Shown: one piece after another, positions 1-64,000 of the stretch | How the letters are laid out: every line of letters begins with the position of its first letter | How positions within the stretch are numbered: position 1 is the stretch's first letter | Origin: a virus | Length of the DNA: 64,000 bases | Direction: 5' to 3' (one strand) | Virus record (IMG/VR): IMGVR_UViG_3300025381_000009 | Program-made: the position numbers and the translations under genes | The notes under the pieces: model-generated | Seen by the model: the letters and a program-made list of their open reading frames with translations, nothing else | Told to the model about the DNA's origin: nothing | Databases searched by the model: none

Positions 1-65
1 GGCTTGCTCTGATCAATCAGAAAGTCAACGGCTTCTTGTGGGTCAATTTGTTTTGGCTTTTTCAT
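1..65 (-). CDS. 5' fragment of conserved phage protein (homologue of 55798..56145), truncated by window edge
   Basis: Reads MKKPKQIDPQEAVDFLIDQSK, matching MKKRKLIDPQEAVDFLIEQSK of 55798..56145; ATG overlaps the stop of 62..463. Confidence 0.8.
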   Translation of the reverse strand, partial: MKKPKQIDPQEAVDFLIDQSK

Positions 66-463
66 TCATTTCCTTCGGTTGTTAATTCTTCAGTTCTGTG
101 TTGAGTGCAGGCTTTACCGCAGTACTCACTCCAATTCTTTTGTGTTGTAACTTTCGATCCACATCTGGTTATGTAGTGAAAGTTGTTATCATAAAAACGA
201 TATACCTTACATCCATCAAATTCTTGGATTATTTGTGGTTTATGCCATTCAGCAAGTTGCTGTTCCGATGGTGCTAATAAATTAACAAGACCAATGGCAC
301 CAACAATAAATGCAACAATCACACCCAATCCAATAATCAGATGTTCATTTCTCTCGAAAAATGTTGGGGGTTTATAGGGTGGGTTTGTGTATTCATGGAA
401 TTTAACGTGAGGATAAATATTCCTTACATCAACAAATCCACTTGCATATCTTTCTTTATTCAT
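62..463 (-). CDS. Hypothetical membrane protein, copy A only
   Basis: 133 aa, one hydrophobic segment (LIIGLGVIVAFIVGAIGLVNLL), coupled to both neighbours; absent at the equivalent position in copy B. Confidence 0.7.
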   Translation of the reverse strand: MNKERYASGFVDVRNIYPHVKFHEYTNPPYKPPTFFERNEHLIIGLGVIVAFIVGAIGLVNLLAPSEQQLAEWHKPQIIQEFDGCKVYRFYDNNFHYITRCGSKVTTQKNWSEYCGKACTQHRTEELTTEGNE

Positions 464-864
464 CTAACTCTCCTGTATCTTGGACCATCAGGAAATAAAC
501 TAGGATATTGTTCGTGATCCATAGCGCCTGGTCTTCCAGTAAAAGCCTTTAGCTCTTTCCCGTCATAAGATCCTACAAACCGATCAATCTTTTCTATCCT
601 GGGCATATGGCGCTTTACAACTCCCAATTCCCTGTACTTCTCCTCACCCTTTGGCGTTACCCTCAAAAGGGAAAAGAAGTTATTTGTTTCCCCTCTGACA
701 ATATATCCATCCGATAACAATGGAGTGATGATGAATTCCTCAAGCCTGAGTATTGACTGGGTATAGTTAATCTCTTTTCTAAGCTCTTGGGCTGTCAAGC
801 TTGATCTATTGATTCGCTCAAGTGCTTGGTGAATCTTGCTACCCGCCGTGTATTTACTGATCAT
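460..864 (-). CDS. Conserved hypothetical phage protein
   Basis: Homologue at 56142..56546 (MISKYT.GSKIH.ALERI ... GRPG.MDH..YPSL). Confidence 0.8.
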   Translation of the reverse strand: MISKYTAGSKIHQALERINRSSLTAQELRKEINYTQSILRLEEFIITPLLSDGYIVRGETNNFFSLLRVTPKGEEKYRELGVVKRHMPRIEKIDRFVGSYDGKELKAFTGRPGAMDHEQYPSLFPDGPRYRRVR

Positions 865-1216
865 CCTGTTGTATCTCCACTATTATCTTTCCTGGTTTGT
901 CCCCGTGCTCCCAATTGATTTCAATCGGTCTGAAGAACTTGTCGTTAACCTGTAAAGCATCTGCCATACCATCCAATAATGATTTACTCGCCGCCAAGCA
1001 ATTATCAATATCACGATGTCTCTTATCTGGCATCACATACATTAACTTGAGCTTAATGCTACCACGATTCCAAGTCCAATTTCCTTTTGCCTGCTTTGTT
1101 AAATAAAATCCCGTCTCACGACATTCGCCCTTCAACTTGTAAAGCTTAGCCCATGCGTGACCATGCATCCTATTTGGAAATAGTTCTTTTGGTGGGAAGG
1201 GTAGTTCAACTCTCAT
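854..1216 (-). CDS. rusA: RusA-like Holliday junction resolvase
   Basis: PDKRHRDIDNCLAASKSLLDG..DAL..ND motif. Start reassigned to ATG at 1216 (MRVELPFPP) by comparison with copy B 56539..56898. Confidence 0.8.
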   Translation of the reverse strand: MRVELPFPPKELFPNRMHGHAWAKLYKLKGECRETGFYLTKQAKGNWTWNRGSIKLKLMYVMPDKRHRDIDNCLAASKSLLDGMADALQVNDKFFRPIEINWEHGDKPGKIIVEIQQDDQ

Positions 1217-2501
1217 CTTCAACCATCTGTATTCTTTTACCAATCCAAGCCATGACGGGTACAGCCATTGAATTGCCAAGCGCTTTATATCTTGGACCAT
1301 CGGGTGTGTCTTTTCCTTTTGGCTTGATGTCGGTGTAGTTATCTGAAAATCCTTGTAATCTCTCGCATTCAACTGGGGTCAGCTTACGTACTGCCATGTT
1401 ATTTAGGACTGCGGCGCTTTGGCTACACGTTAATCCATGATTGACATCAAGTGTATTCATCTCATCTGGTCTTGCATTTGAATTAAATGCCTGAACAATA
1501 CCTAGTCCACCTTGATTCTTACTTGGATCAGGCACTGTAGTATCTAAAGTTTTGGACAATTCAACCTGCCTGCATCCGCTATCTGGATTTTTAGACTTCA
1601 TGCTATTGCTTGCAAGACTATCAAAAGAATATGCAACTCCATGCTGATCTGTGCTATTAAGAGTAAATGATATGTCTTCATTTATTCCTAAACCATTTGC
1701 ATTTTGTGATGTTGAACCTGAACCTTGAAGTGAATAAGAAACCATAGGACTATTTCCACCGCCAGTTCCCATGAATGCTTGCAAAGTGTTGCTCACTCCA
1801 TCATACAAACGAACGCCATCTCTACGGCTATTCTCAAATGCAATCATGTTGAAGCCATCTGCTCTGCTCCATTCGTGACTGGTTGTTTGGAGGCAGTTAG
1901 CAAGGCTTGGTACAAATTCTCTGGTAGTTTCTTGCCTCTTGCTTCTGCTCGGCGGAGTATCCCTGCGCAAGCTTTCTGGCTCAAAAAGAACCTTTGCGGC
2001 AGATTCCCAGTCTCCAAGACATCCGACAACAAACACACGTCTGCGTCGCTGGGCCACTCCGAAGTACTGAGCGTCAAGGACTCTGTAGGCCCACCCATAC
2101 CCGAGTTCTGCCACCGCCCCGAGGAAGGAACCAAAGTCCCGTCCTCCCGCCGAACTGAGGACACCTGGCACGTTTTCCCAGACAAACCATTTGGGCTTAA
2201 ATTTATCAAGAAGTCCACAATAGGTGAGCATGAGGTTTCCTCTTGGGTCTTCAAGTCCTTTTCTAAGTCCTGCGACACTGAATGATTGACATGGGGTTCC
2301 TCCGACCAAAAGCTCAATTGTTCCAAGATTCCACTCCTTATATTTAGTCATGTCACCAAAATTAGTGACGTTTGGATAATGATGTTTTAAAACTTCTGAT
2401 GGGAATTTCTCAATCTCACTAAATCCTGCCGCTTCCCAACCTAACGAATGCCAAGCAACTGTCGCCGCTTCGATACCACTACATACACTTAAATATTTCA
2501 A
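1206..2501 (-). CDS. dcm: DNA (cytosine-5)-methyltransferase
   Basis: Motif I (SVCSGIEA), IV (GGTPCQSFS), VI (ENVPG), VIII (QRRRRVF), IX (RKLTPVECERLQGF), X (YKALGNSMAVPV); TTG start with AGGAG RBS. Confidence 0.95.
   Translation of the reverse strand: MKYLSVCSGIEAATVAWHSLGWEAAGFSEIEKFPSEVLKHHYPNVTNFGDMTKYKEWNLGTIELLVGGTPCQSFSVAGLRKGLEDPRGNLMLTYCGLLDKFKPKWFVWENVPGVLSSAGGRDFGSFLGAVAELGYGWAYRVLDAQYFGVAQRRRRVFVVGCLGDWESAAKVLFEPESLRRDTPPSRSKRQETTREFVPSLANCLQTTSHEWSRADGFNMIAFENSRRDGVRLYDGVSNTLQAFMGTGGGNSPMVSYSLQGSGSTSQNANGLGINEDISFTLNSTDQHGVAYSFDSLASNSMKSKNPDSGCRQVELSKTLDTTVPDPSKNQGGLGIVQAFNSNARPDEMNTLDVNHGLTCSQSAAVLNNMAVRKLTPVECERLQGFSDNYTDIKPKGKDTPDGPRYKALGNSMAVPVMAWIGKRIQMVEDES
1844..2326 (-). 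CDS. Out-of-frame ORF nested in the methyltransferase gene; resembles the beta polypeptide of heterodimeric M.EcoHK31I-type MTases
   Basis: 160-aa same-strand alternative frame with LSDVLETGNLPQRFFLSQKACAGILRRAEARGKKLP; resemblance recalled, not searched. Confidence 0.5.
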   Translation of the reverse strand: MEQLSFWSEEPHVNHSVSQDLEKDLKTQEETSCSPIVDFLINLSPNGLSGKTCQVSSVRREDGTLVPSSGRWQNSGMGGPTESLTLSTSEWPSDADVCLLSDVLETGNLPQRFFLSQKACAGILRRAEARGKKLPENLYQALLTASKQPVTNGAEQMAST

Positions 2502-2517
2502 TTACAACTCCTATGGA

Positions 2518-2540
2518 TTAACTTTGAGTTAATGATACCA
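2518..2540 (-). promoter_or_regulatory. Extended -10 promoter (TGGTATCAT) followed by TTAACT-N3-AGTTAA palindrome upstream of the MTase
   Basis: TGnTATCAT at 2540-2532 (minus); palindrome ttaact-ttg-agttaa at 2518-2532; RBS directly downstream. Confidence 0.6.
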
Positions 2541-2542
2541 CA

Positions 2543-3496
2543 TCAAAATGCTGTCCTAAATCTCATGGGGTTCATCCCTTGCTCTTCAACATATTGCTGT
2601 GAGTCTTTGTGGTACCAGAGGTTGAATGATGGCTCATCTTCCCCGTTCCTTTGCTTACGGCAGAGAATCATTGCATCTGGATCTGATTGTGCGGCGCTCA
2701 GTGGTCCTTTATTCTTTAAGTCGTCCTCTTTTCTTTTGTTCCTCCAAACGAGCATGATGTTGTCAGGTTGGTCGGTGATCGAGCCTGAACCCTTGTTGTC
2801 GTGCTTATCGGGCAACTCGTACTCATCCTTGGGCTTACGCAGGTGGTGGACAACATGGATGTGACCTGCATAATCCCTTGCCAGTCCACAGCATCTGTCG
2901 ATAAAGTATTTCTGCCCGTTGTAGTCATCCTCACCCATCACGCACTTCATCAGCGAGTCCACAAATATGTGCTGAATCTTTAGCTCCTCAAAGCAATACT
3001 TGATCATTCCAAGTACAGTATCGGGCTTTACCGAGCCTTGTTGGTCATAGAACCACATACCCTGATCCAACCATACCCCAAACTCGTTATAAAGCTGTTT
3101 GAGGGCTTCTAATCCCTCGGGGTTCATAAACTCCTTGGACGTTGGATTCATGCCAATGTACTGCCTAGCCATGCGCTTCATGGTCGTCACAGGCTTCATC
3201 TCAAAGCTTGCGATACAGACCCTTTGCTGTTGTTGGATCAGCCCAAGTGCCACCTGGGAGGTCACCATAGACTTCCCGTGCCCGTTCTGCCCTGCCCAAA
3301 TCGTTACCTCTCCCTCCCTGAAGTGAAAGAATGGTGCTGTCTTCGCCCAAGGTAGGGTGACTTTCTTACCGTCTTTGTGCTCCTCAAGGTCTAGGATCAA
3401 GTCTTGGATGTAGGATTTGGCGGGATGTACCCTCGCCTGCATCTCGGTGGCTTGCAGATAAGCCTCAAAATCTACGTCATCAGGCAGTGTGTTCAT
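2543..3496 (-). CDS. DnaB/T7 gp4-like SF4 replicative helicase (no primase domain)
   Basis: Walker A WAGQNGHGKS, FVDSLMK, VHHLRK, KGSGSITD, KQRNG; start set at MNTLPDD by comparison with copy B. Confidence 0.9.
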   Translation of the reverse strand: MNTLPDDVDFEAYLQATEMQARVHPAKSYIQDLILDLEEHKDGKKVTLPWAKTAPFFHFREGEVTIWAGQNGHGKSMVTSQVALGLIQQQQRVCIASFEMKPVTTMKRMARQYIGMNPTSKEFMNPEGLEALKQLYNEFGVWLDQGMWFYDQQGSVKPDTVLGMIKYCFEELKIQHIFVDSLMKCVMGEDDYNGQKYFIDRCCGLARDYAGHIHVVHHLRKPKDEYELPDKHDNKGSGSITDQPDNIMLVWRNKRKEDDLKNKGPLSAAQSDPDAMILCRKQRNGEDEPSFNLWYHKDSQQYVEEQGMNPMRFRTAF

Positions 3497-3845
3497 TTGC
3501 TTGCTCCAATTCATCAAATCCAGTTCTTGAGTCGTATATACGGTTGTAGTAGTGCTTTTCTCTGATTTCGCCCTGCCAAGTTACGCTGATGAAGTCTGCT
3601 TTTGCCTTCAGCAAGGCTTCAAACAGGGCTACAGCACGTTCTTTTGTACTGGCATAGGCAAAGACATACATCCCCATCAAAAAGCGCAGGTCGATGCGAT
3701 CTAGGGCTTTTTCGTCATAGACCGTGATCTCGGGGGAGTGATCCTCCTCAACCCAGTTTGGCAGGTAGGGTTGGTCGTAAATAAAGGCCAGAGTTGGGTG
3801 GATGTTGCGCTTACGCAGGTCGATTAGTGCTTGGTGTCCTTTCAT
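3480..3845 (-). CDS. Conserved hypothetical protein between initiator and helicase
   Basis: Close homologue at 57832..58197; translationally coupled. Confidence 0.8.
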   Translation of the reverse strand: MKGHQALIDLRKRNIHPTLAFIYDQPYLPNWVEEDHSPEITVYDEKALDRIDLRFLMGMYVFAYASTKERAVALFEALLKAKADFISVTWQGEIREKHYYNRIYDSRTGFDELEQANEHTA

Positions 3846-4519
3846 ACAGCCCCCGCAAAAATGTTTTTCTTTTCTGGCACAGATACCTCATCTTCCCAAC
3901 GTCTATTGTTCAGCCAAGTGGATGGGTGAGGAATAAATTTACCGTTTTCTCTTGTCCATTGGTCTGATCTGCACTGTGCTTCTAATCCAACAAGCATGGT
4001 ATTTAGAAGTTGTTGATCAGGATTTATTTTCTTAAAAGATGCTTGCGCTTTAGCCTTATCTATTTTTTTAGGATAAGTCTTCCAGAACATATCAAAAAAG
4101 GTATTACTCTGGTTACTGGTTACTGGTTCTTGGTTATTGGTTAGTGGTTTATGGTTAGGTGGAGCTTCGTGCACGGTTCGTGTACGCTTCGTTCCTTTTT
4201 CTCTACGCTTCGCCTCTCTCTCAATAGCGATCCGTTTATTTATTACGGAGTTGTTATGGTAATTTTCAAGCTCTTCACGTATTCTGTTCTGAACGTACTT
4301 ATCGCCCTCAAGTAAGAAAAACTTCTTAAGAACAAACTCAACAGCCTCTATTTCCTGTTGATTAGAAGCCCACGTCCATTCAATAGCTTGATCTAGCGTG
4401 GGGAACTGTTCACGGTCATAACACGCATCGAGAAGAAGCGTGTACGCTCCGTGTTGTAGCATGGTCAAACGACCTGCTTTCTTGGCATAATCGCCAATAT
4501 TTTTTTTGTAGTAATGCAT
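3842..4519 (-). CDS. Replication initiator, DUF1376/YdaU-like N-terminus
   Basis: MHYYKKNIGDY N-terminus, internal iterons, C-terminal FWKTYPKK...PHPSTWLNNRRWEDE; position between cro and helicase. Confidence 0.8.
   Translation of the reverse strand: MHYYKKNIGDYAKKAGRLTMLQHGAYTLLLDACYDREQFPTLDQAIEWTWASNQQEIEAVEFVLKKFFLLEGDKYVQNRIREELENYHNNSVINKRIAIEREAKRREKGTKRTRTVHEAPPNHKPLTNNQEPVTSNQSNTFFDMFWKTYPKKIDKAKAQASFKKINPDQQLLNTMLVGLEAQCRSDQWTRENGKFIPHPSTWLNNRRWEDEVSVPEKKNIFAGAV
4110..4194. repeat. Probable replication origin iterons (copy A)
   Basis: Seven tandem 7-mers TGGTT(A/C/T)N at 4110-4158, then 11-bp-period TTCGTG(C/T)ACG repeats at 4166-4194, inside the initiator gene as in lambdoid ori. 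Confidence 0.65.
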
Positions 4520-4554
4520 ATATTTTCAGACCCGTAATGTAGACCCTGTGAAAG

Positions 4555-4621
4555 GAAACCTCGGCAGGAGGGGTCTGTTCTCTTTTCGGTATGCTCATGA
4601 CTTCATACCTAGCCGTGTTTC
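4555..4621 (-). ncRNA. C4/P4-CI-like structured antisense RNA (copy A)
   Basis: Minus strand folds as outer stem GAAAC/GUUUC + CGGCUAG/CUGCCG, hairpin GGUAUG/CAUACC, GAAAA linker, hairpin GAG-AACAGACCC-CUC; nearly identical in copy B apart from the last loop. Confidence 0.7.
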
Positions 4622-4627
4622 GCTAAA

Positions 4628-4831
4628 CTATACCATAAAAATATCAGGTCTAAGAACCTCTCTTTTCACCAGTCCTTGGGTAGCCTCTTCTATCTTGATG
4701 GATAGGGCAGGAGAGGGCTTACGATGCCCGTGGATGAGCAAAGATAACCAGGTGGCAGTTACCCCCAGGTATTCAGCCATCTCCACTATAGCGCCTTTTG
4801 GCTCGTCTTTAAAGTATTCATTCAATGTCAT
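4628..4831 (-). CDS. Cro/YdaS-like HTH regulator
   Basis: 67 aa, MAEYLGVTATWLSLLIHGHRKPSPALSIKIEEATQGLV...LRPDIF; homologue 58939..59139. Confidence 0.85.
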   Translation of the reverse strand: MTLNEYFKDEPKGAIVEMAEYLGVTATWLSLLIHGHRKPSPALSIKIEEATQGLVKREVLRPDIFMV

Positions 4832-5058
4832 TATTGTCCCCTATTAGCAATAATTATTTTCATAGTTTGCTCTTGTGCTTCATACAAAGGAGCCGCACAA
4901 TCTTTGCATAGTTGAGCATTTATCCCCAACCAATTAAACGAAAATTGTCTATGTGGTCTTGGAAATTCCATTCCAGGATAGTCACTGCATTCATAAACTT
5001 CTGTATCAAGCGTTTTCTTGCATCCATCACAAATATGCTCATAGGTTAGCTTAATCAT
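4831..5058 (-). CDS. Small CxxC...CxxC protein (cassette), paralogue of 52979..53209
   Basis: HICDGC ... LCKDCA; ends ANRGQ in the shared junction. Confidence 0.75.
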   Translation of the reverse strand: MIKLTYEHICDGCKKTLDTEVYECSDYPGMEFPRPHRQFSFNWLGINAQLCKDCAAPLYEAQEQTMKIIIANRGQ

Positions 5059-5215
5059 TCTTGCCCTCCATGGGTCTATTAAACATTGCCAGTCCTAATT
5101 GCCCAAGCATAACTGCCTTTAACTCTTCTCTTTCTTCTTCTGGATAATCAAGAGCAACCTCTTCTATGATTTTTAAAATGTCATTAGCCATTTGCAATAT
5201 TGGTATTGCACTCAT
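5051..5215 (-). CDS. 54-aa cassette ORF missing from the supplied track
   Basis: MSAIPILQMANDILKIIEEVALDYPEEEREELKAVMLGQLGLAMFNRPMEGKND; ATGA-type coupling at both ends. Confidence 0.7.
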   Translation of the reverse strand: MSAIPILQMANDILKIIEEVALDYPEEEREELKAVMLGQLGLAMFNRPMEGKND

Positions 5216-5433
5216 TCTTGTCCCCTTGCTCTAATTGCTTCAGCGCACAAATCTGCGGCATTTGAATATCTACCGTTGTCATACGCATCACACACCTTTG
5301 CACACTCCTCACGTTCTTTTTTTGCTATTAGTTTGGCAAAATAAAAAAACTGAGGTAAATTAATTGGGTCTTCCTTTTTAGATATTGGAAAACCAGAATC
5401 AATAGCCATCTCAATTATTTCTTCTTCAGTCAT
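5212..5433 (-). CDS. EREECAK...IRARGQE family mini-protein (cassette)
   Basis: Shares motifs with 53394..53585, 53582..53806 and 53996..54196. Confidence 0.75.
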   Translation of the reverse strand: MTEEEIIEMAIDSGFPISKKEDPINLPQFFYFAKLIAKKEREECAKVCDAYDNGRYSNAADLCAEAIRARGQE

Positions 5434-5680
5434 TCTTCTTCATCCTATTCTTAATTGCTTGAGACAACTCCTCTTGGCTCCACTCCATCGCCAAGTCAGC
5501 GCAAGCCTCCCTCTCAATAGATATAGCCTTCCTAGTCGTTTCAATAGCTATAGCCATGATCTCAGCCTTGGCTACGGTCAAAGCATCATCAAACTCCGTC
5601 TGGGTGAATAACTTCATAGCCCCAGAGCTACCGAGCAGTTGACGGGCGAGTGGGCTGAGTTCTGGTTCTTTGCGTTGCAT
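5426..5680 (-). CDS. Hypothetical protein (EREAC motif)
   Basis: 84 aa, first ORF after the leftward promoter; ISIEREACADLA. Confidence 0.7.
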   Translation of the reverse strand: MQRKEPELSPLARQLLGSSGAMKLFTQTEFDDALTVAKAEIMAIAIETTRKAISIEREACADLAMEWSQEELSQAIKNRMKKND

Positions 5681-5704
5681 AGTGTTCCTTTGTGTTCTGC
5701 TGTG

Positions 5705-5769
5705 ATTATACGTTAACTTTGTGTTAAATATACCACAGTTAACTTATAGTTAAAAAACTATGCTACATT
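5705..5769. promoter_or_regulatory. Divergent promoter region (copy A) with two TTAACT-N3-(A/T)GTTAA palindromes
   Basis: Leftward TATAAT at 5710-5705; palindromes at 5713-5727 and 5739-5753; rightward extended -10 TGCTACATT at 5761-5769 (TGGTACATT in copy B). Confidence 0.65.
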
Positions 5770-5804
5770 ATCTGTACCGCATAGCGGGTTTTTAAAGGAA
5801 TCAA

Positions 5805-6032
5805 ATGAAAGTTTATACAACAACCAAATCGGGCATTCAGATAGGATGCTATTACGAACCTCCTCTACGTAACAATATGTCAGAGGATGATGAACTGATC
5901 CAACGAGCACTGCTTGGCATCAGAGAACCCCAAGACTTTTGGACAATGCTTGACTGGTTTACCTACTCGGTACTGGTATCTGTACTTTTGTCTGTTGTTA
6001 TTTCTTACTTTGCTGTAACAGGTGACGCATGA
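5805..6032 (+). CDS. Small membrane-anchored early protein
   Basis: TTKSGIQIG...DDELIQRALLG plus C-terminal TM; homologue 59264..59467; AAGGA RBS. Confidence 0.7.
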   Translation: MKVYTTTKSGIQIGCYYEPPLRNNMSEDDELIQRALLGIREPQDFWTMLDWFTYSVLVSVLLSVVISYFAVTGDA

Positions 6033-6340
6033 ATATATTCAAACAAATTATGACTCAATTTAATACCTCGGGTGGGGTTCGTTTAACAGATCCAGAAACT
6101 TCTGTAGATGCGGCGCTATCCGTAGATGCCACCAAGATGGAACAAATCGTTTTAGATACGATTAAAAGCTTCCCAAATGGTTGCATCAGTGAAGAAGTAG
6201 AAAATGCTCTGCCTCACATTAGAGCCTCTTCTATAACCCCACGCTATCGTCCTCTTATGAAGAAGGGATTAATAGTAGATACAGGAGAGAAACGACCAGG
6301 TTTCTCAGGACGTAATCAAAGAGTAATGAGGGCAGTATGA
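6029..6340 (+). CDS. Winged-HTH-like hypothetical protein
   Basis: RLTDPETS..AA ... SSITPRY..L ... SGRNQRV; similar to 54604..54918. Confidence 0.6.
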   Translation: MNIFKQIMTQFNTSGGVRLTDPETSVDAALSVDATKMEQIVLDTIKSFPNGCISEEVENALPHIRASSITPRYRPLMKKGLIVDTGEKRPGFSGRNQRVMRAV

Positions 6341-6627
6341 AACCACATAAACACGCAGAACTAATCAAGGCATGGGCAGATGGTGCTCAGATTCAATGTT
6401 TTGATTGCAATCATGGTTGGAAAGATTTAGGAGAGTATTTTGTTTGGGCTAATGATTACCAGTACAGAATAAAACCAGAGCCTAAGCCTGATTATGTGCA
6501 GTATGTATTTTTTCATTTCAATTGGGGTGTAAATATATTAAAAGAATATCCATTCAGTGAGGCAAATCTCAAGCTTACATTTGATGGAGAATCATGCAAA
6601 CTTAAATCAGCAGAGGTGCTTAAATGA
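6337..6627 (+). CDS. Hypothetical phage protein (KPHKHAELIKAWADG family)
   Basis: Coupled ORF; YRIKPEPKPD motif common in phage accessory proteins. Confidence 0.7.
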   Translation: MKPHKHAELIKAWADGAQIQCFDCNHGWKDLGEYFVWANDYQYRIKPEPKPDYVQYVFFHFNWGVNILKEYPFSEANLKLTFDGESCKLKSAEVLK

Positions 6628-6812
6628 AAGCATTTCCAAAACTAAATGAAAAACAACCCTCTTACCAAACTGGAATGGACTTGAGGGATTGGTTTGCAGG
6701 TTTGGCTATGGAAGGAATTATTTATGAGGGAGTTACTCCAGAACAAACAGCTAAGGCCGCATACCGAATGGCAGATGCAATGATGAAAGAAAGGGAGAAT
6801 AAAGATGAATGA
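6624..6812 (+). CDS. Hypothetical phage protein (LRDWFAGLAM family)
   Basis: Paralogue of 53206..53397 (MTLRDYFAAKAM). Confidence 0.75.
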   Translation: MKAFPKLNEKQPSYQTGMDLRDWFAGLAMEGIIYEGVTPEQTAKAAYRMADAMMKERENKDE

Positions 6813-6975
6813 CAGAATGATGGAAGAGTGGGAAGATTTTAAAAGAAGCAAACAAGAACTGGAGGAATATGACCTATACGTAATGATCGAAGAGTACAAA
6901 AAATTGACACCTAAACAGAAAATTATTTACAACAAATTAATGGAAGAAACAAATGAGCCTATACGCAAGCAGTAA
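6805..6975 (+). CDS. 56-aa acidic protein missing from the track
   Basis: MNDRMMEEWEDFKRSKQELEEYDLYVMIEEYKKLTPKQKIIYNKL; conserved at 59478..59630. Confidence 0.75.
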   Translation: MNDRMMEEWEDFKRSKQELEEYDLYVMIEEYKKLTPKQKIIYNKLMEETNEPIRKQ

Positions 6976-7576
6976 CAATCAAGCATCAACATTCAAGAAC
7001 GTACCATCAGGACTACACCTAGCCCGTTGCTACCGAATTATTGACCTCGGTACCCAAAAGTCCGAGTTCGAGGGTAAAGCCAACTTCTCACGCAAGGTAA
7101 TGATCTGTTGGGAAATCCATGGGGATGAGAGCGTCACAACCGACAAAGGTGAGCCAATGGCTATCTTTAAGACGTATACCCTATCCCTGAACGATAAAGC
7201 CGCTCTACGGGCTGATTTACAGTCTTGGAGGGGTAGAGCCTTCACCCAAGATGAACTCAACCGCTTTGACCTCAAAAACGTCCTTGGCGCATGGTGCATG
7301 ATTAACGTCATCCAAAAGCCAGTTGGCGATAAAGTCTACTCAAACGTAGCATCTTTAGCCCCCGTCCCACAGGTAGTCAAGGGATCTGGCTTACCAGAAG
7401 GGCATAACGATCTGGTCATCTTCAATATTGCTGAGCCAGATATGAAGATATTTGATACTTTTGGTAAGAACGTAAAGTTCAAGATTGAGAGTAGCCCAGA
7501 GTGGAAGGCCAGAACAAACACGGGCTTTGAGGACATGAATAACGATTTGGAGGACGATGATGGCCCACCATTCTGA
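6953..7576 (+). CDS. Putative single-stranded DNA-binding protein
   Basis: GLHLARCYRIIDLGTQ OB-like family, acidic tail ending DDDGPPF; upstream of nuclease; homologue 59627..60262. Confidence 0.7.
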   Translation: MSLYASSNNQASTFKNVPSGLHLARCYRIIDLGTQKSEFEGKANFSRKVMICWEIHGDESVTTDKGEPMAIFKTYTLSLNDKAALRADLQSWRGRAFTQDELNRFDLKNVLGAWCMINVIQKPVGDKVYSNVASLAPVPQVVKGSGLPEGHNDLVIFNIAEPDMKIFDTFGKNVKFKIESSPEWKARTNTGFEDMNNDLEDDDGPPF

Positions 7577-7772
7577 TAAAGACGAATTCCAAGAATGGTT
7601 TGATGACGAGAACTTACCCCCTGAACTGGAAGACTTTTGTTGGAATATCTGGCAAATAGCCTTCAGGGCAGGTGGTAAGCAACCTTGGTACTCACTTAGC
7701 CGTCAGCAATGGGAAGTAATTAATAAAAAATTTAAGGAAAACAATGACAACAGTAATCGCAAGAGCAAGTGA
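7557..7772 (+). CDS. Hypothetical protein, copy A only
   Basis: 71-aa Trp-rich ORF overlapping both neighbours; absent in copy B. Confidence 0.55.
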   Translation: MMAHHSDKDEFQEWFDDENLPPELEDFCWNIWQIAFRAGGKQPWYSLSRQQWEVINKKFKENNDNSNRKSK

Positions 7773-8511
7773 GTCCCAACACTGGTACACCCAGGAAGGA
7801 ATGCCACAATACACAGTCACCGCTAAGAACGGTACACAGCGCAATACCACGTTGCGTGATGCAAGGACTATGAAGCTAGTCCCCTCGGTCAGTACGATCA
7901 TTGGTTGCGCCGCCAAGCCTGGACTGGAGGCGTGGAAACTCAACCAGATGATGCTTGCCTGTATGACCCTACCCAGGGCTTCAGATGAGTCGGAGGAATC
8001 CTACATCGAGCGGGTTAAGCATGACTCCAAGGAGCACGCCAGAAAAGCGGCAGAGCGGGGTACAGCCATTCACGGAGCCTTAGAAAGTTTCTATGAGGGC
8101 ATTATGCTTGCGGAGTTCCTAGACTACCAAATGGGTGTATCTAAGGCCGTAGAAGCTCATTTTGGGGCTTGTGAGTGGTTAACTGAGCGATCCTTTGCCT
8201 TTGAGGGATACGGTGGCAAGTGCGATATGTACACCAAGCAGGGAGATGGAATCGTTATTGACTTTAAAACCAAGGAGTTTGGTCCAAATGACAAGGTAGA
8301 AGGCTATGACGAACATCGAATGCAACTCTCAGCCTACCGCAATGGATTAGAAGTGCCTTATGCTAGGTGCGCTAACGTATTTGTGTCTGTTTCTAACCCT
8401 GGCCTAGTCAGAGTTGTGGAGTGGACGCAAGAGGAACTTGAGCAGGGTTGGCAGATGTTTGACGCTCTCAAGACATATTGGCAAATTAAAAATAACCATA
8501 AGGTGATGTAA
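7744..8511 (+). CDS. PD-(D/E)XK exonuclease-like recombination protein
   Basis: PSVSTI, RGTAIH, GGKCD...IDFKT, QLSAY; homologue 60289..61050. Confidence 0.8.
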   Translation: MTTVIARASESQHWYTQEGMPQYTVTAKNGTQRNTTLRDARTMKLVPSVSTIIGCAAKPGLEAWKLNQMMLACMTLPRASDESEESYIERVKHDSKEHARKAAERGTAIHGALESFYEGIMLAEFLDYQMGVSKAVEAHFGACEWLTERSFAFEGYGGKCDMYTKQGDGIVIDFKTKEFGPNDKVEGYDEHRMQLSAYRNGLEVPYARCANVFVSVSNPGLVRVVEWTQEELEQGWQMFDALKTYWQIKNNHKVM

Positions 8512-8790
8512 ATGAAAAAACTAATCTGGATACCAGTATTAATTGCAGGCTGTTCTAGCCAACCCCAACTACCCGCAAACATACCCTCTAATACAGCCAA
8601 CTTCCCCGCTGTATCAGTTATGTATGATTCAAAAATCCAACAAATGTCACGCAACGAAGTGATCATGGCAACCCACGAATGTGAGTCACAAGGTCTTCGT
8701 CCCGTACCAATCATCACCAAACGCTTAATCAGCGGAATGATGAGCGAGATGATTGTTGATGTGGTTTGTATGCCTAAAATTAAATATTAA
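8512..8790 (+). CDS. Predicted lipoprotein
   Basis: MKKLIWIPVLIAGC signal with lipobox-like IAGC; homologue 61054..61344 (LCGC). Confidence 0.6.
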   Translation: MKKLIWIPVLIAGCSSQPQLPANIPSNTANFPAVSVMYDSKIQQMSRNEVIMATHECESQGLRPVPIITKRLISGMMSEMIVDVVCMPKIKY

Positions 8791-8799
8791 GGAGAACGT

Positions 8800-9141
8800 A
8801 TGAAATTTAAAATAATGCTTGAAGCACAAGATATTAGAAAAATCATTGAATATTTAGAATCTTTTCCCGTAAAAGATGTTAAAGATTTACTTGACACTAT
8901 TGGTGACCAAGCCAATTCTCAACTTCACATGGCTACTCAGTTCAAAGAAGATGTTGAAAAATTCAAAGAGGAGTGGGAGTATCGTCCTGCTGAAAGACAC
9001 TTCGGACCATCACTAATGGAAATCATAAGAAAGCAAGCAGAAGCTCGTCAAGAACAAGCCCCCAAGCGTAAATATGTACGCAAAACCGCTGTTAAACGTG
9101 GCAGAACATCCAAATTATCACAACTGAAAGGTAAAAAATGA
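8800..9141 (+). CDS. Hypothetical protein with basic C-terminus
   Basis: AGGAG RBS; C-terminus KRGRTSKLSQLKGKK shared with 61354..61668. Confidence 0.7.
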   Translation: MKFKIMLEAQDIRKIIEYLESFPVKDVKDLLDTIGDQANSQLHMATQFKEDVEKFKEEWEYRPAERHFGPSLMEIIRKQAEARQEQAPKRKYVRKTAVKRGRTSKLSQLKGKK

Positions 9142-9377
9142 GCAATCCATATTTAACTAAAGAAGAGATCAAGAGCGCATATTTGTCATGCGAATTTGAT
9201 AGCAAAGATGGTCTTTACGCAGGTGAGGACGTTGAGATCTACGAGTTGGCTGATGCCATCATTAAGAGCGCCGCATTTGCCATTGCTCGTACTGAGCGTG
9301 AGTTCTGCATCGAGTTCGTAGAGTCTCTCAACCCAGAAGTAGCCAAAGCTTTACGTGAGAAAAGGGGCAACCTTTGA
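9138..9377 (+). CDS. Hypothetical protein
   Basis: Homologue 61665..61910 (NPY.TKE.I ... TER..CI.FV.SLN.EVA). Confidence 0.75.
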   Translation: MSNPYLTKEEIKSAYLSCEFDSKDGLYAGEDVEIYELADAIIKSAAFAIARTEREFCIEFVESLNPEVAKALREKRGNL

Positions 9378-9619
9378 TCGTCTCAAATGATCGCTATACG
9401 TGCGAGGACTTTGTTGAGGAACTCTTTGGAGATGGTTGGGATGAGAAGGACTTACCTTCTATGCTCACCATCCTCAAGGAATGGGAGATTAACTCTAAGC
9501 GCTACTGCGTCATCCGAGACTACGCCATAGAGCTAAAGCTTGGATTTGAGGTCAGACACCGTGAAGACTTCAAGTTCATTGACGATATGGTGGACGCTAA
9601 GATGCATTCTGAGGAATAA
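9374..9619 (+). CDS. Hypothetical protein, copy A only
   Basis: 81 aa, TTG start coupled to upstream stop. Confidence 0.6.
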   Translation: MIVSNDRYTCEDFVEELFGDGWDEKDLPSMLTILKEWEINSKRYCVIRDYAIELKLGFEVRHREDFKFIDDMVDAKMHSEE

Positions 9620-9735
9620 AAAACCCCCCTAGACTTTTGATCCAGGGGGGAAAACTACTTGAGTCTTGGCAACTGCAAGTACATAGGAGGAGACGTCCTA
9701 TGTTTTTTTAAGGGGGACATAACCCCCTTTTTTTT
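9618..9735. terminator. Convergent terminators enclosing a conserved multi-hairpin element
   Basis: Hairpins CCCCCT..AGGGGG (U-tract on minus), ACTTG..CAAGT, ACATAGGA..TCCTATGT, AGGGGG..CCCCCT (U-tract on plus); conserved at 61911-62026. Confidence 0.7.
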
Positions 9736-11449
9736 ATGGTTGGCTACCTTGATTGGCTCCAATCCTAGATAGCGCACCAGTAACTACGGGTTCAAGCTTC
9801 CTGACCACATTTGGACGTTCTGTAGCAATCTTTGTCATAGCCTTCATTGCAGGCTCGTTGTACATCAATGCAGATCCAATAAGTGGTGCAAACCCTGTTT
9901 TAAAGTGTCCTGCGCCCTCTGCCAGTCCTTTGAGGGATAGCATCGCCGCAAGCCTATCCGCTGTACCGCTATTTGGCACAGAGGTTCCTAAAACATCCGA
10001 AGCCGCCTGGCTCTCAGGCATCATCATGCCCTGACCCTTGGCTACGTTTTTCTTGCCTGCAACCTGTTGGACAGCAGATTTGAACTGATCGGGCGTAAAT
10101 ACACCTTCATCAGCGCCCCTACGGGAAGCCGCAACCTCCAGTGGTTGGAACTCTCTAAACGCCTTGTGAGCTTGTTCTAGCTGTTTGGCTACCAAAGGGT
10201 TCTGGTCTTTTAATTCCTGCCGTAAACCCGATAAAACAGTTCTGTAGGCGTTTCCTAAGCCGTCCATACCCTGACTGTAGAAGTCATTGGATTTATTGCT
10301 CAAATACTTCTCAACCTCTCTATATTGATCCCCGCTCATAACCTTTTCATTCTGAATGTGGCCTGTGACATTCGTGGCTATATCGTTAGCCATCATCTTT
10401 TGTTGACCAGGTACGAGCTTAGCCATAGCTGAATCAGCAAGATTGCTCAAATGCTCGGAGGTTCTTTGACCTAATACGGGATGAATTGCATCCGAGAATG
10501 AGGCGTTTTGCAAGAATCCATCATAAGCATCACTGATCTTTTTACCAATAGTCTCAATCATCTTGTTGCCAACTGGAGCATCTTTGGTAAGCTTTAAGCC
10601 CAAATTAGATAGAACTTTATTGCCCACAGCCTTGTTAAAGTCCTCAAAAGAATTCTGAATTCCTTTACCAATCACAGATCCTGCAATCGGTAGACTGGTG
10701 AGCTTTTTCTCAAAGTTTTGTATTCCCTCTCCAATCATTGGGAAATTACTAGCCAATTGACCAGGCGTGAACTTGGTCATACCCATGTCTTTGAGTTGCT
10801 GAAGTCGAGCAGATACTTGAGGATTGGTCAGCATTTGACCTACCTTACCACCTGCAACGCCTAGGGCTGTAGACTCACCCAAATCAGCGATCTTCTCGCC
10901 AAGGATATCCATGTAGCTCTTGTTGGCTGTATCTGTAACTTGACCACCTAAGCCTTGAATAGCTGAAGGAATAGCGTATTTGAGTGCAGGTGACTTAGCA
11001 ATTGCATTGGCAACCTGTGGAATCTTTGTGCCTAAAGTCTCGGGAATAGCCAAAGATGGTGCTATCTCACCCACCGTTTCCGCCGCAGATGCAGGATTAA
11101 CGCCGAGAGTTGTTGGCACACTGCTCTTGGCATAGTTTGCGTTCTTCTCAAGCGCTTCCATTGGGCTTCGTATGTTTGCCCACTCAAGTGCCCCCGCAAG
11201 CGGTTTTAAGACGCCTTGCAGGCCTGATAAGCCCGATAGGATACCTGTGCTAACCCCAGAGGTCGGATAGAACTTATGGCCTGATTCTTCCTTGAACCGT
11301 GGGAAGTCATCCATCTTGACCTTTGGAGTTTCAGGCTCTTCGGTCTTGGTTTGCATAGATTTTAAATAAGCATCAGGATCAAACCCATCCTTTGGTGCGC
11401 TTTTGGGTTGGATACTGGCAAGATATGCATCAGGATTAAATTCAGCCAT
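9734..11449 (-). CDS. Putative DNA ejection (internal virion) protein
   Basis: 571 aa, last late gene, PNSGTADRL motif, helical A/G-rich; homologue 62025..63740. Confidence 0.65.
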   Translation of the reverse strand: MAEFNPDAYLASIQPKSAPKDGFDPDAYLKSMQTKTEEPETPKVKMDDFPRFKEESGHKFYPTSGVSTGILSGLSGLQGVLKPLAGALEWANIRSPMEALEKNANYAKSSVPTTLGVNPASAAETVGEIAPSLAIPETLGTKIPQVANAIAKSPALKYAIPSAIQGLGGQVTDTANKSYMDILGEKIADLGESTALGVAGGKVGQMLTNPQVSARLQQLKDMGMTKFTPGQLASNFPMIGEGIQNFEKKLTSLPIAGSVIGKGIQNSFEDFNKAVGNKVLSNLGLKLTKDAPVGNKMIETIGKKISDAYDGFLQNASFSDAIHPVLGQRTSEHLSNLADSAMAKLVPGQQKMMANDIATNVTGHIQNEKVMSGDQYREVEKYLSNKSNDFYSQGMDGLGNAYRTVLSGLRQELKDQNPLVAKQLEQAHKAFREFQPLEVAASRRGADEGVFTPDQFKSAVQQVAGKKNVAKGQGMMMPESQAASDVLGTSVPNSGTADRLAAMLSLKGLAEGAGHFKTGFAPLIGSALMYNEPAMKAMTKIATERPNVVRKLEPVVTGALSRIGANQGSQP

Positions 11450-12906
11450 TATTTCACTCCATTAGCTTGAAGGATAGCTTTTGATCTTGGATCGTTTGGA
11501 TTGGCTTTTGCCCAATCAACAGCTTGAGAATGTATATCAGCCTGACTTGCTTGTGGCCTTGGTGCTTGAATAGGAGCGTACTGCTTATTAGCCCTGTCTC
11601 TAGCCTGGTTCATTGATTTAACAATCGTATCTAAAGTTCTATCAAAAGCTTCTTTAGACATTGATGGATCAAGAGATCCATAAAGATTCATAATCTTTTT
11701 GCCCTCGGCATCAGACAACGAACCCATACCCCTCATGTTTTGGATGGCAGATGAGAACACGCTAGACTTTAGCCCTTCCATATCTTTTATAAAGTCATGC
11801 TGAGCAGAAGGAAAGATTTGTCTTGGATCATATGATGCCATTCCATTCATTCGACCAGGATGGTTTCTTATTGTGTTAACAGCATCAAGTGTATTTTGGG
11901 CAGTATCGTTTGCAAGAGATCTCTTGGCCTCAAGTTCTTTATTTTTAGCATCAATTGCTTGTTGCTCTTTGTTTTCAGCATCAGTCCTTCGCCACTGATT
12001 TTGATCTTTAGATTCTTGAATACGAGACTGGGTAAGAGCATTGGTTAATGCATGAGTTGCATTAGCTTGTGCAAGAGCCGCCGTCCTATCCAAATGAGAA
12101 GAGCTTGTGGTTAATAACTGTTCTGCCAATTTATTTGCATCTTCATCTTTAATAAGCCCTGCTTTATAACGATCAGCAAATAAAATAGCTTGTTCTTTAA
12201 ATGGACCATCCAAAGTGAGAGCCAACGCATCAAAAGGCGTACCCTCAGCACCCGTAGTAGGCAATAACCCCATTCTACGAAGATCTGAAGCGCCTTTGGC
12301 TGTTTCCATAAGCTCTTTAGGATCAAGACTATATAGCTGAGCAGATGCCTGCTTATTAAAGCCTGTTGTTCCGTCAGGATTCTTAAATAAATTGTCTCTG
12401 GCTGTTTGTATTTGATTCTTGCGTGTCTCTTCAGGAATCATTGACAAATACTTTTGATCCCCAGTTACAGCGCCTAAACGCTGTGCAATTTGAGGATTAA
12501 ATACGCTCTTCTCTAATCCGTTTTCATCTTTAATTGTTGTATAAAGCTGTGGCAATAAGGCCTTAACATCAGCATCTTTTTGAGCGGATATTCTGCTTTG
12601 CAATAAACCAAGTCTGGCTTGAGCCATTGGTATTTTATTTTTATCTTGCTCAGCTTGGTACTCGCCCATAGCGCCTGCGGCGTTACCCAAGGACTCACCA
12701 AAAGATCCAGATTTAGTTGGGGCTAAAAACCCCGCCGCAATCTTAAACCAAGGAGTTCCGCTACCCTTTTGAGCCAACAGTTCATCAAGATCAGACATTT
12801 GCTTGTTAAGCATAACCTGTTCTTTGGACTGACCACCAACACTTGATAGTGGAGCAGTAATATCAGAATTGTCTGATGCGCTAGATAAAGGTGTTTCTAA
12901 TGCCAT
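11449..12906 (-). CDS. DNA ejection protein, P22 gp20-like C-terminus
   Basis: GMGSLSDAEGKKI...SMSKEAF motif; Q/A-rich coiled coils; position. Confidence 0.65.
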   Translation of the reverse strand: MALETPLSSASDNSDITAPLSSVGGQSKEQVMLNKQMSDLDELLAQKGSGTPWFKIAAGFLAPTKSGSFGESLGNAAGAMGEYQAEQDKNKIPMAQARLGLLQSRISAQKDADVKALLPQLYTTIKDENGLEKSVFNPQIAQRLGAVTGDQKYLSMIPEETRKNQIQTARDNLFKNPDGTTGFNKQASAQLYSLDPKELMETAKGASDLRRMGLLPTTGAEGTPFDALALTLDGPFKEQAILFADRYKAGLIKDEDANKLAEQLLTTSSSHLDRTAALAQANATHALTNALTQSRIQESKDQNQWRRTDAENKEQQAIDAKNKELEAKRSLANDTAQNTLDAVNTIRNHPGRMNGMASYDPRQIFPSAQHDFIKDMEGLKSSVFSSAIQNMRGMGSLSDAEGKKIMNLYGSLDPSMSKEAFDRTLDTIVKSMNQARDRANKQYAPIQAPRPQASQADIHSQAVDWAKANPNDPRSKAILQANGVK

Positions 12907-12923
12907 TATTTATTCCTTAATTA

Positions 12924-14036
12924 TTAGCAAGATGGAATTGGATTACCATTTGCATCAGTCAACACTCCAGGATCTTGACTAACAGTTGTATTCAATCCAC
13001 TTGATGTGTAAACTGGATTTCCATTTGCATCAGTTAAAACTTGAGCGGTTCCTGCACCAGTAGAAGGAGTTGAAGAAAAGAAGTTTGAAAGAGAAGCGAT
13101 ACCGCATTTGCCCAAAACACCTTGTGCAAGAGATCCAAGACCTGCAACCTGTGAAAGAGGTGAAGATGCATATGCACCAGGAATTGGTGCAGTCTTGATA
13201 CAGCTTGTTGCTGTAGGCATTGTGAACCCTCTGAGAACGCAAGATTCCGCTTTTGCAACAGATAATGGATACAAAGCTTTATTTTGAGCAATTGTGTATT
13301 GACACTGACCAAGTTTTGCAAGATTAGATGTGCAAGCAATACCAAGGTTAGATTGAACATTCGCCAAGCAACCAAGCAATTTACCTGCATTGAGTTGGTT
13401 AGCTGTCTGAGCCTTGGCTGTACAAATAGCTTGTGTATAGCCTGTTTTAAGCGCACACGCTTGTTGTCCTGTAATACCTAGGTCAGCGTTAGCCAGTACC
13501 TGTCCAAGCGCTCCTGCACCCCTTTGTGAGCCAAATTGACCGCTTCCTACAATACCTGCTGTTGCTTGAGGTGCTAGGTTCTGAGCAATATTAGCTTGAC
13601 CCAAGTTACCAATAGCATTAACTACGCACTTGGTATAAGGGTTCATGTAGTTCTGAGCCATCTGGGATATGCAAGAACCTGCAACTCCCGCCGCTGTCCC
13701 TGTTGCGGCGTTCAGCGTGGGCTGATAATTACCTGCATTTTGAGATGCTTGGCAAAATGCCTGTGTCTGCAACCCTTGCGCTTGTATCGGGCCTGCCGTA
13801 GTTGCACTAGCTCCCCCTGACTGTGATTGTTTGGCAAGGTTGTTGAGGTAGCACATATAAAACGCAGGAGCGGTTGTTGCCGTCTTTTGCGTAGTAGTGA
13901 TAGGCGCTAAAGCACCACCCTGTAAAACAGAACCAGATGTCGCTCCACTAGCCTGTCCTAAGCACGCAGGTGCAGGATTTAAATTGGACGCTGTGGTCGC
14001 CGTAGGTGTTGCAGTATTTACTGATGAGAGTGCCAT
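12924..14036 (-). CDS. DNA transfer/pilot protein (gp7-like), Cys-rich variant
   Basis: YMNPY and GQFGSQRG motifs, A/Q/G/T-rich; 14 Cys, only 4 Asp + 1 Glu. Confidence 0.6.
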   Translation of the reverse strand: MALSSVNTATPTATTASNLNPAPACLGQASGATSGSVLQGGALAPITTTQKTATTAPAFYMCYLNNLAKQSQSGGASATTAGPIQAQGLQTQAFCQASQNAGNYQPTLNAATGTAAGVAGSCISQMAQNYMNPYTKCVVNAIGNLGQANIAQNLAPQATAGIVGSGQFGSQRGAGALGQVLANADLGITGQQACALKTGYTQAICTAKAQTANQLNAGKLLGCLANVQSNLGIACTSNLAKLGQCQYTIAQNKALYPLSVAKAESCVLRGFTMPTATSCIKTAPIPGAYASSPLSQVAGLGSLAQGVLGKCGIASLSNFFSSTPSTGAGTAQVLTDANGNPVYTSSGLNTTVSQDPGVLTDANGNPIPSC

Positions 14037-15349
14037 TATTTACCTTCCATGTATGACAAAGGACTCTTAGCCTTTGGTGGGATTTTATTTATAGATGCTG
14101 ATCTTTTGTGTTCACGAATAGCCTCACGCATCTCGTCAAGCTTCTTAGCCCCTTCTTTATTTGATCCACCACCTAAAGCGGTAACCAAAGATGCAGGGAA
14201 TACGAACTCGCCATCAGCAATCATCGCATTAATGTGTCCACCCTCGGAGTGATTCTCATAGTGCTTATGTGGGAATTGGTTCATAAAGTGGTGCAAAGAC
14301 TCAGCCCCTGCCTTGTTAGAACCGTCTCCAAGAGCGGCGACAATGTCGGCATCCATAACGTAGTCCCCATCCTTTAAAACCGCAGGGATGTCGTCTGATT
14401 GGCCTGTACCACGCCCTTGGGCATAGTGTCCAGTAATGCCAGTCACAAATTCAGGTTTATGTGTGTGCGCCAATCCACCCTCCTTAAATCCAGTTGTTCT
14501 TTGCATATAAGGGAATACACCCCCGCTAGGCATAGCAGATCCAGTAATTAGATTAGGAGTTGTTGTCGCTCCTAAAATTTCTGAACTTGGGTTATAAAGC
14601 TGATTTTGCTGTGCAGGCGTAAGACCTGTCGTTGCAAGTGGCGATAAAAATGTTCCCGAACCACTTGATGTACCCGTAAATAAACCCGTTGGAGTCAAGG
14701 GAGAGCTTGGAGCGCTACTGTAATTATTGGTAACCGATTGAGTTGGAGTAGTAGGATTTGCAGAATAAGACTTTGAATTCAAGGGTGTTGATGTTGGAGC
14801 CAACATCTGTTTTACCCCTTGATTAATCCCTTGTTGAACTAACTTTTGTTGTAATCCACTTGGTAATCCAGAAGATGCAGATCCAGGCACAGTTGCATCA
14901 GCACCTGTTGATGTTGTGTACTGACACAAAGCACCATTAAGCGTGTTTGCAGGAGTTGTTGGAGTTAAAGCATTACCAGAAGTTAAATTAGTTGTAGTTG
15001 CTTGAGGAGCGGTATAAGGGCTTCCATCAGCATTAACTGGTTGCTGAGTAATGGAGTCTTGAAAACCAGTGGGCGAGTTAGCGCTTGCCTCAAGAGCATT
15101 TCCTTCAGAAGTTACGGTTGATGTTGCGCCAGTAGGAACTGAGTCTGTGGCTGAGCTAACAACTTGTGTTGCGCCATCAACAGCCGCCGCACTTCCTACG
15201 GCTTCACCAGTACCGAAAGTACCAACTGTCGCCGCATCTGTGCCAAGTCCTGCTCCTGCATCAATTAGCGTGGGACCAACTACATCTGTAGCCGCCACCG
15301 CCGCAGGCGCACTATCAGCCACTGCCCCCAATAACGCATCAAAGCCCAT
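14036..15349 (-). CDS. Internal virion protein with duplicated C-terminal GTGxSDxIPAxL.DG(D/E)(Y/F)V module
   Basis: Low-complexity T/S/P/A N-terminus; FKEGG then GRGTGQSDDIPAVLKDGDYVMDAD; second copy HINAMIADGEFVFPA after HSEGG. Confidence 0.6.
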   Translation of the reverse strand: MGFDALLGAVADSAPAAVAATDVVGPTLIDAGAGLGTDAATVGTFGTGEAVGSAAAVDGATQVVSSATDSVPTGATSTVTSEGNALEASANSPTGFQDSITQQPVNADGSPYTAPQATTTNLTSGNALTPTTPANTLNGALCQYTTSTGADATVPGSASSGLPSGLQQKLVQQGINQGVKQMLAPTSTPLNSKSYSANPTTPTQSVTNNYSSAPSSPLTPTGLFTGTSSGSGTFLSPLATTGLTPAQQNQLYNPSSEILGATTTPNLITGSAMPSGGVFPYMQRTTGFKEGGLAHTHKPEFVTGITGHYAQGRGTGQSDDIPAVLKDGDYVMDADIVAALGDGSNKAGAESLHHFMNQFPHKHYENHSEGGHINAMIADGEFVFPASLVTALGGGSNKEGAKKLDEMREAIREHKRSASINKIPPKAKSPLSYMEGK

Positions 15350-15352
15350 AAC

Positions 15353-15805
15353 TTACTCCATAATTATCGAATACGTCTTCTCAAAATACTTTGCACCCAT
15401 TCTTTCTAAGATAGGTCCGTAGTCCAAAAATGGTTTAACGTGAAATAAGATCCTCATTGGATTCCTCTTCTTTATCTCTTCCGTTGTCCACCTCAAAAAC
15501 TGAATCCCTGTAAACCCCTTCCTGTAATCAGGATGAATGTACAAAACATCCGAACTGGCTGTAATACTATCTTTATAGTGCAGGTGTGAGAAAACAAACC
15601 ACACCGAATATCCAACCAGTTTCCCATCATCTCTTACACCGTGCACCTCAATCATGTCTTGCTCGTGCATACTTGCGTACTTTTCAGTGTTCGGATTAAA
15701 TTTAATTACATCTTGTCGTTCTGCGATTTCTTTGTAATGTAATTTGAATAAATCCTGCGCCTCATAAAAAAAAGAACGTCCCTCCTCTTTTTTAAACTCA
15801 ATCAT
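15353..15805 (-). CDS. GNAT-family acetyltransferase-like protein
   Basis: RDDGKLVGY, DVLYIHPDYRKGFTG, ILERMG; position before the ejection genes as in P22-like podophages. Confidence 0.75.
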   Translation of the reverse strand: MIEFKKEEGRSFFYEAQDLFKLHYKEIAERQDVIKFNPNTEKYASMHEQDMIEVHGVRDDGKLVGYSVWFVFSHLHYKDSITASSDVLYIHPDYRKGFTGIQFLRWTTEEIKKRNPMRILFHVKPFLDYGPILERMGAKYFEKTYSIIME

Positions 15806-15813
15806 TGTGTCTC

Positions 15814-16191
15814 CTATACCCTAGCCTCCAACTGATATTGTGGATTTGTTGATTTTTTCATATCCACACCGTTTGCATGAAGGGCTGTCATTATGTCGTG
15901 TTGTGGCCCCAGATTCATGTAAATTAGATCAATCTTATTTGTCTTAAGCATTGTCACAAAATAGTGAATTGCCTCCATCAAAGCAAGTGGAGCATCAGCG
16001 CTCACGAAAAACACCTTAGCAACATCTCTGTTAAGCATTTGTATATACATCAGCGTATTTGTGTGTTGCATGATCTTTGTACCAGGCAACATAATAGCTT
16101 TATGCATTAACTTAATGGCAATATTTGGATTAATCCCATGCTTTTGGGCTGATGACGCAATAATTTCGGATGCTTTCATATTAATAAACAC
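15814..16191 (-). CDS. Hypothetical protein
   Basis: In-operon ORF overlapping 16181..16435. Confidence 0.65.
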   Translation of the reverse strand: MFINMKASEIIASSAQKHGINPNIAIKLMHKAIMLPGTKIMQHTNTLMYIQMLNRDVAKVFFVSADAPLALMEAIHYFVTMLKTNKIDLIYMNLGPQHDIMTALHANGVDMKKSTNPQYQLEARV

Positions 16192-16435
16192 TCTGTTGAT
16201 TTTGCGATATGGACATTATCCCTACCAATTGTTGCGCCCAGTCTTGCCAAGTTTCAAATCCTCTTGGATCAGGTATTGCACTTTGAACAAAATACCCAAT
16301 ACCCTGCATCCCAGAAGCCCAATCTCTCCACTTCTCCTCTGGTACAGTACCCAGTTGATTAGACGCAAATTGTTGAGCCATCGAAGCACACCAGTAATCC
16401 CAAGTCATACCACGGGGGTCGTATGTGGTCGTCAT
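16181..16435 (-). CDS. Conserved hypothetical late protein (Trp-rich)
   Basis: WDYWCASM, W.DWA repeats; coupled to the nozzle gene. Confidence 0.7.
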   Translation of the reverse strand: MTTTYDPRGMTWDYWCASMAQQFASNQLGTVPEEKWRDWASGMQGIGYFVQSAIPDPRGFETWQDWAQQLVGIMSISQNQQSVY

Positions 16436-18459
16436 TATGGATTACCCGTTGAACGCTCATCACCCATATCCACGCTCATAACGCAATTACCCAACTGATA
16501 ATTGCCGTTAAAGTCATTACTGATGATGCGAAGTCTCATTTCTCGTCTTTGTTCTTTCATGTCAATCTTGAGTGTAGACGAGGTAAACGTATAGGGAACA
16601 GAATCTACGTCCGTTCCATCAGCATAGCCTTTACCCGTCACAATCAAAGACATTGTTCCCGATTGTACAAAGTCAGGCTCAAATCTCTCTAATCTGATCC
16701 ACTTATTATCGTTAATCAGTTGTTGTTGACCCAGTCCACCACCAACCCATCCGAGGGAGTTTGTCTCAAAGTATGAGTTGATAGCATCTACGTTGGTCAA
16801 ATAAACCTGATCCGTCCCAGTTTCGTGTTGCCAAAGGGTGTAAAACTGGTTCATAGTGACCGTAATTGTCAGACCAGTACCGCTAGAAGGAGATCTGGCA
16901 ACAGTACTTAGTGTTCCAGATAAAGCGTTTTGATATGAGCCACCATTTGCAATAGTGAGTCCAGTGACTGGCCCTGTGCCCCCTCCACCAGAGATACTTG
17001 ATACCGTAAATACAGCAGGGCTACCCGCTCCACCTTTTAAAGTAACTACGTCACCAACAGCGTAAGTTGTACCACCACTGACAATACTTTCTGCGGTTAC
17101 TTGGTAGGCTGTAGGGGTGTTTTGTGCCCAAATAGGGTATCTAAATACCTCTGAGAACACTCCTGCTGATCTTTGTGCGCCTAGTGCTTGACCTGCGTCA
17201 TACCAGGTTTGTTCACGGACGTTATAGATGATCGCATCCGTGCACTCAGTTGCGGAACCCTTTGGATAGAACCACCAAATCTCTCCCCAACGAGTAATCT
17301 TAGTTGCCCAAACCTTTTGCCTCTGATCTGTATTAATGTTGTCAAAGAAGTAGTTGATGTTGACATTGTTGGGTATCTCCTGAACCACACCGTTGTAAGA
17401 TAAGAACCTATCCACACCAACCCAGTAATAAATGCCATCGTACTCAACCACGGAGTTAGATGACATGATTGTGGTGGCTGTAGAGATAATGTCATATCTC
17501 CAGTACAGCGTAGAAGTGCCTACAGTCTGCGGAGAATAAGTTACCCTGGTCAACTGATCCAAAGACCAGAAAAGCCCCGCAGGAGACGTTGTACCGCCTC
17601 TAAGTGGCATTCCCTTGACAACTTTAGTTCCAGATACGTTATTGGCGTTGGCATCAGATCCAACCCAGTTATTAAAGTTGCCTGCTGAACAGTTCTGGAT
17701 AAGACCATTGTTACCGTAAACAAATAGGTAGGGATAGAGCATACACGCCCCACCGCTCACAGATATGTTGTTGTTAAAGGTAAAAGTGGTGGATGATGAT
17801 CCAGTAATGGCATTGTTAACAGTTACAGTGGTATTTCCACCAGAAACCACTACAGCAGTCACCACAGTATTCGCAGATACTCCAGTTCCAGTCACCGTTT
17901 GATTAACGCCAATCAGATAGTTAGAACCAGTGATAACAATCGTTTCGGCATTAGGCGTACCAGGCGTTCCAGTAGCTGTAAACACGCCAACTTGACTCAT
18001 TGCACCGTAAGGGAAAGTACCTAGTAAAACAGGTGTATTAACTGTATTGTCAATGTCAGCCAAGTTTTGACCTGGGTGAGCAATCAGGTTCAGATTACCC
18101 GTACCGTTGGGGTCATAACCAATATCAAACTGCCATAAATTGTTGGCACTGGCAGTAAAGTTATTTAGCGTGATGGAGGTTGGACCATACCCAACACCAT
18201 CATCATTATCTGTCTGCCAACCCTCTAAAAAGCTTTGGCTACCAGAGTAAACATAGTTGATGCCGTTTTGGGACTGCATAACCATCCCACGGCTAATCTC
18301 AGGAGCGTTAAGGAATATTGCCTTATAACCACCCATTTTCCTAGGTAATTTACGCTGAAAACGAACCCATTGACCGTCCACAAACGAGGGAGCGGCGAAC
18401 TGAGTCCCGTCCCGCTGAATACCAGGATTGATGGCTAGGAGTGCAACCTTTAAGGTCAA
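16435..18459 (-). CDS. Tail nozzle / DNA stabilisation protein (P22 gp10 / T7 gp12-like)
   Basis: 674 aa beta-propeller-like, GIQRDGT N-terminus, YNVREQTWYD, EIWWFYP; two inserted T/G-rich modules. Confidence 0.7.
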   Translation of the reverse strand: MTLKVALLAINPGIQRDGTQFAAPSFVDGQWVRFQRKLPRKMGGYKAIFLNAPEISRGMVMQSQNGINYVYSGSQSFLEGWQTDNDDGVGYGPTSITLNNFTASANNLWQFDIGYDPNGTGNLNLIAHPGQNLADIDNTVNTPVLLGTFPYGAMSQVGVFTATGTPGTPNAETIVITGSNYLIGVNQTVTGTGVSANTVVTAVVVSGGNTTVTVNNAITGSSSTTFTFNNNISVSGGACMLYPYLFVYGNNGLIQNCSAGNFNNWVGSDANANNVSGTKVVKGMPLRGGTTSPAGLFWSLDQLTRVTYSPQTVGTSTLYWRYDIISTATTIMSSNSVVEYDGIYYWVGVDRFLSYNGVVQEIPNNVNINYFFDNINTDQRQKVWATKITRWGEIWWFYPKGSATECTDAIIYNVREQTWYDAGQALGAQRSAGVFSEVFRYPIWAQNTPTAYQVTAESIVSGGTTYAVGDVVTLKGGAGSPAVFTVSSISGGGGTGPVTGLTIANGGSYQNALSGTLSTVARSPSSGTGLTITVTMNQFYTLWQHETGTDQVYLTNVDAINSYFETNSLGWVGGGLGQQQLINDNKWIRLERFEPDFVQSGTMSLIVTGKGYADGTDVDSVPYTFTSSTLKIDMKEQRREMRLRIISNDFNGNYQLGNCVMSVDMGDERSTGNP

Positions 18460-19718
18460 AATGCACCTCCAACAATACCGATAGGCGCTTGGATGCCAGT
18501 TGAGGCAAATAAGACAGATTCAGTACCTGCCAAAGTAATTGCGACTTGACCAGTACCAGGTAAATAAATACCCGTATTTGTATTGCCAGAGAATGTAATA
18601 GATGGTGTACCTGCGGAACCAACTGGGAAGGCTGTAATCGTTACAGTTCCACTGGTCACGCTGTTGGCGTTATAGACGTTCGTACCGTCACAAACAGCCA
18701 TAACTGTATTACCTTGACCTACCGTAATCGTAGCCCCACCAGAGGCAGAAGTCTTAACAGTTAATGTATAAGATCCAGTCGTGTTATTGGTAATTGAATA
18801 AAGCTGAACCGTAGAAGGCACAATCACAGTCGTGTTAGCAGTCAATACACCAGAGTACTCTTGGATCGTATTAGATGCTTGAGACGAAGTTAATGTATAG
18901 GTGTATGGGCTTGATAGTCCAGTTAATGAAACAGCAAACTGGGTATAGGCAAAGCTGTTAGATCTTCCGTATCCGAATGTATCGTAGCCACTAGATCCGT
19001 TAGAAACAATAACAATAGACTCAGCCAATTGAAGCTGTTGGTTGGGGTTGCCGTCTATCGTATCTGAACCACTTGGCGATAGAGTAACAATTCCAGATCC
19101 GTTATTTTTAACAATAACAAACCAATTGTTTCCTACGCTAGATGCGGTTGGCAGGGTAATCGTTCCTGCACCAGAACTCCACACATAAAAGGAAGCTCTA
19201 TTTTGAGGTGCAAGCGTTAGATTGGAATACTGAAGGGTAACGGGGTAGGCGCTGTTTAGAGTTGGCCCAATAGCCGTTAAACCGTATCCTGCTAGGGTTG
19301 AGGCACTGGCTGAGGATGTACCCACACCCATTGCGATATTAGCCCAAGTACCTGCCACAGTCGTGTTATCAGTTACATAAATGTAATAGGTATTAACTGT
19401 CGCTGTCGTTGGTGCAACAGGTATGTTAATGATCGTACCGCCTTGGCTATCAGTAACTGTAAAAGCATACTGACCAGAGGTTCCTACGTTACGAACAATA
19501 ATAGCCTGGCCTACAGATACTTGAGTTGCAGGGGGCATTGCAACTGTCAGACCTGAAGCCGTGGCTGTAATTTCGGTAATATTTGCCGCTATATTGCTTG
19601 TCTCTGTACCGTTAATAGGCCACTCTAAAGCAACGCTTTGGCTAATAGTTAAAGACTCATATGCAACCTGAGAAGGAGATATAGTCTGTCCAGTAAATGG
19701 ATTTACATATGTAGTCAT
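18456..19718 (-). CDS. Tail fibre/baseplate-type structural protein
   Basis: 420 aa T/S/G-rich beta repeats, GTITLPTAS, SGNTNTGIY motif. Confidence 0.65.
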   Translation of the reverse strand: MTTYVNPFTGQTISPSQVAYESLTISQSVALEWPINGTETSNIAANITEITATASGLTVAMPPATQVSVGQAIIVRNVGTSGQYAFTVTDSQGGTIINIPVAPTTATVNTYYIYVTDNTTVAGTWANIAMGVGTSSASASTLAGYGLTAIGPTLNSAYPVTLQYSNLTLAPQNRASFYVWSSGAGTITLPTASSVGNNWFVIVKNNGSGIVTLSPSGSDTIDGNPNQQLQLAESIVIVSNGSSGYDTFGYGRSNSFAYTQFAVSLTGLSSPYTYTLTSSQASNTIQEYSGVLTANTTVIVPSTVQLYSITNNTTGSYTLTVKTSASGGATITVGQGNTVMAVCDGTNVYNANSVTSGTVTITAFPVGSAGTPSITFSGNTNTGIYLPGTGQVAITLAGTESVLFASTGIQAPIGIVGGAF

Positions 19719-20377
19719 TAAGAATCCTTAGCGATAGTCTGACGATCACCCATACGCAGATCATCTTCAGTTTTAAGTGTAGAAAGTGATTTATCAAACA
19801 TAGCCTGCCAAGTGGGTATCCTTGCATCATTCTTTAAGAATGGGGTCATCTGTAGTAAAGTACCAAAAAGCATGGCATTTGGAGCGTTTTGAGTTAACCA
19901 GTTAGTCTGATTAGTGCTTGATAAAGGCTGAATACGCTCATAAAACAATACCTCGAACTGATAGGATTGATCAGGCGTAGGAGCTATATACCAATGCTCA
20001 TAATCATAATCAGCGTAATAAACAGGGGGGCTTGTCTCTGTATTGTTAGGCCAATAACTGGTCAAATACTCGTATTTTCTCAAGTAGATCGGTTGTTTTG
20101 CGCCAGATGCATCAATGTATTTAAGTGATACTGTTTTGCGCCACCGTGCAGGCTTAGGAATAACGGGGTTTCCTGAAACCATTGTGCTTTGTGCAACATT
20201 TAACTGGCCTAATGTCTTGATTTCCTGAGCAATTTCAAATTCGCAAAGGGAAATAGCAACAGGCACTTGATTAACAACTGCTTGATCATTCCTCTCTAAG
20301 TACTCATAAATGGTACTTACAAGGCTGTCATAAGTCATCACCCAACTTGGAGTTGAGCTTATGGATGAGATTGTCAT
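19718..20377 (-). CDS. Head-tail adaptor (tail tubular protein A-like)
   Basis: MTYDSLV..I..YLER, PVYYA, PTPDQSY, WL..NAP..ML(F)GTL. Confidence 0.7.
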   Translation of the reverse strand: MTISSISSTPSWVMTYDSLVSTIYEYLERNDQAVVNQVPVAISLCEFEIAQEIKTLGQLNVAQSTMVSGNPVIPKPARWRKTVSLKYIDASGAKQPIYLRKYEYLTSYWPNNTETSPPVYYADYDYEHWYIAPTPDQSYQFEVLFYERIQPLSSTNQTNWLTQNAPNAMLFGTLLQMTPFLKNDARIPTWQAMFDKSLSTLKTEDDLRMGDRQTIAKDS

Positions 20378-20423
20378 TGCGCCCCCTAATATACGCCTAT
20401 TTTAGATAGTATCGGGGGAAATG

Positions 20424-21020
20424 TCACCCCAGTACTTGTTCTGTCTGGTGCATGACAACAATTCTTTGCTCAGCACCAAACAAACCACCATTAATTACTT
20501 TGGTCAGACCGTTGTAGTCCTTGGCCTGCGCCAGTCTGTTACACCCGTGAGTTGACCAGAACCATCCCCCAATCGGAGCCGCCCACTTAGGTGTTCTAGC
20601 CCAATCTGGATTTGCCACCAAATCAATCCCCAAAGCCTTACCCGCATGATAAAAGTTGTCATGCCCAGTCAATTGGCAGATCGCTGAGCCTCTGAACCTC
20701 CACCCGTCACCAGAAGCTTCATCCCGATTTCCCATACGAAGTTGGTAAATGTGGTTTGCTATTTTTTCAGGCTTGTGGGCGTACTTCATAGCCTCGTCCA
20801 TCGTTGGGAATCGCTTAGGCCACAGTTGCATGAGAGTCTCAGGACGGTAGTTCAGGTTCTCTTCTAAGCTTCTGAAGTGGTTGGATTCGTAGCTGAACTG
20901 CCCAATGAAGCAGGCTTGCTCCTCAGTTGTGTCAATATTGAAGTTTTTGAACGTCATGTTCAGCGGATCTACCCACTCAGCATTAATACCCAATTTATGA
21001 AGTTGATCAGCGGTAATCAT
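20424..21020 (-). CDS. Endolysin, glycoside hydrolase family 19 (chitinase-like)
   Basis: FIGQFSYES, EENLNY, GDGWRFRG..ICQLTG.DN, TKVINGG..G.EQR. Confidence 0.9.
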   Translation of the reverse strand: MITADQLHKLGINAEWVDPLNMTFKNFNIDTTEEQACFIGQFSYESNHFRSLEENLNYRPETLMQLWPKRFPTMDEAMKYAHKPEKIANHIYQLRMGNRDEASGDGWRFRGSAICQLTGHDNFYHAGKALGIDLVANPDWARTPKWAAPIGGWFWSTHGCNRLAQAKDYNGLTKVINGGLFGAEQRIVVMHQTEQVLG

Positions 21021-21481
21021 TTGACCCCCTTGTTAACCAATTCTCTTACTTCGTTGTATTGCTTGATACAGGCGTTGAGGGAGAGGATGGCTGTGTCACC
21101 GTCTGAGGCGATGCCGATAAGCTCTTTGACAGTCTGTCGCTCAGATTCGGACTCATTGGCTGTATTTGCTGATTGAGTGGTGGAACCTGAACTGGCTGAT
21201 ACACCACAGGAAGTCTGAGGTAACCGCAACTTGCCAGAGTCAGCGTCAGCATTAAGACTAAATTTTTTGGATTGAACATCATCTTTGGCCTTCTTTAAAG
21301 CATTGTTAGCAACTACTAACTTTTTAGCATACTCAGCTTCTTTTGCACGAGCTTCAGTGTTTAAACGGGTAATTTCAGCTTGATCTTCGTCTACTCGTTG
21401 TTGATAGCCTGCATGGTGCTCATAGCCACCAAACCCGATTACAGCCAAAGCAACCCCTATCCATACATAGATGTTAAACAC
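21017..21481 (-). CDS. Rz-like inner-membrane spanin
   Basis: N-terminal TM, coiled coil, C-terminal ELIGIASDGD.AI..LNACI..Y. Confidence 0.75.
   Translation of the reverse strand: MFNIYVWIGVALAVIGFGGYEHHAGYQQRVDEDQAEITRLNTEARAKEAEYAKKLVVANNALKKAKDDVQSKKFSLNADADSGKLRLPQTSCGVSASSGSTTQSANTANESESERQTVKELIGIASDGDTAILSLNACIKQYNEVRELVNKGVK
21046..21282 (-). CDS. Rz1-like outer-membrane spanin embedded in Rz
   Basis: Alternative frame, lipobox LASC, Pro-rich mature part. Confidence 0.7.
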   Translation of the reverse strand: MMFNPKNLVLMLTLTLASCGYLRLPVVYQPVQVPPLNQQIQPMSPNLSDRLSKSLSASPQTVTQPSSPSTPVSSNTTK

Positions 21482-21983
21482 GAGTGCTCTCCCTTGCCTG
21501 AGCCGTTCTCATGCGTTCTTCATCACCTTCTAAGACGGGTGGTCCTGCGGGTGGGGGAGGAGGAGTCCAATTTGGGCTAGATCCACCGCCTGACATCATA
21601 ACTATTGGAGCAGGTGGGGGAGGTGGAGGCGCTACATAAGCATCTTTACCTGCCTTGACGTTGTTCATCATAGCTGTAGCCTCGTTGGTTAATCCCTTGG
21701 TCAAAATGCCTCCAATACCGCCCACAATGAGTAGGACGATGTCGTTGAGCATCTTGGTGTAGGCTTGGTCAATAGGAGCCATTTGTTTGATAGGCTGAGT
21801 GACAAAGGTCACCGAATACAGCAAAGCAAAGGTGATGAACGCAAATATCAGCGTTACCACAATAACAACAAATGCCCGTACACGGACATCTATTTCATCG
21901 GCACTGAGCCTGGGTTGTTTGTTGCTGTTGGACAACCACTTGAGCAGTATTTCCTTCAATTTTCTTCTCCAGTAAAGGGGCAA
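21474..21983 (-). CDS. Two-TM membrane protein with polyproline tail (holin/antiholin candidate)
   Basis: Two hydrophobic helices then APPPPPPAP and TPPPPPAGPP; true start may be TTG at 21959. Confidence 0.6.
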   Translation of the reverse strand: MPLYWRRKLKEILLKWLSNSNKQPRLSADEIDVRVRAFVVIVVTLIFAFITFALLYSVTFVTQPIKQMAPIDQAYTKMLNDIVLLIVGGIGGILTKGLTNEATAMMNNVKAGKDAYVAPPPPPPAPIVMMSGGGSSPNWTPPPPPAGPPVLEGDEERMRTAQARESTRV

Positions 21984-22128
21984 TTAGATATTCTGGGCAA
22001 GTTTGATCAAACTCACAGCGAGGCTTTTGGCATTGGGAGGCACCAAAGTTATCAGGGTTTTGGCAAAAATAACGATAAGAGTCACCGCATCCTGCCAACA
22101 ATAAAATCAATACAGCGCATATTCTCAT
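21895..22128 (-). CDS. Small Cys-rich lipoprotein
   Basis: LLLAGC lipobox; YRYFCQNPDN..C.KP.C....CP. Confidence 0.65.
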   Translation of the reverse strand: MRICAVLILLLAGCGDSYRYFCQNPDNFGASQCQKPRCEFDQTCPEYLIAPLLEKKIEGNTAQVVVQQQQTTQAQCR

Positions 22129-22325
22129 TCTTCCCTCTTTTCCTTTTCACGCTCAAGTTCTTTTTTAAGCTTTTCAATCCTCTTGAGATCATTGGCAATT
22201 AATATCCGCTCCTGATGGATGTCCATGTAGATAAACCCAATCACAGGCAATACCAGAACGAATAACAGCGCTAAGATAATGATGGTGATTACATACCCCC
22301 ATGACTCACTCGATTTATTGCCCAC
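22125..22325 (-). CDS. Single-TM membrane protein
   Basis: Hydrophobic N-half, charged coiled tail. Confidence 0.65.
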   Translation of the reverse strand: MGNKSSESWGYVITIIILALLFVLVLPVIGFIYMDIHQERILIANDLKRIEKLKKELEREKEKREE

Positions 22326-22954
22326 ATTAAACCCATGAAGTATATTGCCACGAATATTACTGCTATCGTAGATGCTGTTTTGAACCAGATCCTCTCAGCT
22401 ATCTCTCGTTGCTCAGCTTCAATCTGCCTTCTTTTCTTAAACTGCGCCTGCCTAGCAATAGCCTGCTCATTCGCTATTGTGCCTAGCATCTTGTTAACTC
22501 GTGTATACAAATCTTTTAATTCTGGGGGCACTTGGTATACCATATACTCCCTTAGTTCTACACTCATCTCCTCCATTCTGGTCATTGCCAGAACTCGGTT
22601 AATCGCTTTTTCTGCCTGGTCACCCGTTGGATCGTAGACAGTCTTGGACAACATCTCTTCTTCTTCAATGTGATTCTTTAGTGCGTTGTACGCTTTAAAG
22701 AACGCTGTCAAATTCTTACCAATCTCAGAGTAAATTGCTGTTGGATCAAATTCCTCGGCCTTTTTTGCAGTTTTTCTGCGTTTTTCCTCATTAAATTCAC
22801 TGTTTGGATGAATATCGGCTAAGGTTTTGGGCTTTGCAGGAGCAAACAAATTCTTGAGAAAACCAAGTATGCCTGTGACTTCTTTGCCAATCGCCTTGAC
22901 CTCGTTAGCTGTCTTGACAACATCTTTAACCAGGGCTTGTCCTTCTCTGAACAT
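22289..22954 (-). CDS. Coiled-coil protein with C-terminal TM
   Basis: 221 aa; TASTIAVIFVAIYFMGLMWAI; start could extend upstream. Confidence 0.6.
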   Translation of the reverse strand: MFREGQALVKDVVKTANEVKAIGKEVTGILGFLKNLFAPAKPKTLADIHPNSEFNEEKRRKTAKKAEEFDPTAIYSEIGKNLTAFFKAYNALKNHIEEEEMLSKTVYDPTGDQAEKAINRVLAMTRMEEMSVELREYMVYQVPPELKDLYTRVNKMLGTIANEQAIARQAQFKKRRQIEAEQREIAERIWFKTASTIAVIFVAIYFMGLMWAINRVSHGGM

Positions 22955-23021
22955 TTCACATCCCTGCTTAATGGCTTTGAAGGCGACATTTGCGGCGGCG
23001 ATGAGGGTGAAAGGGTCAATC

Positions 23022-23222
23022 TCAAACTCCGAATATCTTCTTTATAAATTCAGCCGCAACCCCTGGCCCGAGAAGGATACAGAGCATGACACCGTAGAGC
23101 AAATACTCTATCTTGGTCATGCGCTTTTCACCAGTGGATAGCGATTGATGGATATTTTGATACCTCTCGGCACAAATAGCCTCATGAACCGCTAACCTTT
23201 TGTCAATATCGGCATCCATCAC
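23022..23222 (-). CDS. Small membrane protein (XhlA/holin-like)
   Basis: RLAVHEAICAERY coiled coil plus C-terminal TM. Confidence 0.6.
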   Translation of the reverse strand: MMDADIDKRLAVHEAICAERYQNIHQSLSTGEKRMTKIEYLLYGVMLCILLGPGVAAEFIKKIFGV

Positions 23223-23593
23223 TTACTCGCAGGTTGGCAAGTAAACGCCTCTGGAGCTACTGTAGCTATGACAGATGATTCCGTGGTCGTTACAGTCTCT
23301 ACAACGGGGGTAGATTCAGCATCTGCAATAGGGGAGGTAGCCAAATCGGGTACAGGATCACTATCAACAGTATCAGTGACGATATCAGGTGTTTCATTTG
23401 TAGGCTCTGAATCAGGAACAATAGGAGCGAAAGTTGTAGGCTCACCAATTGGTTCTGGCTTTGGACCTGGTACCGCATCTGTTGGAGGAGCATAACGCTT
23501 CTCAAGGAAATCCATAAACTTTAGGATTTCATCCATAACTTCAGTATCAAAGTCTTTCAGGTGATGTTCACGAATATCCTTGAGAAATTGCAT
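23219..23593 (-). CDS. Hypothetical acidic, Pro/Thr-rich protein
   Basis: AGAGGG RBS; coupled to downstream gene. Confidence 0.6.
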   Translation of the reverse strand: MQFLKDIREHHLKDFDTEVMDEILKFMDFLEKRYAPPTDAVPGPKPEPIGEPTTFAPIVPDSEPTNETPDIVTDTVDSDPVPDLATSPIADAESTPVVETVTTTESSVIATVAPEAFTCQPASK

Positions 23594-23602
23594 ATAGCCC
23601 TC

Positions 23603-23794
23603 TTAAACGGTTGGTGTTGCTACGGTTTCTACAACAGATGCCTCTTGTACAACAGGCAACTGAGCATTGAGTTGAGCTTCGATCTTTTTCATCAAAGGCC
23701 AAGCATTTGATTGAGTTGGTAATTGACCTAAAACATTCATGATGTCTTTAATTTCAGCGTCAAATAGTTCAAGATTAATTGCGTTCATAGTCAT
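23603..23794 (-). CDS. Hypothetical small protein (possible fibre chaperone)
   Basis: In-operon, RBS AGGA. Confidence 0.55.
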   Translation of the reverse strand: MTMNAINLELFDAEIKDIMNVLGQLPTQSNAWPLMKKIEAQLNAQLPVVQEASVVETVATPTV

Positions 23795-23802
23795 CCTATT
23801 TT

Positions 23803-24048
23803 TTATTCCGTTGGGTTCGGGGCAACGGCTTCCCCAATCGTAATTGTAGATGTGCTTCGGTCAATTGTCATCTCTCCTTCGCAGGCAATATTCCAGTCCT
23901 CCCCCGCCCTTTCTGAGTAAGATGGGACGTTGATTTTGACGTGCTTGCAAAGATACTCTTGGGTAGCATCAAACACCCTCCAAACGTGCTCTACAGTACC
24001 CCTTCCAGGCATTCCTCTGGACTTGTTAAACCTGATGGAGTACTTCAT
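23803..24048 (-). CDS. Conserved hypothetical protein
   Basis: IRFNKSRG...VWRVF...WNIACEG. Confidence 0.65.
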   Translation of the reverse strand: MKYSIRFNKSRGMPGRGTVEHVWRVFDATQEYLCKHVKINVPSYSERAGEDWNIACEGEMTIDRSTSTITIGEAVAPNPTE

Positions 24049-24656
24049 ACCACCACCACTGGTTGTTGTTGTACGCCAACATTAAAATGGATGAATTTCA
24101 GTGGTTCATCACCGCCGTGTCTGGTAAAGCTGTGAGGTACCCAAGCATTGGTGAAAAACAGTGTCCCCTTCCTTACTGGAAAGAGTAGTTTATTAGATGC
24201 GTAAGTGACTTTGTTTACGTCAGCTTCTGGCAGTTGGGTTAGGTGCTTAACCTCCCTAGAATCAGTGATAACAATACTGGAAGCCTTCTCTGGCTCATTC
24301 AGAAAGTAAAAACCAACAATTTGATTTCCTTCTCCGTGGGCGTGATCTTCCATCCCTGAGAACTTGTAGTGCTGTTGTCCCCACATAGATTGGAAATAAG
24401 TGATCTTGTCATCCATCTTATAGCCTTGGGAATTAAGAATATTCCAAGCTGTGGTGGCAATGTATCCCGCTAAATCTTTAACCCTTGGATCTAGATATAA
24501 GTTGTCAGTCATCTTGACTGGGTACAACTCATTAACGGGTTCTGTATTCCTTGCTATTGCCTCATCAAACGCCAATAAAGCGCCATCAACAAACTCAGGC
24601 TTTGAAATACTATATACCGCAGTAGCGAAATATATGGCTGTATCTAAATTATCCAT
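24045..24656 (-). CDS. 2OG-Fe(II) oxygenase-like protein
   Basis: HAH...IVGFYFL ... GTLFFTNAWVPHSF...FIHFN double-stranded beta-helix signature. Confidence 0.75.
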   Translation of the reverse strand: MDNLDTAIYFATAVYSISKPEFVDGALLAFDEAIARNTEPVNELYPVKMTDNLYLDPRVKDLAGYIATTAWNILNSQGYKMDDKITYFQSMWGQQHYKFSGMEDHAHGEGNQIVGFYFLNEPEKASSIVITDSREVKHLTQLPEADVNKVTYASNKLLFPVRKGTLFFTNAWVPHSFTRHGGDEPLKFIHFNVGVQQQPVVVV

Positions 24657-24683
24657 ACCGTTCTCCTATTTATTGTACGGATA

Positions 24684-24706
24684 AGTATACTTTAACTTTC
24701 AGTTAG
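24684..24706 (-). promoter_or_regulatory. Internal promoter-like site: near-palindrome + 2 nt + TATACT
   Basis: ttaact-ttc-agttag at 24692-24706 and -10 TATACT at 24689-24684; same geometry as the leftward promoter at 5705-5727. Confidence 0.5.
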
Positions 24707-24990
24707 TACTTGCCTTCAGCAAAGACATTTACGAATACAGTATTGTCTTCCAGTGCCTCAATCTCGTGCCATTCATTGGCTACTAAATTAATAGGCTGAG
24801 TATCTTTATTCATGACCAAAGATCTATTTTCTTTACGAACAATGCAAGATCCTGCGTGACACATTGTTGCATGAGCAAACCTATGTTCATGCTTTGGCAA
24901 TCCTTCGCCTTTATTAGCATGAAATATATTAAGTGTCGCACCATCATAAGTTAATGAATGATAAGGAGCTATTCTTATGGTTTCACTCAT
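24703..24990 (-). CDS. Cupin-domain protein
   Basis: GLPKHEHRFAHATMCHAG ... NEWHEIEALEDNTVF. Confidence 0.8.
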   Translation of the reverse strand: MSETIRIAPYHSLTYDGATLNIFHANKGEGLPKHEHRFAHATMCHAGSCIVRKENRSLVMNKDTQPINLVANEWHEIEALEDNTVFVNVFAEGKY

Positions 24991-25460
24991 ATAGTTTGTG
25001 TCCCAGTTGTTGTTGTTTTTGTCTTAGGTAGCTTAGGCCAAGCATCCCAAGTTAAATATGAAGTTAATCCGCACCAAGTAAGATATTGTTGCTGAATAGT
25101 ATTTTGCAGACTCAACGCAGAAGTAAGTCCAGTTGCTGACAACCAGTCACCGTTAGGTACGTTCAATTCTTGATAAACAATATCTGTATTGGGCTGTTCA
25201 GTTTGAAGTGTGCAGTTATGCCACTGAATACCACCTTCGACAACTAATTCTTTTTGAACACAAAAATATCCAGAGTTCATTTGCTGTGTAAGCCAAGCAT
25301 TAGCATTTGTTGTTAATAATGTTTGTGCATTATCAGATGTACCAATACTAAATACGCCGGTATATCCTGCGGCTTGACCTGCATCAATAGTTGCTTGGCT
25401 ATCACAAACATAATCAACAGTCTGATTTACTAAATCATTTACTACATAAATGGTTGTCAT
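24987..25460 (-). CDS. Hypothetical protein downstream of the adhesin
   Basis: Start set at MTTIYVV, overlapping the adhesin stop. Confidence 0.6.
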   Translation of the reverse strand: MTTIYVVNDLVNQTVDYVCDSQATIDAGQAAGYTGVFSIGTSDNAQTLLTTNANAWLTQQMNSGYFCVQKELVVEGGIQWHNCTLQTEQPNTDIVYQELNVPNGDWLSATGLTSALSLQNTIQQQYLTWCGLTSYLTWDAWPKLPKTKTTTTGTQTI

Positions 25461-26380
25461 GATACGCTTCCCCAAACATTTCCTGTTGTTATATAAGTGA
25501 GTGTATGTCCGTTCTTACTAATTGCGGCTCCACCTGAAGCTCCTATAGTCGAACCTCCATTAGGTGCTCTTCCTCCTGATGCGCCCCATCCTCCACCACC
25601 TCCACTACCATCCGTACCGCCTCCATTATTGCCCCCTCCATTTGAAGATCCACCATTTCCTCCAGTGTAGTTATAAAAGGTAACATGATAAAGAGCACCG
25701 CCACCACCACCTGCGCCACCACCAAAGCCACCTGCGGAAGTGCCAGAACCTCCAGAACCCCCAGAACCAGGTAATTGTCTACCACCTCCACCTCCAGCCC
25801 CGTAATAAACACAAGTACAACTCCCACAACAAAAATACTTATAATAGCTTCCATTACCACCCGCTGAACCAATGCTTCCACCACCCCCTGGACTAGAACA
25901 ATTAAGACCAGCGCCGCCACTACCACCACCTGCGCCACCACCACCTCCCGAACCTTGACCGCCTGCACCTCCACCGCCTCCCGCAATATAACTATTGTTG
26001 GTTATAGAAGTATCAAACCCTAATGATAATGCAGGCCCTCCTGCGGTGGCATTTATTGACGTACCGCCATTAACACCGATAGAACCAATACCACCACAAC
26101 CAATAATATATCCGTTATTAACAAGAGTTAACGTATCTCCAGTTGTTCCACCAGTGAGTGTTAGTCCATAATTACCTGTACTAGATGCCCATAAATAAAC
26201 GCCACTGTTGACAGTTACAGTAACTATAGTTTTACCTGCTACATATCCAGTAATAGTGGATATATTTAAAGAAGCATTGGATGTGGATGTAGTGAATGTG
26301 TATGAGGCAAGAGCAGGTCCACCCGCAGTAAGACCAAACCCTTTTCCAGACATTCCGCCTCTTGTAATAATTGTTGGCAT
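25457..26380 (-). CDS. Gly-rich receptor-binding adhesin (T-even gp38-like)
   Basis: LVNNGYIIGCGG, GGPALSL, polyglycine runs, C-terminal GGAAISKNG.....GNVWGSV. Confidence 0.65.
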   Translation of the reverse strand: MPTIITRGGMSGKGFGLTAGGPALASYTFTTSTSNASLNISTITGYVAGKTIVTVTVNSGVYLWASSTGNYGLTLTGGTTGDTLTLVNNGYIIGCGGIGSIGVNGGTSINATAGGPALSLGFDTSITNNSYIAGGGGGAGGQGSGGGGGAGGGSGGAGLNCSSPGGGGSIGSAGGNGSYYKYFCCGSCTCVYYGAGGGGGRQLPGSGGSGGSGTSAGGFGGGAGGGGGALYHVTFYNYTGGNGGSSNGGGNNGGGTDGSGGGGGWGASGGRAPNGGSTIGASGGAAISKNGHTLTYITTGNVWGSVS

Positions 26381-26797
26381 TTAAATCTCCTGAGCACCAA
26401 TAACTATTGGTTGTTTCATAACTATTGGTCTTCCGTTTGGATACCATTTATCAGATATTCTTATCTTTGAATCTTGAACGCCTTGTTCACTTGCGGCTTG
26501 CATTAACTTGCCATAATTATCTGGATCATCTTCTCTATCTTTGATAATATTTGTGAGCAGTTCACCGCAAAATAATTCAAATTCACGATTATTCAAATCT
26601 AAATTATGTGGATTCTCATAAACATCATAATCAAAGTCAAAACGGCTCATAATATATCCGTCTTCAACATATTTCATGATGCCAGATGCACCAAATTCCA
26701 AGATTACATCTTTGTATTTTCCAGTAAGTATCTGTGCTCTATTTTGAAATAAATTCAGATCTGAATATTCGTAGATGTAATCTATGTTATTTTTCAT
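26381..26797 (-). CDS. Hypothetical protein
   Basis: 138-aa ORF between fibre genes. Confidence 0.6.
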   Translation of the reverse strand: MKNNIDYIYEYSDLNLFQNRAQILTGKYKDVILEFGASGIMKYVEDGYIMSRFDFDYDVYENPHNLDLNNREFELFCGELLTNIIKDREDDPDNYGKLMQAASEQGVQDSKIRISDKWYPNGRPIVMKQPIVIGAQEI

Positions 26798-26800
26798 ATG

Positions 26801-27724
26801 TTATTTGAATTGTGTTACCGATGCCAATACAGTATAGGTTGCACTTGCTGTCTTGATAATCGTGTACGTATAGACATCAATACCTGACGCATTACCAGAG
26901 GTTGGTGCAGATCCTCCCTGCCACTTAGTCGTTACTCCAGATGAAGATCCATCAATTGTGAGCGTACCGTTCATGTAGTAAGCCGTAGATCCTTGGGTCG
27001 CTAGTATAGCAATAGTTGCAGACTGCCCAGTAGCCAAAGCCGTATTCATGGTTGTACCAGAGCTAAATGCCAAGTTTTGAGTCCAGTTGGCACTTGCGTT
27101 GGATGAATAGTACTGTACAGCGCCAGTGTTGTAATAGGCTGTAGGCGTAGAGTTAATAGCACCCGCAGTTGTATTTACAGTCTCAGCGGCGTTGGCTAAA
27201 ACAGAAGCAAAAGTAGATGTTGATCCACTGAAAGTTTGAGTAGCTGTCCATGAATTAGCAGTACTCAATGAAACTGTGGATAAAGTACCAGAAGTTGGGA
27301 ACGTAACAGATGTATTGGCTGTTAAAGTTCCTGTAAATGTATATGCGCCTGAGAATGTGACGTTTCCGCCAATAGTTACGGTACTAGATCCGTTATTAAC
27401 ACCAGTACCACCATAAGTACCAGACAATGTAGCACTTGAAGCAAATAATCCAGATGAGTTATTAGTTACAACGCCTGCTGTATTGAAGGCTGAATTGGTA
27501 ATTGATGTAGAAGCAGTAAGTGTAGAAAAAGATCCGCTTGTCGCCGCTTTAGTAGCCAATACCTGAACAGTACCGCCATTATCCTTATAGAACAACTTAC
27601 CATCCGTATAGTTCAGCGCCAACTCAGCACCAGTAGATCCGCTTGTTAAATTGGATGCTGATGGTACGTTAGTGGTCGTTCCACTAGCGTAAATTAGTAT
27701 TGGGGTATATCCACTTTGTGCCAT
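26801..27724 (-). CDS. Tail fibre protein
   Basis: AELALNYTDGKLFYKD N-terminal fibre motif; C-terminal KWQGGSAPTSGN..GIDVY. Confidence 0.75.
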   Translation of the reverse strand: MAQSGYTPILIYASGTTTNVPSASNLTSGSTGAELALNYTDGKLFYKDNGGTVQVLATKAATSGSFSTLTASTSITNSAFNTAGVVTNNSSGLFASSATLSGTYGGTGVNNGSSTVTIGGNVTFSGAYTFTGTLTANTSVTFPTSGTLSTVSLSTANSWTATQTFSGSTSTFASVLANAAETVNTTAGAINSTPTAYYNTGAVQYYSSNASANWTQNLAFSSGTTMNTALATGQSATIAILATQGSTAYYMNGTLTIDGSSSGVTTKWQGGSAPTSGNASGIDVYTYTIIKTASATYTVLASVTQFK

Positions 27725-27750
27725 GTTAAATTCCTTTTCTCAATTTTATC

Positions 27751-29931
27751 TTAGAACCCACCGCCTGCAACAGCACCCCATGTAGGAGACGCACTAGATC
27801 CTTGACTAATCATTACCTGACCTGCTGTACCGTATCCAGTTGTTCCAGTAGTTGCTGAGGATGTACCTAAATTAGTAGATAATCCAATTGCTCCACTTGC
27901 ATTAATGACGTGAGCATTATTAGGTGTTGCTCCCCAAGGAAAATATAATTTATAACCATTTCCAGAGCCAACACTTATATCTCCATCATGACCAGAAAAA
28001 TAAATTCCATTGTTAATACTGTAAAAATCAGCAAAAGTACCGCTTGCAGTAAATCCAGATGAATTCATTCCAAACTCACCATAATAAGATGAATCTGTTC
28101 CTAAATCATTACTTAAAACATAGTTTGTGGATGCACCAGAAGTATTTGATTTGTTTTGAATAACTGTCTGTAGATAGTTATTTGCAATCGTAGCACCAGA
28201 GGTAAATCCTGAATTACTCGCATTAAACGTCAAATTTGGCGTTGTGCTTGTAGTAGAGTTAACAATTAGTACGGGTACTGTTAAAACTGTTCCACTAAAC
28301 GTAAATCCAGAATAAGAGGACAACGCTCCAGTTCCATTTCCGTAAGGAATATAGCCTGCTGTTAATGTAGTAAGACCAGTACCCCCGTTTGAAACTGCTA
28401 ATGTGCCTGCAACAGTTACAGAACCAGAAGTTGCTGTTGATGGGGTAAGGCCAGTAGTTCCAAAAGAGATATTTGTAACACCACCAGAAACTGTTGCCCA
28501 AGAGGTATTTGTTCCATCTGTAGTCAGGTATTTACCTGAATTGCTTGTCTGACTTGGTGCAAGAGCGTTGAATGCGGCGTTGGCTGTCGTTTGTCCAGTT
28601 CCACCGTTTGCAATACCTAGAGTTTGAGTCCACTGAGGAGCAGATCCAGATGAACTTAAAAAATATCCAGATGTGCCAATACCAAGCTTAGATAAAGATG
28701 TACCACTTGCGTAGTATGTTATATCACCCGCTGTATAAGAAGATAATCCTGTACCACCATTTGCTATAGGTAAGGCAGTACCAGATAAGGTAATTGCAAA
28801 AGTACCGCTAGAAGTAATTGTTGATGGCGTAACCGATAAGAATGAAGGAACCGTCATGCCGACAGAAGTTACTGTTCCAGATGTTCCATTAGATGCAGAA
28901 GTAATTTGACCTTGAGCATTAACTGTCAAATTTGCATTTGTATAGCTACCCGCAGTTACCGCAGTATTTGAAAGAGCAATAGTTCCAGAAGAGGTGATAG
29001 TGCCTCCACTAAGACCAGTTCCCGCTGTAATTGATGTAACCGTACCGCCACCAGAAGCGCTAACTTGCTGAAGCACAAAAGCTGTTGTTGCAAGCTGAGT
29101 AGTATTTGTATTTAATGCGGCGGTAGGAGCAAGAGGAACTCCTGTAAAAGTAGGACTTGCACTTAAAACAACACTGCCAGTTCCAGTAGATGTTGTTGTA
29201 GCTGTTCCTCCATTGGCAACTGGCAAAATTCCAGTGACTCCAGAAGTAAGAGGCAATCCAGTTGCATTGGTAAGTACACCAGATGTAGGCGTACCGAGTG
29301 CAGGAGTAACAAAGGTAGGGCTTGTAAGTGTTGCTCCAGAAGCCAGAACAACCGCTCCGCTACCAGTGGTAGAGGACAACCCAATTGTTGGGTTACCGCC
29401 AGATCCACTGCCATTAGATATGGAAATACCAGTACCTGCTGTCAAGGTCACTGGAGTGGCTGTAGATCCTCCTGCAATTGCAAGTAAACCAGTGCCAGAA
29501 CTTGACGCAATATTGGACATGAAACTGTTAAGAGAAATCGTTGGATTTCCCGAAGTTCCATCTGGATTTGTAATTGTTATCCCAGACCCCGCCGTCAATG
29601 AGACAGCAGTCATGGTATTTGTGCCAGTCTTTACTTGTATACCATTACTCGTACCAGTAAGGGCTAAAGGAGCGCCTGTAAGCGATAGAACATAATTTGA
29701 ACCCGCTCCATTGTCAGTGCCAATTAAACCGCTTCCTGCCCCTATATAACGTGAATTAGCTAGGGTTGATGTCTGATTGGTAATCGTCAGGAAAGTCTGT
29801 GTCAAAGTAGGGGAACTGGCAATCTGCCCCACAGTCGTTTGTGAGGTTACGCCGTTTTGTACGATGGGCACAATCTCTGAGCCAGTCAGAGTTGATGCGG
29901 TAGGTAGTTGTGATATTTGTACTTGTGCCAT
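27751..29931 (-). CDS. Long tail fibre protein
   Basis: VQISQLP N-terminus, repeated LP(V/I)ANGGT(G/A) and VT.I..GTGL motifs. Confidence 0.8.
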
Positions 29932-30275
29932 TATGAGCCTATAACAATTTCGTCTTCATCACCATTGACCAGTCCTGGGGAAGATGTATTCGTACCAGTT
30001 GATAGTATAGAGTTGCTGTACTGTCCAGTGATCAACTGATTGTTCGGTACATTGAGCGCCAAATCAGGTCTTGGGAACCTTAAATTAATACGCTCAGTCT
30101 TCCTTGCAGGCAATCTGTATGGATCTTTCTCGTCCATACAACCCTCTTCACAAACCCTAAGACCTGGAAAGTTAACGTCTGCGTGCAAAGTAGAGAAGAC
30201 ACGCTTCATCTTACAGCGATCACATACCGCAATCGCTATACTTGCATACCCCTCAGTATCAAGGAACATTGGCAT
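29931..30275 (-). CDS. Conserved CxxC-containing late protein
   Basis: VCDRC ... [16 protein letters not shown]...PRPD. Confidence 0.65.
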
Positions 30276-30277
30276 AG

Positions 30278-31351
30278 TTACCTCGTATAGACGCTGATAT
30301 TAGGAGCCAAATAGATTGGCGATTTGTCTCTTTCCTCAAGCTCAGCCATTTGGAAGTACTTCTCAGCCTGTCCTTCAAGATACTGAATCCTAGGAATCTC
30401 AACTCCAGGTAACTCAATACTCATTTGGTGAGCCAACATAGACTGAATAGCCAACATCCACCGATCTGGTATTTCCAATTGGCTTGTTAAAGCCCCAACA
30501 TCCATCACTTGGCGTGAATACCACACAGTTGCTTGAACAAAATATGTGCTTGGCACAGGCCACAAATAAAATGTAGGCTGTGGAATTGTTCGATCAAACC
30601 AGTACTGATAAGGCTGATTGGCTGTAAAGTTCTGATTAGGTAGGTTTGTGTAGTCATCTCTGTTCAAACGTGACATTTGAAGCAGTCTGGCATTGTTACC
30701 AAAGTAAAGTTCACGTAAAGATAGGGTTGTGCCACCAGTGGCAACCATTCTGTAGTACGGAACATTAAGTCCTGGGTCAATATCTTGCCAAACCCACTGA
30801 GAATCTGTCACTGCAACGCTTGTGCCAGTGTAAAGAGTAGTCCAATTAGTGCCATCAGCAGAGCCTTGGAAGGTGTAATTCCAAGATTGGCTACCTCCAC
30901 CAGAGATATAGGGCATAAAGCCTATAGAACCAATGTAATTTGGGTTGCCAGTGCCGTAAAACACTGAAATATTGCCGTTTGCTGAGGTCTGTTGGCAATA
31001 AGTGTTGATATTATTGTCGTAAACATTAGCAACCATTCCCCCTGCGCTTGTTGTATAGCTACCAGAAGGCTGATTCATGGTGCGATACAGCGCATTTAAG
31101 ATGTCATTGGCACCATTGGGCAGGGAATAAATGTATTGATCAGCGTTAAGCCCTAAAACTAGCTTATCTACCGCCCAGTACTGAATACCTTGGTTGATTA
31201 GGTTAGACAGAATGTAAAACAGGGACTCTTTAGCAGACTGTACCTGCTCATCCGTTAACTCTTCAGCAAGCTTACCCGCACGCCGAGCACCGTGATCTAT
31301 CAATGTTTGGACATTGATGACTGTATTGCCAACGGTTCCTGAATATGACAT
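30278..31351 (-). CDS. Second adaptor-like protein with inserted discoidin/F5-8C-like domain
   Basis: LNRDDY.NLPN...PYQYWFDR, YLWPVP; insert QGSADGTNWTTL...YYRMV. Confidence 0.6.
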   Translation of the reverse strand: MSYSGTVGNTVINVQTLIDHGARRAGKLAEELTDEQVQSAKESLFYILSNLINQGIQYWAVDKLVLGLNADQYIYSLPNGANDILNALYRTMNQPSGSYTTSAGGMVANVYDNNINTYCQQTSANGNISVFYGTGNPNYIGSIGFMPYISGGGSQSWNYTFQGSADGTNWTTLYTGTSVAVTDSQWVWQDIDPGLNVPYYRMVATGGTTLSLRELYFGNNARLLQMSRLNRDDYTNLPNQNFTANQPYQYWFDRTIPQPTFYLWPVPSTYFVQATVWYSRQVMDVGALTSQLEIPDRWMLAIQSMLAHQMSIELPGVEIPRIQYLEGQAEKYFQMAELEERDKSPIYLAPNISVYTR

Positions 31352-31354
31352 TGA

Positions 31355-31879
31355 TTACCACCCTGGGCATTTCCAACGCTTAAGAGATGCTTTTGCCCGT
31401 TCTGCATCACCTTTTGAATGACTTACTACACCAGACATACGGGCACAGAATGAATCTTTTCTGCTTCCACCTTGGGGCTGTGGAGCCTTTAGATGGGAAC
31501 CCGTCTCTCTGTTGTACTTTTCCCTACCTTTGGCGGTTAATCCTGCGCCCTTAGATACTGGCAACTTCTCGCCCCTACCTACCGCAAGACTTGGACCGCC
31601 TTCCTTTTTCTTTACTGTTTTGGCTGACTCTCTGAACGCTTCAGCAGTTGGCGCACCTTTGCTACCAGGCTTACGCATATGTTCTTTAGAGCCGTGAGCA
31701 ATACGCTCTTGTTTAGCGTGAATATTGGCATATAGTCCACCTTCTTTGAATTTTTTACCTTTATCAGCACTGGCAAAATCTTTGCCGACCTTTTGGGAAA
31801 TTCCAACCTTCTTGGCGAAAGCGGGGCTGTGAGCCACCGCCTCCATCAAGTTGTGTTGAGCTTTAGACTTGCTAGGCAT
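31355..31879 (-). CDS. Basic protein built of three small modules joined by KEGG linkers
   Basis: FKEGG and KKEGG separate MPSKSKAQH.., LYANIHAK.. and GLTAKGR..SFCARM..RWKC blocks. Confidence 0.7.
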   Translation of the reverse strand: MPSKSKAQHNLMEAVAHSPAFAKKVGISQKVGKDFASADKGKKFKEGGLYANIHAKQERIAHGSKEHMRKPGSKGAPTAEAFRESAKTVKKKEGGPSLAVGRGEKLPVSKGAGLTAKGREKYNRETGSHLKAPQPQGGSRKDSFCARMSGVVSHSKGDAERAKASLKRWKCPGW

Positions 31880-34545
31880 TATGCTTGTGACTCTTGCCAG
31901 TTGAGACGAGCCACAACAGTGTTTGAAGCACCTGCTGATAGCGTAGTGGCAACAATGTACAGAATGTCTGGTCCATCTGGATATTGACCTGATTGAGATG
32001 TTGGAACACTGTTAGATGTGCCACCACCGTTGGCAGAATTACCAATCGCAGAGATAGATGCTAAAGGATAACTGGTTTGACCAGAACTATTTGTATAGAA
32101 AGCCGCAATTGACTCACCACCTGAAATAGTCAATGTGTTGGTTGTATTAACCGCAATCTGAACCAAAGAACTGGTATTGGTACCGCCCTGAACAGGAGAT
32201 ACAAAAGAACCAGAGAATGCTCCAGAAGGTATACCGTTAAGAACCAATTGAATAAGATATGTTGTATTGGTAACAACAGCAATCTCGTTCAGTTGTAACT
32301 GTAAACGATTAATAACTTCTTTAATACCAAGCAATCCAACAGTACCATTATCAACAGATGGAGCCAAACGAATAGCCATAATTGGCACGTTAGCTGTGCT
32401 GTTAGGGCTAGTCAAAGCGGTCAACATACCGTAGTTGTAAATAGCAGATACGTCTTGATTAAATCCACCATCCATCACCACTGAAGAACCCCAGTGAGAC
32501 AACATCGCCGCAGAATCAGGAGTCGCATATTCAACAGCCACAGGAGCAGTTGCAGAATATGTGAATGCCGTAGCCGCAGATCCACCAGTTGTACCACGAG
32601 TCAAACCAGTCAACTGTGGATAACCTGTTGATGAATTAGCCGCACTTGTTATTCCAGTGTATGTGAAATACTCAATAACACCAGATGTACCGCTACCAAT
32701 AAATCTAGCAGTACCACCTGCGGGGTTAAATCCTGCTGTACTCAATACATTGATTGTTGTATCTGTAGATGCAACACTAGATGTAATTGATGTAATTGGT
32801 AATACACCATTTTGCTCATAATGAGATGGTAAATTACCAGATCTCATGTAAGCAGTGTAGTTTACGTTATTGTTTTGGAAGTTGTAGATGTAAGTAATCG
32901 AGCCACCAGTGGTTCTAATGCCAAATCTAGCTACACCTGCACCATACCAAGAGTAGTCAATGTAGAACATTTGTACTTTGGTGAGGTCAAGGTTGTATCC
33001 AGATGGGTTAGATGCTGATGAAGATCCATCTAATACGTCATACCAAGATGATTGAGGTACTTTTTGGTCAATAGTACGGGACACAATTGCATTTGCAATC
33101 GTAGTTCCACGATACTCAGGACTAATGTACATACTTGTATCACTTGCAATACTTAAAACACGATAAGATTGACCACGAATAACAATATAGTCACCCACAA
33201 CCAATTGTGTAGTAAATTGAGTGCTTGAACCAGTAACTGCACCACTTCCATTGGTAACAGAAACTGTTCCAACTATTTGATTGATTGAGTTGCGATAAAC
33301 CGCATACAGTGTTTGCCCATCATATTGGAAGAAAAGACCGTTTTGTTGATCAAAAAATCCAATCTTATTGCTTGCGCCGTACCAAGAATATGGACTTACG
33401 TGAATAAATCCACCCGTGGAAGTTGCAGGCGTTGCTGAGGGAACAATGTTATTCAGCGTTGTATAAGTAAAAGTTAATGCAGTAGGTACTGTTTTGACAA
33501 CAAAAGTACCGTTATAAGCACTTTGATCAGCGCCAGTGACAACAATAACCGTGTTAACAGTCAAATTGTGCGGGAACTTGGTTGTAACAGTAACTGTTGC
33601 ACTAGAAGATGTCAGTACTGGTTGCTGAAGCTGTGGCTTAAGAATTGTTCCAGTAGAGAATTGAATACCTTTACCTGATTGGTAACGGAAATATCTACGA
33701 GTTTGACGTTGCAACAATTGATTTGGTATTGAAGCGCCAACCGTAAAGTTTACAGATCCATCATAAGCGTGTGTATCAACATATCCCGCAGGACGAGCGT
33801 ACAAATTGCTCTGACCCGCTGTATTAGCGATTGTGGTCGAAGGTGTACCGTTGATATTGGTGAACGTAAATGTCGTTGCTGTGGGCGTTGTAGCCACAAT
33901 CTGAGGGCCATTTATCGTTGTCGCTGTGCTTGGTCCAGTCGTTCCAGTGATATAAATCAAAGAACCTGCTGATAAACCATGTGGATAAGTAGTTGTACAA
34001 CTAATTGTTGAACCACTAAAAGTAAATGCTGTTGTACCAGTTAAGTTGTAAGCATAGTTGCTATACGTATAACCTAGGTAAACATAAGTAGAAGTAGCCG
34101 ACCAACAAGTAGCTGTTGTGATTGGCTGAGCCATGTTTACAGTAATAGAAGTGGCTGTAGAACCGCCTCCAGAAGCCACCCAACCCCAACCATTAGCGTT
34201 AGGGTCAATTGCATCTTCAATGAAGATTGGAGAGCCGTTTGGCACGTTTGAGGAGGTCATTGTTATGACCAACTGATTTGTTGTGGACTGATTACCCGCA
34301 ATAGCTGATACTGGTAATGTGGCATTACCTAAGTAATACAACGATGCGCGGTTGTTTTGCATCGAGGTTTGTTCCCACTTCGTACCTTGCTGACCATATT
34401 CAAAGTCAGTATCAATCAAGGACTGCGGTGTTGAAACACGCATCTTGTCTACTGGATCATACGCAGTAGAACGCTGTGCCTGCTGAATTCTTAATTGATT
34501 ATCGGAATTGGATGACGGACCTGTATAGACTGAGATTTCAGACAT
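31879..34545 (-). CDS. Large virion structural protein with repeated beta-sandwich inserts
   Basis: 888 aa T/S/G-rich; KMRVSTPQSLIDTDFEYG, RQTRRYFRYQSGKG, TxPHxLxxG repeats. Confidence 0.65.
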   Translation of the reverse strand: MSEISVYTGPSSNSDNQLRIQQAQRSTAYDPVDKMRVSTPQSLIDTDFEYGQQGTKWEQTSMQNNRASLYYLGNATLPVSAIAGNQSTTNQLVITMTSSNVPNGSPIFIEDAIDPNANGWGWVASGGGSTATSITVNMAQPITTATCWSATSTYVYLGYTYSNYAYNLTGTTAFTFSGSTISCTTTYPHGLSAGSLIYITGTTGPSTATTINGPQIVATTPTATTFTFTNINGTPSTTIANTAGQSNLYARPAGYVDTHAYDGSVNFTVGASIPNQLLQRQTRRYFRYQSGKGIQFSTGTILKPQLQQPVLTSSSATVTVTTKFPHNLTVNTVIVVTGADQSAYNGTFVVKTVPTALTFTYTTLNNIVPSATPATSTGGFIHVSPYSWYGASNKIGFFDQQNGLFFQYDGQTLYAVYRNSINQIVGTVSVTNGSGAVTGSSTQFTTQLVVGDYIVIRGQSYRVLSIASDTSMYISPEYRGTTIANAIVSRTIDQKVPQSSWYDVLDGSSSASNPSGYNLDLTKVQMFYIDYSWYGAGVARFGIRTTGGSITYIYNFQNNNVNYTAYMRSGNLPSHYEQNGVLPITSITSSVASTDTTINVLSTAGFNPAGGTARFIGSGTSGVIEYFTYTGITSAANSSTGYPQLTGLTRGTTGGSAATAFTYSATAPVAVEYATPDSAAMLSHWGSSVVMDGGFNQDVSAIYNYGMLTALTSPNSTANVPIMAIRLAPSVDNGTVGLLGIKEVINRLQLQLNEIAVVTNTTYLIQLVLNGIPSGAFSGSFVSPVQGGTNTSSLVQIAVNTTNTLTISGGESIAAFYTNSSGQTSYPLASISAIGNSANGGGTSNSVPTSQSGQYPDGPDILYIVATTLSAGASNTVVARLNWQESQA

Positions 34546-34562
34546 ATTTCACCTATTAGAGT

Positions 34563-34584
34563 GGTGGGAGCCGAAGCCCCCACC
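34563..34584 (-). other. cUUCGg tetraloop hairpin
   Basis: GGTGGGGGC-TTCG-GCTCCCACC, 9-bp stem, no U-tract, directly after 34590..36056. Confidence 0.7.
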
Positions 34585-34589
34585 GATTT

Positions 34590-36056
34590 TTACTTCTTGG
34601 CTCTACCGCCGTGCTTTCTAACCATTTCAGGATTTACAAAACCTCTTCCTGCGCCTGCACTTCTTGGAGTAATCCTTGAAGCTTCAGCGTAAGAAGCGGA
34701 ATCTCTAGCCCTTTGCTTAGCATCAGCAACGTCTTGTGGAGATACATCTCTCATATTTTGACCAGGAGCAAATTCCATCATCCTTCGATCATAATCAGAT
34801 ATAGCTCCCCCATCCGCATGATGCTTTACTTGTCCACCCTTTTTGAAGGTGCCAGACAAGCGAGTTATCGCAACTGGTGGAGATGCAGGCTTTTTACCTT
34901 GAGGCATAGCCACAGCAGAACCCTGTTTATTAACAGCGCCCCCCGTGGCGAAGTGCTTTTTTGAAGCCTTGCCTCCGTGCTTAAAGCCACCTGCATTACC
35001 TTCCTTGACAGCGCCAGTAGTCTGCATACGCACACCAGGCTTAGTTGTGTCAGCAGGACGGTTTTCCCAATTTCCACCTTCAACAGTGTCTTTTAGGTTT
35101 AAGTCAGGAGCGGCGCTTCCACCTTTGGCAAAGTGGTGCTTACCACCATGCTTCATGTGAGCCTTACCACCGTGCTTGAATCCACCTGCGTTTGACTCTT
35201 TAACATCACCAGTACCATGTACGGAGTCGTGATGCTCGCCATCAACCATCATTGTGTTTTCATACTTTTTGGCAACATTTTCAGAAACAGTTCCACCAAT
35301 AGCGTATTTACCGCCCTTGCACATAGCTTTGTGGTGCTCCATCATTTTGCGATGATGAGCAGATCCACCTTCTTTGCACTTCTCAGCGTAATGCTTAGCC
35401 ATAGCCTTGTGGTGTTGCATAGATCCTTCTGGGTGACCAGAAACCTTATGAGCCTTACCACCATGCTTGAAACCGCCTGCATTGCCCTCTTTGACCATGC
35501 CAGTGCCATGAACTTTGTCATGGTGCTCACCATCATGCATTTCAGTCTGTAAGAACTTACCAGGTGCTTTTTCGTCAGTAGTTTTAGTCTCAAACTTGTC
35601 GATCCCTTTGCCCATTGCTGAGCCACCTTTTTTCAAGCCGTGATGAGCTTTACCCGCTTTCATGCTTTCATGATGCTTAAGTTCTTTCTCCATCTTAGCC
35701 ATCTTAGCGTCTTCACGATGTTGCTTGGCTTTAGACTCAACCTCTCCACCGTGAGCTTTATGAGCCTTACCACCCTTTTTCATCATGGGTGAGTTCATGC
35801 CTTGCATTGCAGCGCGACGAGCGGCTAAAGCACCCATTAAAGGGTTTTTAGAAGGCATCATTCCACCACGAGCAGGCATATTCATCATGCCACCCACTGC
35901 TTTGTGCATGGATTTATGACCATGCTCTTCGTGCTCTTTCATAGACTTATGATGAGCAGAACCACCTTTTTTGAGCTTTAAAATAACTGAAGGTTCATCA
36001 GTTATCATTTTTGGCATTTGGCTAAAGCCTCCTGCACCTTTGCTTGATTTGGCCAT
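34590..36056 (-). CDS. His/Lys/Met/Gly-rich low-complexity protein with many xxxGG repeats (probable internal core protein)
   Basis: LKKGG, MKKGG, FKHGG x3, FAKGG, FATGG, YAIGG, HADGG etc.; internal repeat DGEHHDxVHGTGxVKExNAGGFKHGGK. Confidence 0.7.
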   Translation of the reverse strand: MAKSSKGAGGFSQMPKMITDEPSVILKLKKGGSAHHKSMKEHEEHGHKSMHKAVGGMMNMPARGGMMPSKNPLMGALAARRAAMQGMNSPMMKKGGKAHKAHGGEVESKAKQHREDAKMAKMEKELKHHESMKAGKAHHGLKKGGSAMGKGIDKFETKTTDEKAPGKFLQTEMHDGEHHDKVHGTGMVKEGNAGGFKHGGKAHKVSGHPEGSMQHHKAMAKHYAEKCKEGGSAHHRKMMEHHKAMCKGGKYAIGGTVSENVAKKYENTMMVDGEHHDSVHGTGDVKESNAGGFKHGGKAHMKHGGKHHFAKGGSAAPDLNLKDTVEGGNWENRPADTTKPGVRMQTTGAVKEGNAGGFKHGGKASKKHFATGGAVNKQGSAVAMPQGKKPASPPVAITRLSGTFKKGGQVKHHADGGAISDYDRRMMEFAPGQNMRDVSPQDVADAKQRARDSASYAEASRITPRSAGAGRGFVNPEMVRKHGGRAKK

Positions 36057-36068
36057 AATTTATCTCCT

Positions 36069-37121
36069 TTAAGCTTGGGTATTACCAAGTAAACCAGTTG
36101 TTGTGGCATTAGGACCAACTTGGATGGCTGTCAAACCAAGAGTTAGAACCAACTTAGCGGAACCATTTAAAGTACCACCAGGCGCGTATGTACCACGCAC
36201 ATCGGGAGTTACAGAGGTTGATGTCAATTGAGGAACAAGACTTATACCTGAAGTAATTGTTGTACCACCTGTTGCAACGTAAGTACCCGCTAGGAAGTTA
36301 GCTTGTGTAGTAGACAACTTGCCAGTTGTACCAGTCAAATTAGTCCACCAGTAAGTCGTATTAAGCGACACACCAGTCAAAGTACCCAAAGCACCAGTCA
36401 ATTGAATCAATGTTCCACTTGGCGGAGAATAAGCAACAGTTACAACGCCAGGAGTAGCCGATGTAAAGTTGGTAATTGATTGAGTGTTGTAGTTGGTTGT
36501 ATTTGCGTAGTAACCATAAGTCAAAGTTCCTGAGTCGTTAGACAAAGAACCTGTGAATCTGTTACTTAGAATATACGATTCATCACTGATACGTGCAGGC
36601 AGTCCAAGAATATTTGTTGTATCAATAGATACTGCAACTGCGGTAGCAGCGGAGAAGGCAATAGAGTAAACCTGGAAAAACGCTTTACGTCCCTTGGTTT
36701 GTGTAGAAGCTACAGTACCAGACTGAATGATTTCAGTCATAGAGTTACCGTAGTAATCATAACCAGTAATTGTGATTACTGAGTTGGTCGGGCTACCAGA
36801 AGCAGTTGTACAAGCAACAGCACGGGGGTAGTCAAACTGCAATACAGTTGTACCATCAGTTCTTACGACCTGAGTTGTGCCGTTAGTTGCCGAAGCAGTT
36901 GCTAACTGTGTACCACTGTATGTTGTCGCTACTGTAGGTGTTTTTGCGGCCAAAACAGCAGCAACAGCACCCGCAACAGCAGTTGTATCGTATAAATAAA
37001 CACGTCCCATAGGTCCAAAACCTACAGACATGGGGGATGGATCACCTAACGCACTATTGACGTTTGTACCAACGTAAGCTTGTGCAGAACCTAAAAATAG
37101 GTCATCTGAAAATTGGGGCAT
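36069..37121 (-). CDS. Capsid decoration/head-associated protein
   Basis: Directly after MCP; MPQFSDDLFLG, GPMGRVY; T/A-rich. Confidence 0.55.
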   Translation of the reverse strand: MPQFSDDLFLGSAQAYVGTNVNSALGDPSPMSVGFGPMGRVYLYDTTAVAGAVAAVLAAKTPTVATTYSGTQLATASATNGTTQVVRTDGTTVLQFDYPRAVACTTASGSPTNSVITITGYDYYGNSMTEIIQSGTVASTQTKGRKAFFQVYSIAFSAATAVAVSIDTTNILGLPARISDESYILSNRFTGSLSNDSGTLTYGYYANTTNYNTQSITNFTSATPGVVTVAYSPPSGTLIQLTGALGTLTGVSLNTTYWWTNLTGTTGKLSTTQANFLAGTYVATGGTTITSGISLVPQLTSTSVTPDVRGTYAPGGTLNGSAKLVLTLGLTAIQVGPNATTTGLLGNTQA

Positions 37122-37158
37122 TTTATTTCCTTTTGGGCATGAACCCGTTAAGAATTTT

Positions 37159-37189
37159 AAAAAGGGGAAGAGATTTGACTCCCTTCCCC
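37159..37189 (-). terminator. Intrinsic terminator after the major capsid gene
   Basis: GGGGAAG(G)GAG-loop-CTCTTCCCC followed by TTTTT on minus. Confidence 0.7.
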
Positions 37190-37196
37190 ACTCGGT

Positions 37197-38111
37197 TTAC
37201 ATACCAGGTGTACCGAACAACGCTCTAGGATCTGTCCATCCTAGTACATAACGCTCTGTAGCCTTGTAACGCATAGAGTCAGTCTCGAAGTCACCTTCCA
37301 TAGTCTTCTCTAAACGACGACGCATTAACAGCTTCATGCCTTCTGGCGCATCTGTCTGCACCCACCATGCGGTGGCTGAAGTCAAACGTGACAGAACTGC
37401 GGCACCCTCATCCAACAAGCCAATAGACTTGACGGGGTTGATGTCGTTATTAGCTGTTCCCGTGCGTAACACAGATTTGAGCAACACTTCAGCTTGGAAA
37501 ATATTGCCTGGAGCCACAACCAACTGGCGTGGTACCAAACGAATTTTCTTCTGGTTATTGTCAACAGCGTTACGAATCTGAATCAACATTTGCTCTAAAG
37601 ATGTCTGTGACAGCACGGCGGCGGTAGACAATTGATTAGAGAACGTACCAATTGTGATTGGATGCGCTGTGTTGATTAAAGATACGCCATCACCACCAAC
37701 ATATCCTGAGTTAAAGGAGTTGTTGAGGATGTTTGCGGCTAGGGTTTCCTTCGTCTCAATCAAAGATTGTGCAAGGTGTCTTGCATAAACTTGACCAATA
37801 CGGATATGGTCACCGTCCTCAACGAGTGTCTTAGTCAGTGCAAAGGCAAGGCCATACACTAAATAAACATAACGCTGTAGGAATAACACTCCACCCTGTT
37901 GGTATGACACTGGTGTGCCATCAGGGAGTTGTGGTGCGGCGCCAAATCCATAAAGGACTGGCTCTTCATGGTAATTCCTTGGAATACCTTCTTGTTCACG
38001 GAAAACACGTGACCATTCGTCTTCACGAAGATCATATACGCCATCAAAACATTCGTTAAGAATAGGCTCAACGATACTTCTAAAGTCCGTACTTCGCATT
38101 GGTGCGGCCAT
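37197..38111 (-). CDS. Major capsid protein (HK97 fold, Mu gpT-like)
   Basis: 304 aa after scaffold; LFSNQL..LSQTSLE, PRQLVV, DFETDSMRYKATERY..GWTDPR. Confidence 0.9.
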   Translation of the reverse strand: MAAPMRSTDFRSIVEPILNECFDGVYDLREDEWSRVFREQEGIPRNYHEEPVLYGFGAAPQLPDGTPVSYQQGGVLFLQRYVYLVYGLAFALTKTLVEDGDHIRIGQVYARHLAQSLIETKETLAANILNNSFNSGYVGGDGVSLINTAHPITIGTFSNQLSTAAVLSQTSLEQMLIQIRNAVDNNQKKIRLVPRQLVVAPGNIFQAEVLLKSVLRTGTANNDINPVKSIGLLDEGAAVLSRLTSATAWWVQTDAPEGMKLLMRRRLEKTMEGDFETDSMRYKATERYVLGWTDPRALFGTPGM

Positions 38112-38121
38112 AATTTACCCC

Positions 38122-38694
38122 TTATAAAGAATTCACAGATCCGAAGAACTGAGAAGCAGAGTTAACCACACGTACGATGGTATAGGAATCGCCCCAAGCA
38201 TTGCCTGGCGCGGGCGAGAGGTCCACAACACGCATTTGACCCGCGGCGCTAGAACCAACATATGACGATGCACCAAGGGTACATTGTGACAATCCTGTGG
38301 TTGTAGAGCCAGAAGTTAAGTTAGTGAAGTTAAAACCTTGACCGACTGTGGTTTGAGCCATAGATCCGTCAGCTTGAATTTCATAAACAATGTTTTGATC
38401 GTTATAAAAATAAGCTACGCACGATCCAGTGATAAAACTTGTATTGGCAGGCCAATAGTTGCTTACACGGAAACGTCCTGTGGTATCAGTCCATGAAACA
38501 CCCGAAAAAGCCCCAGACCAAGCGCCTGTGGTTGTAACGGGAACGATTACTCCAGAAGAGTAAAGTACTGGTTGTCCCTTCAAAATATTTGAAGAATAAC
38601 CAGAAGTGATGCCTCCTGCTAACGCCTGAGCACGATCCAAGCCGGAGGGATGGAACGAAGGGCGTAAACCGAAAGCTTGCAATGTACTAGACAT
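38122..38694 (-). CDS. Capsid-associated (cement/decoration) protein
   Basis: AFGLRP N-terminus, GAFSGVSWTD, DQNIVYEIQADG; between scaffold and MCP. Confidence 0.6.
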   Translation of the reverse strand: MSSTLQAFGLRPSFHPSGLDRAQALAGGITSGYSSNILKGQPVLYSSGVIVPVTTTGAWSGAFSGVSWTDTTGRFRVSNYWPANTSFITGSCVAYFYNDQNIVYEIQADGSMAQTTVGQGFNFTNLTSGSTTTGLSQCTLGASSYVGSSAAGQMRVVDLSPAPGNAWGDSYTIVRVVNSASQFFGSVNSL

Positions 38695-38717
38695 GAAAAC
38701 TCCTTTTTTAAACTTGC

Positions 38718-39257
38718 CTACCCTGAAAATACGGGTGCGGAAAGCGGTTCATCAATGTTGCCAATACCGTCACCTTCGATTCGGCCTAATGACTTGCCGT
38801 TACTGTCTCTTCCCACTGAAGACTCTGCCTGTTGACGAATTTTATTCGCCTCCTCTAGCGGAGCATCATGATGGAAATGTGTCATCGCATCTTGATACAC
38901 ATCCATTGGTAGCTTAAACAGCAACATTTCATTACAAGCTATATAGCCTACAAACTCACCTGCTTTGACTTTGTTGTTTTCATATCCTGGTACCTCTTCG
39001 GCTTTCACTGGTACGTACCCAATACGAATTCTTTTGTCAATGCTGTCATATGAATTAGTTGTAGACAACCAACACAAATGCCAACCAGGGATCTTAGGGA
39101 CATCTGGCAATGCTCTTTGTGTCCACTCATCACTCCACATCTTGCGACGTTCCTGCGTTGAGACGAACTTTTCTTCTGGTGCCTGACGGGATTCATCTTG
39201 CTGAGCACGATTCTGTCTACCGCCTGCATCTAAAGATTTTTTTAAACGTGATTCCAT
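38718..39257 (-). CDS. Conserved hypothetical head-cluster protein
   Basis: PKIPGWHLCW..T, RIGYVPV. Confidence 0.7.
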   Translation of the reverse strand: MESRLKKSLDAGGRQNRAQQDESRQAPEEKFVSTQERRKMWSDEWTQRALPDVPKIPGWHLCWLSTTNSYDSIDKRIRIGYVPVKAEEVPGYENNKVKAGEFVGYIACNEMLLFKLPMDVYQDAMTHFHHDAPLEEANKIRQQAESSVGRDSNGKSLGRIEGDGIGNIDEPLSAPVFSG

Positions 39258-39259
39258 AA

Positions 39260-40219
39260 TTAGTTACTCCTTGTTAAACGGGCTTCTGATGCGTATCGCT
39301 TGATCATTTTTGTGCGTTTTACTGGGTCATCCCAGAATCCCGCATCCTTCATAGCTCTTACCTGTTCAGGAGTAAGAGTATAAGAATTTCGGCCTGCGCC
39401 TGCCGAAGATGATTCGCGTCCGCTACTTGCTACCACGTTTCTTGGTCGCTGTCTAACTACAGGTTCATCGTCTGTATCTGTATTGTATCTATGCGGTAGA
39501 CGCCTTTGCAAGCGATTATCTAATTCTTCCCAATATTCTTGCCTAGTTGGGTCCCAACCCTCTTCCACAAGACGTTTATCAATGACTTTAGCTATTTCGC
39601 TATCCTCGTCTGGGGCGTCTGGTCGATACCAACTATTACGCTCCATCCACTCTGAGGCATTGCGCTGTAAGCGTGGGTCTGGAATGTTTTGTTTTTGTGC
39701 AGGTTGTTGTGAGGCTTGCTTTTTCAAGTTTTTCAAGGCATCCAACTGTTGGCGTGTCTCATAAAGTAAATCTTGAGCCTTCGCCATTGCCTCCCCATCA
39801 CTGGAGCTTGTTGCCTCTGTTATCTTGAGACGAGCGTATTGAAGCCTAAGTTCTTGGTCTTCAATTGCCTTATCAACCCGAGCTATTTCTGCGCCGTGAG
39901 TCTTACGCTCAACCTGAGATAGGCGTTGCATTAACTCTTCGTTTTGTCGCTTAAGTTGCTGAAGTTGGACATCCTTCTCGGCGTTGTCTTGTTTAGCCCT
40001 TTGGCGACGCATTTTTCTGCGGTTAATCTTTTCCTGACGCACTTCATCTGTGTCGTCTGGGTGATCATCGTCGTGGGATGCTTTTTGTTTAGGCTCCTTG
40101 ATTTCGTCAATAGACTCATCTTGGGGTGCCATGCTTTCGGGTAGGTCAAAGACCACCGAACCATCAACTTCCTCTTTAACTTTTATCTCTTCTTCTGGTT
40201 TTTCTATTACTTCAGTCAT
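39260..40219 (-). CDS. Capsid scaffolding protein
   Basis: Acidic N-terminus, long coiled coil, W..RN.WY, C-terminal LTPEQV.AMKDAG.W. Confidence 0.75.
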   Translation of the reverse strand: MTEVIEKPEEEIKVKEEVDGSVVFDLPESMAPQDESIDEIKEPKQKASHDDDHPDDTDEVRQEKINRRKMRRQRAKQDNAEKDVQLQQLKRQNEELMQRLSQVERKTHGAEIARVDKAIEDQELRLQYARLKITEATSSSDGEAMAKAQDLLYETRQQLDALKNLKKQASQQPAQKQNIPDPRLQRNASEWMERNSWYRPDAPDEDSEIAKVIDKRLVEEGWDPTRQEYWEELDNRLQRRLPHRYNTDTDDEPVVRQRPRNVVASSGRESSSAGAGRNSYTLTPEQVRAMKDAGFWDDPVKRTKMIKRYASEARLTRSN

Positions 40220-40251
40220 GCTTTTCCCTCTTTACGGTAATCTTGCACGTT

Positions 40252-40665
40252 TTACACATATTCCGCCATTGCTAACGGATCGCCTTTAACCCTAGATATG
40301 ACTTCATGATCGTTTAGCACCATAAATAGCGCCTTATCCTCATTCTTGTCTTCTCCAGGAACTGGAACCTCCCATCTATCCCCACCCCATTTAGGAACGC
40401 GAATAAAATCTCCCACCTTTACCCATGAACCTTCAGGCCAAGAAGCCATCGTGTCACGGTTACGGTAGGCCAATGGGCCAATAGCCAATACTTTTGCAAC
40501 CATGTTTGCCCATTTTTCGGTTTCTCGAGTTTCCTCGGCCAAAATAATGCCAGACGCAGTCATTTTTTTCTTAGTTCTTCTAAGTTGTACCAATACTCGT
40601 GCTCCCAAAGGCTCTACACCAGGTTCTACCTCTGGAAAAGCCCATGCCAAGTCAATATCACTCAT
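40252..40665 (-). CDS. groES: GroES-like co-chaperonin
   Basis: EPLGARVLVQ, T.SGIIL, VLAIGP, VKVGD, VLNDHEV. Confidence 0.8.
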   Translation of the reverse strand: MSDIDLAWAFPEVEPGVEPLGARVLVQLRRTKKKMTASGIILAEETRETEKWANMVAKVLAIGPLAYRNRDTMASWPEGSWVKVGDFIRVPKWGGDRWEVPVPGEDKNEDKALFMVLNDHEVISRVKGDPLAMAEYV

Positions 40666-40847
40666 TATTTTTCTTCCTCTTCTAATTTTTGTTCAATTAA
40701 ATCCAAGACTTTTTGTAGTCCCATGTTCATCCCAACCATACGTTGATAAGATTCCCAATTGATAGCGTTACCATTTGCCAATGAAACTGCCATATCAAGT
40801 TGTTCTGTCTTAATTTCGCTGATTAGATCTCCGATGAACTTACTCAT
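40665..40847 (-). CDS. Conserved hypothetical protein
   Basis: WESYQRMVG..GL; typical neighbour of phage groES. Confidence 0.7.
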   Translation of the reverse strand: MSKFIGDLISEIKTEQLDMAVSLANGNAINWESYQRMVGMNMGLQKVLDLIEQKLEEEEK

Positions 40848-40993
40848 TTCTTCTTTTTAGCTTGCTCTAATGGGCTTTTCTTGCCTTCAGATCCACCCTT
40901 GGGTGTATAACTTGTCCCATCAAGCTTTTCGCCTTGCGCTATACGCTTGTGTTGGGGCACATCAATACCCTTTTGCTCATTTTCACTGGCCAT
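40844..40993 (-). CDS. 49-aa basic protein missing from the track
   Basis: MASENEQKGIDVPQHKRIAQGEKLDGTSYTPKGGSEGKKSPLEQAKKKK; AGGAGG RBS; overlaps portal stop. Confidence 0.65.
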   Translation of the reverse strand: MASENEQKGIDVPQHKRIAQGEKLDGTSYTPKGGSEGKKSPLEQAKKKK

Positions 40994-43535
40994 AATCACC
41001 TCCTAAGTGTCGTTGTGCTTCATTTTGAAGCGAAATTGCAGTGTCATACTGCTCTTGCTGAAGCTTGGCGGCGTCCCTTGTCAGTTGCGCCGAAGCTATT
41101 CGCTCTTTAGTCAGATTGTCAGTAGAGTTGATGGCTATGTCCAACTCCCTCTGACTCTGTACATTTTGTTTTTCATTTGCCAATTTGGCCTGTGCAATCT
41201 GAGTTGTAGCTTGCATTTGCTGACCCTTGAGCGCCATTTCTTGCTTATCACGCTCAGTTCTACGTTGTGTCTCGGCCATTGATGTCTGAATAAGCGCCTG
41301 TGCATCTGCATCAGGTTGTTGCGCCTGTTGTTGTGCTTGTTGCCTTAGTTCTATCAAATGTTGGAAATCAGGCATCAGTTGGGCAAAGATCTTGTTTTGT
41401 AAATCCATTCCCACGTGCTGAGATGCCAAAGCAAAAATCTTGTCAATCTGCGCCGTAAATTTAGGATCTTGGTATTGAATAGATTGTTTCTTGTCGTCCT
41501 TATTTGCATAACCATTCATCTGCTGTAAATACCACATAGTCATGTGTTGCTTTAAATGGTCAATCATAGGTATGACCAACCCATTAGCAATAATAGGATT
41601 GGCACCTAATAATGGGTTTTGCATAAAATCAAAGTGCGTTTGAATGTGAGCCAAGTGGTCTTGCTCAGGGTATGCGTTAGCCGCTTGACCCAGTGACATG
41701 GCCACATTCTCATCCGCGGGGTTTTGTTTCTTAGGCTCGGCCTCTTCAACCATTAACTCATTGAGTCCTGGTACTTTCATCTGTTTCATAAAACGCTCAA
41801 TCACAACCTTTTGATTGAACTGTGCAGGGTATTTGTCCATCAATGCCATAACAGCCTGAGATTGCGCCATCCTTTGCGTTTCAGAGAAAATATGTGGGTC
41901 TGAAACCGGCACTATATCTGTGTTGCGCTCAAAGTCTTCTTTGGATATTTCCAAATCTTTGACAATCTCGCCTTTCCTTTGGTCATCTAGATACCAACGG
42001 TTAAGTCTGCCAAGAATTTTTAGGACCCTAGCTTGAGATTGATGCAACCTAGCGTGGATGGCTGAGAATACGGCAGATCCTTGCTCAATAAGGGCTTGTG
42101 TGGTACCTACAGGCGCTTGCGCTGTGACGTCAGCTATCTTCTCCTCAGCAGTGGTTATAACTCCCTTAGCCGCGTTATCTAACCATCCAAGCAACTCAAA
42201 CAAAACAGGGCTAGGAGGATTAAAAGGCATAGGCATAGCAATTTGCCTGATATCGTTGATACCTGGACCTGCTTCAATCTCCGCAACCTGCGTAACCTCG
42301 ACCTGTTGAGATTGACCACTAACCTTAGCACCCTTAAGCTTAAGCATAGTAGCAGAGTTGTTGATATGTGCAGTATCGAGTAAAGCGCGTAAAGCACCAG
42401 TAAGAGCGGCGCTAAGGCCACCGATGAGATGAGGGAGGCCAACTGCATAGGCTCCTCTCCACGGAATGAACTTAAATTCCACCACCCAGTCAAGCTTGGT
42501 TTTTGTTTCATCGCCGTCCTCCCAGTTTCTGTATAAACCAACAACCTCGTGGTCTAGTGCGTCAATCATTAATATGTAAGGTGCCATATCCCCATCTGTA
42601 TATTTATCGTCTTCAAACTCTAACCATACATATGAATGATAAAAACGTCTAACTCCATCTTCGTTGTCCTCATAGCGCTTGCCTTCAATCTTGTTGTTGG
42701 CTTTTTGTGGACCAGTAAGCTCTGGCTCCATTGTGGCACGTATTAAATTAACATCACGATACATACCAGACTTGATGCGCTTTTTAACTTCCCACTCTGT
42801 AATTTCGTGTACTTCTGTAGCCCGTTGAGCAGTGTAGAAGTTGGACGCAGCGAACGGTACAATAACTCTATCAATTGGCAAGAACTCTACGCAAGGGCGT
42901 TTTTTATCGTCGTCATACCACATCTTGAAGTATTGGGAACCACCAAGAGGAAGTTGGGTCAATAACTGCTCTTGTTCGTCGCGGAACTCCTCAATCTGCT
43001 CAGTGATCTGCCAATTCATAAACTCTACCTTACGCTCCGCACGTTCGGTTTTGGCTTTATCAACATCACCTAATATTTTTGTCTTCACTGGCCCATCAGG
43101 TGGAAACATTTCTTTAATGGCTCTGGCCGCAAAGTCTACGCAAGACTCAGCCATCACAGGATGAACTACCTTGGAAGCCCCAAAGAACGTCGCACCGCCT
43201 GGTGAATCATTGCCCATGCCAGTACGCCTAATACCATCTTCATATTGTTTGTCTCTTAGTTTTCGCGCTTCCTTATCTTTTTCAATAAGGTCTGCATACT
43301 CAAGCGCCAATCCTTTAACATCAAATACCTCGGCCAAGTTTTCGTAGAACTTCTTGTCCTCCGATGGTCCTTTAAAGTCTGGGTCATGAACAATAACAGA
43401 ACCATCAGCCAGTTCCTCAAGTTCCATATCCTCTGGAGGCATACCAAATTCAACCGAGCCGTCTTCGTTCTCAGTCATTTCCATGCCGTCAATGTTACGG
43501 CCATAGTCTTGTTCAATGGGCATTTGTGTTGCCAT
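40983..43535 (-). CDS. Portal protein
   Basis: 850 aa; VHPVMAESCVDFAARA, GSQYFK.WYD, PVGTTQALIE, Q-rich coiled C-terminal barrel. Confidence 0.9.
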   Translation of the reverse strand: MATQMPIEQDYGRNIDGMEMTENEDGSVEFGMPPEDMELEELADGSVIVHDPDFKGPSEDKKFYENLAEVFDVKGLALEYADLIEKDKEARKLRDKQYEDGIRRTGMGNDSPGGATFFGASKVVHPVMAESCVDFAARAIKEMFPPDGPVKTKILGDVDKAKTERAERKVEFMNWQITEQIEEFRDEQEQLLTQLPLGGSQYFKMWYDDDKKRPCVEFLPIDRVIVPFAASNFYTAQRATEVHEITEWEVKKRIKSGMYRDVNLIRATMEPELTGPQKANNKIEGKRYEDNEDGVRRFYHSYVWLEFEDDKYTDGDMAPYILMIDALDHEVVGLYRNWEDGDETKTKLDWVVEFKFIPWRGAYAVGLPHLIGGLSAALTGALRALLDTAHINNSATMLKLKGAKVSGQSQQVEVTQVAEIEAGPGINDIRQIAMPMPFNPPSPVLFELLGWLDNAAKGVITTAEEKIADVTAQAPVGTTQALIEQGSAVFSAIHARLHQSQARVLKILGRLNRWYLDDQRKGEIVKDLEISKEDFERNTDIVPVSDPHIFSETQRMAQSQAVMALMDKYPAQFNQKVVIERFMKQMKVPGLNELMVEEAEPKKQNPADENVAMSLGQAANAYPEQDHLAHIQTHFDFMQNPLLGANPIIANGLVIPMIDHLKQHMTMWYLQQMNGYANKDDKKQSIQYQDPKFTAQIDKIFALASQHVGMDLQNKIFAQLMPDFQHLIELRQQAQQQAQQPDADAQALIQTSMAETQRRTERDKQEMALKGQQMQATTQIAQAKLANEKQNVQSQRELDIAINSTDNLTKERIASAQLTRDAAKLQQEQYDTAISLQNEAQRHLGGDYGQ

Positions 43536-43537
43536 GT

Positions 43538-46500
43538 TTATCCTCTTGTACTTAATTCGTGACGCATTATTTCTATGTTGTCAGTTATTTGAACATTGGC
43601 TTTTTTATTTGCCTTTTTAGCTTTAACCCTACCACCCTTTTTCTGACCAGTATATTTTTTAATTAAGTCGTTGTATTGTCCGACTTCATTTAAATATTGG
43701 TCATCAACCAATTGGTGAGGAAATACTTTTTGTATGGTTCCAGTAAAGTCAGTAGGATTCTTAGTCGATCTAACGTGTTGAGTAGCATCTGGAAATGTAA
43801 TTTCAAATGGTGCAGGAGGGGTCTGTGGCTGCAATGCTAATCCTTGAATGCCTTTGTTATAAGTATTGTGATTAGCCGTGTCTGTTAATTCAGCGCCCGG
43901 AACCATCTTACCCGCAGACAATCCAGTTAAATTAACCTCCATGTTACGCAGTGCAGGCTCTGTAATGGCCCATTGAATATCCAATCCATTTGGCAATCCA
44001 TGAGCACTGGTAATGTCAGGAGTTTTCATCCTACTGTTGTACCATTTACGTAACTCTGGATCTTCTTGCATAGCTTTGTATGCGCTTTCTGGATCAGCTA
44101 TACCAGGCCAATGCGGAAAATTAATGTGCTCATACTCACCAGTCTTAGCATTTTTCTTAACATAGCCATTAGCAATGATGTTATCAAAGCTATACATCTG
44201 TTCTGGTTTCATCTTTGACAAATCAGTAGCACGAAGGTTTGCATCTGCTAAATGCATAGCAAAGTTGTTAGCTACTGGACCCATACCCAAATGCTGACCA
44301 ATGACACGGCTTGGTTCGTAATAACCCGCTAATCTTGTAATCTTATCTTGCGCCATTTGAGCGGGATCTTCACCAGAGGCCCAAAATAATGGATGCTCAA
44401 GCGACATTTTGCCGAGTCCATATTTTGAACCACCTTCCTGTATAGAGTTGATGTCTTCTATATCTCCTGCATGACGCAAGATTGAATCAGAAATAGTTTG
44501 GTCTCCAGGAATAGCTACATTCACATCGCCAATTTGTGGTGTATATGCGTCTGCCTTTTGAGCGGTTCCAGTTGGTTGTATCTGATACGGAAGGCCCTTA
44601 AGCCTTTCGCTCTCCCTCATTGATCTTCCTGCAAGATTAACCGTCTTAGTCGAGTTCTCAGGCCTGACGTGCTCACCAATCATCTGCTTGGCAACTCGCG
44701 TAGCAATTTTGTCAATATCTTCTAAAGTTTTTGGAGTAGATCTTGGTATGCTCAAAGGAACAGCAGGTACTTTCTCGGCCTTGGTTATAAATTGACCAAC
44801 TTTCTTGAGAACATTATTAGTTAATGATCCACCGCCTGCCATATGAACCTCATGCCTCATCATGTCCAAATCGTCTGTTACGTGGACTTTACCGCCCCTT
44901 TGATAGTTTGGCATAAACTCTAAAGGATTGAGTGTGACAGACCCGTTAGCAAGCTTTAAAGATGGGTTTATGAAGCCTGGGTGTTTTACTTGTCCACCAT
45001 CTGCATAGGCAGGTAAACTTTCTGTGGCTACGTTTTGTTTCATCTCTGGTGTGAATTCCATGTAATGAAGAGGAGTAGAGTTTAGTTCTCTAGCTTTTAT
45101 GTTTGCTTCTTGTTGCGTTGGATGGCTTGAAATTATGTTGTCATTACCATCCATGACATTAAAACTATCGCCCTCGATTGTTCTGTTTGCGTAATGTTTA
45201 CCACTATTTAATACTGGTAACTCATTAAGCTTCATCTCAGCGCCGTATGGCTTACCAATGTCGTTGAAGGTGTTGGGGATGCGCTTGTCGTATGCGGCTT
45301 TCATGCCCTCGCCACCAATATTCAAATCTTGATTTGCTAACTCTCTCCAACGATTGCCATCAAATCCACTATTTTCACTTACATCAAAAGGCTTGGATTC
45401 AAGCAGTTTACTAGCGGCTTCCTTCCCAATGTAATCAGGTAATTCATGTGGATTAATATCTTCATCAATTACTTTATTTCCACGATGATCAAAAGCTTGT
45501 AGCTTCCCCGCTGTTGGCTCTCCATGTAAATGCTCACCAAACTTACCAGTTCCAGAAGCAGTGTCAACATAAATAAGCTTGTTTATTTGCTTAGCCAAGC
45601 TATATCTATCTGCCTGCTCTTTCCCGGGGGTCAATGCTATTGCGTCATACCCATTGTCAATGGCGTGTTTGACTAAGTCCTTGCTGACCATGTGCTCCCA
45701 ATTATTTTTGAATGGAGCGTCTGGTACTGCATTTATATTTTGTCTTGTCAAATGATCAAGATCATACATCTGACTATTTAATTCAAGCAATTTAGGCGTT
45801 ATTCCATTTGCTTCTTCCATCAAACTTTCAAATTTTAGTCCTGCCTCTGGCTCTCTTAAAGCTTGCTCATGCAAAATTCTTCTGCGCTTGTTAAGATCAT
45901 CAAATGTTTGTTTTAGTTCTTTTAATTGCTCTATTTTTGCTTCTGGATTTGAGTCCTTATAACCATACTTACGTCCATCCTGATGCCAATCAGATTGAAT
46001 CTCCTCAACATGTAAGATTTTCTTGCCATCAGGTGTTCTACGGTCAACTGTTCGAGCACTAGCTAATACATTAGGCTCAGCACCGAAATGATGTTCATTT
46101 GCCACAAAAGGTGGTTGTCCTTCTGGCTCATACTTGTACAAATGCTCCTGATAATTATTACCACCAGGAAGCTTAAAACCCTCATGGTGTGTCTGATTCT
46201 CATCTATCTCATGATTTTCAATATGAGATTCAGCATCCTCTCTCGATGGGAATGGATGGGCTGTGACTGGTTCACCATTGCTATCGACAACCCAGTGTTT
46301 GTCGTCTAGTATGCTATCAGGATTGTGTTTAATAATCTGTAAAGGTTCTGCGTCATTACTCAATATTTTTTTATATACTTTTGGCACAGGACGTTTAGCA
46401 AGTTCAGCTTGGAACTCATCCTTAGTCATCTTAGGCAGATCGTTGATCTCGTGCAAGTTTCTGTCTGCCAGTTCAGCCTTCTTTACGCCGGGCTTCTTGC

Positions 46501-49246
46501 TAAGCTCAATGATAAACTCTTTGCCCGTACCCTTACTCCTTGGCAACTCAGCCGCGGTCTTATCCACAGCAGAGAATAGTTTTGATACTCCTTTGCCAAT
46601 CATCTTGTCCACAATCCCACCGCCTGCAAATCCTTTGGGGCTATCCTTCATCTGGATCTCATGGCGCATCATATCCAAGTCATTAGCAACATGAACCTTA
46701 CGCTTGACCCTTCCACCTTTAGCTAAACCCTGTGGATTATTAGGAGTTACTGTTGGCTGTACAGTAGGAACATCTCCTACTTTGTTACGAAGCTCATCAA
46801 TTTTTCCAAGATTATATAGTTGAGTCTTTAATGGATCACCTTCACCATGTTCTTCTGGATTATTTAATACTTTTTTTATTTCATTAAAATGGTAAGGAAA
46901 TTCTGGATGAATTGATTGCAACGATCTACGCTCAAGCTCATTCATCTCTTGTTGAGTATAAACTGGCTCATTAGTTGAAAACTCTTTGCTAAGAGCATCA
47001 TTAAATTCTCTAGTTGCTTGACGATGAGGTTCAAATGCAGGATGAGTATCTAAAAAATCGTTTGCGTTTTTAACCATTGACTCAATATGAGGAGCAACTT
47101 GTTGGTGTAAAACATTTTCTTCGTCTTTAGTTAAATAATCTGGTACTTTTAAACCAATACTTTCTCCCAATTTTTTTAACTCAGGATGAGTATCAACAAA
47201 TCCAGAGTTCTGTATATCTCCCTTAATAGGAAAGCCAGTAGTACGTTGGAAGTTCTGTACCATTGGAATGTACTTATCTACAGGCTTTTTGTTGCCTTTA
47301 CCTTTAATCTGAACAATGTCGTCTGGCTGTGGTGGAACACCCGCTTCTTTTAACGCTTGAATCGTATGCTCATCTGTCAAATTTTGAATGTCAGGATTGC
47401 GTTGTCTCCATTCACGAACATATTGACCGTATTGTGCTTTTGTACTCTGTGGTAACATGGCAAACGCTTCACCACTAACTGGATATGGATTTGGCTTAGT
47501 TTCAATTGTTACATGAGGCTCACCCTTAGCATCCCTCAAGCTAAATATGCGTGAACGTCCTTCTAATACGTCAGGACAATAGCCACCAACACAGTGACCC
47601 ATTGTGTCGCCTTCATACTGTAGGGCATCAGATAGTTTTTGATATGCATTTTCACTGTGTGTTTTTTCTGTGGCATTTTTTAATGCCTCTTCAGGAGTTG
47701 CGTAAAACAATCCTTTATCGCCAGAGATAATGTCGCCATGTGGCCCTTTAACGAACCAAGGCGTGTTTTGAAAATCCGCCCTATCATCTTTTGTCACCGT
47801 GTAACCTTCGGGTAACTTATATCCCTCTGGCATTTTTTCAGGTGCCAACTCAATCCATTTGTGACCAGATGGGTATTCTTTGACTACGGGCATACTTTCA
47901 GTCTGCTTAATGGCAGTCTCAGCCATCTTCTTAGCCATATCCTCGTTGTACTCATGCGCTCTACGAACCGCTCTATCAATGCTGTAGTTCTTTAGATCTT
48001 CTGGTTGTATTCGACCGTTTGCCAAATCCTCTTTAAGTACATCCATTAAATGATCAAATCCTAAAGTTTCCAAATCAAAAGCATGATGTACTGTATCTTC
48101 TGGATTCTTTTTAAGTAACCAAGGATTTTCATGAACAGGACCAATTTCAGTTTTAACAAAAGGATCTTTTTCTAGTATTTTATTAAATGTTAAACCTTCA
48201 CCACCAAACGGTTTATCACCTGCCACTTCTTTAACTTGGTTCATGTAATGATTTGCCTCTTCCTCATTCTTAAACGATTGAGCAGGCAAAGAACCACCTC
48301 TTACTTGATATCTATTCTCATTTAAATATTCTTTAACCGGGACATTATTAATTGATTTATCAGTTAATTTTTCCCATTTCTTACCAAGTTCTGTAGTAGC
48401 AAATCCTTTCTCTGGTAAATTTGCTTCTCTTCTTTTGTTATAAATAAGTGGCCCAGAAATATGGCTATCATCAATTGGAGCGTGTATTATTCCTTGGTCA
48501 GCCAACTTACGTATTGGGTCGTGCTCAGTACCCATTTCATTTTTAACGTAATTGGTTAGATTTTTGTCAATCCATTTGTTAACGGCAATCTCATTATTGT
48601 GCTCACGCAAACGACGAATCGATCTTTCTTGCAATGGATCAGTTGGGTCTTTTGCCGACTGCTCAAATCCTTCAAAAAGCGATGGACTAATTAATCTGTT
48701 TTCGGACTTCAATCCTTTTAAAAATCCTTCAGGGCTATGATTCAACCAACTACCACCCTTGGGCTTGACAGCGAACATAGCCATCTGTGGCTCAGCAAAT
48801 GAACCAGGCATTAACTTCTGGCCTGTAGCAACCCTGTCTGCAATCTCTTGCCCAACCATCTTGGCGCCTTTTACCGCCGCCTCACCCGCTCCAGGGATAA
48901 CAGCAAAGCTACCACCGAAGTCAGCCATCTTGTTGAGGTTAGAGTTGGGATCTTTGGCTAAGTCAGGTATCAAGCCCTTGATGTCCTCAGAGCCTCCAGG
49001 AATAGTGCCTGGCTCATACCCTTCAAACTTCCTGCGACGGACGTCACGTGCCATGTTATGCAAACCAATGGCTGTGTTAGCCATGTCAACAGGCAATCCT
49101 GCTGTAGTTGCAACAGCACTGCGTCCACCAGAGTAGATCATGTCGAGCAATGCTCTGGCAGGTATGCCCATGCCAATTGCATCTGCTTTGATTTGTTCAA
49201 GTGTCAGGGGTTTGTTTGCTTTAGGATTGGGCATAGCACCTCGCAA
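43538..49246 (-). CDS. Large polyvalent virion protein with PcfJ-like domain and EEIQSDW domain
   Basis: 1,902 aa; YEGDTMGHCVGGY...IFSLRD..G.PHVTIE (PcfJ-like); HF...NVLA.AR..DR...LHVEEIQSDWHQ; GG/MRHE linkers. Likely start ATG 49234. Confidence 0.7.
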   Translation of the reverse strand: MRGAMPNPKANKPLTLEQIKADAIGMGIPARALLDMIYSGGRSAVATTAGLPVDMANTAIGLHNMARDVRRRKFEGYEPGTIPGGSEDIKGLIPDLAKDPNSNLNKMADFGGSFAVIPGAGEAAVKGAKMVGQEIADRVATGQKLMPGSFAEPQMAMFAVKPKGGSWLNHSPEGFLKGLKSENRLISPSLFEGFEQSAKDPTDPLQERSIRRLREHNNEIAVNKWIDKNLTNYVKNEMGTEHDPIRKLADQGIIHAPIDDSHISGPLIYNKRREANLPEKGFATTELGKKWEKLTDKSINNVPVKEYLNENRYQVRGGSLPAQSFKNEEEANHYMNQVKEVAGDKPFGGEGLTFNKILEKDPFVKTEIGPVHENPWLLKKNPEDTVHHAFDLETLGFDHLMDVLKEDLANGRIQPEDLKNYSIDRAVRRAHEYNEDMAKKMAETAIKQTESMPVVKEYPSGHKWIELAPEKMPEGYKLPEGYTVTKDDRADFQNTPWFVKGPHGDIISGDKGLFYATPEEALKNATEKTHSENAYQKLSDALQYEGDTMGHCVGGYCPDVLEGRSRIFSLRDAKGEPHVTIETKPNPYPVSGEAFAMLPQSTKAQYGQYVREWRQRNPDIQNLTDEHTIQALKEAGVPPQPDDIVQIKGKGNKKPVDKYIPMVQNFQRTTGFPIKGDIQNSGFVDTHPELKKLGESIGLKVPDYLTKDEENVLHQQVAPHIESMVKNANDFLDTHPAFEPHRQATREFNDALSKEFSTNEPVYTQQEMNELERRSLQSIHPEFPYHFNEIKKVLNNPEEHGEGDPLKTQLYNLGKIDELRNKVGDVPTVQPTVTPNNPQGLAKGGRVKRKVHVANDLDMMRHEIQMKDSPKGFAGGGIVDKMIGKGVSKLFSAVDKTAAELPRSKGTGKEFIIELSKKPGVKKAELADRNLHEINDLPKMTKDEFQAELAKRPVPKVYKKILSNDAEPLQIIKHNPDSILDDKHWVVDSNGEPVTAHPFPSREDAESHIENHEIDENQTHHEGFKLPGGNNYQEHLYKYEPEGQPPFVANEHHFGAEPNVLASARTVDRRTPDGKKILHVEEIQSDWHQDGRKYGYKDSNPEAKIEQLKELKQTFDDLNKRRRILHEQALREPEAGLKFESLMEEANGITPKLLELNSQMYDLDHLTRQNINAVPDAPFKNNWEHMVSKDLVKHAIDNGYDAIALTPGKEQADRYSLAKQINKLIYVDTASGTGKFGEHLHGEPTAGKLQAFDHRGNKVIDEDINPHELPDYIGKEAASKLLESKPFDVSENSGFDGNRWRELANQDLNIGGEGMKAAYDKRIPNTFNDIGKPYGAEMKLNELPVLNSGKHYANRTIEGDSFNVMDGNDNIISSHPTQQEANIKARELNSTPLHYMEFTPEMKQNVATESLPAYADGGQVKHPGFINPSLKLANGSVTLNPLEFMPNYQRGGKVHVTDDLDMMRHEVHMAGGGSLTNNVLKKVGQFITKAEKVPAVPLSIPRSTPKTLEDIDKIATRVAKQMIGEHVRPENSTKTVNLAGRSMRESERLKGLPYQIQPTGTAQKADAYTPQIGDVNVAIPGDQTISDSILRHAGDIEDINSIQEGGSKYGLGKMSLEHPLFWASGEDPAQMAQDKITRLAGYYEPSRVIGQHLGMGPVANNFAMHLADANLRATDLSKMKPEQMYSFDNIIANGYVKKNAKTGEYEHINFPHWPGIADPESAYKAMQEDPELRKWYNSRMKTPDITSAHGLPNGLDIQWAITEPALRNMEVNLTGLSAGKMVPGAELTDTANHNTYNKGIQGLALQPQTPPAPFEITFPDATQHVRSTKNPTDFTGTIQKVFPHQLVDDQYLNEVGQYNDLIKKYTGQKKGGRVKAKKANKKANVQITDNIEIMRHELSTRG

Positions 49247-49279
49247 TATTACACATGAGTGTACCCTTGCTACACATAC

Positions 49280-49414
49280 TTAATCAACCAAAGGTGGGGC
49301 GAACCACATAAAGCAGTGTTTTCCATTTTCAAATAATGACGATATATCAATAAAAGTACTGGCGCTAACCCAATATTTCGCCCCTTCATGATCATACATC
49401 AGATCATTGAGCAT
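49280..49414 (-). CDS. Possible 44-aa ORF between terL and the polyvalent gene
   Basis: MLNDLMYDHEGAKYWVS...; ATG overlaps terL end; no homology recognised. Confidence 0.3.
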   Translation of the reverse strand: MLNDLMYDHEGAKYWVSASTFIDISSLFENGKHCFMWFAPPLVD

Positions 49415-50885
49415 ATGGATTACCCCTTTGAACTGGATTGGCATCAATTAAATCTTCTGGGTCATAGTCGTCTCTAGGCGGAGGATCTATGTTTAAGAAC
49501 CCTGCATCCCTCAACCACCTAAGAGCCTGTGTGAGCGCATCAACGTAATCATCATGTGTTGCATCAGGAAAAGCACAAATCTGGCTTATGGCGCCTTCTG
49601 CCCAGTCTCTGACGTATCCCTTGTTAACACTAGACTCAGGCACCCAGACTCTTCCTGCCCGTATGATATTGGCCACAATTGAAAGCCTCTGAACCTTATC
49701 TGCTTTACCAGGGTTATAGCTTTCGACAGGAAGTTGAGCACGTTGTAAGTCTTGTATAAGACTGATACCCGCGCTCTTATCCTCTACCAGAATCATTTCT
49801 ATGCGCTTTTTGTCTTTGCCTTCACCATACACCACCTCGAACTCATCCATAACCCTTGGCTTGAGGTCTGGATACTGTAAGCGATCTTGCCACGCATCTA
49901 ATATAAGCACACTCATTGGAGCGTCTAATGGCTTAAACACACCAAATACCAAGCAAGCAGTAGGATCGTTTTGTGACTTGTCTGTATAAGCACAGTCCAA
50001 ACTCATGCAGATAAACTCTAGCTTAGGTAAAGGCATAACATCGCCCTGAGAATTAAACGCAGGCCAGAGCTTGAACCACTTACGCTTAACAATACCTGTT
50101 AATTCAGGATCTAATATCTCAGCCAACACTTCCTGTCTGTAAAGTGCAGAATCAGGGTCATACTGCTCGATTTGTTTCTTAAAGTTAGCCGATAGGTTAT
50201 CAATGTTGGCGTAGGTGGATGCAGTGGTCAGAGATACATCCTGTCCATTTCGACCCACCAACTCGACTATTAAATCTTTAGGCTTAGGCGTTGTCGTACA
50301 CATAAGTTGTGTTTTGTTGCCTAGTCGGATCGAAAAGCTCAGCAGATCCCAAGCTTCTTGGAGGTAATCCCAAGCAGCCAACTCATCGAGCCATCCACCA
50401 TGAAACTGTGGGCCGCGGAACCGCTCAGGCTCCGAGGCGGGGATGCCTTTAATAATAGAGCCGTTGATCAGGGTTATCTCATTATCGTCCTTGAGGTGCT
50501 TTTTAATGAGAATCTGGGGTATGACATTAACCAAGCCAGAGTCACCCATGAAGCAGACGTCTTTTAGGTCTGAGTGCGTTGGAGCGCCAACCAACCATCT
50601 AGTCTTGGGCTTGCTCCATGCTTGCCACCAAAGCCACTCCGCCGCCAGTCTGGTCTTCCCCGCCCCCCGTCCCCCGAGCACTAAAGCAATTGACCAGTCC
50701 CAACTCTCAGGCACTTGGTGAGCATGGGCTATTGATAGCCATTTGATCCTCGATGCGTAGGCAAGTTGATCCTCTGGCGGTAATACAGCAAAGTGAGCCT
50801 TGACCTCTGGAGAGGTAAGTATCTCAATAACCTCGTCAATCTCCTGCGTTTGCACTTTGTTTCTTAAGCATAAGGTGTTCAACAA
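49404..50885 (-). CDS. terL: Terminase large subunit
   Basis: Walker A GGRGAGKT, RFRGPQFH..WLDELAAW, TTTPKP, nuclease D(C)AY...EDKSAG...HDDYVDA; start may be GTG 50855. Confidence 0.95.
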   Translation of the reverse strand: MLNTLCLRNKVQTQEIDEVIEILTSPEVKAHFAVLPPEDQLAYASRIKWLSIAHAHQVPESWDWSIALVLGGRGAGKTRLAAEWLWWQAWSKPKTRWLVGAPTHSDLKDVCFMGDSGLVNVIPQILIKKHLKDDNEITLINGSIIKGIPASEPERFRGPQFHGGWLDELAAWDYLQEAWDLLSFSIRLGNKTQLMCTTTPKPKDLIVELVGRNGQDVSLTTASTYANIDNLSANFKKQIEQYDPDSALYRQEVLAEILDPELTGIVKRKWFKLWPAFNSQGDVMPLPKLEFICMSLDCAYTDKSQNDPTACLVFGVFKPLDAPMSVLILDAWQDRLQYPDLKPRVMDEFEVVYGEGKDKKRIEMILVEDKSAGISLIQDLQRAQLPVESYNPGKADKVQRLSIVANIIRAGRVWVPESSVNKGYVRDWAEGAISQICAFPDATHDDYVDALTQALRWLRDAGFLNIDPPPRDDYDPEDLIDANPVQRGNPYAQ

Positions 50886-51348
50886 CAGTGTTCATTGCGT
50901 CCTTGGCGGTCACAATAATTTCAGACTGCATGGGGTTTTCCCTATCGCCGGCGATTATCGTCCTGTCGCCGTACTTCTTGGGGTTCCACTTAGCTAGGAG
51001 CTTTAGCTTGATCTCAGCCCTCATCTTGACCAGTTGGACATACCCTGGGTCAACCCTTCCTCCACCCTCGGTAAGTATTCTTTCGGGTTCTTGGCTAATC
51101 TCATTGAGGATGTCCTCAGCTATGGCATCCCCTCCTTGATCACGTGCGTGTGCGATGGCTCCCGATAAATTAGGGTCTTTATGCATCCACTCATAGATCT
51201 TCTGCCAGGCAGGCATATGATCATCTCTACATATTTGTCTTAGTGGCTCCCCATTACTTAGCCTTTGACAGATCTCATCTGCTAGTTGAGGCGTGTATTT
51301 TGATGGGCGGCCAATCTTCTTCTTTTGTGGGGCGGTTACGTTATCCAT
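50836..51348 (-). CDS. terS: Terminase small subunit
   Basis: GRPSKYTPQLADEICQRLSNGEPLRQIC..MP, KLLAKWNPKKYGD. Confidence 0.9.
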   Translation of the reverse strand: MDNVTAPQKKKIGRPSKYTPQLADEICQRLSNGEPLRQICRDDHMPAWQKIYEWMHKDPNLSGAIAHARDQGGDAIAEDILNEISQEPERILTEGGGRVDPGYVQLVKMRAEIKLKLLAKWNPKKYGDRTIIAGDRENPMQSEIIVTAKDAMNTVVEHLMLKKQSANAGD

Positions 51349-51388
51349 ATTATTCCAATGTCGAACCTTTGATAATCTTTATTATATT

Positions 51389-51595
51389 CTATCCTGCCAT
51401 TAAACGTCTTTCCATCTGCTTTATAGTGGACTTTAGCTGTGTGTTTTCGGTTTTTAGGGCAATTACTTTGGCGTCCAGATACTTGAGCCTTGAGCTTACA
51501 TAGTCCAAATAATCGCTAACCTCCACAAACGTAGCCTCTGGCTTTGTCGGCTCGTCCATTAACTTTTTTGGCGCCAATTGTTTCTTTGTAACCAT
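51389..51595 (-). CDS. Small coiled-coil protein
   Basis: ORF directly upstream of terS. Confidence 0.6.
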   Translation of the reverse strand: MVTKKQLAPKKLMDEPTKPEATFVEVSDYLDYVSSRLKYLDAKVIALKTENTQLKSTIKQMERRLMAG

Positions 51596-51597
51596 TG

Positions 51598-51621
51598 TTA
51601 ACTTTCAGTTAAAATTTAACA
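51598..51621 (-). promoter_or_regulatory. Extended -10 (TGTTAAATT) followed by perfect TTAACT-N3-AGTTAA palindrome upstream of the packaging operon
   Basis: ttaact-ttc-agttaa at 51598-51612; same geometry as at the MTase promoter. Confidence 0.55.
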
Positions 51622-51793
51622 TTTCGGCCAAATCATCAGAAAATCTTTTGTTAGCAACAAAGTACATAACGGGCTGTTGAGCATCTGGCATATGTAATTT
51701 TACTATAACCGTAGGCTCATTGAGCAAGTTTTGAAAACCTTTTGCTCCAGTTTCAGTCTCAAATATTCCACCAATTACATCTAATTCATTCAT
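51605..51793 (-). CDS. Hypothetical protein
   Basis: Coupled ORF at the end of the mini-gene array. Confidence 0.55.
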   Translation of the reverse strand: MNELDVIGGIFETETGAKGFQNLLNEPTVIVKLHMPDAQQPVMYFVANKRFSDDLAEMLNFN

Positions 51794-52067
51794 TATTTTT
51801 CTCCTTCAATGCCTGTTCTACTGCTTTTATAACGTCAATCAAAGGTCTATGAGCACTTAACTGCCACTCCGCTATTGCTTTCATTTCATCATCAGTCAAC
51901 CCTACCCATTCTCGTGGATTCAATTGATCCGCCATATCCAACATACAACTTAAACAAGTTGGGCAAAATGACATAGGTAAAATTCCAAAATTACCTTGTA
52001 TCCCACCCTCGGCGTCTGTATATTCACACGAACAAGCCGTGCATTTGTGCATTTCTTCTTCAATCAT
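51786..52067 (-). CDS. CxxC/CxxC protein with REWVGLT motif
   Basis: CTACSC, FCPTC, REWVGLTDDE; start at MIEEEMHKC with AAGGA RBS. Confidence 0.65.
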   Translation of the reverse strand: MIEEEMHKCTACSCEYTDAEGGIQGNFGILPMSFCPTCLSCMLDMADQLNPREWVGLTDDEMKAIAEWQLSAHRPLIDVIKAVEQALKEKNNE

Positions 52068-52254
52068 GCGCTTCCTTGTTTGACTTGACTTCAAAGTCAA
52101 ACCACTCGTGTAGCTCGTTGATCACCTCATTAAAAATTGACTCGTTGATATCAGATTCACTAGGGATGGTGTTATGCTTGTATGCTCTTTTATGACCAAG
52201 TATCACCCCATCAAGTACGCACTTTTCGAGCAGTAATGTAAATTTTGGTGTCAT
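52060..52254 (-). CDS. Hypothetical protein
   Basis: ATGA coupling; GHKRAYKH...ELHEWFDFE. Confidence 0.65.
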   Translation of the reverse strand: MTPKFTLLLEKCVLDGVILGHKRAYKHNTIPSESDINESIFNEVINELHEWFDFEVKSNKEAHD

Positions 52255-52598
52255 GTGTTCTTCTCCTTTAACTTAGCTTCTATTTCTTTTGCAAAGTCAT
52301 GTGTCCACGCTCCATAAATGATTCGCCATTCATCACAAATTGGGTTTAAATCTTCCTCAGTCAAGCCTACCCATTCTTTAGTTTGTGGTGTGGTGTAGAG
52401 AGGTTTACAAGATTCATTTATTTTTGTGCAAATCATGTTTCCTTTACTGTCTATCCATCCCACAGGCTCACCATGCTCTTGCTTTTCTGATTCTGTAGTC
52501 GAAGGTACATAATGTGGATAGGGTTCATTTACTAACTCAACGCCTTGCCCAGTCTCATATGCCTTTACAGCTTCTACATTCCATTTTGTCTTAATCAT
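52251..52598 (-). CDS. Hypothetical protein with EPVGW..PLYT.P..EWVGLT motif
   Basis: Shares C-terminal module with 51786..52067. Confidence 0.65.
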   Translation of the reverse strand: MIKTKWNVEAVKAYETGQGVELVNEPYPHYVPSTTESEKQEHGEPVGWIDSKGNMICTKINESCKPLYTTPQTKEWVGLTEEDLNPICDEWRIIYGAWTHDFAKEIEAKLKEKNT

Positions 52599-52707
52599 TT
52601 TTGTCCTTTTGATGTTCTATAAATGCTCTCTTAATAATTTCTATGGCATTATGATATACATCAGCAACTGTAACCATGCACATCACGCCTGTATTTTTAT
52701 AAGTCAT
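52591..52707 (-). CDS. 38-aa cassette ORF missing from the track
   Basis: MTYKNTGVMCMVTVADVYHNAIEIIKRAFIEHQKDKND; GGACAA(G/A)AATGA junction at both ends. Confidence 0.55.
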   Translation of the reverse strand: MTYKNTGVMCMVTVADVYHNAIEIIKRAFIEHQKDKND

Positions 52708-52715
52708 TCTTGTCC

Positions 52716-52982
52716 TCATGGATAGCTTTTATATTCAAAGACAACTTCAACTGGCTCGTAGGTTGCCTCAAAGATGTCAGGCTTGCACGGGTAGTGTTCA
52801 CCCTTTACGCCAGTGATAATCCAGTCGCCAGGTGTGACTATATGCCCACCTTCAATCGTTTCAATCCAACCCCATCCATGTTTTTCTGGGTCGTGATTAA
52901 AAAATTTTTTGACACAATCATGGTCGCCGTCTTTAAACCATTGTTTTGCCTCTATCACCACGGGTTTTTTTCTAAACTTCAT
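52716..52982 (-). CDS. PGDYG-like phage protein
   Basis: MKFRKKPVVIEAKQW ... PGDWIITGVKGEHYPCKPDIFEATYE. Confidence 0.75.
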   Translation of the reverse strand: MKFRKKPVVIEAKQWFKDGDHDCVKKFFNHDPEKHGWGWIETIEGGHIVTPGDWIITGVKGEHYPCKPDIFEATYEPVEVVFEYKSYP

Positions 52983-53209
52983 GCTTGCCCCCTGTTAGCA
53001 ATAATTATTTCCATAGTTTTTCTTTGTGCTTCGTACAAAGGCTTTGCACAATCTTTGCATAGTTGGGCATTTAATCCTTGCCAATGAAATGAAAACATTC
53101 TGTGTGTTTTTGGAAATTCCGTACTTGGGTAATCACTACATTCATAAACTTCTGTATCAAGCGTTTTATTACACCCGTCACAAATGTGTTCGTAGGTTAG
53201 CTTAATCAT
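52979..53209 (-). CDS. Small CxxC...CxxC cassette protein, paralogue of 4831..5058
   Basis: Near-identical sequence by eye. Confidence 0.75.
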   Translation of the reverse strand: MIKLTYEHICDGCNKTLDTEVYECSDYPSTEFPKTHRMFSFHWQGLNAQLCKDCAKPLYEAQRKTMEIIIANRGQA

Positions 53210-53397
53210 TCTTGTCCCCTTGCTTTTATCATTTCATCTGCAAGAGCATAGGCGCTTTTTGCAGTTTCTTTATCATCCAATCCTTCATACAAAATGCTTT
53301 GCATAGCCTTAGCCGCAAAGTAATCCCGTAATGTCATACCTTTAAATGGTTCACCCCATCCATTAAAACCTTCGTTTGGGAATGCTGGTTCATTCAT
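53206..53397 (-). CDS. LRDYFAAKAM family cassette protein
   Basis: Ends KARGQE in the shared junction. Confidence 0.75.
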   Translation of the reverse strand: MNEPAFPNEGFNGWGEPFKGMTLRDYFAAKAMQSILYEGLDDKETAKSAYALADEMIKARGQE

Positions 53398-53585
53398 TCT
53401 TGTCCCCTTGCTCTGATTTTGTCCGCAATAAGTTCAGAATAATTACGCTCTAACCCGTCAGCATATTCGTCAGCAATCTTGGCGCACTCCTCTCGTTCAT
53501 CTTCAACTAAGGCATCAACAATAGTGCGTACCATACCTTCGCTAAAGTGTTCCAAAAGTATTTGTACCGCTGTATCTTTAATCAT
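53394..53585 (-). CDS. EREECAK...IRARGQE family cassette protein
   Basis: Paralogue of 53996..54196. Confidence 0.75.
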   Translation of the reverse strand: MIKDTAVQILLEHFSEGMVRTIVDALVEDEREECAKIADEYADGLERNYSELIADKIRARGQE

Positions 53586-53806
53586 TCTTGTCCCCTTGCT
53601 CTGATGGCGTTTGAATCGCTTGTCAATGAATATGAATCATGTAATTGCCGAAGTACAGCGCAAAACTTCTCACGTTCTTTTTCTGCTATTAGTTTTGCAA
53701 ACTCCATTACATCAAAAATCCATAGTTCATTGTCATAATATTGACTATCAATAATTCCTAGTAAATCAGTTTTTTTAACTAATCTAATTATTTCTTCTTT
53801 AGTCAT
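53582..53806 (-). CDS. ERE...IRARGQE family cassette protein
   Basis: MTKEEII..FAKLIAEKERE; paralogue of 5212..5433. Confidence 0.75.
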   Translation of the reverse strand: MTKEEIIRLVKKTDLLGIIDSQYYDNELWIFDVMEFAKLIAEKEREKFCAVLRQLHDSYSLTSDSNAIRARGQE

Positions 53807-53999
53807 TCTTTTCACCTTTGAACATGTTTTTATCTACCCACTTAAGCTCATCTGATAGCTGTAAAAACTTATCAGGAGCTACAGCCTCCCACTTTATTCC
53901 TAAGCTTGTGTTGGTTATCTTGACAACTCCTACACCAGTAATAAGTGCGCTTGTGAATGCCGAATCAAATATCTCATTCATATCTTTATCTTGCGTCAT
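53799..53999 (-). CDS. Cassette protein
   Basis: Start MTQDKDMNEIF at the junction ATGA. Confidence 0.65.
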   Translation of the reverse strand: MTQDKDMNEIFDSAFTSALITGVGVVKITNTSLGIKWEAVAPDKFLQLSDELKWVDKNMFKGEKND

Positions 54000-54196
54000 T
54001 TTTGCCCCCTTGCACGAATAGCTTGAGCACAAATTAACTCAACCCTTAATGTGTAGTAATCGCTTATGCTATCCATAGCATCACATATCTTTGCACACTC
54101 CTCACGTTCATGCGCCACTAGATTGTCAATAATCGTACGCACCATGCCTTCGGTAAAATATTCGCTCAGTAATTCAATTACTTCATCTTTAGTCAT
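53996..54196 (-). CDS. EREECAK...IRARGQK family cassette protein
   Basis: See 53394..53585. Confidence 0.75.
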   Translation of the reverse strand: MTKDEVIELLSEYFTEGMVRTIIDNLVAHEREECAKICDAMDSISDYYTLRVELICAQAIRARGQK

Positions 54197-54510
54197 TTAC
54201 GCTCCCTAAATCCTGGGCACCTCTGTAACATAAACACAAATGCCTTAGGAACATGATCTTTAGGGTTTGTACTTACCTGAGCTTTGATTGCATTAGAACA
54301 TTGCCACCCATTAGACGACTTTCCTATGTGGGCGCATTCGACACACATAATCATGTCCAGTTCCTCTCTGTCGCGTTTAAGTAGGGTATCTATCAACTCG
54401 TCACAGTTACGCAGTTTGGCGAAGATCTGGTGCCTTTTAGACGCCCTATCAATCTCCTCGTCCGTCATTGCATCTATAGAAAGTTCATTTGCCATCATCT
54501 TCTTTCTCAT
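54193..54510 (-). CDS. Hypothetical Cys-containing protein
   Basis: CVECAH..C...RCPGF; first ORF after the promoter at 54528-54555. Confidence 0.6.
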   Translation of the reverse strand: MRKKMMANELSIDAMTDEEIDRASKRHQIFAKLRNCDELIDTLLKRDREELDMIMCVECAHIGKSSNGWQCSNAIKAQVSTNPKDHVPKAFVFMLQRCPGFRERK

Positions 54511-54527
54511 TTAACGCCCCTAGTGAT

Positions 54528-54555
54528 ACTATAACTATAGTACACACTAAAGCAA
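54528..54555 (-). promoter_or_regulatory. Sigma70-like promoter driving the mini-gene array
   Basis: TTGCTT-16 nt-TATAGT; overlapped by inverted repeat TACTATA-AC-TATAGTA (54527-54542). Confidence 0.6.
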
Positions 54556-54603
54556 ATATAAAAAATACAAATATTAAATCCAAAAAGAATAATAAAGTAT
54601 CAA

Positions 54604-54918
54604 TCATTTGGCCACCATAATTCTTTGTTGTTTGCCAGACCGACCAGGTCTAGTACCATCTTTTATCTCTATAAGATTTTTTCGCAATAAAGCTGAGTAT
54701 CTAGCAGTAATACTACTGTAAGGATACATGGGGAACATAGCCAATATTTCATCTGATATACAGCCCATGCCCCCAAACTTTTTAATCGACTCATACACCA
54801 ATTTTTCAAGCCGACTAGTATTTACCCTTTCGCCTGCATCTTTGGACGTTTGTGGGCTGTCTTTTCGGCTTAATTTTTTAGGATCTGTACCAAAGAAAGA
54901 CAATTCCATTTGAGTCAT
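54604..54918 (-). CDS. Winged-HTH-like hypothetical protein
   Basis: RKDSPQTS, SSITARY..L, GRSGKQQRI; similar to 6029..6340. Confidence 0.6.
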   Translation of the reverse strand: MTQMELSFFGTDPKKLSRKDSPQTSKDAGERVNTSRLEKLVYESIKKFGGMGCISDEILAMFPMYPYSSITARYSALLRKNLIEIKDGTRPGRSGKQQRIMVAK

Positions 54919-55097
54919 TTGAGTCTCCTAATGTACAAAATAATTTCAACAACATCTTTAAATTTGTTATCAGTCATCTCGTTGATGGATTCAACTGCCG
55001 CTCTAAGTCCTTGCTGATAGCCATCTTTCCACTGCTCAAGTGGATCCAGTTGGCGCTCAATCTTTGTTATCTCTGCTTTAATTTCATCTTGTGTCAT
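54915..55097 (-). CDS. Hypothetical protein
   Basis: AGGAG RBS, coupled. Confidence 0.6.
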   Translation of the reverse strand: MTQDEIKAEITKIERQLDPLEQWKDGYQQGLRAAVESINEMTDNKFKDVVEIILYIRRLK

Positions 55098-55111
55098 TTA
55101 AATCTCCTTAT

Positions 55112-55125
55112 ACCCCCGAAGGGGC
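55112..55125 (-). other. Short cUUCGg hairpin
   Basis: GCCCC-TTCG-GGGGT between genes. Confidence 0.55.
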
Positions 55126-55131
55126 TTTGGT

Positions 55132-55425
55132 TTAACGTGCTGTAACTCTTACGCCAAATACTGCTGTGACCTTGGTGTGCTTTGCAACCAACTCAGTGGG
55201 AACTTGGAGTTCAGCCAATAAAGATTTGTAATCAACTGTGTTACGGTTTGTTTCTGTGTATGTGGCTTTGAACAATGTACCTTCAACAACTTTATCTCCG
55301 CCTGCTGATGCGCTGTCTTTGATCTGGTCTTTGATTGCGTCAGCCTTAGCTGTGAGTTCTGCAATACGTGCAAGTAATTCGCCGAGTGTGTCTACTGAGG
55401 AGAAGGGGATGTTTGCGTTTGTCAT
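55132..55425 (-). CDS. Conserved hypothetical phage protein
   Basis: VDTLGELLARIAEL...VEGTLFKAT...VDYK.L; AAGGA RBS, own upstream regulatory region. Confidence 0.7.
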   Translation of the reverse strand: MTNANIPFSSVDTLGELLARIAELTAKADAIKDQIKDSASAGGDKVVEGTLFKATYTETNRNTVDYKSLLAELQVPTELVAKHTKVTAVFGVRVTAR

Positions 55426-55447
55426 TTTGTTTTCCTTTTAAAGTTAA

Positions 55448-55486
55448 ATATCGGTAACCGATATGCGTATCTTAACTTAAAGTTAA
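55448..55486. promoter_or_regulatory. Two adjacent palindromes upstream of 55132..55425
   Basis: ATATCGGT-A-ACCGATAT (55448-55464) and TTAACT-TAA-AGTTAA (55472-55486). Confidence 0.55.
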
Positions 55487-55528
55487 TGCTTAAACCGTCC
55501 AAAAACAAAATAAATGTTAGGACAAACC

Positions 55529-55801
55529 CTAATTACGTAAAAATACTTGCATCAAGTTAGAGATGGTGTTGTTCAAAGCAGACAACTCGTCCATTTTCAT
55601 GACTTTCCACATATGTTGACGACCGTGAATACCGTTATGACTCCCCTGATGGCAGTCCTTACACAGAGGGATGCAAGTATATGTCTGGCCTTGCTTGATA
55701 TGGTGGGCGTCACTTGGTCCTTCCTGTTCACACACTACACAGGGAAGGGTCTTGATCATCCCCAAATAGTCTCGTTCAGCCTTTGTCAGCTTGCTGTTCA
55801 T
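55529..55801 (-). CDS. HNH/Zn-finger nuclease-like protein (Ref/DUF968-like)
   Basis: CVVC...DAHHI...IPLC..CH.G..GIH. Confidence 0.7.
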   Translation of the reverse strand: MNSKLTKAERDYLGMIKTLPCVVCEQEGPSDAHHIKQGQTYTCIPLCKDCHQGSHNGIHGRQHMWKVMKMDELSALNNTISNLMQVFLRN

Positions 55802-56145
55802 AGGGTGGCTTTGTCTATTGTGCGGTTAGAGGCCTCCTGAGACCTCCATACGGCGATTCTTTCTTGCGCCGCTACCATCAGCCACTTGAGCCTTTCCTCT
55901 TCGTGTACGGCCTCTTGAAGGGCTTTTAGGTGGCTTTTATATGTAGGGTCAGCATAAGCCTCACGCTCTTGCATAACGGCGGTCTTATGTCCTAATCTCT
56001 CGGCCGATATCATACATTCAGCTTTAATCGTTTTTCTCATCTCCTCCATCATGACTCGGTTGGATTTAGCAACTGCATATGGCTTACTCTGCTCGATCAA
56101 AAAGTCAACGGCTTCTTGTGGGTCAATTAATTTGCGTTTTTTCAT
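55798..56145 (-). CDS. Conserved helical phage protein
   Basis: EREAYA...EEERLKW...IAVWRSQEAS.R. Confidence 0.7.
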   Translation of the reverse strand: MKKRKLIDPQEAVDFLIEQSKPYAVAKSNRVMMEEMRKTIKAECMISAERLGHKTAVMQEREAYADPTYKSHLKALQEAVHEEERLKWLMVAAQERIAVWRSQEASNRTIDKATL

Positions 56146-56546
56146 TTTCCAACCCTATAAAATCTTACCTCTCCCATCAAGCTTGGATATTTCATGTGAT
56201 CCATAGATCCTGGCCTTCCCTCAAACGGTTTGAGTTCAAGTCCTGCGTAAGTTCCAACTAAATTAGATATTCGATCTACTTTTGGTTTGCGGATCTTTAC
56301 TGGACCCATAGATATATATTTTTGCTCTCCGGCTTTCGTAACAACCAAATGAGGATGAAAATCTGTTCTATTTTCTTTTACGACAAATCCATCAAATATT
56401 AGTGGAGAAATAATAAACTCTTCAAGTCTTAAAATAGATTCTTTGTAATTGATTTCTTTTCTAAGATCTTGAGCGGTTAGACCCGATAAATATATTCTCT
56501 CAAGAGCCATATGTATTTTTGATCCAGTCGTGTATTTACTAATCAT
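56142..56546 (-). CDS. Conserved hypothetical protein (copy B of 460..864)
   Basis: Both 134 aa, shared motifs. Confidence 0.8.
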   Translation of the reverse strand: MISKYTTGSKIHMALERIYLSGLTAQDLRKEINYKESILRLEEFIISPLIFDGFVVKENRTDFHPHLVVTKAGEQKYISMGPVKIRKPKVDRISNLVGTYAGLELKPFEGRPGSMDHMKYPSLMGEVRFYRVGK

Positions 56547-56898
56547 CTTGGTTTATCTCCACAATTAATTTGCCTGGTTTTTTTCCTTCAGTCCAATTAA
56601 TTTCAATTGGCCGAAAGAATTTATCATTAACTTGTAACGCATCAGCAAAACCATCAAGCAAAGACTTACTCGCACTCAAGCAATTGTCTATGTCTCTGTG
56701 TCTTTTATCTGGCATTACAAATGTTAACTTTAACTTAATGTTACCACCATTCCAAGTCCAATTTCTTTTTTCTTGTTTGGTTAAATAAAATCCTGTCTCA
56801 CGACAATCACCTTTTAGCTTATACAGTTTTGCCCATGCGTGACCATGCATACGATTAGGAAATAATTCTTTTGGTGGGAATGGTAGTTCTACTTTCAA
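56539..56898 (-). CDS. rusA: RusA-like resolvase (copy B)
   Basis: PDKRHRDIDNCL; TTG start overlapping the helicase stop. Confidence 0.8.
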   Translation of the reverse strand: MKVELPFPPKELFPNRMHGHAWAKLYKLKGDCRETGFYLTKQEKRNWTWNGGNIKLKLTFVMPDKRHRDIDNCLSASKSLLDGFADALQVNDKFFRPIEINWTEGKKPGKLIVEINQDD

Positions 56899-57848
56899 AA
56901 TGCTGTCCTAAATCTCATTGGTTCTTTACCCTGCTCCTCAACGTACTGCTGAGAGTCTTTGTGGTACCAGAGGTTAAACGTCGGCTCATCCTCCCCGTTC
57001 CTTTGCTTACGACATAGGATCATGGCGTCAGGGTCAGACTGTGCGGCGCTGAGTATCCCCTTAGACTTCAGGTCGTCCTCTTTCTTTTTATTGCGCCACA
57101 CGAGCATAATGTTGTCGGGTTGGTCAGTAATAGCGCCAGATCCTTTGTTGTCGTGCTTGTCAGGCAACTCGTACTCATCCTTGGGCTTTCGCAGGTGGTG
57201 GACGACGTGGATATGACCTGCGTAGTCTCTAGCCATTCCACAGCACCTGTCGATAAAGTACTTCTGACCGTTGTAGTCATCCTCCCCCATCACGCACTTC
57301 ATGAGCGAATCCACAAAGACGTGCTGAATCTTCAACTCCTCAAAGCAGTACTTGATCATGCCCAGAACCGTGTCAGGTTTCACCGAGCCTTGTTGGTCAT
57401 AGAACCACATGCCTTGGTCTAACCACACGCCAAACTCGTTGTAAAGCTGTTTGAGCGCCTCCAAACCTTCAGGGTTCATGAACTCCTTGGACGTTGGATT
57501 CATGCCTATAAACTGCCTAGCCATGCGCTTCATGGTCGTCACAGGCTTCATCTCAAAACTTGCGATACAGACCTTCTGCTGTTGTTGGATCAGGCTAAGC
57601 GCCACCTGGGAGGTCACCATTGACTTGCCGTGCCCGTTCTGCCCCGCCCAAATCGTTACCTCGCCATCCCTGAAGTGAAAGAACGGCTCGGTCTTTGCCC
57701 AGGGTAGGGTGACTTTCTTTCCGTCTTTGTGTTCCTCAAGATCGGCTATCAGATCTTGGATGTAGGACTTGGCAGGGTGAATCTTTGCCTGCATCTCGGT
57801 GGCTTGGAGGTAAGCCTCAAAATCTACGTCATCAGGAATTAAGTTCAT
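56895..57848 (-). CDS. DnaB-like helicase (copy B)
   Basis: Near-identical to 2543..3496; start MNLIPDD. Confidence 0.9.
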   Translation of the reverse strand: MNLIPDDVDFEAYLQATEMQAKIHPAKSYIQDLIADLEEHKDGKKVTLPWAKTEPFFHFRDGEVTIWAGQNGHGKSMVTSQVALSLIQQQQKVCIASFEMKPVTTMKRMARQFIGMNPTSKEFMNPEGLEALKQLYNEFGVWLDQGMWFYDQQGSVKPDTVLGMIKYCFEELKIQHVFVDSLMKCVMGEDDYNGQKYFIDRCCGMARDYAGHIHVVHHLRKPKDEYELPDKHDNKGSGAITDQPDNIMLVWRNKKKEDDLKSKGILSAAQSDPDAMILCRKQRNGEDEPTFNLWYHKDSQQYVEEQGKEPMRFRTAF

Positions 57849-58197
57849 TTGCGACCTCCGTCTCGTCGTAGCCAGTCCTGGCGTCATACATTCGTGACCA
57901 GTAATGCTTTTGTCGTATCTCACCTTGCCATGTAACGGTCATGAAGTCGCATTGAGCCTTCAGCAAGGCTTCAAACAGGGCTACAGCGCGTTCTTTTGTC
58001 TTGGGGTAGGCAAAGACATACATCCCCTTCAAAAACCGCAGGTCGAGGCGATCTATGGCTTTCTCGTCATAGATTGTGATCTCAGGTGAGTGCTCCTCCT
58101 CAACCCAGTTGGGTAGGTAAGGCTCGTCATAGATAAACGCTAGGGATGGATGGATGCCGCGCTTACGCATGTCGATCAGATGTTGGTGTCCTTTCAT
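57832..58197 (-). CDS. Conserved hypothetical protein (copy B of 3480..3845)
   Basis: Start MKGHQHL overlaps the initiator stop. Confidence 0.8.
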   Translation of the reverse strand: MKGHQHLIDMRKRGIHPSLAFIYDEPYLPNWVEEEHSPEITIYDEKAIDRLDLRFLKGMYVFAYPKTKERAVALFEALLKAQCDFMTVTWQGEIRQKHYWSRMYDARTGYDETEVANELNS

Positions 58198-58829
58198 ATG
58201 CCCTCCGAGAAGTTTGGCTTTCTGCTGACAGTTGTAGCCTGAGTAGCCTTTTGATTCCTGACCCATGTTCGCCAAGTAGCAAACCAGTCAAGCTTTACCC
58301 CCTTTTGCCCTGGCTGAGCAATCCAGTAATCGCGGAACCCTTCAAAGAGTTGATCAGGATCTAAGTCAGATCTTGTCTTTTCGCAGAAGTCTAGGTATTC
58401 GGGAGATAGCGTAGCGTCAGGAGATAGACGAGTTCCACGAGTTGTCTTTACTGTGTCTTGTGTCTTGGGTAATGGGTCTTGGGTAGCATTGCTTTCGGAT
58501 TGCGTTTGCAATGCGTTCGCATTCCATCTAGCCATAGCACTTTTCTTGGCTTTTTCACTCTTAGAATTGACCTTTTGGATCTCCTGATTGACCCTCTCAT
58601 TAGACCATCCCCCTTCTATGCGAACGAAGTATTCTTGCAAGACCCTCGCAATGCAATCGGTATGCGAACGCATACAAATTAGCCTAGCAATCTCATCAAT
58701 ATTTTCAGGAAGTGATCGTTCGTGGAGGTAACACCAATCAAGTAACCTGCGATAAGCAAGGTCTTCAAATAGATCAAGGTGTTTGGTATGACTTTGATAG
58801 TCACCAATATTAAATAAATAATAGTGCAT
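58194..58829 (-). CDS. Replication initiator, DUF1376/YdaU N-terminus (copy B)
   Basis: MHYYLFNIGDY, DLAYRRLLD.CY; C-terminus RGTRL..FRDYW..DWFATWRTWVRN differs from copy A. Confidence 0.8.
   Translation of the reverse strand: MHYYLFNIGDYQSHTKHLDLFEDLAYRRLLDWCYLHERSLPENIDEIARLICMRSHTDCIARVLQEYFVRIEGGWSNERVNQEIQKVNSKSEKAKKSAMARWNANALQTQSESNATQDPLPKTQDTVKTTRGTRLSPDATLSPEYLDFCEKTRSDLDPDQLFEGFRDYWIAQPGQKGVKLDWFATWRTWVRNQKATQATTVSRKPNFSEGI
58452..58517. repeat. Probable origin iterons (copy B)
   Basis: Five 7-mers TG(T/G)GT(C/A)N at 58452-58486, then TTGCG/ATGCG repeats. Confidence 0.55.
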
Positions 58830-58862
58830 GGTTTTTCCGCTTTTAAAATTCCGCCTGTAAAG

Positions 58863-58928
58863 GAAACCTCGGCAGGAGGGCGGAGACTCTTTTCGGTATG
58901 CTCATGACTTCATACCTAGCCGTGTTTC
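58863..58928 (-). ncRNA. C4/P4-CI-like structured antisense RNA (copy B)
   Basis: Same scaffold as 4555-4621; last loop UCUCCGCC. Confidence 0.7.
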
Positions 58929-58938
58929 GCAAATCATA

Positions 58939-59139
58939 TCACGAAAATATATCAGATCTCAGTTCTTTTTTTGTGACTAACCCTTGGGTCGCCTCTTCTA
59001 TCTTGATAGACAGCGTAGGAGAGGGCTTACGGTGCCCGTGGATGAGCAAAGACAACCAAGTGGATGTTACCCCCAAATAAGTGGCCATCTCAACTATAGC
59101 CCCTTTAGGCTCCTCTTTAAAATAATCATTTAATGTCAT
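58939..59139 (-). CDS. Cro/YdaS-like HTH regulator (copy B)
   Basis: Near-identical to 4628..4831; AAGGAG RBS. Confidence 0.85.
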   Translation of the reverse strand: MTLNDYFKEEPKGAIVEMATYLGVTSTWLSLLIHGHRKPSPTLSIKIEEATQGLVTKKELRSDIFS

Positions 59140-59161
59140 ACGATATCTCCTTACCCGTACT

Positions 59162-59225
59162 TTAACATAAAATTAATTGTTGTAGATATGCAACCGTTAA
59201 TTCAAAGTTAAAACTGTGGTACATT
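59162..59225. promoter_or_regulatory. Divergent promoter region (copy B)
   Basis: Degenerate palindromes at 59162-59176 and 59197-59211; TGGTACATT at 59217-59225. Confidence 0.55.
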
Positions 59226-59263
59226 ACCTGTGCGAGTTTCTCGTATTAACAAAAGGAAATAAA

Positions 59264-59467
59264 TTGAAAAAGATTATCAAAACCAAAACAGGAATCCTAA
59301 TTGGTTCTGCCTACATTGCCCCACCTATCAAAACAACTCCTGATGAAGATCGCATTCAAAAATCTTTACTTGGGATAAAAACAATTGACCCTTGCAAAAT
59401 AATTGATTTTGCTGTTATTTGTGCAATGTTATTTATTGTTATTGCAGTTGCAATTACTTTGATTTAA
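59264..59467 (+). CDS. Small membrane-anchored early protein (copy B)
   Basis: TTG start after AAGGA; TKTGILIG..DEDRIQKSLLG; C-terminal TM. Confidence 0.65.
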   Translation: MKKIIKTKTGILIGSAYIAPPIKTTPDEDRIQKSLLGIKTIDPCKIIDFAVICAMLFIVIAVAITLI

Positions 59468-59477
59468 GGGGATTCAA

Positions 59478-59630
59478 ATGAATAGCAAACTAATCGATGA
59501 ATGGGAAGATTTTAAAAAAAGCAAAGAAGAAATGGATGAATATGAACTATACACAATGATAGAAGAATACAAAAAATTAACAACACAACAGAAAATTATT
59601 TACAACAAATTGATAGAGGAAACATCATGA
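59478..59630 (+). CDS. 50-aa acidic protein (copy B of 6805..6975)
   Basis: EWEDFKKSKEE.DEY.LY.MIEEYKKLT. Confidence 0.75.
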   Translation: MNSKLIDEWEDFKKSKEEMDEYELYTMIEEYKKLTTQQKIIYNKLIEETS

Positions 59631-60262
59631 GCTTTTATGTAGAAAATGGTGGGCAAGCATCTAATTTTAAAAATGTACCAGGCGGATTACATCTTGCTAG
59701 ATGTTATCGTATCGTAGACCTTGGAACTCAAAAATCTGAATACAACTCAGAGGTATCCTTCAAACGGAAAATTATGGTCGGTTGGGAGCTTCACGGCGAA
59801 GACAGCGATGGCCAACCCTTGATGACAGATGACCTAAAGCCAATGGCTATATTCAAGAATTACACCTTGTCTTGGGGAGAGAAAGCTACCTTACGCATTG
59901 ATTTACAGGCATGGAGGGGTAAACCTTTCTCTTCTGAAGAAATGACCCGATTTGACCTCAAAAACATTTTAGGCCAGTGGTGCATGGCAAATGTAATTCA
60001 AAAGCCTGTTAACGGGAAGATTTACTCAAATGTGGCCTCTTTAACACCCGTGCCTCAAGTGGTTAAAACAGCAGGCCTACCCAAAGGTATCAATGTTTGC
60101 CAAATATTTAATATTTCCGAGCCAGATATGAAGGTATTTGAGACTTTTAGCAAGAACCTAAAGGCCAAGATCGAAGCCAGTCCTGAGTGGAAGGCCAGAA
60201 CAAATACTGGGTTTGAAGAAATGCCTGACGACTTAGAAGATGAATCTGATGTGCCCTTTTAA
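59627..60262 (+). CDS. Putative SSB (copy B)
   Basis: Homologue of 6953..7576; acidic tail DVPF. Confidence 0.7.
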   Translation: MSFYVENGGQASNFKNVPGGLHLARCYRIVDLGTQKSEYNSEVSFKRKIMVGWELHGEDSDGQPLMTDDLKPMAIFKNYTLSWGEKATLRIDLQAWRGKPFSSEEMTRFDLKNILGQWCMANVIQKPVNGKIYSNVASLTPVPQVVKTAGLPKGINVCQIFNISEPDMKVFETFSKNLKAKIEASPEWKARTNTGFEEMPDDLEDESDVPF

Positions 60263-60288
60263 CAAAACAAAAAATTACAGGAAATAAA

Positions 60289-61050
60289 ATGACAACAGTA
60301 ATAGCCAGATCAAGTGAAAGTCAACACTGGTACACAAGGGGGGGCAACCCCCAGTACACAGTCACAGCAAAAGACGGATCGCAACGAAATACAACGCTCA
60401 GGGACGCTCGAAAACTTGATTTAATACCTTCGGTTACGACCATTCTAAACATCGCCGCTAAGCCGGGTTTAGAGGCTTGGAAGCTCAACCAGATGATGCT
60501 TGCTTGTATGACCCTTACAAAAGCATCAGATGAGTCTGAGCAATCTTATATTGAGAGAGTGAAGCAAGACTCAAGAGAACACGCAAAAAAGGCAGCGGAA
60601 AGAGGTACCACTATCCACGGCGCCTTAGAAAGCTTCTTTGAAGGAATTACGCTTGCTGAATTTATGGAATATCAGATTGGTGTATCTACAGAAATGGATA
60701 AGTTGTTTGGGCCTAAGAATTGGCTTACAGAACGGTCTTTTGGTAGTAATGGGTTTGGTGGGAAAGTTGACTTAATGACAAAAGAAGGCGAAGGCATTGT
60801 TGTTGACTTTAAAACAAAAGAATTTGGACCCAACGATAAGATAGATGCATATGACGAGCATTTAATGCAACTGTCCGCTTATCGAATTGGTTTAGATATA
60901 CCAAAAGCCAGATGCGCCAACGTGTTTGTATCTGTAACCAACCCTGGTCTAGTCAAAATTATTGAATGGTCTCAGGAAGATTTGGATAGGGGATGGAAGA
61001 TGTTTGATGCTTTAAAAACTTTTTGGCAACTTAAAAACGATCACAGGTGA
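60289..61050 (+). CDS. PD-(D/E)XK exonuclease-like protein (copy B)
   Basis: PSVTTI, RGTTIH, GGKVD..DFKT, QLSAY. Confidence 0.8.
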   Translation: MTTVIARSSESQHWYTRGGNPQYTVTAKDGSQRNTTLRDARKLDLIPSVTTILNIAAKPGLEAWKLNQMMLACMTLTKASDESEQSYIERVKQDSREHAKKAAERGTTIHGALESFFEGITLAEFMEYQIGVSTEMDKLFGPKNWLTERSFGSNGFGGKVDLMTKEGEGIVVDFKTKEFGPNDKIDAYDEHLMQLSAYRIGLDIPKARCANVFVSVTNPGLVKIIEWSQEDLDRGWKMFDALKTFWQLKNDHR

Positions 61051-61053
61051 CAT

Positions 61054-61344
61054 ATGAAAAAATTAATATGGATATCCATCTTGTGTGGATGCTCAACGCC
61101 TCCACCGCCTGTACAGCCTTATAACATACCAACTAATGTGGCTAGCCTCCCCGCGGTCCAAGTCATGTATGACTCAAGGATTCAGCAGATGAGTAGAAAT
61201 GAAGTAATTAGCGCAACTCATGAATGTGAGTCTACAGGATTAAGACCCGTTCCCATCATAACAAAACGAATGATTGGAGGACCAAACGGGCAAATAAGTG
61301 AGATGATTGTTGATGTAGTGTGTATGCCAAAATTTAAATACTAA
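61054..61344 (+). CDS. Predicted lipoprotein (copy B)
   Basis: MKKLIWISILCGC. Confidence 0.6.
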   Translation: MKKLIWISILCGCSTPPPPVQPYNIPTNVASLPAVQVMYDSRIQQMSRNEVISATHECESTGLRPVPIITKRMIGGPNGQISEMIVDVVCMPKFKY

Positions 61345-61353
61345 GGAGAAATT

Positions 61354-61668
61354 ATGAAAGTAACATTTGATTTAGATGATGCAATAGAGAATAGAGTTTT
61401 TAATGCGCCTGAAGGTTATCGTAGACTTACGATTAATCTTCCTGAAGAACTACATAAAAAAATTAAATTGCACGCAGTCCAAGATGACACAACAGTCACC
61501 GATATTATTACTGACTTGATTGAGCAGTATTTTGGTACAGAAATTACTTTTAAAAACATTGAGGAACAAGCCAATAAACTTTTTGAAGAAGAAGTAAAGA
61601 AGTATACAAAACCACCCGCCAAACGCGGTAGACCATCTAAATTATCTCAAGCAAAAGGTAAAAAATGA
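61354..61668 (+). CDS. Ribbon-helix-helix-like DNA-binding protein with AT-hook-like tail
   Basis: RRLTINLPEELHKKIKLHA....TVTDII..LI; PAKRGRPSK. Confidence 0.6.
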   Translation: MKVTFDLDDAIENRVFNAPEGYRRLTINLPEELHKKIKLHAVQDDTTVTDIITDLIEQYFGTEITFKNIEEQANKLFEEEVKKYTKPPAKRGRPSKLSQAKGKK

Positions 61669-61910
61669 ACAATCCATATATTACTAAAGAACAAATACAA
61701 AAGATATTCTTTAACTCGAAGATGGATGATCCCAACGGCATCTATTTAGATCCAAGTGCTGATTTTGATTTGGTTGAATACTCAAACAACCTTATTTGGT
61801 TTGTACAAGAAGCCATTGCAAAAACAGAGAGAGGTCTTTGTATTGATTTTGTTAGATCTCTTAACTCTGAAGTAGCAAATGCTTTGGAGCAAAAACGCGG
61901 TAAGGTTTAA
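61665..61910 (+). CDS. Hypothetical protein (copy B of 9138..9377)
   Basis: Shared motifs. Confidence 0.75.
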   Translation: MNNPYITKEQIQKIFFNSKMDDPNGIYLDPSADFDLVEYSNNLIWFVQEAIAKTERGLCIDFVRSLNSEVANALEQKRGKV

Positions 61911-62026
61911 AAAACCCCCCTCAGACTTTTGATCCGAGGGGGAAACTCCTTGCGTTTTGGCAACTGCAAGTACATAGGAGGAGACGTCCTATGTTTTTTA
62001 AGGAGCTTTTGGCTCCTTTATTTTTT
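61911..62026. terminator. Convergent terminators/multi-hairpin element (copy B)
   Basis: Homologous to 9618-9735; last hairpin has a different sequence, AGGAGC-TTTT-G-GCTCCT. Confidence 0.7.
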
Positions 62027-63740
62027 ACGGTTGTTCTTTAGGATTAGAACCAACATTTGCACTTAATCTTGCCATTTGTTTAGAAAAAGTAGGCTCCAAT
62101 ACTTTCATAACATCTGGGCGTTCTGTGGCCAACTTAGTCATCATCTTCATCATTGGCTCGTTGTACATAAGGGCAGAGCCAACAAGTGGCGCAAAACCTG
62201 TTTTAAGGTGCCCCGCGCCCTCTGCCAAGCCTTTTAAAGACAGCATCGCTGCGAGCCTATCCGCTGTACCGCTGTTGGGTACAGGAGTGCCTAATACAGA
62301 CGTTGCCGCCTCGGCTTCAGGAACATATTGACCCATCCCCTTGGAAACATTTGTTTTACCTGCACTACCTTCAACAGCAGATTTGAATTGTGATGGAGTA
62401 AATATACCCTCATGACCTTTGGCAACTGCTTTTTGAATGGGTTGCATATTCTTAAATACTGCATGAGCTTTTTGCAATGTGTCAGCTATAGCAGGATTTT
62501 GATGTTCAAGTTGTTCTCTAAGTGTATTTAAAAAATTACTGTAAGCTTCTCCAACAGCATTTTTGCCTTCTTCATAAGCTTTATGAGAAGCCCTGCTTAA
62601 ATCAGATTCAATGTTTCTAAATTCAGTACCATCAAGAATGTGTTTGTTTTCAATATCTTTTAAATAATTGTCAACTAAATCTTTAACAACCAATTCTCTT
62701 TGTTTAATGTTTGGTAATTTTTCTGTGTGCTTAGCAATTGATTCATACAAATTTTTATTAACAGTTGGCGTATTCATTAAATTTGCATTTTGAATTACAT
62801 CGTTATACATTGTATTTACAGTATCGCTAATGTGTTTCATTGTCTCTTTACCCGCAGGTATGTTACTAGGTATTTTTATACCAAGTGGCTCATAAATTTT
62901 ATTAGCAATTGCACGATTAAAATCTTCATACGACTTTTGTAATCCACTACCAATTACAGATCCTGCAATCGGTAAACTGGTAAGCTTTTTCTCAAAGTTT
63001 TGTATTCCTTCACCAATTATTGGAAACTGACTAGCCAATTGACCAGGCGTAAACTTAGTCATGCCCATGTCTTTTAGTTGTTGAAGTCTGGTAGATACTT
63101 GTGGGTTAGTCAGCATTTGACTTGCTTTACCACCCACCACACCAAGCCCAGTAGATAATCCAAGATCTTCTATCTTTTCACCTAATATATCTAAATAATT
63201 TTTATTTTCTGTGTCTGCAACTTGTCCACCTAAGCCTTGAATAAAAGACGGAGCAACATATTTGAGCGAAGGTGACTTGGCAATCGCATTTGCAACCTGT
63301 GGGATTTTTGTCCCCAAAGTCTCAGGAATAGCCAAAGATGGCGCTATCTCTCCTACAGTTTCCATTGCAGACGCAGGGTTGACGCCCAAAGTCGTTGGAA
63401 CACTACTCTTAGCGTAGTTTGCATTCTTTTCCAGTGCTTGCATAGGACTATTGATATTCGCCCATTGCAACGCCCCTGCGATCGGTTTTAACACCCCTTG
63501 TAGCCCTGCAAGTCCAGACAACATGGCTGTACTAGCCCCAGACGTTGGATAAAAGCTATGGCCTGATTCCTCCTTATACCTAGGAAAATCATCCATATTG
63601 ACCTTTGGCTTTTCAACAGATGCTTCTGTTGGAGTGGATTTGCTCATCAAATAAGCCTGTGGGTCAAAACCCCCTGACTCTTGAGGAGGAGTTTGTTTGC
63701 TTTTTAAATAAGCCTGTGGATCAAATGTATTTGTTGTCAT
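62025..63740 (-). CDS. Putative DNA ejection protein (copy B of 9734..11449)
   Basis: 571 aa; PNSGTADRL. Confidence 0.65.
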   Translation of the reverse strand: MTTNTFDPQAYLKSKQTPPQESGGFDPQAYLMSKSTPTEASVEKPKVNMDDFPRYKEESGHSFYPTSGASTAMLSGLAGLQGVLKPIAGALQWANINSPMQALEKNANYAKSSVPTTLGVNPASAMETVGEIAPSLAIPETLGTKIPQVANAIAKSPSLKYVAPSFIQGLGGQVADTENKNYLDILGEKIEDLGLSTGLGVVGGKASQMLTNPQVSTRLQQLKDMGMTKFTPGQLASQFPIIGEGIQNFEKKLTSLPIAGSVIGSGLQKSYEDFNRAIANKIYEPLGIKIPSNIPAGKETMKHISDTVNTMYNDVIQNANLMNTPTVNKNLYESIAKHTEKLPNIKQRELVVKDLVDNYLKDIENKHILDGTEFRNIESDLSRASHKAYEEGKNAVGEAYSNFLNTLREQLEHQNPAIADTLQKAHAVFKNMQPIQKAVAKGHEGIFTPSQFKSAVEGSAGKTNVSKGMGQYVPEAEAATSVLGTPVPNSGTADRLAAMLSLKGLAEGAGHLKTGFAPLVGSALMYNEPMMKMMTKLATERPDVMKVLEPTFSKQMARLSANVGSNPKEQP

Positions 63741-64000
63741 TCTGTTAGTCCATGTAATCTAAGTATTTCTTTGGATTGTGGATTTTTTGGATTTGACCTA
63801 GCCCATTGAATAGCTATTTCATCCAGATCAACTGGTTTTGATCCTTTAGGTGGCTCAGCCACTAACTTCTCAGCACGAATCTTGTGCTCATTCATAATTT
63901 TATTTATTTGATCCAATGTTTTGTCAAATGCAGCCTTGGACATTTCAGGTTTAAGCGAACCATATAGCGCAGACAATTTTTCTCCCTCAAGATTAGACAA
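63737..64000 (-). CDS. 3' end of gp20-like ejection protein (copy B), truncated by window edge
   Basis: LYGSL.P.MSK.AFD.TLD and W A..NP..P.SK.IL match the C-terminus of 11449..12906. Confidence 0.75.
   Translation of the reverse strand: MSNLEGEKLSALYGSLKPEMSKAAFDKTLDQINKIMNEHKIRAEKLVAEPPKGSKPVDLDEIAIQWARSNPKNPQSKEILRLHGLTE

Follow-up and report, generated by a model that had tools for sequence, protein, structure and literature searches.

A divergent int-alpA-type RNA whose variable loop matches two sites before the replication initiator gene in freshwater phages

Background

The closest described systems are small RNAs of temperate phages and the leaders of certain plasmid replication genes. 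In the heteroimmune phages P1 and P7, the loop/target pairs of the C4 RNA differ; the CI RNA of phage P4, which controls replication genes, has one loop sequence (seqB) with two pairing sites. The 5′ ends of the C4 and CI RNAs are made by RNase P. In the repZ/repA genes of IncI-alpha and IncB plasmids (Rfam PK-repZ), a leader hairpin loop pairs with a short sequence beside the ribosome site of the initiator, forming a pseudoknot that activates translation, and the antisense RNA that determines incompatibility is transcribed from the opposite strand. Finally, the Rfam family int-alpA (RF02996) was named for its neighbouring int and alpA genes. It has been published as a candidate structured RNA without an assigned function (Weinberg et al. 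2017, PMC5737381), and a literature search found no functional study of it. Here, we analyze a structured element ahead of phage replication initiator genes that was first pointed out in an earlier note on a single viral contig, and we compare it with these systems.

Results and discussion

Two copies of one scaffold in a phage contig

The window, which is the whole stretch of 64,000 nucleotides that was analyzed (IMG/VR record IMGVR_UViG_3300025381_000009), is a freshwater metagenome contig made up of two diverged phage units, head to tail as assembled. The units are 70-86% identical in alignable blocks (pairwise alignment of window 1-9700 with 56000-64000), and a 571-aa gene is present twice, at 9734-11449 and 62025-63740. 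Both units have the same order on the minus strand, namely a Cro/YdaS-like HTH gene, the RNA, a DUF1376 initiator gene, a small ORF, and the gene for a DnaB-type helicase (Table 1). According to PHROGs, the DUF1376 protein is a primosomal or replication-initiation protein. The cro-like genes upstream of the two RNAs are only ~83% identical, and the initiator genes diverge fast.

Table 1. Features of the two copies in the window (positions are those of the window)
Feature	Position	Strand	Description	Basis
Extended -10 promoter, copy A	4627..4635	-	TGgTATAGT; overlaps TAG stop of cro-like gene	Sequence; predicted
Extended -10 promoter, copy B	58933..58941	-	TGaTATGAT; overlaps TGA stop of cro-like gene	Sequence and scan
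RNA, copy A	4551..4621	-		R1 83.4 bits; RF02996 30.9 bits, E = 1.4e-4; P2 and P3 covary
RNA, copy B	58859..58928	-	Scaffold as copy A	R1 81.1 bits; RF02996 28.3 bits, E = 6.5e-4
P3 loop, copy A	4571..4579	-	AACAGACCC; putative specificity determinant	Sequence, alignment, duplex energies
Site 1, copy A	4541..4546	-	GGGUCU; 8 nt past the GUUUC end of P1 (4555)	Sequence, energies
Site 2, copy A	4527..4533	-	GGGUCUG; Shine-Dalgarno position, 7 nt before ATG (4519)	Sequence, energies
P3 loop, copy B	58879..58886	-	UCUCCGCC	Sequence, alignment, energies
Site 1, copy B	58850..58855	-	GGCGGA	Sequence, energies
Site 2, copy B	58836..58840	-	GCGGA; 6 nt before ATG (58829)	Sequence, energies
Cro/YdaS-like HTH gene A	4628..4831	-	3′ end holds predicted RNA promoter	Pfam YdaS_toxin, HTH_3; PHROG 35 'transcriptional repressor'
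Cro/YdaS-like HTH gene B	58939..59139	-		Pfam
Initiator A / primosomal protein A	3842..4519	-	DUF1376, 225 aa; putative regulated gene	PF07120 E = 1.7e-21; PHROG 9327 'primosomal protein' E = 6e-51
Replication initiator B	58194..58829	-	DUF1376, 211 aa	PF07120 E = 2.2e-19
DnaB-type helicase A	2543..3517	-	Downstream of initiator, one operon	Pfam DnaB_C
DnaB-type helicase B	56895..57923	-	Counterpart of helicase A	Pfam DnaB_C

On the minus strand from 4621 to 4551, copy A reads GAAACACGGCUAGG-P2-CCGAAAAGAG, loop AACAGACCC, then CUCCUGCCGAGGUUUCCUUU. The closing stem P1 pairs GAAAC-A-CGGC (4621-4612) with GCCG-AG-GUUUC (4565-4555), P2 occupies 4609-4588, the junction J2/3 is GAAAA, and the P3 hairpin (4582-4568; 58889-58876 in copy B) consists of GAG (4582-4580), the loop, and CUC (4570-4568). 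The RNA is followed by CACA, GGGUCU, 7 nt, GGGUCUG, AAAAUAU, and the initiator ATG. The earlier note had described the two copies as near-identical except for one loop, and pairwise alignment bears this out: the scaffold sequences flanking the loop are 100% identical, and the P3 loop differs together with the two leader sites. On re-reading, all of the coordinates and sequences that it gave were correct. The complementarity of the loop to two sites in each copy, which it had also claimed, is confirmed by the sequence and by predicted duplex energies, with cognate combinations of loop and site at -9.7 to -12.7 kcal/mol and cross combinations at -1.4 to -4.5 kcal/mol. By predicted duplex energy, copies A and B are orthogonal.

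Conservation of the fold among relatives

To collect relatives, we searched with a pattern of the invariant scaffold words, which matched first 5 and then at least 120 IMG/VR contigs. Our sample comprises 97 distinct RNAs among the matches listed, from IMG/VR freshwater phages and Comamonadaceae prophages (alignment A2), and from this alignment we built the covariance model R1. R1 found no third copy in the window besides A and B, and it found nothing new in 151 genomes related to one carrier, where only ~33 candidates per genome were scored. Scanning genome contigs with a 17-base pattern gave mostly chance matches in unrelated phyla; the real matches were a handful, in Xenophilus and Alicycliphilus (both Comamonadaceae) and in three short MAG contigs. 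The carriers include Xenophilus sp. Marseille-Q4582 and a prophage at ~2.88 Mb of Alicycliphilus denitrificans Ylb10. A BLASTn search with the region found no match among 50,697 cultured-phage records.

The three-way junction that the earlier note had drawn is backed by covariation in these homologues at P2 and P3. Three P2 pairs show 22-54 double compensatory changes among the 97 distinct sequences, and in P3 the pair 44:66 of alignment A2 is AU in 49 sequences, CG in 28, and GC in 18. P1 is conserved without variation, as CGGC/GCCG and GAAAC/GUUUC around a small internal loop, so covariation neither backs nor tests this stem. RNAalifold on A2 recovers upper P1, P2, and P3. Separately, we considered and rejected a leader peptide: the start AUG of a 60-aa ORF (4416-4598) lies in the P2 loop and is missing from other P2 types, and the ORF is therefore not conserved.

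Comparison with C4/CI, isrK, and plasmid leaders

The Rfam models that the earlier note had suggested as candidates, C4, c4-2, and isrK, did not match anything in the window, either at the gathering level or at E values up to 10. The c4-a1b1 model, which belongs to clan CL00128 together with C4 and probably c4-2, was tried as well and had no match at E values up to 10 around either copy. As positive controls, RF01695 (C4, clan CL00128) found P1 with 68.8 bits and P4 with 74.9 bits, and isrK (RF01394) found P4 with 60.8 bits. Conversely, R1 gave no match at P1 c4 and P4 CI.

The likeness to these phage RNAs is one of arrangement. As in P1 and P4, the RNA is encoded upstream of its own targets and on the same strand; one target follows the RNA closely, and the other is at the ribosome site of the first gene. 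In the P1 annotation, c4 spans 48343-48419, a2 begins 4 nt downstream of it, and 11 nt separate b2 from the icd ATG. As in C4 and CI, a three-way junction holds the antisense sequence in its 3′ hairpin loop. The scaffold, however, is unrelated to C4, with no sequence or model similarity. C4 has two antisense segments (a′ and b′), whereas the window type has a single loop for both sites, and where C4 and P4 have upstream copies of the target (a1b1 in P1, seqA in P4), both sites of the window type are downstream, with no cognate signal in the 60 nt upstream of the RNA. The 5′ end, an RNase P product in C4/CI, is predicted to be placed by a promoter in the window type, and the gene under control is icd/ant in the C4 systems but would be the replication initiator itself here. 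The difference from IncI-alpha and IncB is that no opposite-strand RNA gene is evident in the window and that the scaffold is unrelated.

A divergent branch of int-alpA

A scan of the whole window against Rfam gave no match at the gathering level, and in local searches neither copy reached the RF02996 cut-off of 35.8 bits (Table 1). At the E-value level, int-alpA was the only real Rfam match, with alignments that span model positions 1-71 of 71. When 16 close relatives were scored against RF02996, three passed (37.2, 37.0, and 36.7 bits) and 13 fell at 24.7-35.7 bits. The window type and int-alpA share the order P1-P2-P3 and the junction words CUAG (after P1), CGAAAAG (between P2 and P3), and CCUG (before the 3′ strand of P1). 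A Xenophilus locus passes both models (RF02996 40.5 bits, R1 52.2 bits), and of 41 true int-alpA loci, R1 recovers about half. Based on this reciprocal detection and the shared Xenophilus locus, we classify the window element as a divergent, AT-rich, phage-borne branch of int-alpA.

True int-alpA, which is present in 32 of the 151 genomes sampled around Xenophilus, has the same relation between loop and leader. In members from Comamonadaceae-type genomes, the P3 loop is complementary to two downstream sites. Site 1 is 'AgGG', a conserved stretch of the Rfam model at its 3′ end, and the second site is Shine-Dalgarno-like and lies just before the start codon. The sites of int-alpA proper resemble Shine-Dalgarno sequences (GAAGGGG, GAGGGA) and its loops resemble anti-Shine-Dalgarno sequences. 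For the GC-rich int-alpA loci, a crude permutation on the longest match of the loop only gave z = 4.0, a fit that none of the 5000 permutations equalled, and duplex energies of the whole P3 gave a noisy z = -1.6. In some bacterial genomes, co-resident int-alpA copies share one loop, so strict orthogonality is not universal.

The two branches also differ in several respects. P1 has 5 + 4 bp with an internal loop in the window type and is a GC-rich helix of 8 bp in int-alpA. For the window type, a separate promoter is predicted at P1, whereas the GC-rich int-alpA members inspected have none. Directly after P1, the window type is U-rich, while 12 of 29 int-alpA members (L254-L283) have ACC, which resembles the tRNA discriminator-CC and the C4 consensus 'aCC'; by this analogy, ACC in the GC-rich members may be an RNase P processing signal. 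Int-alpA proper has a much narrower range of loops than the window type. The gene downstream is a replication initiator in the window type, whereas the genes that follow the GC-rich int-alpA copies checked encode proteins without a match at the Pfam cut-off, so that no informative family came up. The integrase/alpA context was not found in the window or in any of the 80 parsed relatives, where the RNA is preceded by an early gene (often cro-like) and followed by the initiator. In GC-rich int-alpA (L254-L294, e.g., L267, L272, L288, and L262), the second target is often in the loop of a small GC hairpin directly before the start codon, for example UGCAU-GAGGG-AUGCA, and contact with such a target would be loop to loop (kissing).

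The loop covaries with two downstream sites

Among 80 parsed leaders, there are 38 distinct loops. To assess whether loops fit their own sites, we took one representative per loop and permuted the loop assignments 5000 times. At site 1, the mean cognate energy was -8.72 kcal/mol compared with -5.34 kcal/mol for permuted assignments (z = -11.9), and at site 2 it was -8.31 compared with -5.16 kcal/mol (z = -10.8); none of the 5000 permutations was as good at either site. Two control regions were without cognate signal. One was the 60 nt upstream of the RNA, where cognate loops gave -4.86 and permuted loops -4.56 ± 0.25, and the other was the first 60 nt of the initiator ORF. A strand test based on the excess of G.U over A.C mismatches returned counts dominated by C-rich loops beside A-rich flanks.

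Some of the loop changes are single and compensated. The locus L084 has loop AAUAGACCC with site 2 GGGUCUA, where copy A has AACAGACCC with GGGUCUG, and another relative (L065) has loop UUUAGACCC with site 2 GGGUCUAAAA. The earlier note had named the loss of complementarity in further homologues as the outcome that would count against it. The opposite was seen, with complementarity kept in 38 loop variants, and the co-evolution of loop and target that it had envisaged now extends to 38 loops that each fit their own two sites.

The geometry of the leader is compact. Pairing at site 1 tends to involve the 3′ part of the loop, and pairing at site 2 its 5′ and central part; the two pairings overlap on the loop and are therefore mutually exclusive on one RNA. 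Site 2 frequently has one extra C that would bulge from the duplex (AAGG-C-GAG vs AAGGGAG). In relatives, the gap from P1 to site 1 has a median of 4 nt (range 2-9; 8 nt in copy A), the gap between the sites has a median of 5 nt, and the gap from site 2 to the ATG has a median of 3.5 nt and is 0-7 nt in most relatives. The whole leader is 23-45 nt long.

Compared with its flanking scaffold, which is invariant, the loop varies far more, and it occurs in a mosaic. Up to eight loops are found on one P2 sequence, one loop is found on up to five P2 stems, and a single initiator N-terminus is found with up to six loops. Despite this reassortment of P2 and initiator, the loop and its sites match throughout. 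As the loop reassorts with P2 and the initiator but never without its sites, the loop and sites move as a unit. Judging from these sequences, relatedness alone does not account for the covariation of loop and sites. The covariation proves that pairing matters, not where the pairing happens. The hypervariability of the loop would reflect diversifying selection on specificity, which fits a regulator that acts in trans and hardly fits a purely structural pseudoknot.

Predicted ends of the RNA

For copy B, a promoter scan lists CTGAGA-18-TATGAT on the minus strand, with a TG upstream. Among 90 distinct relatives, 78 have TAnnnT ending 4-6 nt before GAAAC; 35 of these 78 have the TG of an extended -10 element, and 41 have a -35 element that matches at four or more of six positions. 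This promoter-like signal is kept behind at least five unrelated upstream genes, which encode a Cro-like HTH protein, a 144-aa protein ending in ITNNQFI, and at least three others. Transcription is predicted to start at the first base of P1, which in copy A is the G/A of GAAAC (4621-4620). In relatives, TTT at positions -3 to -1 before GAAAC is 87-93% conserved, above the -10 hexamer itself; the window copies have AGC (4624-4622) and TGC (58931-58929) at these positions, not TTT.

Directly 3′ of P1 is the U-rich tract GUUUCUUUU. The 9 nt after P1 average 70% U, and several columns of the tract are at least 90% conserved; the U-rich tail of copy A is CUUU (4554-4551), and the Rfam int-alpA consensus also has U7 after P1. 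The tract after P1 departs from a standard terminator in that the closing stem encloses a branched structure, and a simple terminator scan made no call there. A search for RNA sequencing runs with this sequence found none. A promoter and a U-tract that bound P1 suggest that a discrete RNA of ~70 nt is made.

Proposed mechanism and alternatives

We consider it moderately probable that the element is an antisense RNA like C4 and CI, which acts in trans and probably also in cis, blocks translation of the initiator, and sets specificity groups. Under this proposal, a gene for a small RNA of ~70 nt would double as the 5′ leader of the replication operon, which encodes the initiator and, after it, the DnaB-type helicase. 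Transcription would start at the first base of P1, from a sigma-70 promoter that lies in the last codons of the upstream gene and in most cases has an extended -10 element. In the folded RNA, P1 would close the junction, P2 would be structural, and the short P3 would present an 8-10 nt C-rich loop. Many transcripts would probably end at the U-rich tract and free the small RNA, and read-through transcripts, together with transcripts from the early promoter that pass through the cro-like gene, would carry the leader with its two sites. Pairing of the loop at site 2, over the ribosome-binding region, would block binding of the 30S subunit and lead to less initiator and less replication; site 1 could offer the RNA another place to dock, or it could act as a decoy that occupies the loop of its own transcript. 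With specificity confined to the loop and its sites, no cross-regulation would be expected between phages whose loops differ, as those of A and B do. Such a lack of cross-regulation would parallel the heteroimmunity set by the C4 RNAs of P1 and P7 and by P4 CI. Repression is assumed as the direction of effect; the comparable pseudoknot of IncI/IncB activates initiator translation. What the earlier note had proposed, an RNA switch in cis or in trans that pairs with two sites at the initiator start, is supported in kind by the complementarity in 38 loops.

Both targets are on the same transcript, with site 1 near P1, and a mechanism confined to cis would therefore also explain the covariation. 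In such a switch, the P3 loop would serve as an anti-Shine-Dalgarno sequence that toggles between site 1 (decoy or pseudoknot, on) and site 2 (masked, off), or it would form a pseudoknot that activates translation of a gene with a poor Shine-Dalgarno sequence, like that of IncI-alpha/IncB repZ/repA, and no free RNA would be involved. We regard this as possible but unlikely. It agrees with two sites on one transcript, 23-45 nt from P1, whose pairings overlap and exclude each other, and with nearest-neighbour folding, in which a nested alternative that pairs the loop with the leader is within ~2.5 kcal/mol of the three-way junction and is the predicted optimum in 20 of 78 leaders, both window copies among them. 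The Shine-Dalgarno-like sites and anti-Shine-Dalgarno-like loops of int-alpA proper, and the loop that is sometimes common to co-resident copies, are likewise what a switch in cis could have. However, intramolecular pairing leaves the variability of the loop against an invariant scaffold without a reason, and the same is true of up to eight specificities on the same scaffold and of orthogonal pairs in two linked phage units. The promoter exactly at P1 and the U-tract exactly after it (ACC in int-alpA proper) suggest the release of a discrete RNA, and the median linker of 4 nt between P1 and site 1 (8 nt in copy A) would be tight for a pseudoknot across a helix of 9-10 bp. Trans action is favoured by the contrast between hypervariable specificity and a fixed scaffold, by the presence of an orthogonal pair in a single contig, and by signals that appear to delimit a discrete RNA.

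Alternatively, the three short repeats, two of them direct and the third, that of the 'loop', inverted, could be DNA sites, operators or iterons bound by a phage protein such as the repressor, Cro, or the initiator; their covariation would then stem from protein-DNA specificity and not from RNA pairing. The region between a cro-like gene and an initiator gene is a frequent place for operators and origins, and 5-9 bp is a plausible size for a half-site, but we think this explanation very improbable. The repeats sit within a scaffold whose P2 and P3 covary as RNA, and many different repeat sequences are found with one and the same initiator N-terminus and with one and the same upstream gene. Moreover, the bulged C in site 2 is tolerated by an RNA duplex and not easily by a protein half-site, and the arrangement is kept from AT-rich phages to the GC-rich chromosomal copies of int-alpA.

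If the antisense reading is taken further, int-alpA-type RNAs may form a second, independently built class of phage RNA immunity beside C4/CI, in which the choice of the replication module to be silenced would depend on a single hypervariable loop carried by a fixed scaffold; we offer this only tentatively. The regulatory logic would be of the known C4/CI kind, by analogy, on a different scaffold that was previously without a function. If this were true, co-occurring freshwater phages would carry dozens of mutually orthogonal 'replication-immunity' or incompatibility types, two of them side by side in the window, and would hold a natural library of programmable RNA-RNA locks. An orphan Rfam motif, common in Burkholderiales-type genomes (32/151 sampled), would gain a concrete candidate function, and the system would extend RNA-based phage immunity and replication control from the enterobacterial P1, P7, P4, and N15 to abundant freshwater phages. 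The 38 or more natural loop/target pairs on one scaffold would be material for the study of RNA-RNA specificity evolution and for orthogonal translational regulators. Such a system could also explain the coexistence or exclusion of closely related temperate phages at the level of replication.

Genomic surroundings

The two units of the window may be prophages that truly lie in tandem, or the assembly may have walked from one strain variant into another; the Logan unitigs available for the window are short and end at the scaffold. Specifically, unitigs from four lake samples (window 4552-4623) stop exactly at the edges of the RNA scaffold, at 4552 and 4609, and one unitig runs from scaffold A into upstream sequence of the copy-B type. 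These breaks indicate that the scaffold is a repeat common to co-occurring phage variants and a likely recombination point.

The units differ in gene content. A C5 cytosine methylase gene (431 aa, PF00145, E = 2e-54; 1206-2501, minus strand) lies downstream of the helicase in unit A and is missing at the matching place in unit B. Four small ORFs between the early promoter and cro are likewise found in unit A only; one of them (4828-5066) is 82% identical to an ORF (52979-53217) in a small-gene array of unit B. On the plus strand at 4462-4507, opposite the first codons of the initiator, the scan found a promoter-like TGGTCA-18-CATAAT with TG, and the same stretch holds a hairpin plus a T-run (TTGGCATAATCGCCAA TATTTTTTTT). 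The inverted repeat is built from the conserved IGDY codons of DUF1376 genes, and these plus-strand signals could reflect an antisense transcript or a coding coincidence.

In every type examined, with the exception of two loci, the first gene after the leader encodes a replication initiator. The majority are DUF1376 proteins, and the other types, several of them unrelated, are phrog_26426 'replication protein', phrog_5810 and phrog_678 'replication initiation', DnaD-like/O-like, HTH_36, and DUF927 prim-pol proteins. At the two exceptional loci, an N6/N4 DNA methylase gene (L088:5955-6884) and a GIY-YIG nuclease-like gene (L019:3334-3672) are first behind the leader, in the place of the initiator, and there the sites of the RNA would guard an inserted gene.

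What the first reader, a model, noticed from the sequence alone, without database searches (positions are those of the whole stretch)
14036..49246. Hydrophobic-x-x-Gly-Gly motif across unrelated late proteins: candidate phage polyprotein-processing system
Seen: four non-homologous late proteins carry the same (F/Y/L/M/H/K)-x-x-G-G pentapeptide, usually with K/A at P4. They are 43538..49246 (LAKGG, FAGGG, YADGG, YQRGG, MAGGG, QKKGG), 34590..36056 (more than 15 copies), 31355..31879 (FKEGG, KKEGG) and 14036..15349 (FKEGG, HSEGG). In three of them the motif sits at apparent module boundaries. Established: di-glycine-directed maturation is used by adenovirus protease ((M/I/L)XGG-X), the ASFV SUMO-like protease pS273R on polyproteins (GG-X), and C39 peptidases on double-glycine leaders. 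Inference: this phage may cleave internal/core proteins after GG during head maturation. I recognise no HK97-type, S14/S49 or clan CE protease in the window, so the protease would be novel, autocatalytic or host-encoded.
Basis: partly seen in the sequence, partly recalled or inferred. Interest (0 to 1): 0.88.

Follow-up and report, generated by a model that had tools for sequence, protein, structure and literature searches.

The report
Gly-Gly peptide tags on phage cargo
A short Gly-Gly peptide really does recur at the joints and tails of the proteins this uncultured freshwater phage probably carries inside its head, but it looks more like a portable address or docking tag than a proven protease cutting site, and no protease was found.

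Summary
The motif is real. In the window, [FYLMHK][AK]xGG occurs 21 times in the four named proteins (3,001 aa) against 2 times in all other ORFs (17,759 aa). Across 80 related IMG/VR loci the sharper form, hydrophobic-[A/K]-x-G-G-x-[V/I], occurs 155 and 188 times in two protein families, where shuffling predicts about 2.

The four proteins are three different cases:
- The 1,902-aa protein is a polyvalent (multi-effector) protein. Its three modules are separated, and ended, by a bipartite tag: a GG turn plus an amphipathic M-R-x-E-L helix.
- The 488-aa His/Lys-rich protein and the 174-aa DUF6321 protein carry only the GG core.
- The 437-aa protein carries a tape-measure-type repeat that begins with GG.

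Tags sit at module boundaries. Relatives encode the same modules as separate genes split at these points.

Cleavage is unproven. I found no peptidase by Pfam or PHROGs in the larger ORFs, or by fold search of the conserved module. 66 of 77 family members end with a tag where nothing remains to be released, and a third of terminal tags lack GG.

Best reading: a capsid-cargo address or docking tag, possibly also processed. The scan noted the same motif class before on other DNA (e1-3279085, e1-4996286).

The parts
43538..49246 (-). Polyvalent (multi-effector) protein, three modules each followed by a tag. The real start is probably the ATG at 49234. Its stop is 2 nt before the portal start, and the last codons (AGAGGA) serve as the portal's ribosome-binding site.
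   Evidence: (PcfJ, residues 540-587). Atlas holds it from residue 5.
46607..46741 (-). Tag 1 (residues 836-880): LAKGG + V-H-V-x-N-D-L-D-M-M-R-H-E-I helix + FAGGG. Lies between module A and module B.
45020..46606 (-). Module B (residues 881-1409), the most widespread module of the family. Its fold matches 'large polyvalent protein associated domain' proteins, with a helical hairpin and a weak GNAT-like resemblance. No protease fold.
   Evidence: A1 and model m1064a2758bec, pLDDT 75. AFDB clusters E 2e-15. PDB searches.
44822..45019 (-). Tag 2 (residues 1410-1475): YADGG, then YQRGG + D-L-D-M-M-R-H-E-V helix + MAGGG. Lies between module B and module C.
   Evidence: The GG before module C is invariant in 9 homologues at 23-75% identity to the window protein. 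pLDDT below 50.
43658..44821 (-). Module C (residues 1476-1863), function unknown.
   Evidence: AF2 gave low confidence.
43541..43657 (-). Tag 3, the extreme C-terminus: QKKGG + basic stretch + I-E-I-M-R-H-E-L + S-T-R-G-stop.
34590..36056 (-). 488-aa His/Lys/Met/Gly-rich protein with 16 GG-core motifs. The GG columns are the conserved islands of the family alignment. Candidate internal head protein.
   Evidence: 188 strict motifs in 38 family members vs 1.3 expected; at least 3,972 metagenomic relatives, none named.
31355..31879 (-). 174-aa fusion of three mini-proteins (phrog_16759 block, phrog_16028 block, DUF6321) joined at FKEGG (31736..31750) and KKEGG (31595..31609).
   Evidence: Split genes in L014, L020, L024.
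14039..14494 (-). C-terminal part of the 437-aa ejection-cluster protein: two copies of a tape-measure-type repeat, each opened by GG (FKEGG 14474..14488, HSEGG 14237..14251). GG is followed by Leu/His here, not x-Val.
   Evidence: phrog_6090, E 7.7e-5; tblastn to tape measure genes; PDB 8zdo tape measure, E 0.023, weak.
40983..43535 (-). Portal protein, translationally coupled to the polyvalent gene. Candidate receptor of the terminal tag (untested).
   Evidence: (phrog_1216).
39260..40219 (-). Scaffold-like 319-aa protein (2.5% Gly). It has no motif in this window, but 9 of 63 relatives match the strict motif (more match the looser form), as K-A-[D/E]-G-G-x-V about 40-60 residues from the N-terminus.
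36069..37121 (-). 350-aa unassigned protein between the capsid gene and the 488-aa gene. It co-occurs with the tagged proteins and is absent from phage RW. Role unknown.

Best explanation
The Gly-Gly motif is the core of a portable peptide tag that marks accessory cargo proteins of this phage lineage. The tagged proteins are a polyvalent effector protein encoded next to the portal, a very basic His/Lys-rich protein, and small basic proteins.

In its full form the tag is about 25-30 residues: two hydrophobic residues, x, K/Y/M/F, A, x, G-G, x, V, then a short spacer and an amphipathic helix (D/E/Q-M-R/K-x-E/A-L), often followed by a basic tail. I infer that GG makes a tight beta-turn that pairs Ala(-2) with Val(+2).

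I also infer that the tag docks the protein it follows onto a component of the assembling head (portal, scaffold or capsid interior), so that each 'module plus tag' unit is loaded. Fusion of such units produced the 1,902-aa protein, which is why the tags now lie at module boundaries.

Shown: the motif, its restriction to these families, its positional conservation, the boundary position, the fission/fusion pattern and the terminal tags.

Inferred: the hairpin structure, that these proteins are inside the capsid, and that the tag binds a head component. Cutting at or near the tag after loading, as with T4 capsid-targeting sequences, is compatible but not required.
For: - Restriction to a few families. 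The strict motif occurs 155 times in the polyvalent family and 188 in the His/Lys-rich family, against 2.2 and 1.3 expected. It occurs 0 times in portal, terminase, capsid, GroES-like and other families.
- The full tag is a defined unit. A 32-column profile of 48 tags finds 413 copies in 97 family members and nothing comparable in other families. In 1.84 billion representative proteins it finds 181 clusters (41 at E<=1e-10). Most are 500-2,000 aa with 2-8 tags, and many have the best tag at the very C-terminus.
- 66 of 77 non-redundant family ORFs end with a terminal tag. 51 have the M-x-x-[E/A]-hydrophobic helix (3.7% background in internal windows, 0.8% in other families' C-termini). 15 have a second conserved tail, T-H-A-H-H-L-E-I-E-E-R-P-L.
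- Where the protein is split into two genes, the upstream ORF ends with GG-x-V plus that conserved tail. Its stop overlaps (ATGA) the start of module B. Synonymous variation shows selection on the peptide, not on the RNA.
- Pfam domains in relatives (ASCH, ART-PolyVal, PcfJ, GP88, GDSL lipase) are bracketed by tags.
- Tags fall in low-confidence, non-globular stretches of the AF2 model, with the helix predicted.
- The polyvalent gene is translationally coupled to the portal gene, and every context examined shows terminase - polyvalent - portal.
- From the literature: polyvalent proteins are thought to be packaged in the head and delivered with the DNA (PMC5512222).
Against: - No receptor was identified.
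- The GG-core motifs of the 488-aa and 174-aa proteins lack the helix, so they may do something different from the full tag.
- There is no experimental evidence that any of these proteins is in the virion. All relatives are uncultured.
- A dense array of 16 motifs in one basic protein is also what a 'diced into peptides' substrate would look like.
Confidence: 0.4

Rival explanations
1. Proteolytic processing sites. An unidentified protease, host-encoded or a cryptic phage fold, cuts after GG. This would release the modules of the polyvalent protein, dice the His/Lys-rich protein into basic peptides and trim the small proteins, by analogy with adenovirus, ASFV or T4 head maturation. It may coexist with a targeting role.
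For: - Motifs lie at module boundaries.
- Relatives encode the modules as separate genes split at the same points.
- Iyer et al. argue that polyvalent proteins must be processed into units (PMC5512222).
- The scaffold-like protein of some relatives also carries the motif.
- Lambda tape measure gpH is cut in its Gly-rich C-terminal region by an unknown mechanism at an unknown site (PMC12617516), and the 437-aa protein has a tape-measure-type Gly-rich module.
Against: - No peptidase family in the larger window ORFs or in 12 polyvalent family members scanned.
- The conserved module B shows no protease fold.
- Gene order is portal - scaffold - capsid with no protease slot, apart from a GroES-like gene.
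- The consensus does not fit adenain or C39 rules.
- Val at P2' and a long helix are conserved.
- Terminal tags have nothing to release, and GG is absent from about a third of them.
- Phage RW, with homologous head genes, has no motif.
Confidence: 0.25
2. A passive joint. The tag would be a flexible beta-turn linker and conserved junction that lets modules be swapped by recombination, like the conserved pre-toxin junctions of polymorphic toxins. It would have no specific binding partner or protease.
For: - Homology breakpoints cluster at tags.
- Module content varies greatly between relatives while tags persist.
- Tags are predicted to be non-globular.
Against: - Selection acts on the peptide: synonymous changes occur within the conserved tail.
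- Hydrophobic positions and an amphipathic helix are conserved.
- Tags are kept at extreme C-termini, where no joint is needed.
- The same core appears in unrelated small proteins' tails.
Confidence: 0.15
3. Chaperonin-recruiting mimic. The tag (K-x-x-G-G-x-hydrophobic-x-P) would copy the GroES mobile loop (K-[S/T]-A-G-G-I-V-L, recalled from the GroES family). It would bind host GroEL and help fold the large modules, in a phage that also encodes its own GroES-like protein.
For: - A GroES-like gene (40252..40665, phrog_3188 E 1.4e-10; Cpn10 in relatives) sits in the head module, and its loop reads T-A-S-G-I-V-L.
- K(-3), GG, the hydrophobic residue at +2 and P(+4) of the tag line up with the GroES loop.

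The alignment is by eye and from memory of GroES.
Against: - The GroEL-binding hydrophobic triplet is not kept. Positions +1 and +3 of the tag are mostly polar.
- The tag profile does not score the GroES-like family (best 0.1 bits).
- Phage RW has the GroES-like gene but no tags.
Confidence: 0.05

Closest known systems
Polyvalent proteins of phages and conjugative elements (Iyer, Burroughs, Anand, de Souza, Aravind 2017, PMC5512222)
   Same: - One polypeptide strings together unrelated effector-type modules (here three; relatives carry ART-PolyVal, ASCH, PcfJ, GP88, GDSL lipase).
- It is encoded among virion genes beside the portal.
- Module B matches 'large polyvalent protein associated domain' models.
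   Different: - No MPTase or other peptidase domain, which that paper proposes as the processing device.
- The paper's text, as searched, does not mention a glycine junction motif ('glycine' 0 occurrences).
- Here a conserved bipartite tag follows every module and ends the protein.
T4 capsid-targeting sequence of internal proteins IPI-III and Alt, cut by the gp21 prohead protease (from established knowledge)
   Same: A short portable peptide shared by unrelated proteins that are loaded into the head. Targeting and processing can be combined in one signal.
   Different: - The T4 signal is N-terminal, about 10 residues, and is cut after (L/I)-x-E by an encoded protease.
- Here the tag is C-terminal to each module, is built on GG plus a helix, and no protease is encoded.
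Adenovirus protease sites (M/I/L)XGG-X and ASFV pS273R GG-X polyprotein processing
   Same: GG recurs in several unrelated core/internal proteins, including a very basic one.
   Different: - P4 here is Ala/Lys, not Met/Ile/Leu. P2' Val and a downstream helix are conserved.
- There is no clan CE protease.
- The motif also occurs at extreme C-termini, and terminal tags can lack GG.
C-terminal coat-binding helices of phage scaffolding proteins (P22, 80alpha; from established knowledge)
   Same: A C-terminal amphipathic helix followed by basic residues, used to hold a protein inside the procapsid.
   Different: - No sequence relation.
- This phage's own scaffold-like C-terminus does not match the tag profile.
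- Binding was not tested.
Gly-rich C-terminal region of siphophage tape measure proteins (lambda gpH to gpH* + gpHC; PMC12617516)
   Same: The 437-aa protein's repeat (GG ... G-T-G-x-S-D ... G-[D/E]-[Y/F]-V) matches tape measure genes. Lambda gpH is cut in its Gly-rich region by an unknown mechanism.
   Different: - This phage has podovirus-type tail genes and no tape measure.
- The lambda cut site is unknown, so no motif comparison is possible.
- GG here is followed by Leu/His/Tyr rather than x-Val.

Membership tests
Polyvalent proteins (Iyer et al. 2017) | Two or more unrelated effector-type domains in one polypeptide | tested here: met
   Three homology blocks with different distributions among relatives. 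PcfJ Pfam hit. Relatives combine ASCH, ART-PolyVal, GP88, PcfJ and GDSL lipase.
Polyvalent proteins (Iyer et al. 2017) | Contains a 'large polyvalent protein associated domain' (LPD) or a partner domain typical of the class | tested here: met
   AF2 model of module B matches AFDB clusters named LPD-containing and ART-PolyVal-like at E 2e-15 to 6e-10. These names are automatic annotation.
Polyvalent proteins (Iyer et al. 2017) | Encoded with virion/late genes of a phage (or the transfer genes of a conjugative element) | tested here: met
   Lies between large terminase and portal, coupled to the portal. Same order in relatives.
Polyvalent proteins (Iyer et al. 2017) | Zincin-like MPTase domain for self-processing (frequent, not obligatory) | tested here: not met
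   No peptidase Pfam family in this protein or in 11 relatives.
Adenain-type (clan CE) GG-directed virus maturation | Site consensus (M/I/L)-X-G-G-X or (M/I/L)-X-G-X-G, with the hydrophobic residue at P4 | tested here: not met
   Logo and tag alignment: P4 is Ala (x2.5 enriched) or Lys; the long or hydrophobic residue is at P5.
Adenain-type (clan CE) GG-directed virus maturation | Virus-encoded clan CE cysteine protease | tested here: not met
   No such family by Pfam/PHROGs in the larger window ORFs. A divergent fold in an unscanned small ORF cannot be excluded.
Adenain-type (clan CE) GG-directed virus maturation | Cleavage after GG in virions | not testable with these tools
   No cultured relative and no proteomic data.
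Double-glycine leader / C39 peptidase substrates | N-terminal 15-30-residue leader with hydrophobic residues at -4, -7, -12 and GG at its end, plus a C39 peptidase/ABC exporter | tested here: not met
   Motifs are internal or C-terminal. Position -4 is mostly His/Arg/Asn/Tyr. No C39 family hit in the window.
T4-type capsid targeting sequence | N-terminal targeting peptide removed by the prohead protease after (L/I)-x-E | tested here: not met
   The tag follows modules rather than preceding them: only 14 of 77 ORFs have a tag hit in the first 40 residues, against 66 of 77 with a terminal tag. No prohead protease found.
Tape measure protein Gly-rich C-terminal module (applies to 14036..15349 only) | Sequence match to the G-T-G-x-S-D ... 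G-E-[Y/F]-V repeat of tape measure proteins | tested here: inconclusive
   phrog_6090 E 7.7e-5. tblastn to annotated tape measure genes at E 4e-4 to 1e-8. PDB 8zdo tape measure E 0.023, two stretches. The protein as a whole is not a tape measure.

The most novel reading that the evidence does not exclude
The tag is a two-in-one code used by a whole lineage of uncultured freshwater phages. The helix addresses cargo to the portal or procapsid. The GG turn is then cut by a protease of a kind not yet known in tailed phages, either host-encoded or a cryptic fold in one of the unassigned head genes (for example 36069..37121, which co-occurs with the tags). This would give a tailed-phage counterpart of adenovirus/ASFV GG-directed core maturation.
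Probability: 0.12. Interest if true: 0.8.

Novelty: new variant of a known kind. Interest (0 to 1): 0.58.

Why it matters
How phages select and load 'cargo' proteins (anti-defence enzymes, toxins, DNA-protecting proteins) into the capsid is known for only a few model phages. A short transferable tag, conserved in hundreds of uncultured relatives and following every module of a polyvalent effector protein, would be:
- a directly testable loading or processing signal;
- a handle for predicting which unknown phage proteins are injected into the host;
- a possible tool for packing foreign proteins into phage heads.

It also bears on how polyvalent proteins that lack a peptidase domain are handled.

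Tried and rejected
- Complex prediction of portal plus residues 1405-1485 of the polyvalent protein gave no verdict. It counts neither for nor against binding.
- AF2 of residues 1395-1902 was of low confidence (mean pLDDT 47). Module C's fold was therefore not searched. The model says only that the tags are non-globular, with a predicted helix.
- tblastn of a tag region against 50,697 phage records found no match. The 488-aa protein matched only MW202545, so no cultured phage with proteomics is available.
- Atlas look-ups of module B and of the 350-aa protein gave unnamed clusters only.
- A full-text search for motif strings returned only primer sequences. Other searches found no paper describing this tag.
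- A by-eye resemblance between the scaffold-like C-terminus (P-E-Q-V-R-A-M-K) and the tag helix was not borne out. The only tag-profile hits in the scaffold family are weak matches near the N-terminus (best 9.3 bits, residues 36-48).
- The GroES mobile-loop mimic idea is kept only as a 5% rival.
- Adenain and C39 readings were rejected on consensus and on the lack of the enzyme.
- No whole genome is held for the window.

Full report
WHAT THE WINDOW IS

The window is a phage genome, with the late genes on the minus strand. The order, from PHROGs/Pfam, is:
- large terminase (49404..50885)
- a 1,902-aa protein (43538..49246)
- portal (40983..43535)
- a GroES-like protein (40252..40665)
- a Gly-poor scaffold-like protein (39260..40219)
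- two small proteins
- major capsid protein (37197..38111, Phage_capsid_4)
- a 350-aa protein
- the 488-aa His/Lys-rich protein
- an 888-aa virion protein
- the 174-aa DUF6321 protein
- adaptor and tail genes, endolysin and spanin
- an ejection-type cluster that includes the 437-aa protein

The nearest records are an uncultured 'Manatee Spring' phage (MW202545) and, more distantly, Caulobacter phages RW, KcrB, RLK and GB2A. The portal finds 282 related IMG/VR stretches, of which 80 were fetched with flanks. The first 11.5 kb and the last 12 kb of the window are diverged copies of each other, at 65-86% identity.

Against composition-matched shuffles, the loose motif is enriched in two proteins and not significant alone in the other two:
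- 1,902-aa protein: 11 vs 3.3, P=0.001
- 488-aa protein: 16 vs 3.9, none of 5,000 shuffles reached it
- 174-aa protein: P=0.16
- 437-aa protein: P=0.11

With Ala/Lys required at -2, the four proteins hold 21 hits in 3,001 residues. All other ORFs of the window hold 2 in 17,759 (P=4e-16).

An unbiased logo of 1,029 non-redundant GG contexts from the related loci gives M/Y/K/F at -3, A/K at -2 and V at +2.

The sharper pattern [FYMLHW][AK]xGGx[VI] was counted across the related loci:
- 155 times in the polyvalent family (2.2 expected)
- 188 times in the His/Lys-rich family (1.3 expected)
- 9 times in the scaffold-like family (0.1 expected)
- 4 times in the DUF6321 family (0.1 expected)
- never in portal, terminase, capsid, GroES-like or the other head families

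These counts include inherited copies, so they measure conservation rather than independent events.

THE FOUR PROTEINS ARE THREE DIFFERENT CASES

(a) The 1,902-aa protein is a polyvalent protein in the sense of Iyer et al. (PMC5512222).
- It has three homology blocks with different distributions among relatives: about 150-700 with a PcfJ hit, 880-1410, and 1480-1860.
- Module B was folded with 22 sequences (pLDDT 75). It matches AFDB clusters named 'large polyvalent protein associated domain' and 'ART-PolyVal-like' at E 2e-15.
- It has no significant PDB match by Foldseek. By VIA-align it shows only a helical hairpin and a weak GNAT-like resemblance.
- Relatives swap in ASCH, ART-PolyVal, GP88, PcfJ and GDSL-lipase modules.
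- Between and after the modules lies a bipartite tag: hydrophobic-hydrophobic-x-K/Y/M/F-A-x-G-G-x-V, a short spacer, then D/E/Q-M-R/K-x-E/A-L.
- A profile of 48 tags finds 413 copies in 97 family members, and only weak core-only hits elsewhere.
- In 1.84 billion representative proteins the profile finds 181 clusters. These are mostly long multi-tag proteins, often with the best tag at the extreme C-terminus.
- Two sampled contexts are the same phage type: terminase - polyvalent - portal - GroES-like - scaffold - capsid.

(b) The 488-aa protein and the 174-aa protein carry only the GG core.
- In the 488-aa family the GG columns are the conserved islands between variable, indel-rich stretches. 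The family has at least 3,972 metagenomic members and no annotation.
- The 174-aa protein is three mini-proteins that match separate PHROG/Pfam families (phrog_16759, phrog_16028, DUF6321). They are joined at its two GG sites.
- Relatives encode these mini-proteins as two genes split at those sites.
- Many small neighbouring proteins in relatives end in K-[A/K]-x-G-G-K-V followed by a few residues and Trp.

(c) In the 437-aa protein each GG opens one copy of a repeat that matches tape measure genes.
- GG is followed by Leu/His, or Tyr in phage RW, not by x-Val.
- This is a separate module of different ancestry, so it should not be pooled with the others.

MODULE BOUNDARIES

- In the polyvalent family, homology breakpoints fall within 15 residues of a tag in 29% of cases, against 7.9% for random positions.
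- The GG before and after module C is invariant in nine homologues at 23-75% identity to the window protein.
- In at least 14 loci the protein is split into two ORFs. The upstream ORF ends with GG-x-V followed by a conserved tail (T-H-A-H-H-L-E-I-E-E-R-P-L). Its stop overlaps, as ATGA, the start of module B.
- Synonymous differences in that tail show that the peptide itself is under selection.

CUT SITE OR ADDRESS LABEL?

I found no peptidase:
- none in the larger window ORFs by Pfam or PHROGs
- none in twelve polyvalent family members
- none in the fold of the conserved module

The gene order, portal - scaffold - capsid, is that of phages which mature without a protease (from established knowledge of T7 and P22).

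The consensus does not fit adenain, where P4 is hydrophobic. It does not fit double-glycine leaders either.

66 of 77 non-redundant family ORFs end with a terminal tag. That is a position where a cut releases nothing but the tag, and only 52 of 77 have any GG in the last 40 residues. So the helix, not GG, is the constant feature of terminal tags.

Caulobacter phage RW shares the portal, GroES-like, scaffold and capsid genes but lacks four proteins: the polyvalent protein, the His/Lys-rich protein, the 350-aa protein and the DUF6321 protein. It has no such motif, apart from the tape-measure-type module. The motif therefore travels with accessory proteins, not with head maturation itself.

The polyvalent gene's last codons form the portal's ribosome-binding site, with a 2-nt spacer.

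Together these points favour a portable 'module plus tag' unit whose tag docks cargo during head assembly.

None of this excludes cutting after loading. Three things keep the cleavage reading alive:
- the dense GG array of the 488-aa protein
- the fission/fusion pattern
- Iyer et al.'s argument that polyvalent proteins need processing

Lambda gpH is a reminder that a phage protein can be cut in a Gly-rich region by a still unknown mechanism (PMC12617516).

WHAT I COULD NOT SETTLE

- The receptor. One complex prediction gave no verdict.
- Whether these proteins are in the virion at all.
- Whether the core-only motifs work like the full tag.
- No cultured relative exists in the collections searched.

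EARLIER NOTES OF THIS SCAN

Two follow-ups on other genomes (e1-3279085, e1-4996286) described the same class of GG motif in freshwater phage cargo proteins and reached similar, equally unproven readings. They are AI notes, not independent evidence. I reached the statistics and the terminal-tag argument here from this window and its relatives.

VERDICT

The protease-system interpretation is partly supported: the shared motif at module boundaries and the absence of a protease hold up, but cleavage is not shown and several features point elsewhere. The tag appears undescribed in the literature I could search. It belongs to a known kind of system, namely capsid-cargo signals on polyvalent or internal proteins.

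Noticed in passing
window 1-11500 and 52000-64000: The two ends of the window are diverged copies of the same early region (65-86% identity, spacing about 52-56 kb). So the record holds about 1.2 genome lengths of two versions joined head to tail: either a tandem arrangement or a chimeric assembly. The exact 488-aa protein is also seen on a contig of 117,615 bp.
   Followed up: partly
L021, L023, L025, L027-L029, L043-L046, L056, L059, L072, L079 (junctions listed): Where the polyvalent protein is split, the upstream ORF ends with a near-invariant 13-residue tail (T-H-A-H-H-L-E/D-I-E-E-R-P-L) directly after GG-x-V. Its stop overlaps the start of module B (ATGA). The tail might re-link the two halves non-covalently.
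   Followed up: partly
window 45020-46606 (-): The most conserved module of the polyvalent protein shows a long helical hairpin and a weak GNAT-acetyltransferase-like resemblance (VIA-align Z 9-11 over 125-152 residues, rmsd 3-5 A; Foldseek local hits to SSAT). This gives no firm function.
   Followed up: partly
window 40252-40665 (-): A GroES-like co-chaperonin gene sits between portal and scaffold, where many phages have the prohead protease. It is conserved in relatives, including Caulobacter phage RW.
   Followed up: partly
window 34590-36056 (-) and relatives: The 488-aa protein is rich in Met and His clusters of the kind seen in metal-binding (Cu/Ag) proteins. Most relatives end in Cys, while small neighbouring GG-tailed proteins end in Trp (often Cys-Trp).
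   Followed up: no
window 49234-49246 (-): The listed TTG start of the 1,902-aa ORF is probably not used. An ATG at 49234 follows a GAGGTG Shine-Dalgarno-like site, and a public record of the protein starts there, giving 1,898 aa.
   Followed up: yes
window 25457-26380 (-): A 307-aa protein with 33.6% glycine (48 GG) and weak matches to tail-fibre families. It inflates any naive GG count in the late region.
   Followed up: no
window 36069-37121 (-): A 350-aa unassigned protein next to the capsid gene is present in the window and MW202545 and was not detected in phage RW (tblastn E<=1e-3). That is the same distribution as the tagged proteins.
   Followed up: partly

Follow-up and report, generated by a model that had tools for sequence, protein, structure and literature searches.

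An accessory polyvalent protein of about 210 kDa, encoded between the terminase and portal genes of a virus genome (IMG/VR virus record IMGVR_UViG_3300025381_000009, of which the whole 64,000-nucleotide stretch analysed is referred to below as the window), is divided into modules by three copies of a GG-flanked peptide tag. We propose, with a probability of roughly 0.4, that this protein is a chain of cargo units packaged in the phage head and that the tag is a recognition peptide at the end of each unit, used for loading into the assembling head. The protein is a chain of self-contained units. Each opens with a short amphipathic helix at its N-terminus and continues through a folded domain and a (K/R)GG hinge into a tag of 20-35 residues. 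Within the tag, a brief x-V-x-h segment leads to a helix cap, (S/T)(D/N)(D/N)(P/L)D, and to the helix proper, x-M-(R/Q/Y)-x-E-L, after which comes a short tail of mainly basic character. In fused units a second GG follows the tail, exactly at the site where separate genes have their stop and start codons. According to our proposal, one phage-specific partner would read the tag, whose likeliest task would be the recruitment of each unit to the assembling head, and the role of the flanking GG would be either to hold the tag exposed or to offer places for cutting.

Translation of positions 43538-49246 on the minus strand gave a single uninterrupted ORF. The length of 1,902 aa reported in the sequence-only reading is that of the ORF opened at TTG 49246, the start chosen by the ORF caller, and as an ORF length it stands; the start codon probably does not. 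TTG 49246 lies inside a GAGGTG ribosome-binding site, and a protein of 1,898 aa agrees with the 98%-identical relative P0002, so that ATG 49234 is probably the start of the polyvalent gene and 1,898 aa the length of its product. The features of the locus are as follows (residues are numbered along the 1,902-aa frame).

49404..51348, minus strand: small and large terminase subunits (terS 50836-51348, terL 49404-50885), directly upstream of the polyvalent gene
43538..49234, minus strand: polyvalent cargo protein gene, probable ATG start at 49234 (ORF caller's TTG at 49246)
48797..49234, minus strand: N-terminal region N0, aa 5-150, variable across the family
46727..48796, minus strand: module M1, aa 151-840, containing the PcfJ domain and found in most relatives
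47486..47629, minus strand: PcfJ match PF14284 (Pfam), aa 540-587, including GHCVGGYC
46616..46720, minus strand: tag 1, aa 843-877, KGG, basic stretch, VHV-ANDLD-MMRHEI, spacer ending in GGG
44897..46606, minus strand: module M2, EEIQSDW domain, aa 881-1450, with EEIQSDW at 45986-46006
44828..44899, minus strand: tag 2, aa 1450-1473, RGG-KVHV-TDDLD-MMRHEV-HMA-GGG
43637..44812, minus strand: module M3, aa 1479-1870, near-universal core module with a confident fold
43541..43642, minus strand: tag 3, aa 1869-1902, C-terminal, KKGG, lysine-rich spacer, VQI-TDNIE-IMRHEL-STRG, then the stop codon
40983..43535, minus strand: portal protein, 850 aa, directly downstream of the polyvalent gene
37197..40665, minus strand: head-gene context, namely a Cpn10-like gene, a scaffold-like coiled-coil protein (319 aa), 179-aa and 190-aa proteins and the major capsid protein
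37197-38111, minus strand: major capsid protein (MCP)

The position between terL and portal was therefore correctly given in the sequence-only reading. The head-gene order terS, terL, cargo, portal, Cpn10, scaffold and MCP is kept in relatives, and the terL-portal slot holds a polyvalent gene in the window as well as in each of the 51 related loci where the slot is filled. In related Caulobacter phages (C. vibrioides phages of the RW/GB2A group, with an 80%-identical MCP) the slot is empty, no gene being present between terL and portal, which shows that the cargo is accessory and that the head assembles without it. The terL-portal slot is a variable site, occupied here by an accessory polyvalent cargo gene.

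The consensus of the tag is (K/R)GG-x-V-x-h-(S/T)(D/N)(D/N)(P/L)D-x-M-(R/Q/Y)-x-E-L, in which Met is invariant. All three copies lie directly after GG and both internal copies (tags 1 and 2) run into GGG, as had been noticed earlier at positions that agree with the translation within a few bases. A six-frame scan of the whole window located the motif in the polyvalent ORF only, the other virion proteins of this phage being without it. The DNA of the three copies differs at synonymous sites, indicating that the tag is conserved at the protein level and that recent duplication is not the cause of the resemblance. A comparison of P0001 with P0005 gives 98% identity for tag 1, as against 44% for M1 and 52% for M2, and by these identities the tag is under stronger constraint than the adjoining domains. 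In the AlphaFold model, tags 2 and 3 are each a short helix of pLDDT about 60 surrounded by residues below 50 and adjoining a core above 90, the helix of tag 2 spanning residues 1460-1469 (pLDDT about 59, flanks below 50), and the tags show no confident docking onto M3. The modelled tag is accordingly a short helical part of an otherwise disordered linker, outside any folded domain.

The modules M1, M2 and M3 delimited by the tags differ in their distribution among relatives, and N0 is 79% identical in a relative whose overall identity is 58%. The PcfJ-like domain recognised by eye in the first reading was recovered as a Pfam match (E 4e-7, 30.4 bits, above the gathering cut-off of 25) that includes GHCVGGY at 47579-47599, and the EEIQSDW motif was found where expected; PcfJ is the sole Pfam family matched by the protein of the window. 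Residues 450-685 of M1 were modelled with a GNAT-like fold, for which the top structural match was HAT1 (Z 7.8, rmsd 3.7, 130 aligned), acyl- or acetyltransferases accounted for 47 of the 50 best matches, and Foldseek returned ESCO1 at a probability of 0.97 (E 0.11). The candidate role of M1 as a GG-specific cysteine protease acting through GHCVGGYC was rejected, as H and C are substituted in 15 of 85 relatives and GNAT acetyltransferases are the best fold matches. The fold of M3 was modelled at pLDDT above 90; this module matches no Pfam family, and the smallest family members consist of M3 by itself. Foldseek against PDB gave no match for M3 at E<=0.001, the ESM Atlas shape search reached TM<=0.24, and an M3 profile searched against PDB sequences found no credible match; VIA-align returned weak YTH/ASCH/EVE-type PUA-like matches (Z 5.1-5.8), and BFVD returned 17 viral proteins, mostly unnamed, including one Flavobacterium phage 'structural protein'. 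ESM Atlas feature searches with M2 and M3 yielded only unnamed viral clusters, below 0.9.

An exhaustive profile search with the tag retrieved 299 clusters (50% identity) at E<=1e-3; tblastn of one tag against 50,697 phage records gave no match, and the whole protein matched only 3 records. Among 221 family proteins, 198 tags were recorded, including 98 within 2-11 residues of the C-terminus and 100 internal ones, so that the tag is present in relatives and terminal in about half of its occurrences. GG precedes the tag in 188 of these 198 cases and follows every internal tag within 11 residues (100/100; background 0.096). The 122 non-redundant representatives contain 78 terminal and 82 internal tags, 79 of the latter being followed by GG. 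About 0.99 Mb of related phage DNA contains 36 ORFs with the tag, every one of which includes M1, M2 or M3, and the tag is exclusive to the polyvalent slot. Tag classes track clades, the variants being MRHE, MRLE, MYME and MFME, the tags of one protein have clade-specific residues in common, and in multi-tag proteins MRHE pairs only with MRHE (20/20); common residues of this kind within a protein are expected if a single partner reads all of its tags. The 890-aa slot protein of MW202545 has a tag-like end by eye (...INAMKHEML...KKAK) and scores 1.2 bits with the tag profile; as the profile does not score it, this protein was left out of the evidence.

The tag is by no means present throughout the family. 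Many relatives have none, among them most M3-first forms, others close with unrelated peptides that come after GG and occur strictly at the terminus, and a stand-alone M1-only gene without a tag was found at 3 loci. The tagless members and tagless M1-only genes mean that the tag cannot be the universal packaging signal of the family. A simpler joint of 9-10 residues, GG-x-V-(H/R/K)-(M/L)-x-GG, links domains in 60 of 226 proteins, and the tag may itself be a more elaborate linker; in some relatives the sole element is a 9-10-residue joint of the form GG-x-V-H-M-x-x-GG.

M2 exists as a gene of its own in at least 10 related phages (10 of 52 loci), where it has the polyvalent gene on one side and portal on the other and closes with the tag. 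The N-terminus of stand-alone M2 matches the P0001 sequence right after GGG, and M3-first proteins begin at the point where M3 begins after GGG in P0001. The modules occur in the orders M1-M3, M3-M1, M2-M1-M3 and M3-M2-M1, and shuffled modules keep a tag on their C-terminal side. Short tag-bearing database proteins were excluded as stand-alone genes since most resemble fragments or mis-called starts, and the stand-alone claim was based on whole loci. The free-standing tagged M2 gene, together with the shuffled module order and the C-terminal placement of the tag, supports a history in which the polyvalent gene would have arisen by fusing independently tagged units, as the sequence-only reading had suggested, and answers the check put forward there, whether stand-alone genes end with the tag; its description of a modular platform between terL and portal likewise holds, through stand-alone M2 and module shuffling.

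Precedent for head packaging is provided by phi24B gp47, a large polyvalent protein that mass spectrometry revealed in virions (bioRxiv 10.64898/2026.04.10.717836), and by polyvalent proteins predicted to be head-packaged (PMC5512222). A role as anti-host effector is what we infer solely from the ART-PolyVal, RadC/JAB, ParB-N and GNAT domains of relatives. Complex prediction for the scaffold-like protein with the tag gave no answer (score 0.21, mark 0.32), which counts neither for nor against binding. Since neither a protease nor a binding partner was found, capsid targeting, excision at GG and a signal for ejection order are retained here as proposals. It is doubtful that the tag works as a self-sufficient address label, transferable between proteins and able to bring any bearer into the head, GG-specific cutting then freeing the units.

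Part of these data would also fit polyprotein processing, in which GG-tag-GG is a cleavage cassette, a protease frees M1, M2 and M3 as separate proteins, and the tag is either the recognition element of the protease or a discarded spacer peptide; we regard this as unlikely. The presence of GG after internal tags (100/100 and 79/82) and before tags (188/198) is unusually strict for a flexible linker, and the GG sites correspond to the natural termini of stand-alone M2 and M3-first proteins, so that cutting there would recreate near-native ends. Moreover, KKGG-x-(V/A)-H recurs many times in the virion-cluster protein at 34590-36056 (GG z = 4.4) and is found where mini-proteins are joined to one another at 31355-31879. 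Gly-Gly-X cleavage by the proteases that process the polyproteins of adenovirus and African swine fever virus offers a precedent. However, no peptidase family was recognised by Pfam, PHROGs and NCBIfam in the 31 late or head proteins, although the cognate protease could possibly be a host enzyme, and the MCP is without a propeptide-like extension and the scaffold is separate, a layout that would usually go without a head protease. The GNAT-like and PUA-like best matches of the two conserved modules, M1 and M3, are not protease folds either, stand-alone M2 and final units are tagged though nothing lies downstream to be released, and GG is present within the folded M3 core too. A search of the literature on Gly-Gly cleavage of phage virion proteins and on PcfJ found nothing relevant.

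It is rather improbable that the tag acts merely as a passive joint, that is, as a structured spacer (hinge, short helix, hinge) with no partner in trans, the C-terminal tags being leftovers of the same building block. The helix-less short version does link domains in many relatives; the low-confidence tag models, the lack of confident docking onto M3 and the failure to find a partner or a protease are also consistent with such a role. Against it, about half of the tags are at a free C-terminus, with no neighbour to be kept at a distance, and this applies to stand-alone M2 as well; moreover, a mere spacer would account poorly for the invariant Met, for a tag 1 that is 98% identical beside domains of 44-52% identity, or for clade-specific residues common to all tags of a protein.

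A docking pair, in which the tag helix attaches to the amphipathic helix that opens the next unit and so fixes unit order (for example for sequential exit through the tail), in the manner of the docking domains of split polyketide and non-ribosomal peptide synthases, is very improbable: a G-x-L-x-x-L-K-type amphipathic helix does open every unit directly after GG, fused or stand-alone, a helix-GGG-helix is modelled at the tag 2/M3 junction, and the two genes of split loci are adjacent and translationally coupled, but both modelled helices are of low confidence, the last tag has no following unit, and the upstream protein of split loci ends in a DDLIxEERPL-type peptide instead of a tag.

Polyvalent proteins delivered by phages are predicted to be widespread, and the present family, contigs of which come from freshwater samples, offers a simple grammar legible in the sequence (unit, GG, tag, GG) together with natural experiments in which the same unit is both fused and free-standing. 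If the tag is a loading signal, as we favour, or a processing signal, the addition of new effectors to a phage through simple gene fusion would be explained, and a short peptide would be at hand with which proteins of choice could be loaded into phage heads. Should the address-label version be true, a plug-and-play cargo code for phage-delivered effectors could be read from sequence in hundreds of uncultured phages. The cultured Caulobacter phages, whose head module is closely related and whose slot is empty, represent a laboratory chassis.

Polyvalent proteins are already known, and the GG-bracketed unit grammar appears to be undescribed; in the account of Iyer, Burroughs, Anand, de Souza and Aravind (2017; PMC5512222) no GG-bracketed tag or joint is described and the words 'glycine' and 'linker' occur 0 times. 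The present protein resembles the polyvalent proteins of that account in combining several unrelated domains per polypeptide in extensively mosaic arrangements and in its gene being located beside the head genes of a portal-terminase phage. Its relatives bear the hallmark ART-PolyVal, LPD23, RadC/JAB, ParB-N and GNAT domains, whereas the window protein has only PcfJ. It differs in having neither a MuF anchor (at E<=0.1, MuF-type families were not matched in Pfam, PHROG or NCBIfam) nor a zincin or other peptidase domain, and in that its conserved core is M3, with no counterpart in Pfam. The N4 virion RNA polymerase (PMC13434306) and phi24B gp47 are likewise giant multi-domain podovirus proteins, which travel in the head and are ejected into the host; no sequence similarity was found between them and the protein described here, whose packaging is putative, and a repeated end-tag has not been reported for them. 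The capsid targeting sequence (CTS) of T4 is N-terminal, about 10 residues long and cut off by the prohead protease gp21 at L/I-x-E (PMC9026906, PMC3012670). Like it, the tag is a short portable peptide on unrelated cargoes, which would putatively be directed into the prohead; unlike it, the tag stands at the C-terminal side of each unit, spans 20-35 residues and has GG on its flanks, and no head protease was recognised. As in adenovirus and African swine fever virus processing, GG is placed at the boundaries of units (there, of products), but no clan CE or other protease was recognised here and cleavage is putative. Encapsulin cargo-loading peptides and the tail of the HK97 maturation protease are short C-terminal segments that follow a flexible linker and address the interior of an HK97-fold shell. 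The tag is unrelated to them in sequence and, unlike them, is repeated in one chain and bracketed by GG; the terminal tag nevertheless resembles them in lying 2-11 residues from the end of the protein, after a segment modelled as disordered.

The open reading frame at 43538-49246(-), which encodes the polyvalent protein, is a single open frame upon translation of the window and is flanked by two terminase subunit genes upstream and the portal gene downstream. Because the TTG start chosen by the ORF caller falls within a GAGGTG ribosome-binding site and the 1,898 aa obtained from ATG 49234 agree with a 98%-identical database protein, ATG 49234 is the likely true start. The PcfJ-like domain claimed in the sequence-only reading is real, its PF14284 match exceeding the Pfam gathering score. 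The three copies of the short GG-flanked peptide (the tag) lie where that reading had placed them, and both internal copies precede GGG:

46616-46720 (-), tag 1, aa 843-877, followed by GGG
44828-44899 (-), tag 2, aa 1450-1473, followed by GGG
43541-43642 (-), tag 3, aa 1869-1902

The motif was absent from the rest of the window in a six-frame scan. Synonymous positions differ among the three DNA copies, so conservation acts on the peptide.

More than 645 related proteins were present in the databases. Two modules are widely shared among them, M1 (aa ~150-700, with PcfJ) and M3 (aa ~1475-1875), and M2 (aa ~880-1450, with EEIQSDW) is far rarer; when relatives were mapped onto the window protein, coverage dropped precisely at the tags. 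The order of modules is free, as M1-M3, M3-M1, M2-M1-M3, M3-M2-M1 and others were seen. A total of 52 related viral contigs carrying both terL and portal were compared, and genes above 200 aa in the slot between the two were counted: 38 contigs had one gene, 13 had two and one had none above this cut-off. The smallest occupants (525 aa; L055, L056 and L064) are M3 alone, which makes M3 the apparent core of the slot, with the remaining modules as add-ons. In cultured Caulobacter phages with an MCP 80% identical to that of the window, the portal gene directly follows terL save for one tRNA, so the slot holds accessory cargo and no essential head part. In Caulobacter phage RW (MK929790, region 2445-5247) the large terminase gene is annotated as two pieces with a SAM-dependent methyltransferase gene between them, and the slot has no cargo gene, only a tRNA-Val between terL and portal. 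A 12-kb IMG/VR contig (L005, UViG_3300021138_000437) shares with the window, at 100% protein identity, M3 with tags 2-3 and the portal, Cpn10-like, scaffold-like and 179- and 190-aa head proteins.

Alignment of 35 tag copies gave the consensus (K/R)GG-x-V-x-h-(S/T)(D/N)(D/N)(P/L)D-x-M-(R/Q/Y)-x-E-L with an invariant Met, and an exhaustive profile search covering 1.84 billion representative proteins gave 299 matching clusters at E<=1e-3. In 221 family proteins 198 tags were counted, among which 98 were terminal (2-11 residues from the C-terminus) and 100 were internal. GG precedes 188 of the 198, mostly 8 residues ahead of the Asp, and follows within 11 residues in 100/100 internal copies, against a background of 0.096 for an equal-sized window. 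Among 122 non-redundant representatives, 78 tags were terminal and 82 internal, with GG after 79 of the latter. M1, M2 or M3 was present in all 36 tag-bearing ORFs from ~0.99 Mb of related phage DNA. When the window protein was compared with a relative of 58% identity, tag 1 reached 98% identity versus 44% for M1 and 52% for M2. Clade-specific residues are common to all tags within a protein, MRHE being paired only with MRHE (20/20). M3 together with tags 2 and 3 was modelled by AlphaFold2 with a 70-sequence alignment; M3 folds at pLDDT >90, and since both tags form ten-residue helices of pLDDT ~60 within segments <50, the tag is predicted to be a conserved linker peptide outside any folded domain.

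The tag is missing from many relatives, and M3-first forms mostly have none. In three loci with two slot genes each (L023, L025 and L027), the first encodes an untagged M1-only protein of ~810 aa ending in YKECNCHG and the second an M1-M3 protein ending in ...SLYEELYG. These untagged relatives, M3-first forms and stand-alone M1 genes speak against a universal role.

M2 forms a separate gene in 10 of the 52 loci. It lies there between portal and the polyvalent gene (M1-tag-M3), and its reading frame closes with the tag, a tail that is short and basic, and the stop codon; the proposal that independently tagged units were fused, with its call for stand-alone genes ending in the tag, is thereby supported, while the targeting, excision and ejection-order roles suggested for the tag are hypothetical. 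The N-terminus of stand-alone M2, in which ...KGTGAEF comes after a short amphipathic helix, aligns with the residues after the GGG of tag 1, and M3-first proteins begin at the same point as M3 after GGG in the window protein. Because these starts coincide, the fused protein is a chain of complete units joined head-to-tail, in which the second GG occupies the stop/start codon position of the split form.

Joints of a shorter form, GG-x-V-(H/R/K)-(M/L)-x(1-4)-GG, number 68 in 60 of 226 related proteins and flank, for example, an ART-PolyVal domain; the tag resembles such a joint into which a capped helix has been added. An unrelated 61-kb phage (L004, MW202675, 4248-6791) carries an M2-like domain (EELQSDW), then KRGGRVGFAQGG as the short joint and one further domain, so the joint is also used outside the window phage group. 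Other GG-preceded peptides at the final C-termini of the family include the DDLIxEERPL and EIDxIAxxLYEELYG types, each terminal in 34/34 cases and never internal. The virion-cluster protein at 34590-36056(-) shows strong enrichment of similar KKGG-x-(V/A)-H motifs (GG z = 4.4). This His/Lys/Met-rich protein of 488 aa has 23 GG versus 10.6 expected, repeated KKGG(S/K)AH units and a FKKGGQVKHHADGG joint resembling those of the polyvalent family, and its homologues in related loci carry FKKGGKVKMAEGG. The 174-aa protein at 31355-31879(-) matches phrog_16759 (aa 1-46), phrog_16028 (aa 47-92) and DUF6321 (aa 110-169), and these different families indicate that small proteins were fused, with KEGG sites at the junctions.

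For M1 aa ~450-685, the best structural matches were nearly all GNAT acetyltransferases (HAT1, Z 7.8; ESCO1 by Foldseek, probability 0.97 but E 0.11), a consistent though middling signal for a GNAT-like fold. M3 matched PUA-like YTH/ASCH/EVE domains best, weakly (Z 5.1-5.8), and its fold is shared by 17 viral proteins, of which one has a structural-protein annotation; M2 matched only unnamed phage proteins. Further domains in relatives are ART-PolyVal, LPD23, RadC/JAB, ParB-N and GNAT, a repertoire shared with that described for polyvalent proteins (PMC5512222).

Within the head module, a Cpn10/GroES-like gene (40252-40665(-)) lies between the portal and scaffold-like genes, as in all related loci, phage DSL-LC04 and Caulobacter phage RW. 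In the scaffold-like protein (39260-40219(-), 319 aa) the N-terminus is acidic and the middle is a coiled coil, and towards the C-terminus lies a strongly conserved stretch, ...SPEQVRAMKDAGFWDD...KMIKRYA..., that resembles a coat-binding helix-turn-helix. At 19718-21020(-), an SU10-type adaptor match (PF24175, E 2e-22), which points to a short-tailed, SU10-like virion, adjoins a glycoside hydrolase 19 match that is weak and does not reach the Pfam cut-off.

The GG sites flanking the tags may be cut, since the GG rule around them is strict and the sites coincide with native termini of split units; against this, a search of the head and late proteins, 31 in all, gave no peptidase, and in the head module the scaffold-like protein is a separate one and no protease was recognised. 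In the best-supported reading, the tag would be a recognition peptide owned by the C-terminal end of each unit, with one phage-specific partner reading all tags, because half of the tags lie at a free C-terminus, a stand-alone cargo gene bears one, conservation is very strong, occurrence is restricted to the terL-portal slot and tags within one protein share their clade-specific residues. Polyvalent proteins and cargo-targeting peptides are already known kinds; no description of the GG-bracketed unit grammar or of the tag was found in the literature searched.

The T4 capsid targeting sequence and the C-terminal peptides that load cargo into HK97-fold shells suggest, by analogy, that the tag would most likely serve to load its unit into the procapsid. 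One polyvalent protein, phi24B gp47, has been shown to be packaged (bioRxiv 10.64898/2026.04.10.717836); for the window protein, packaging into the head is inferred.
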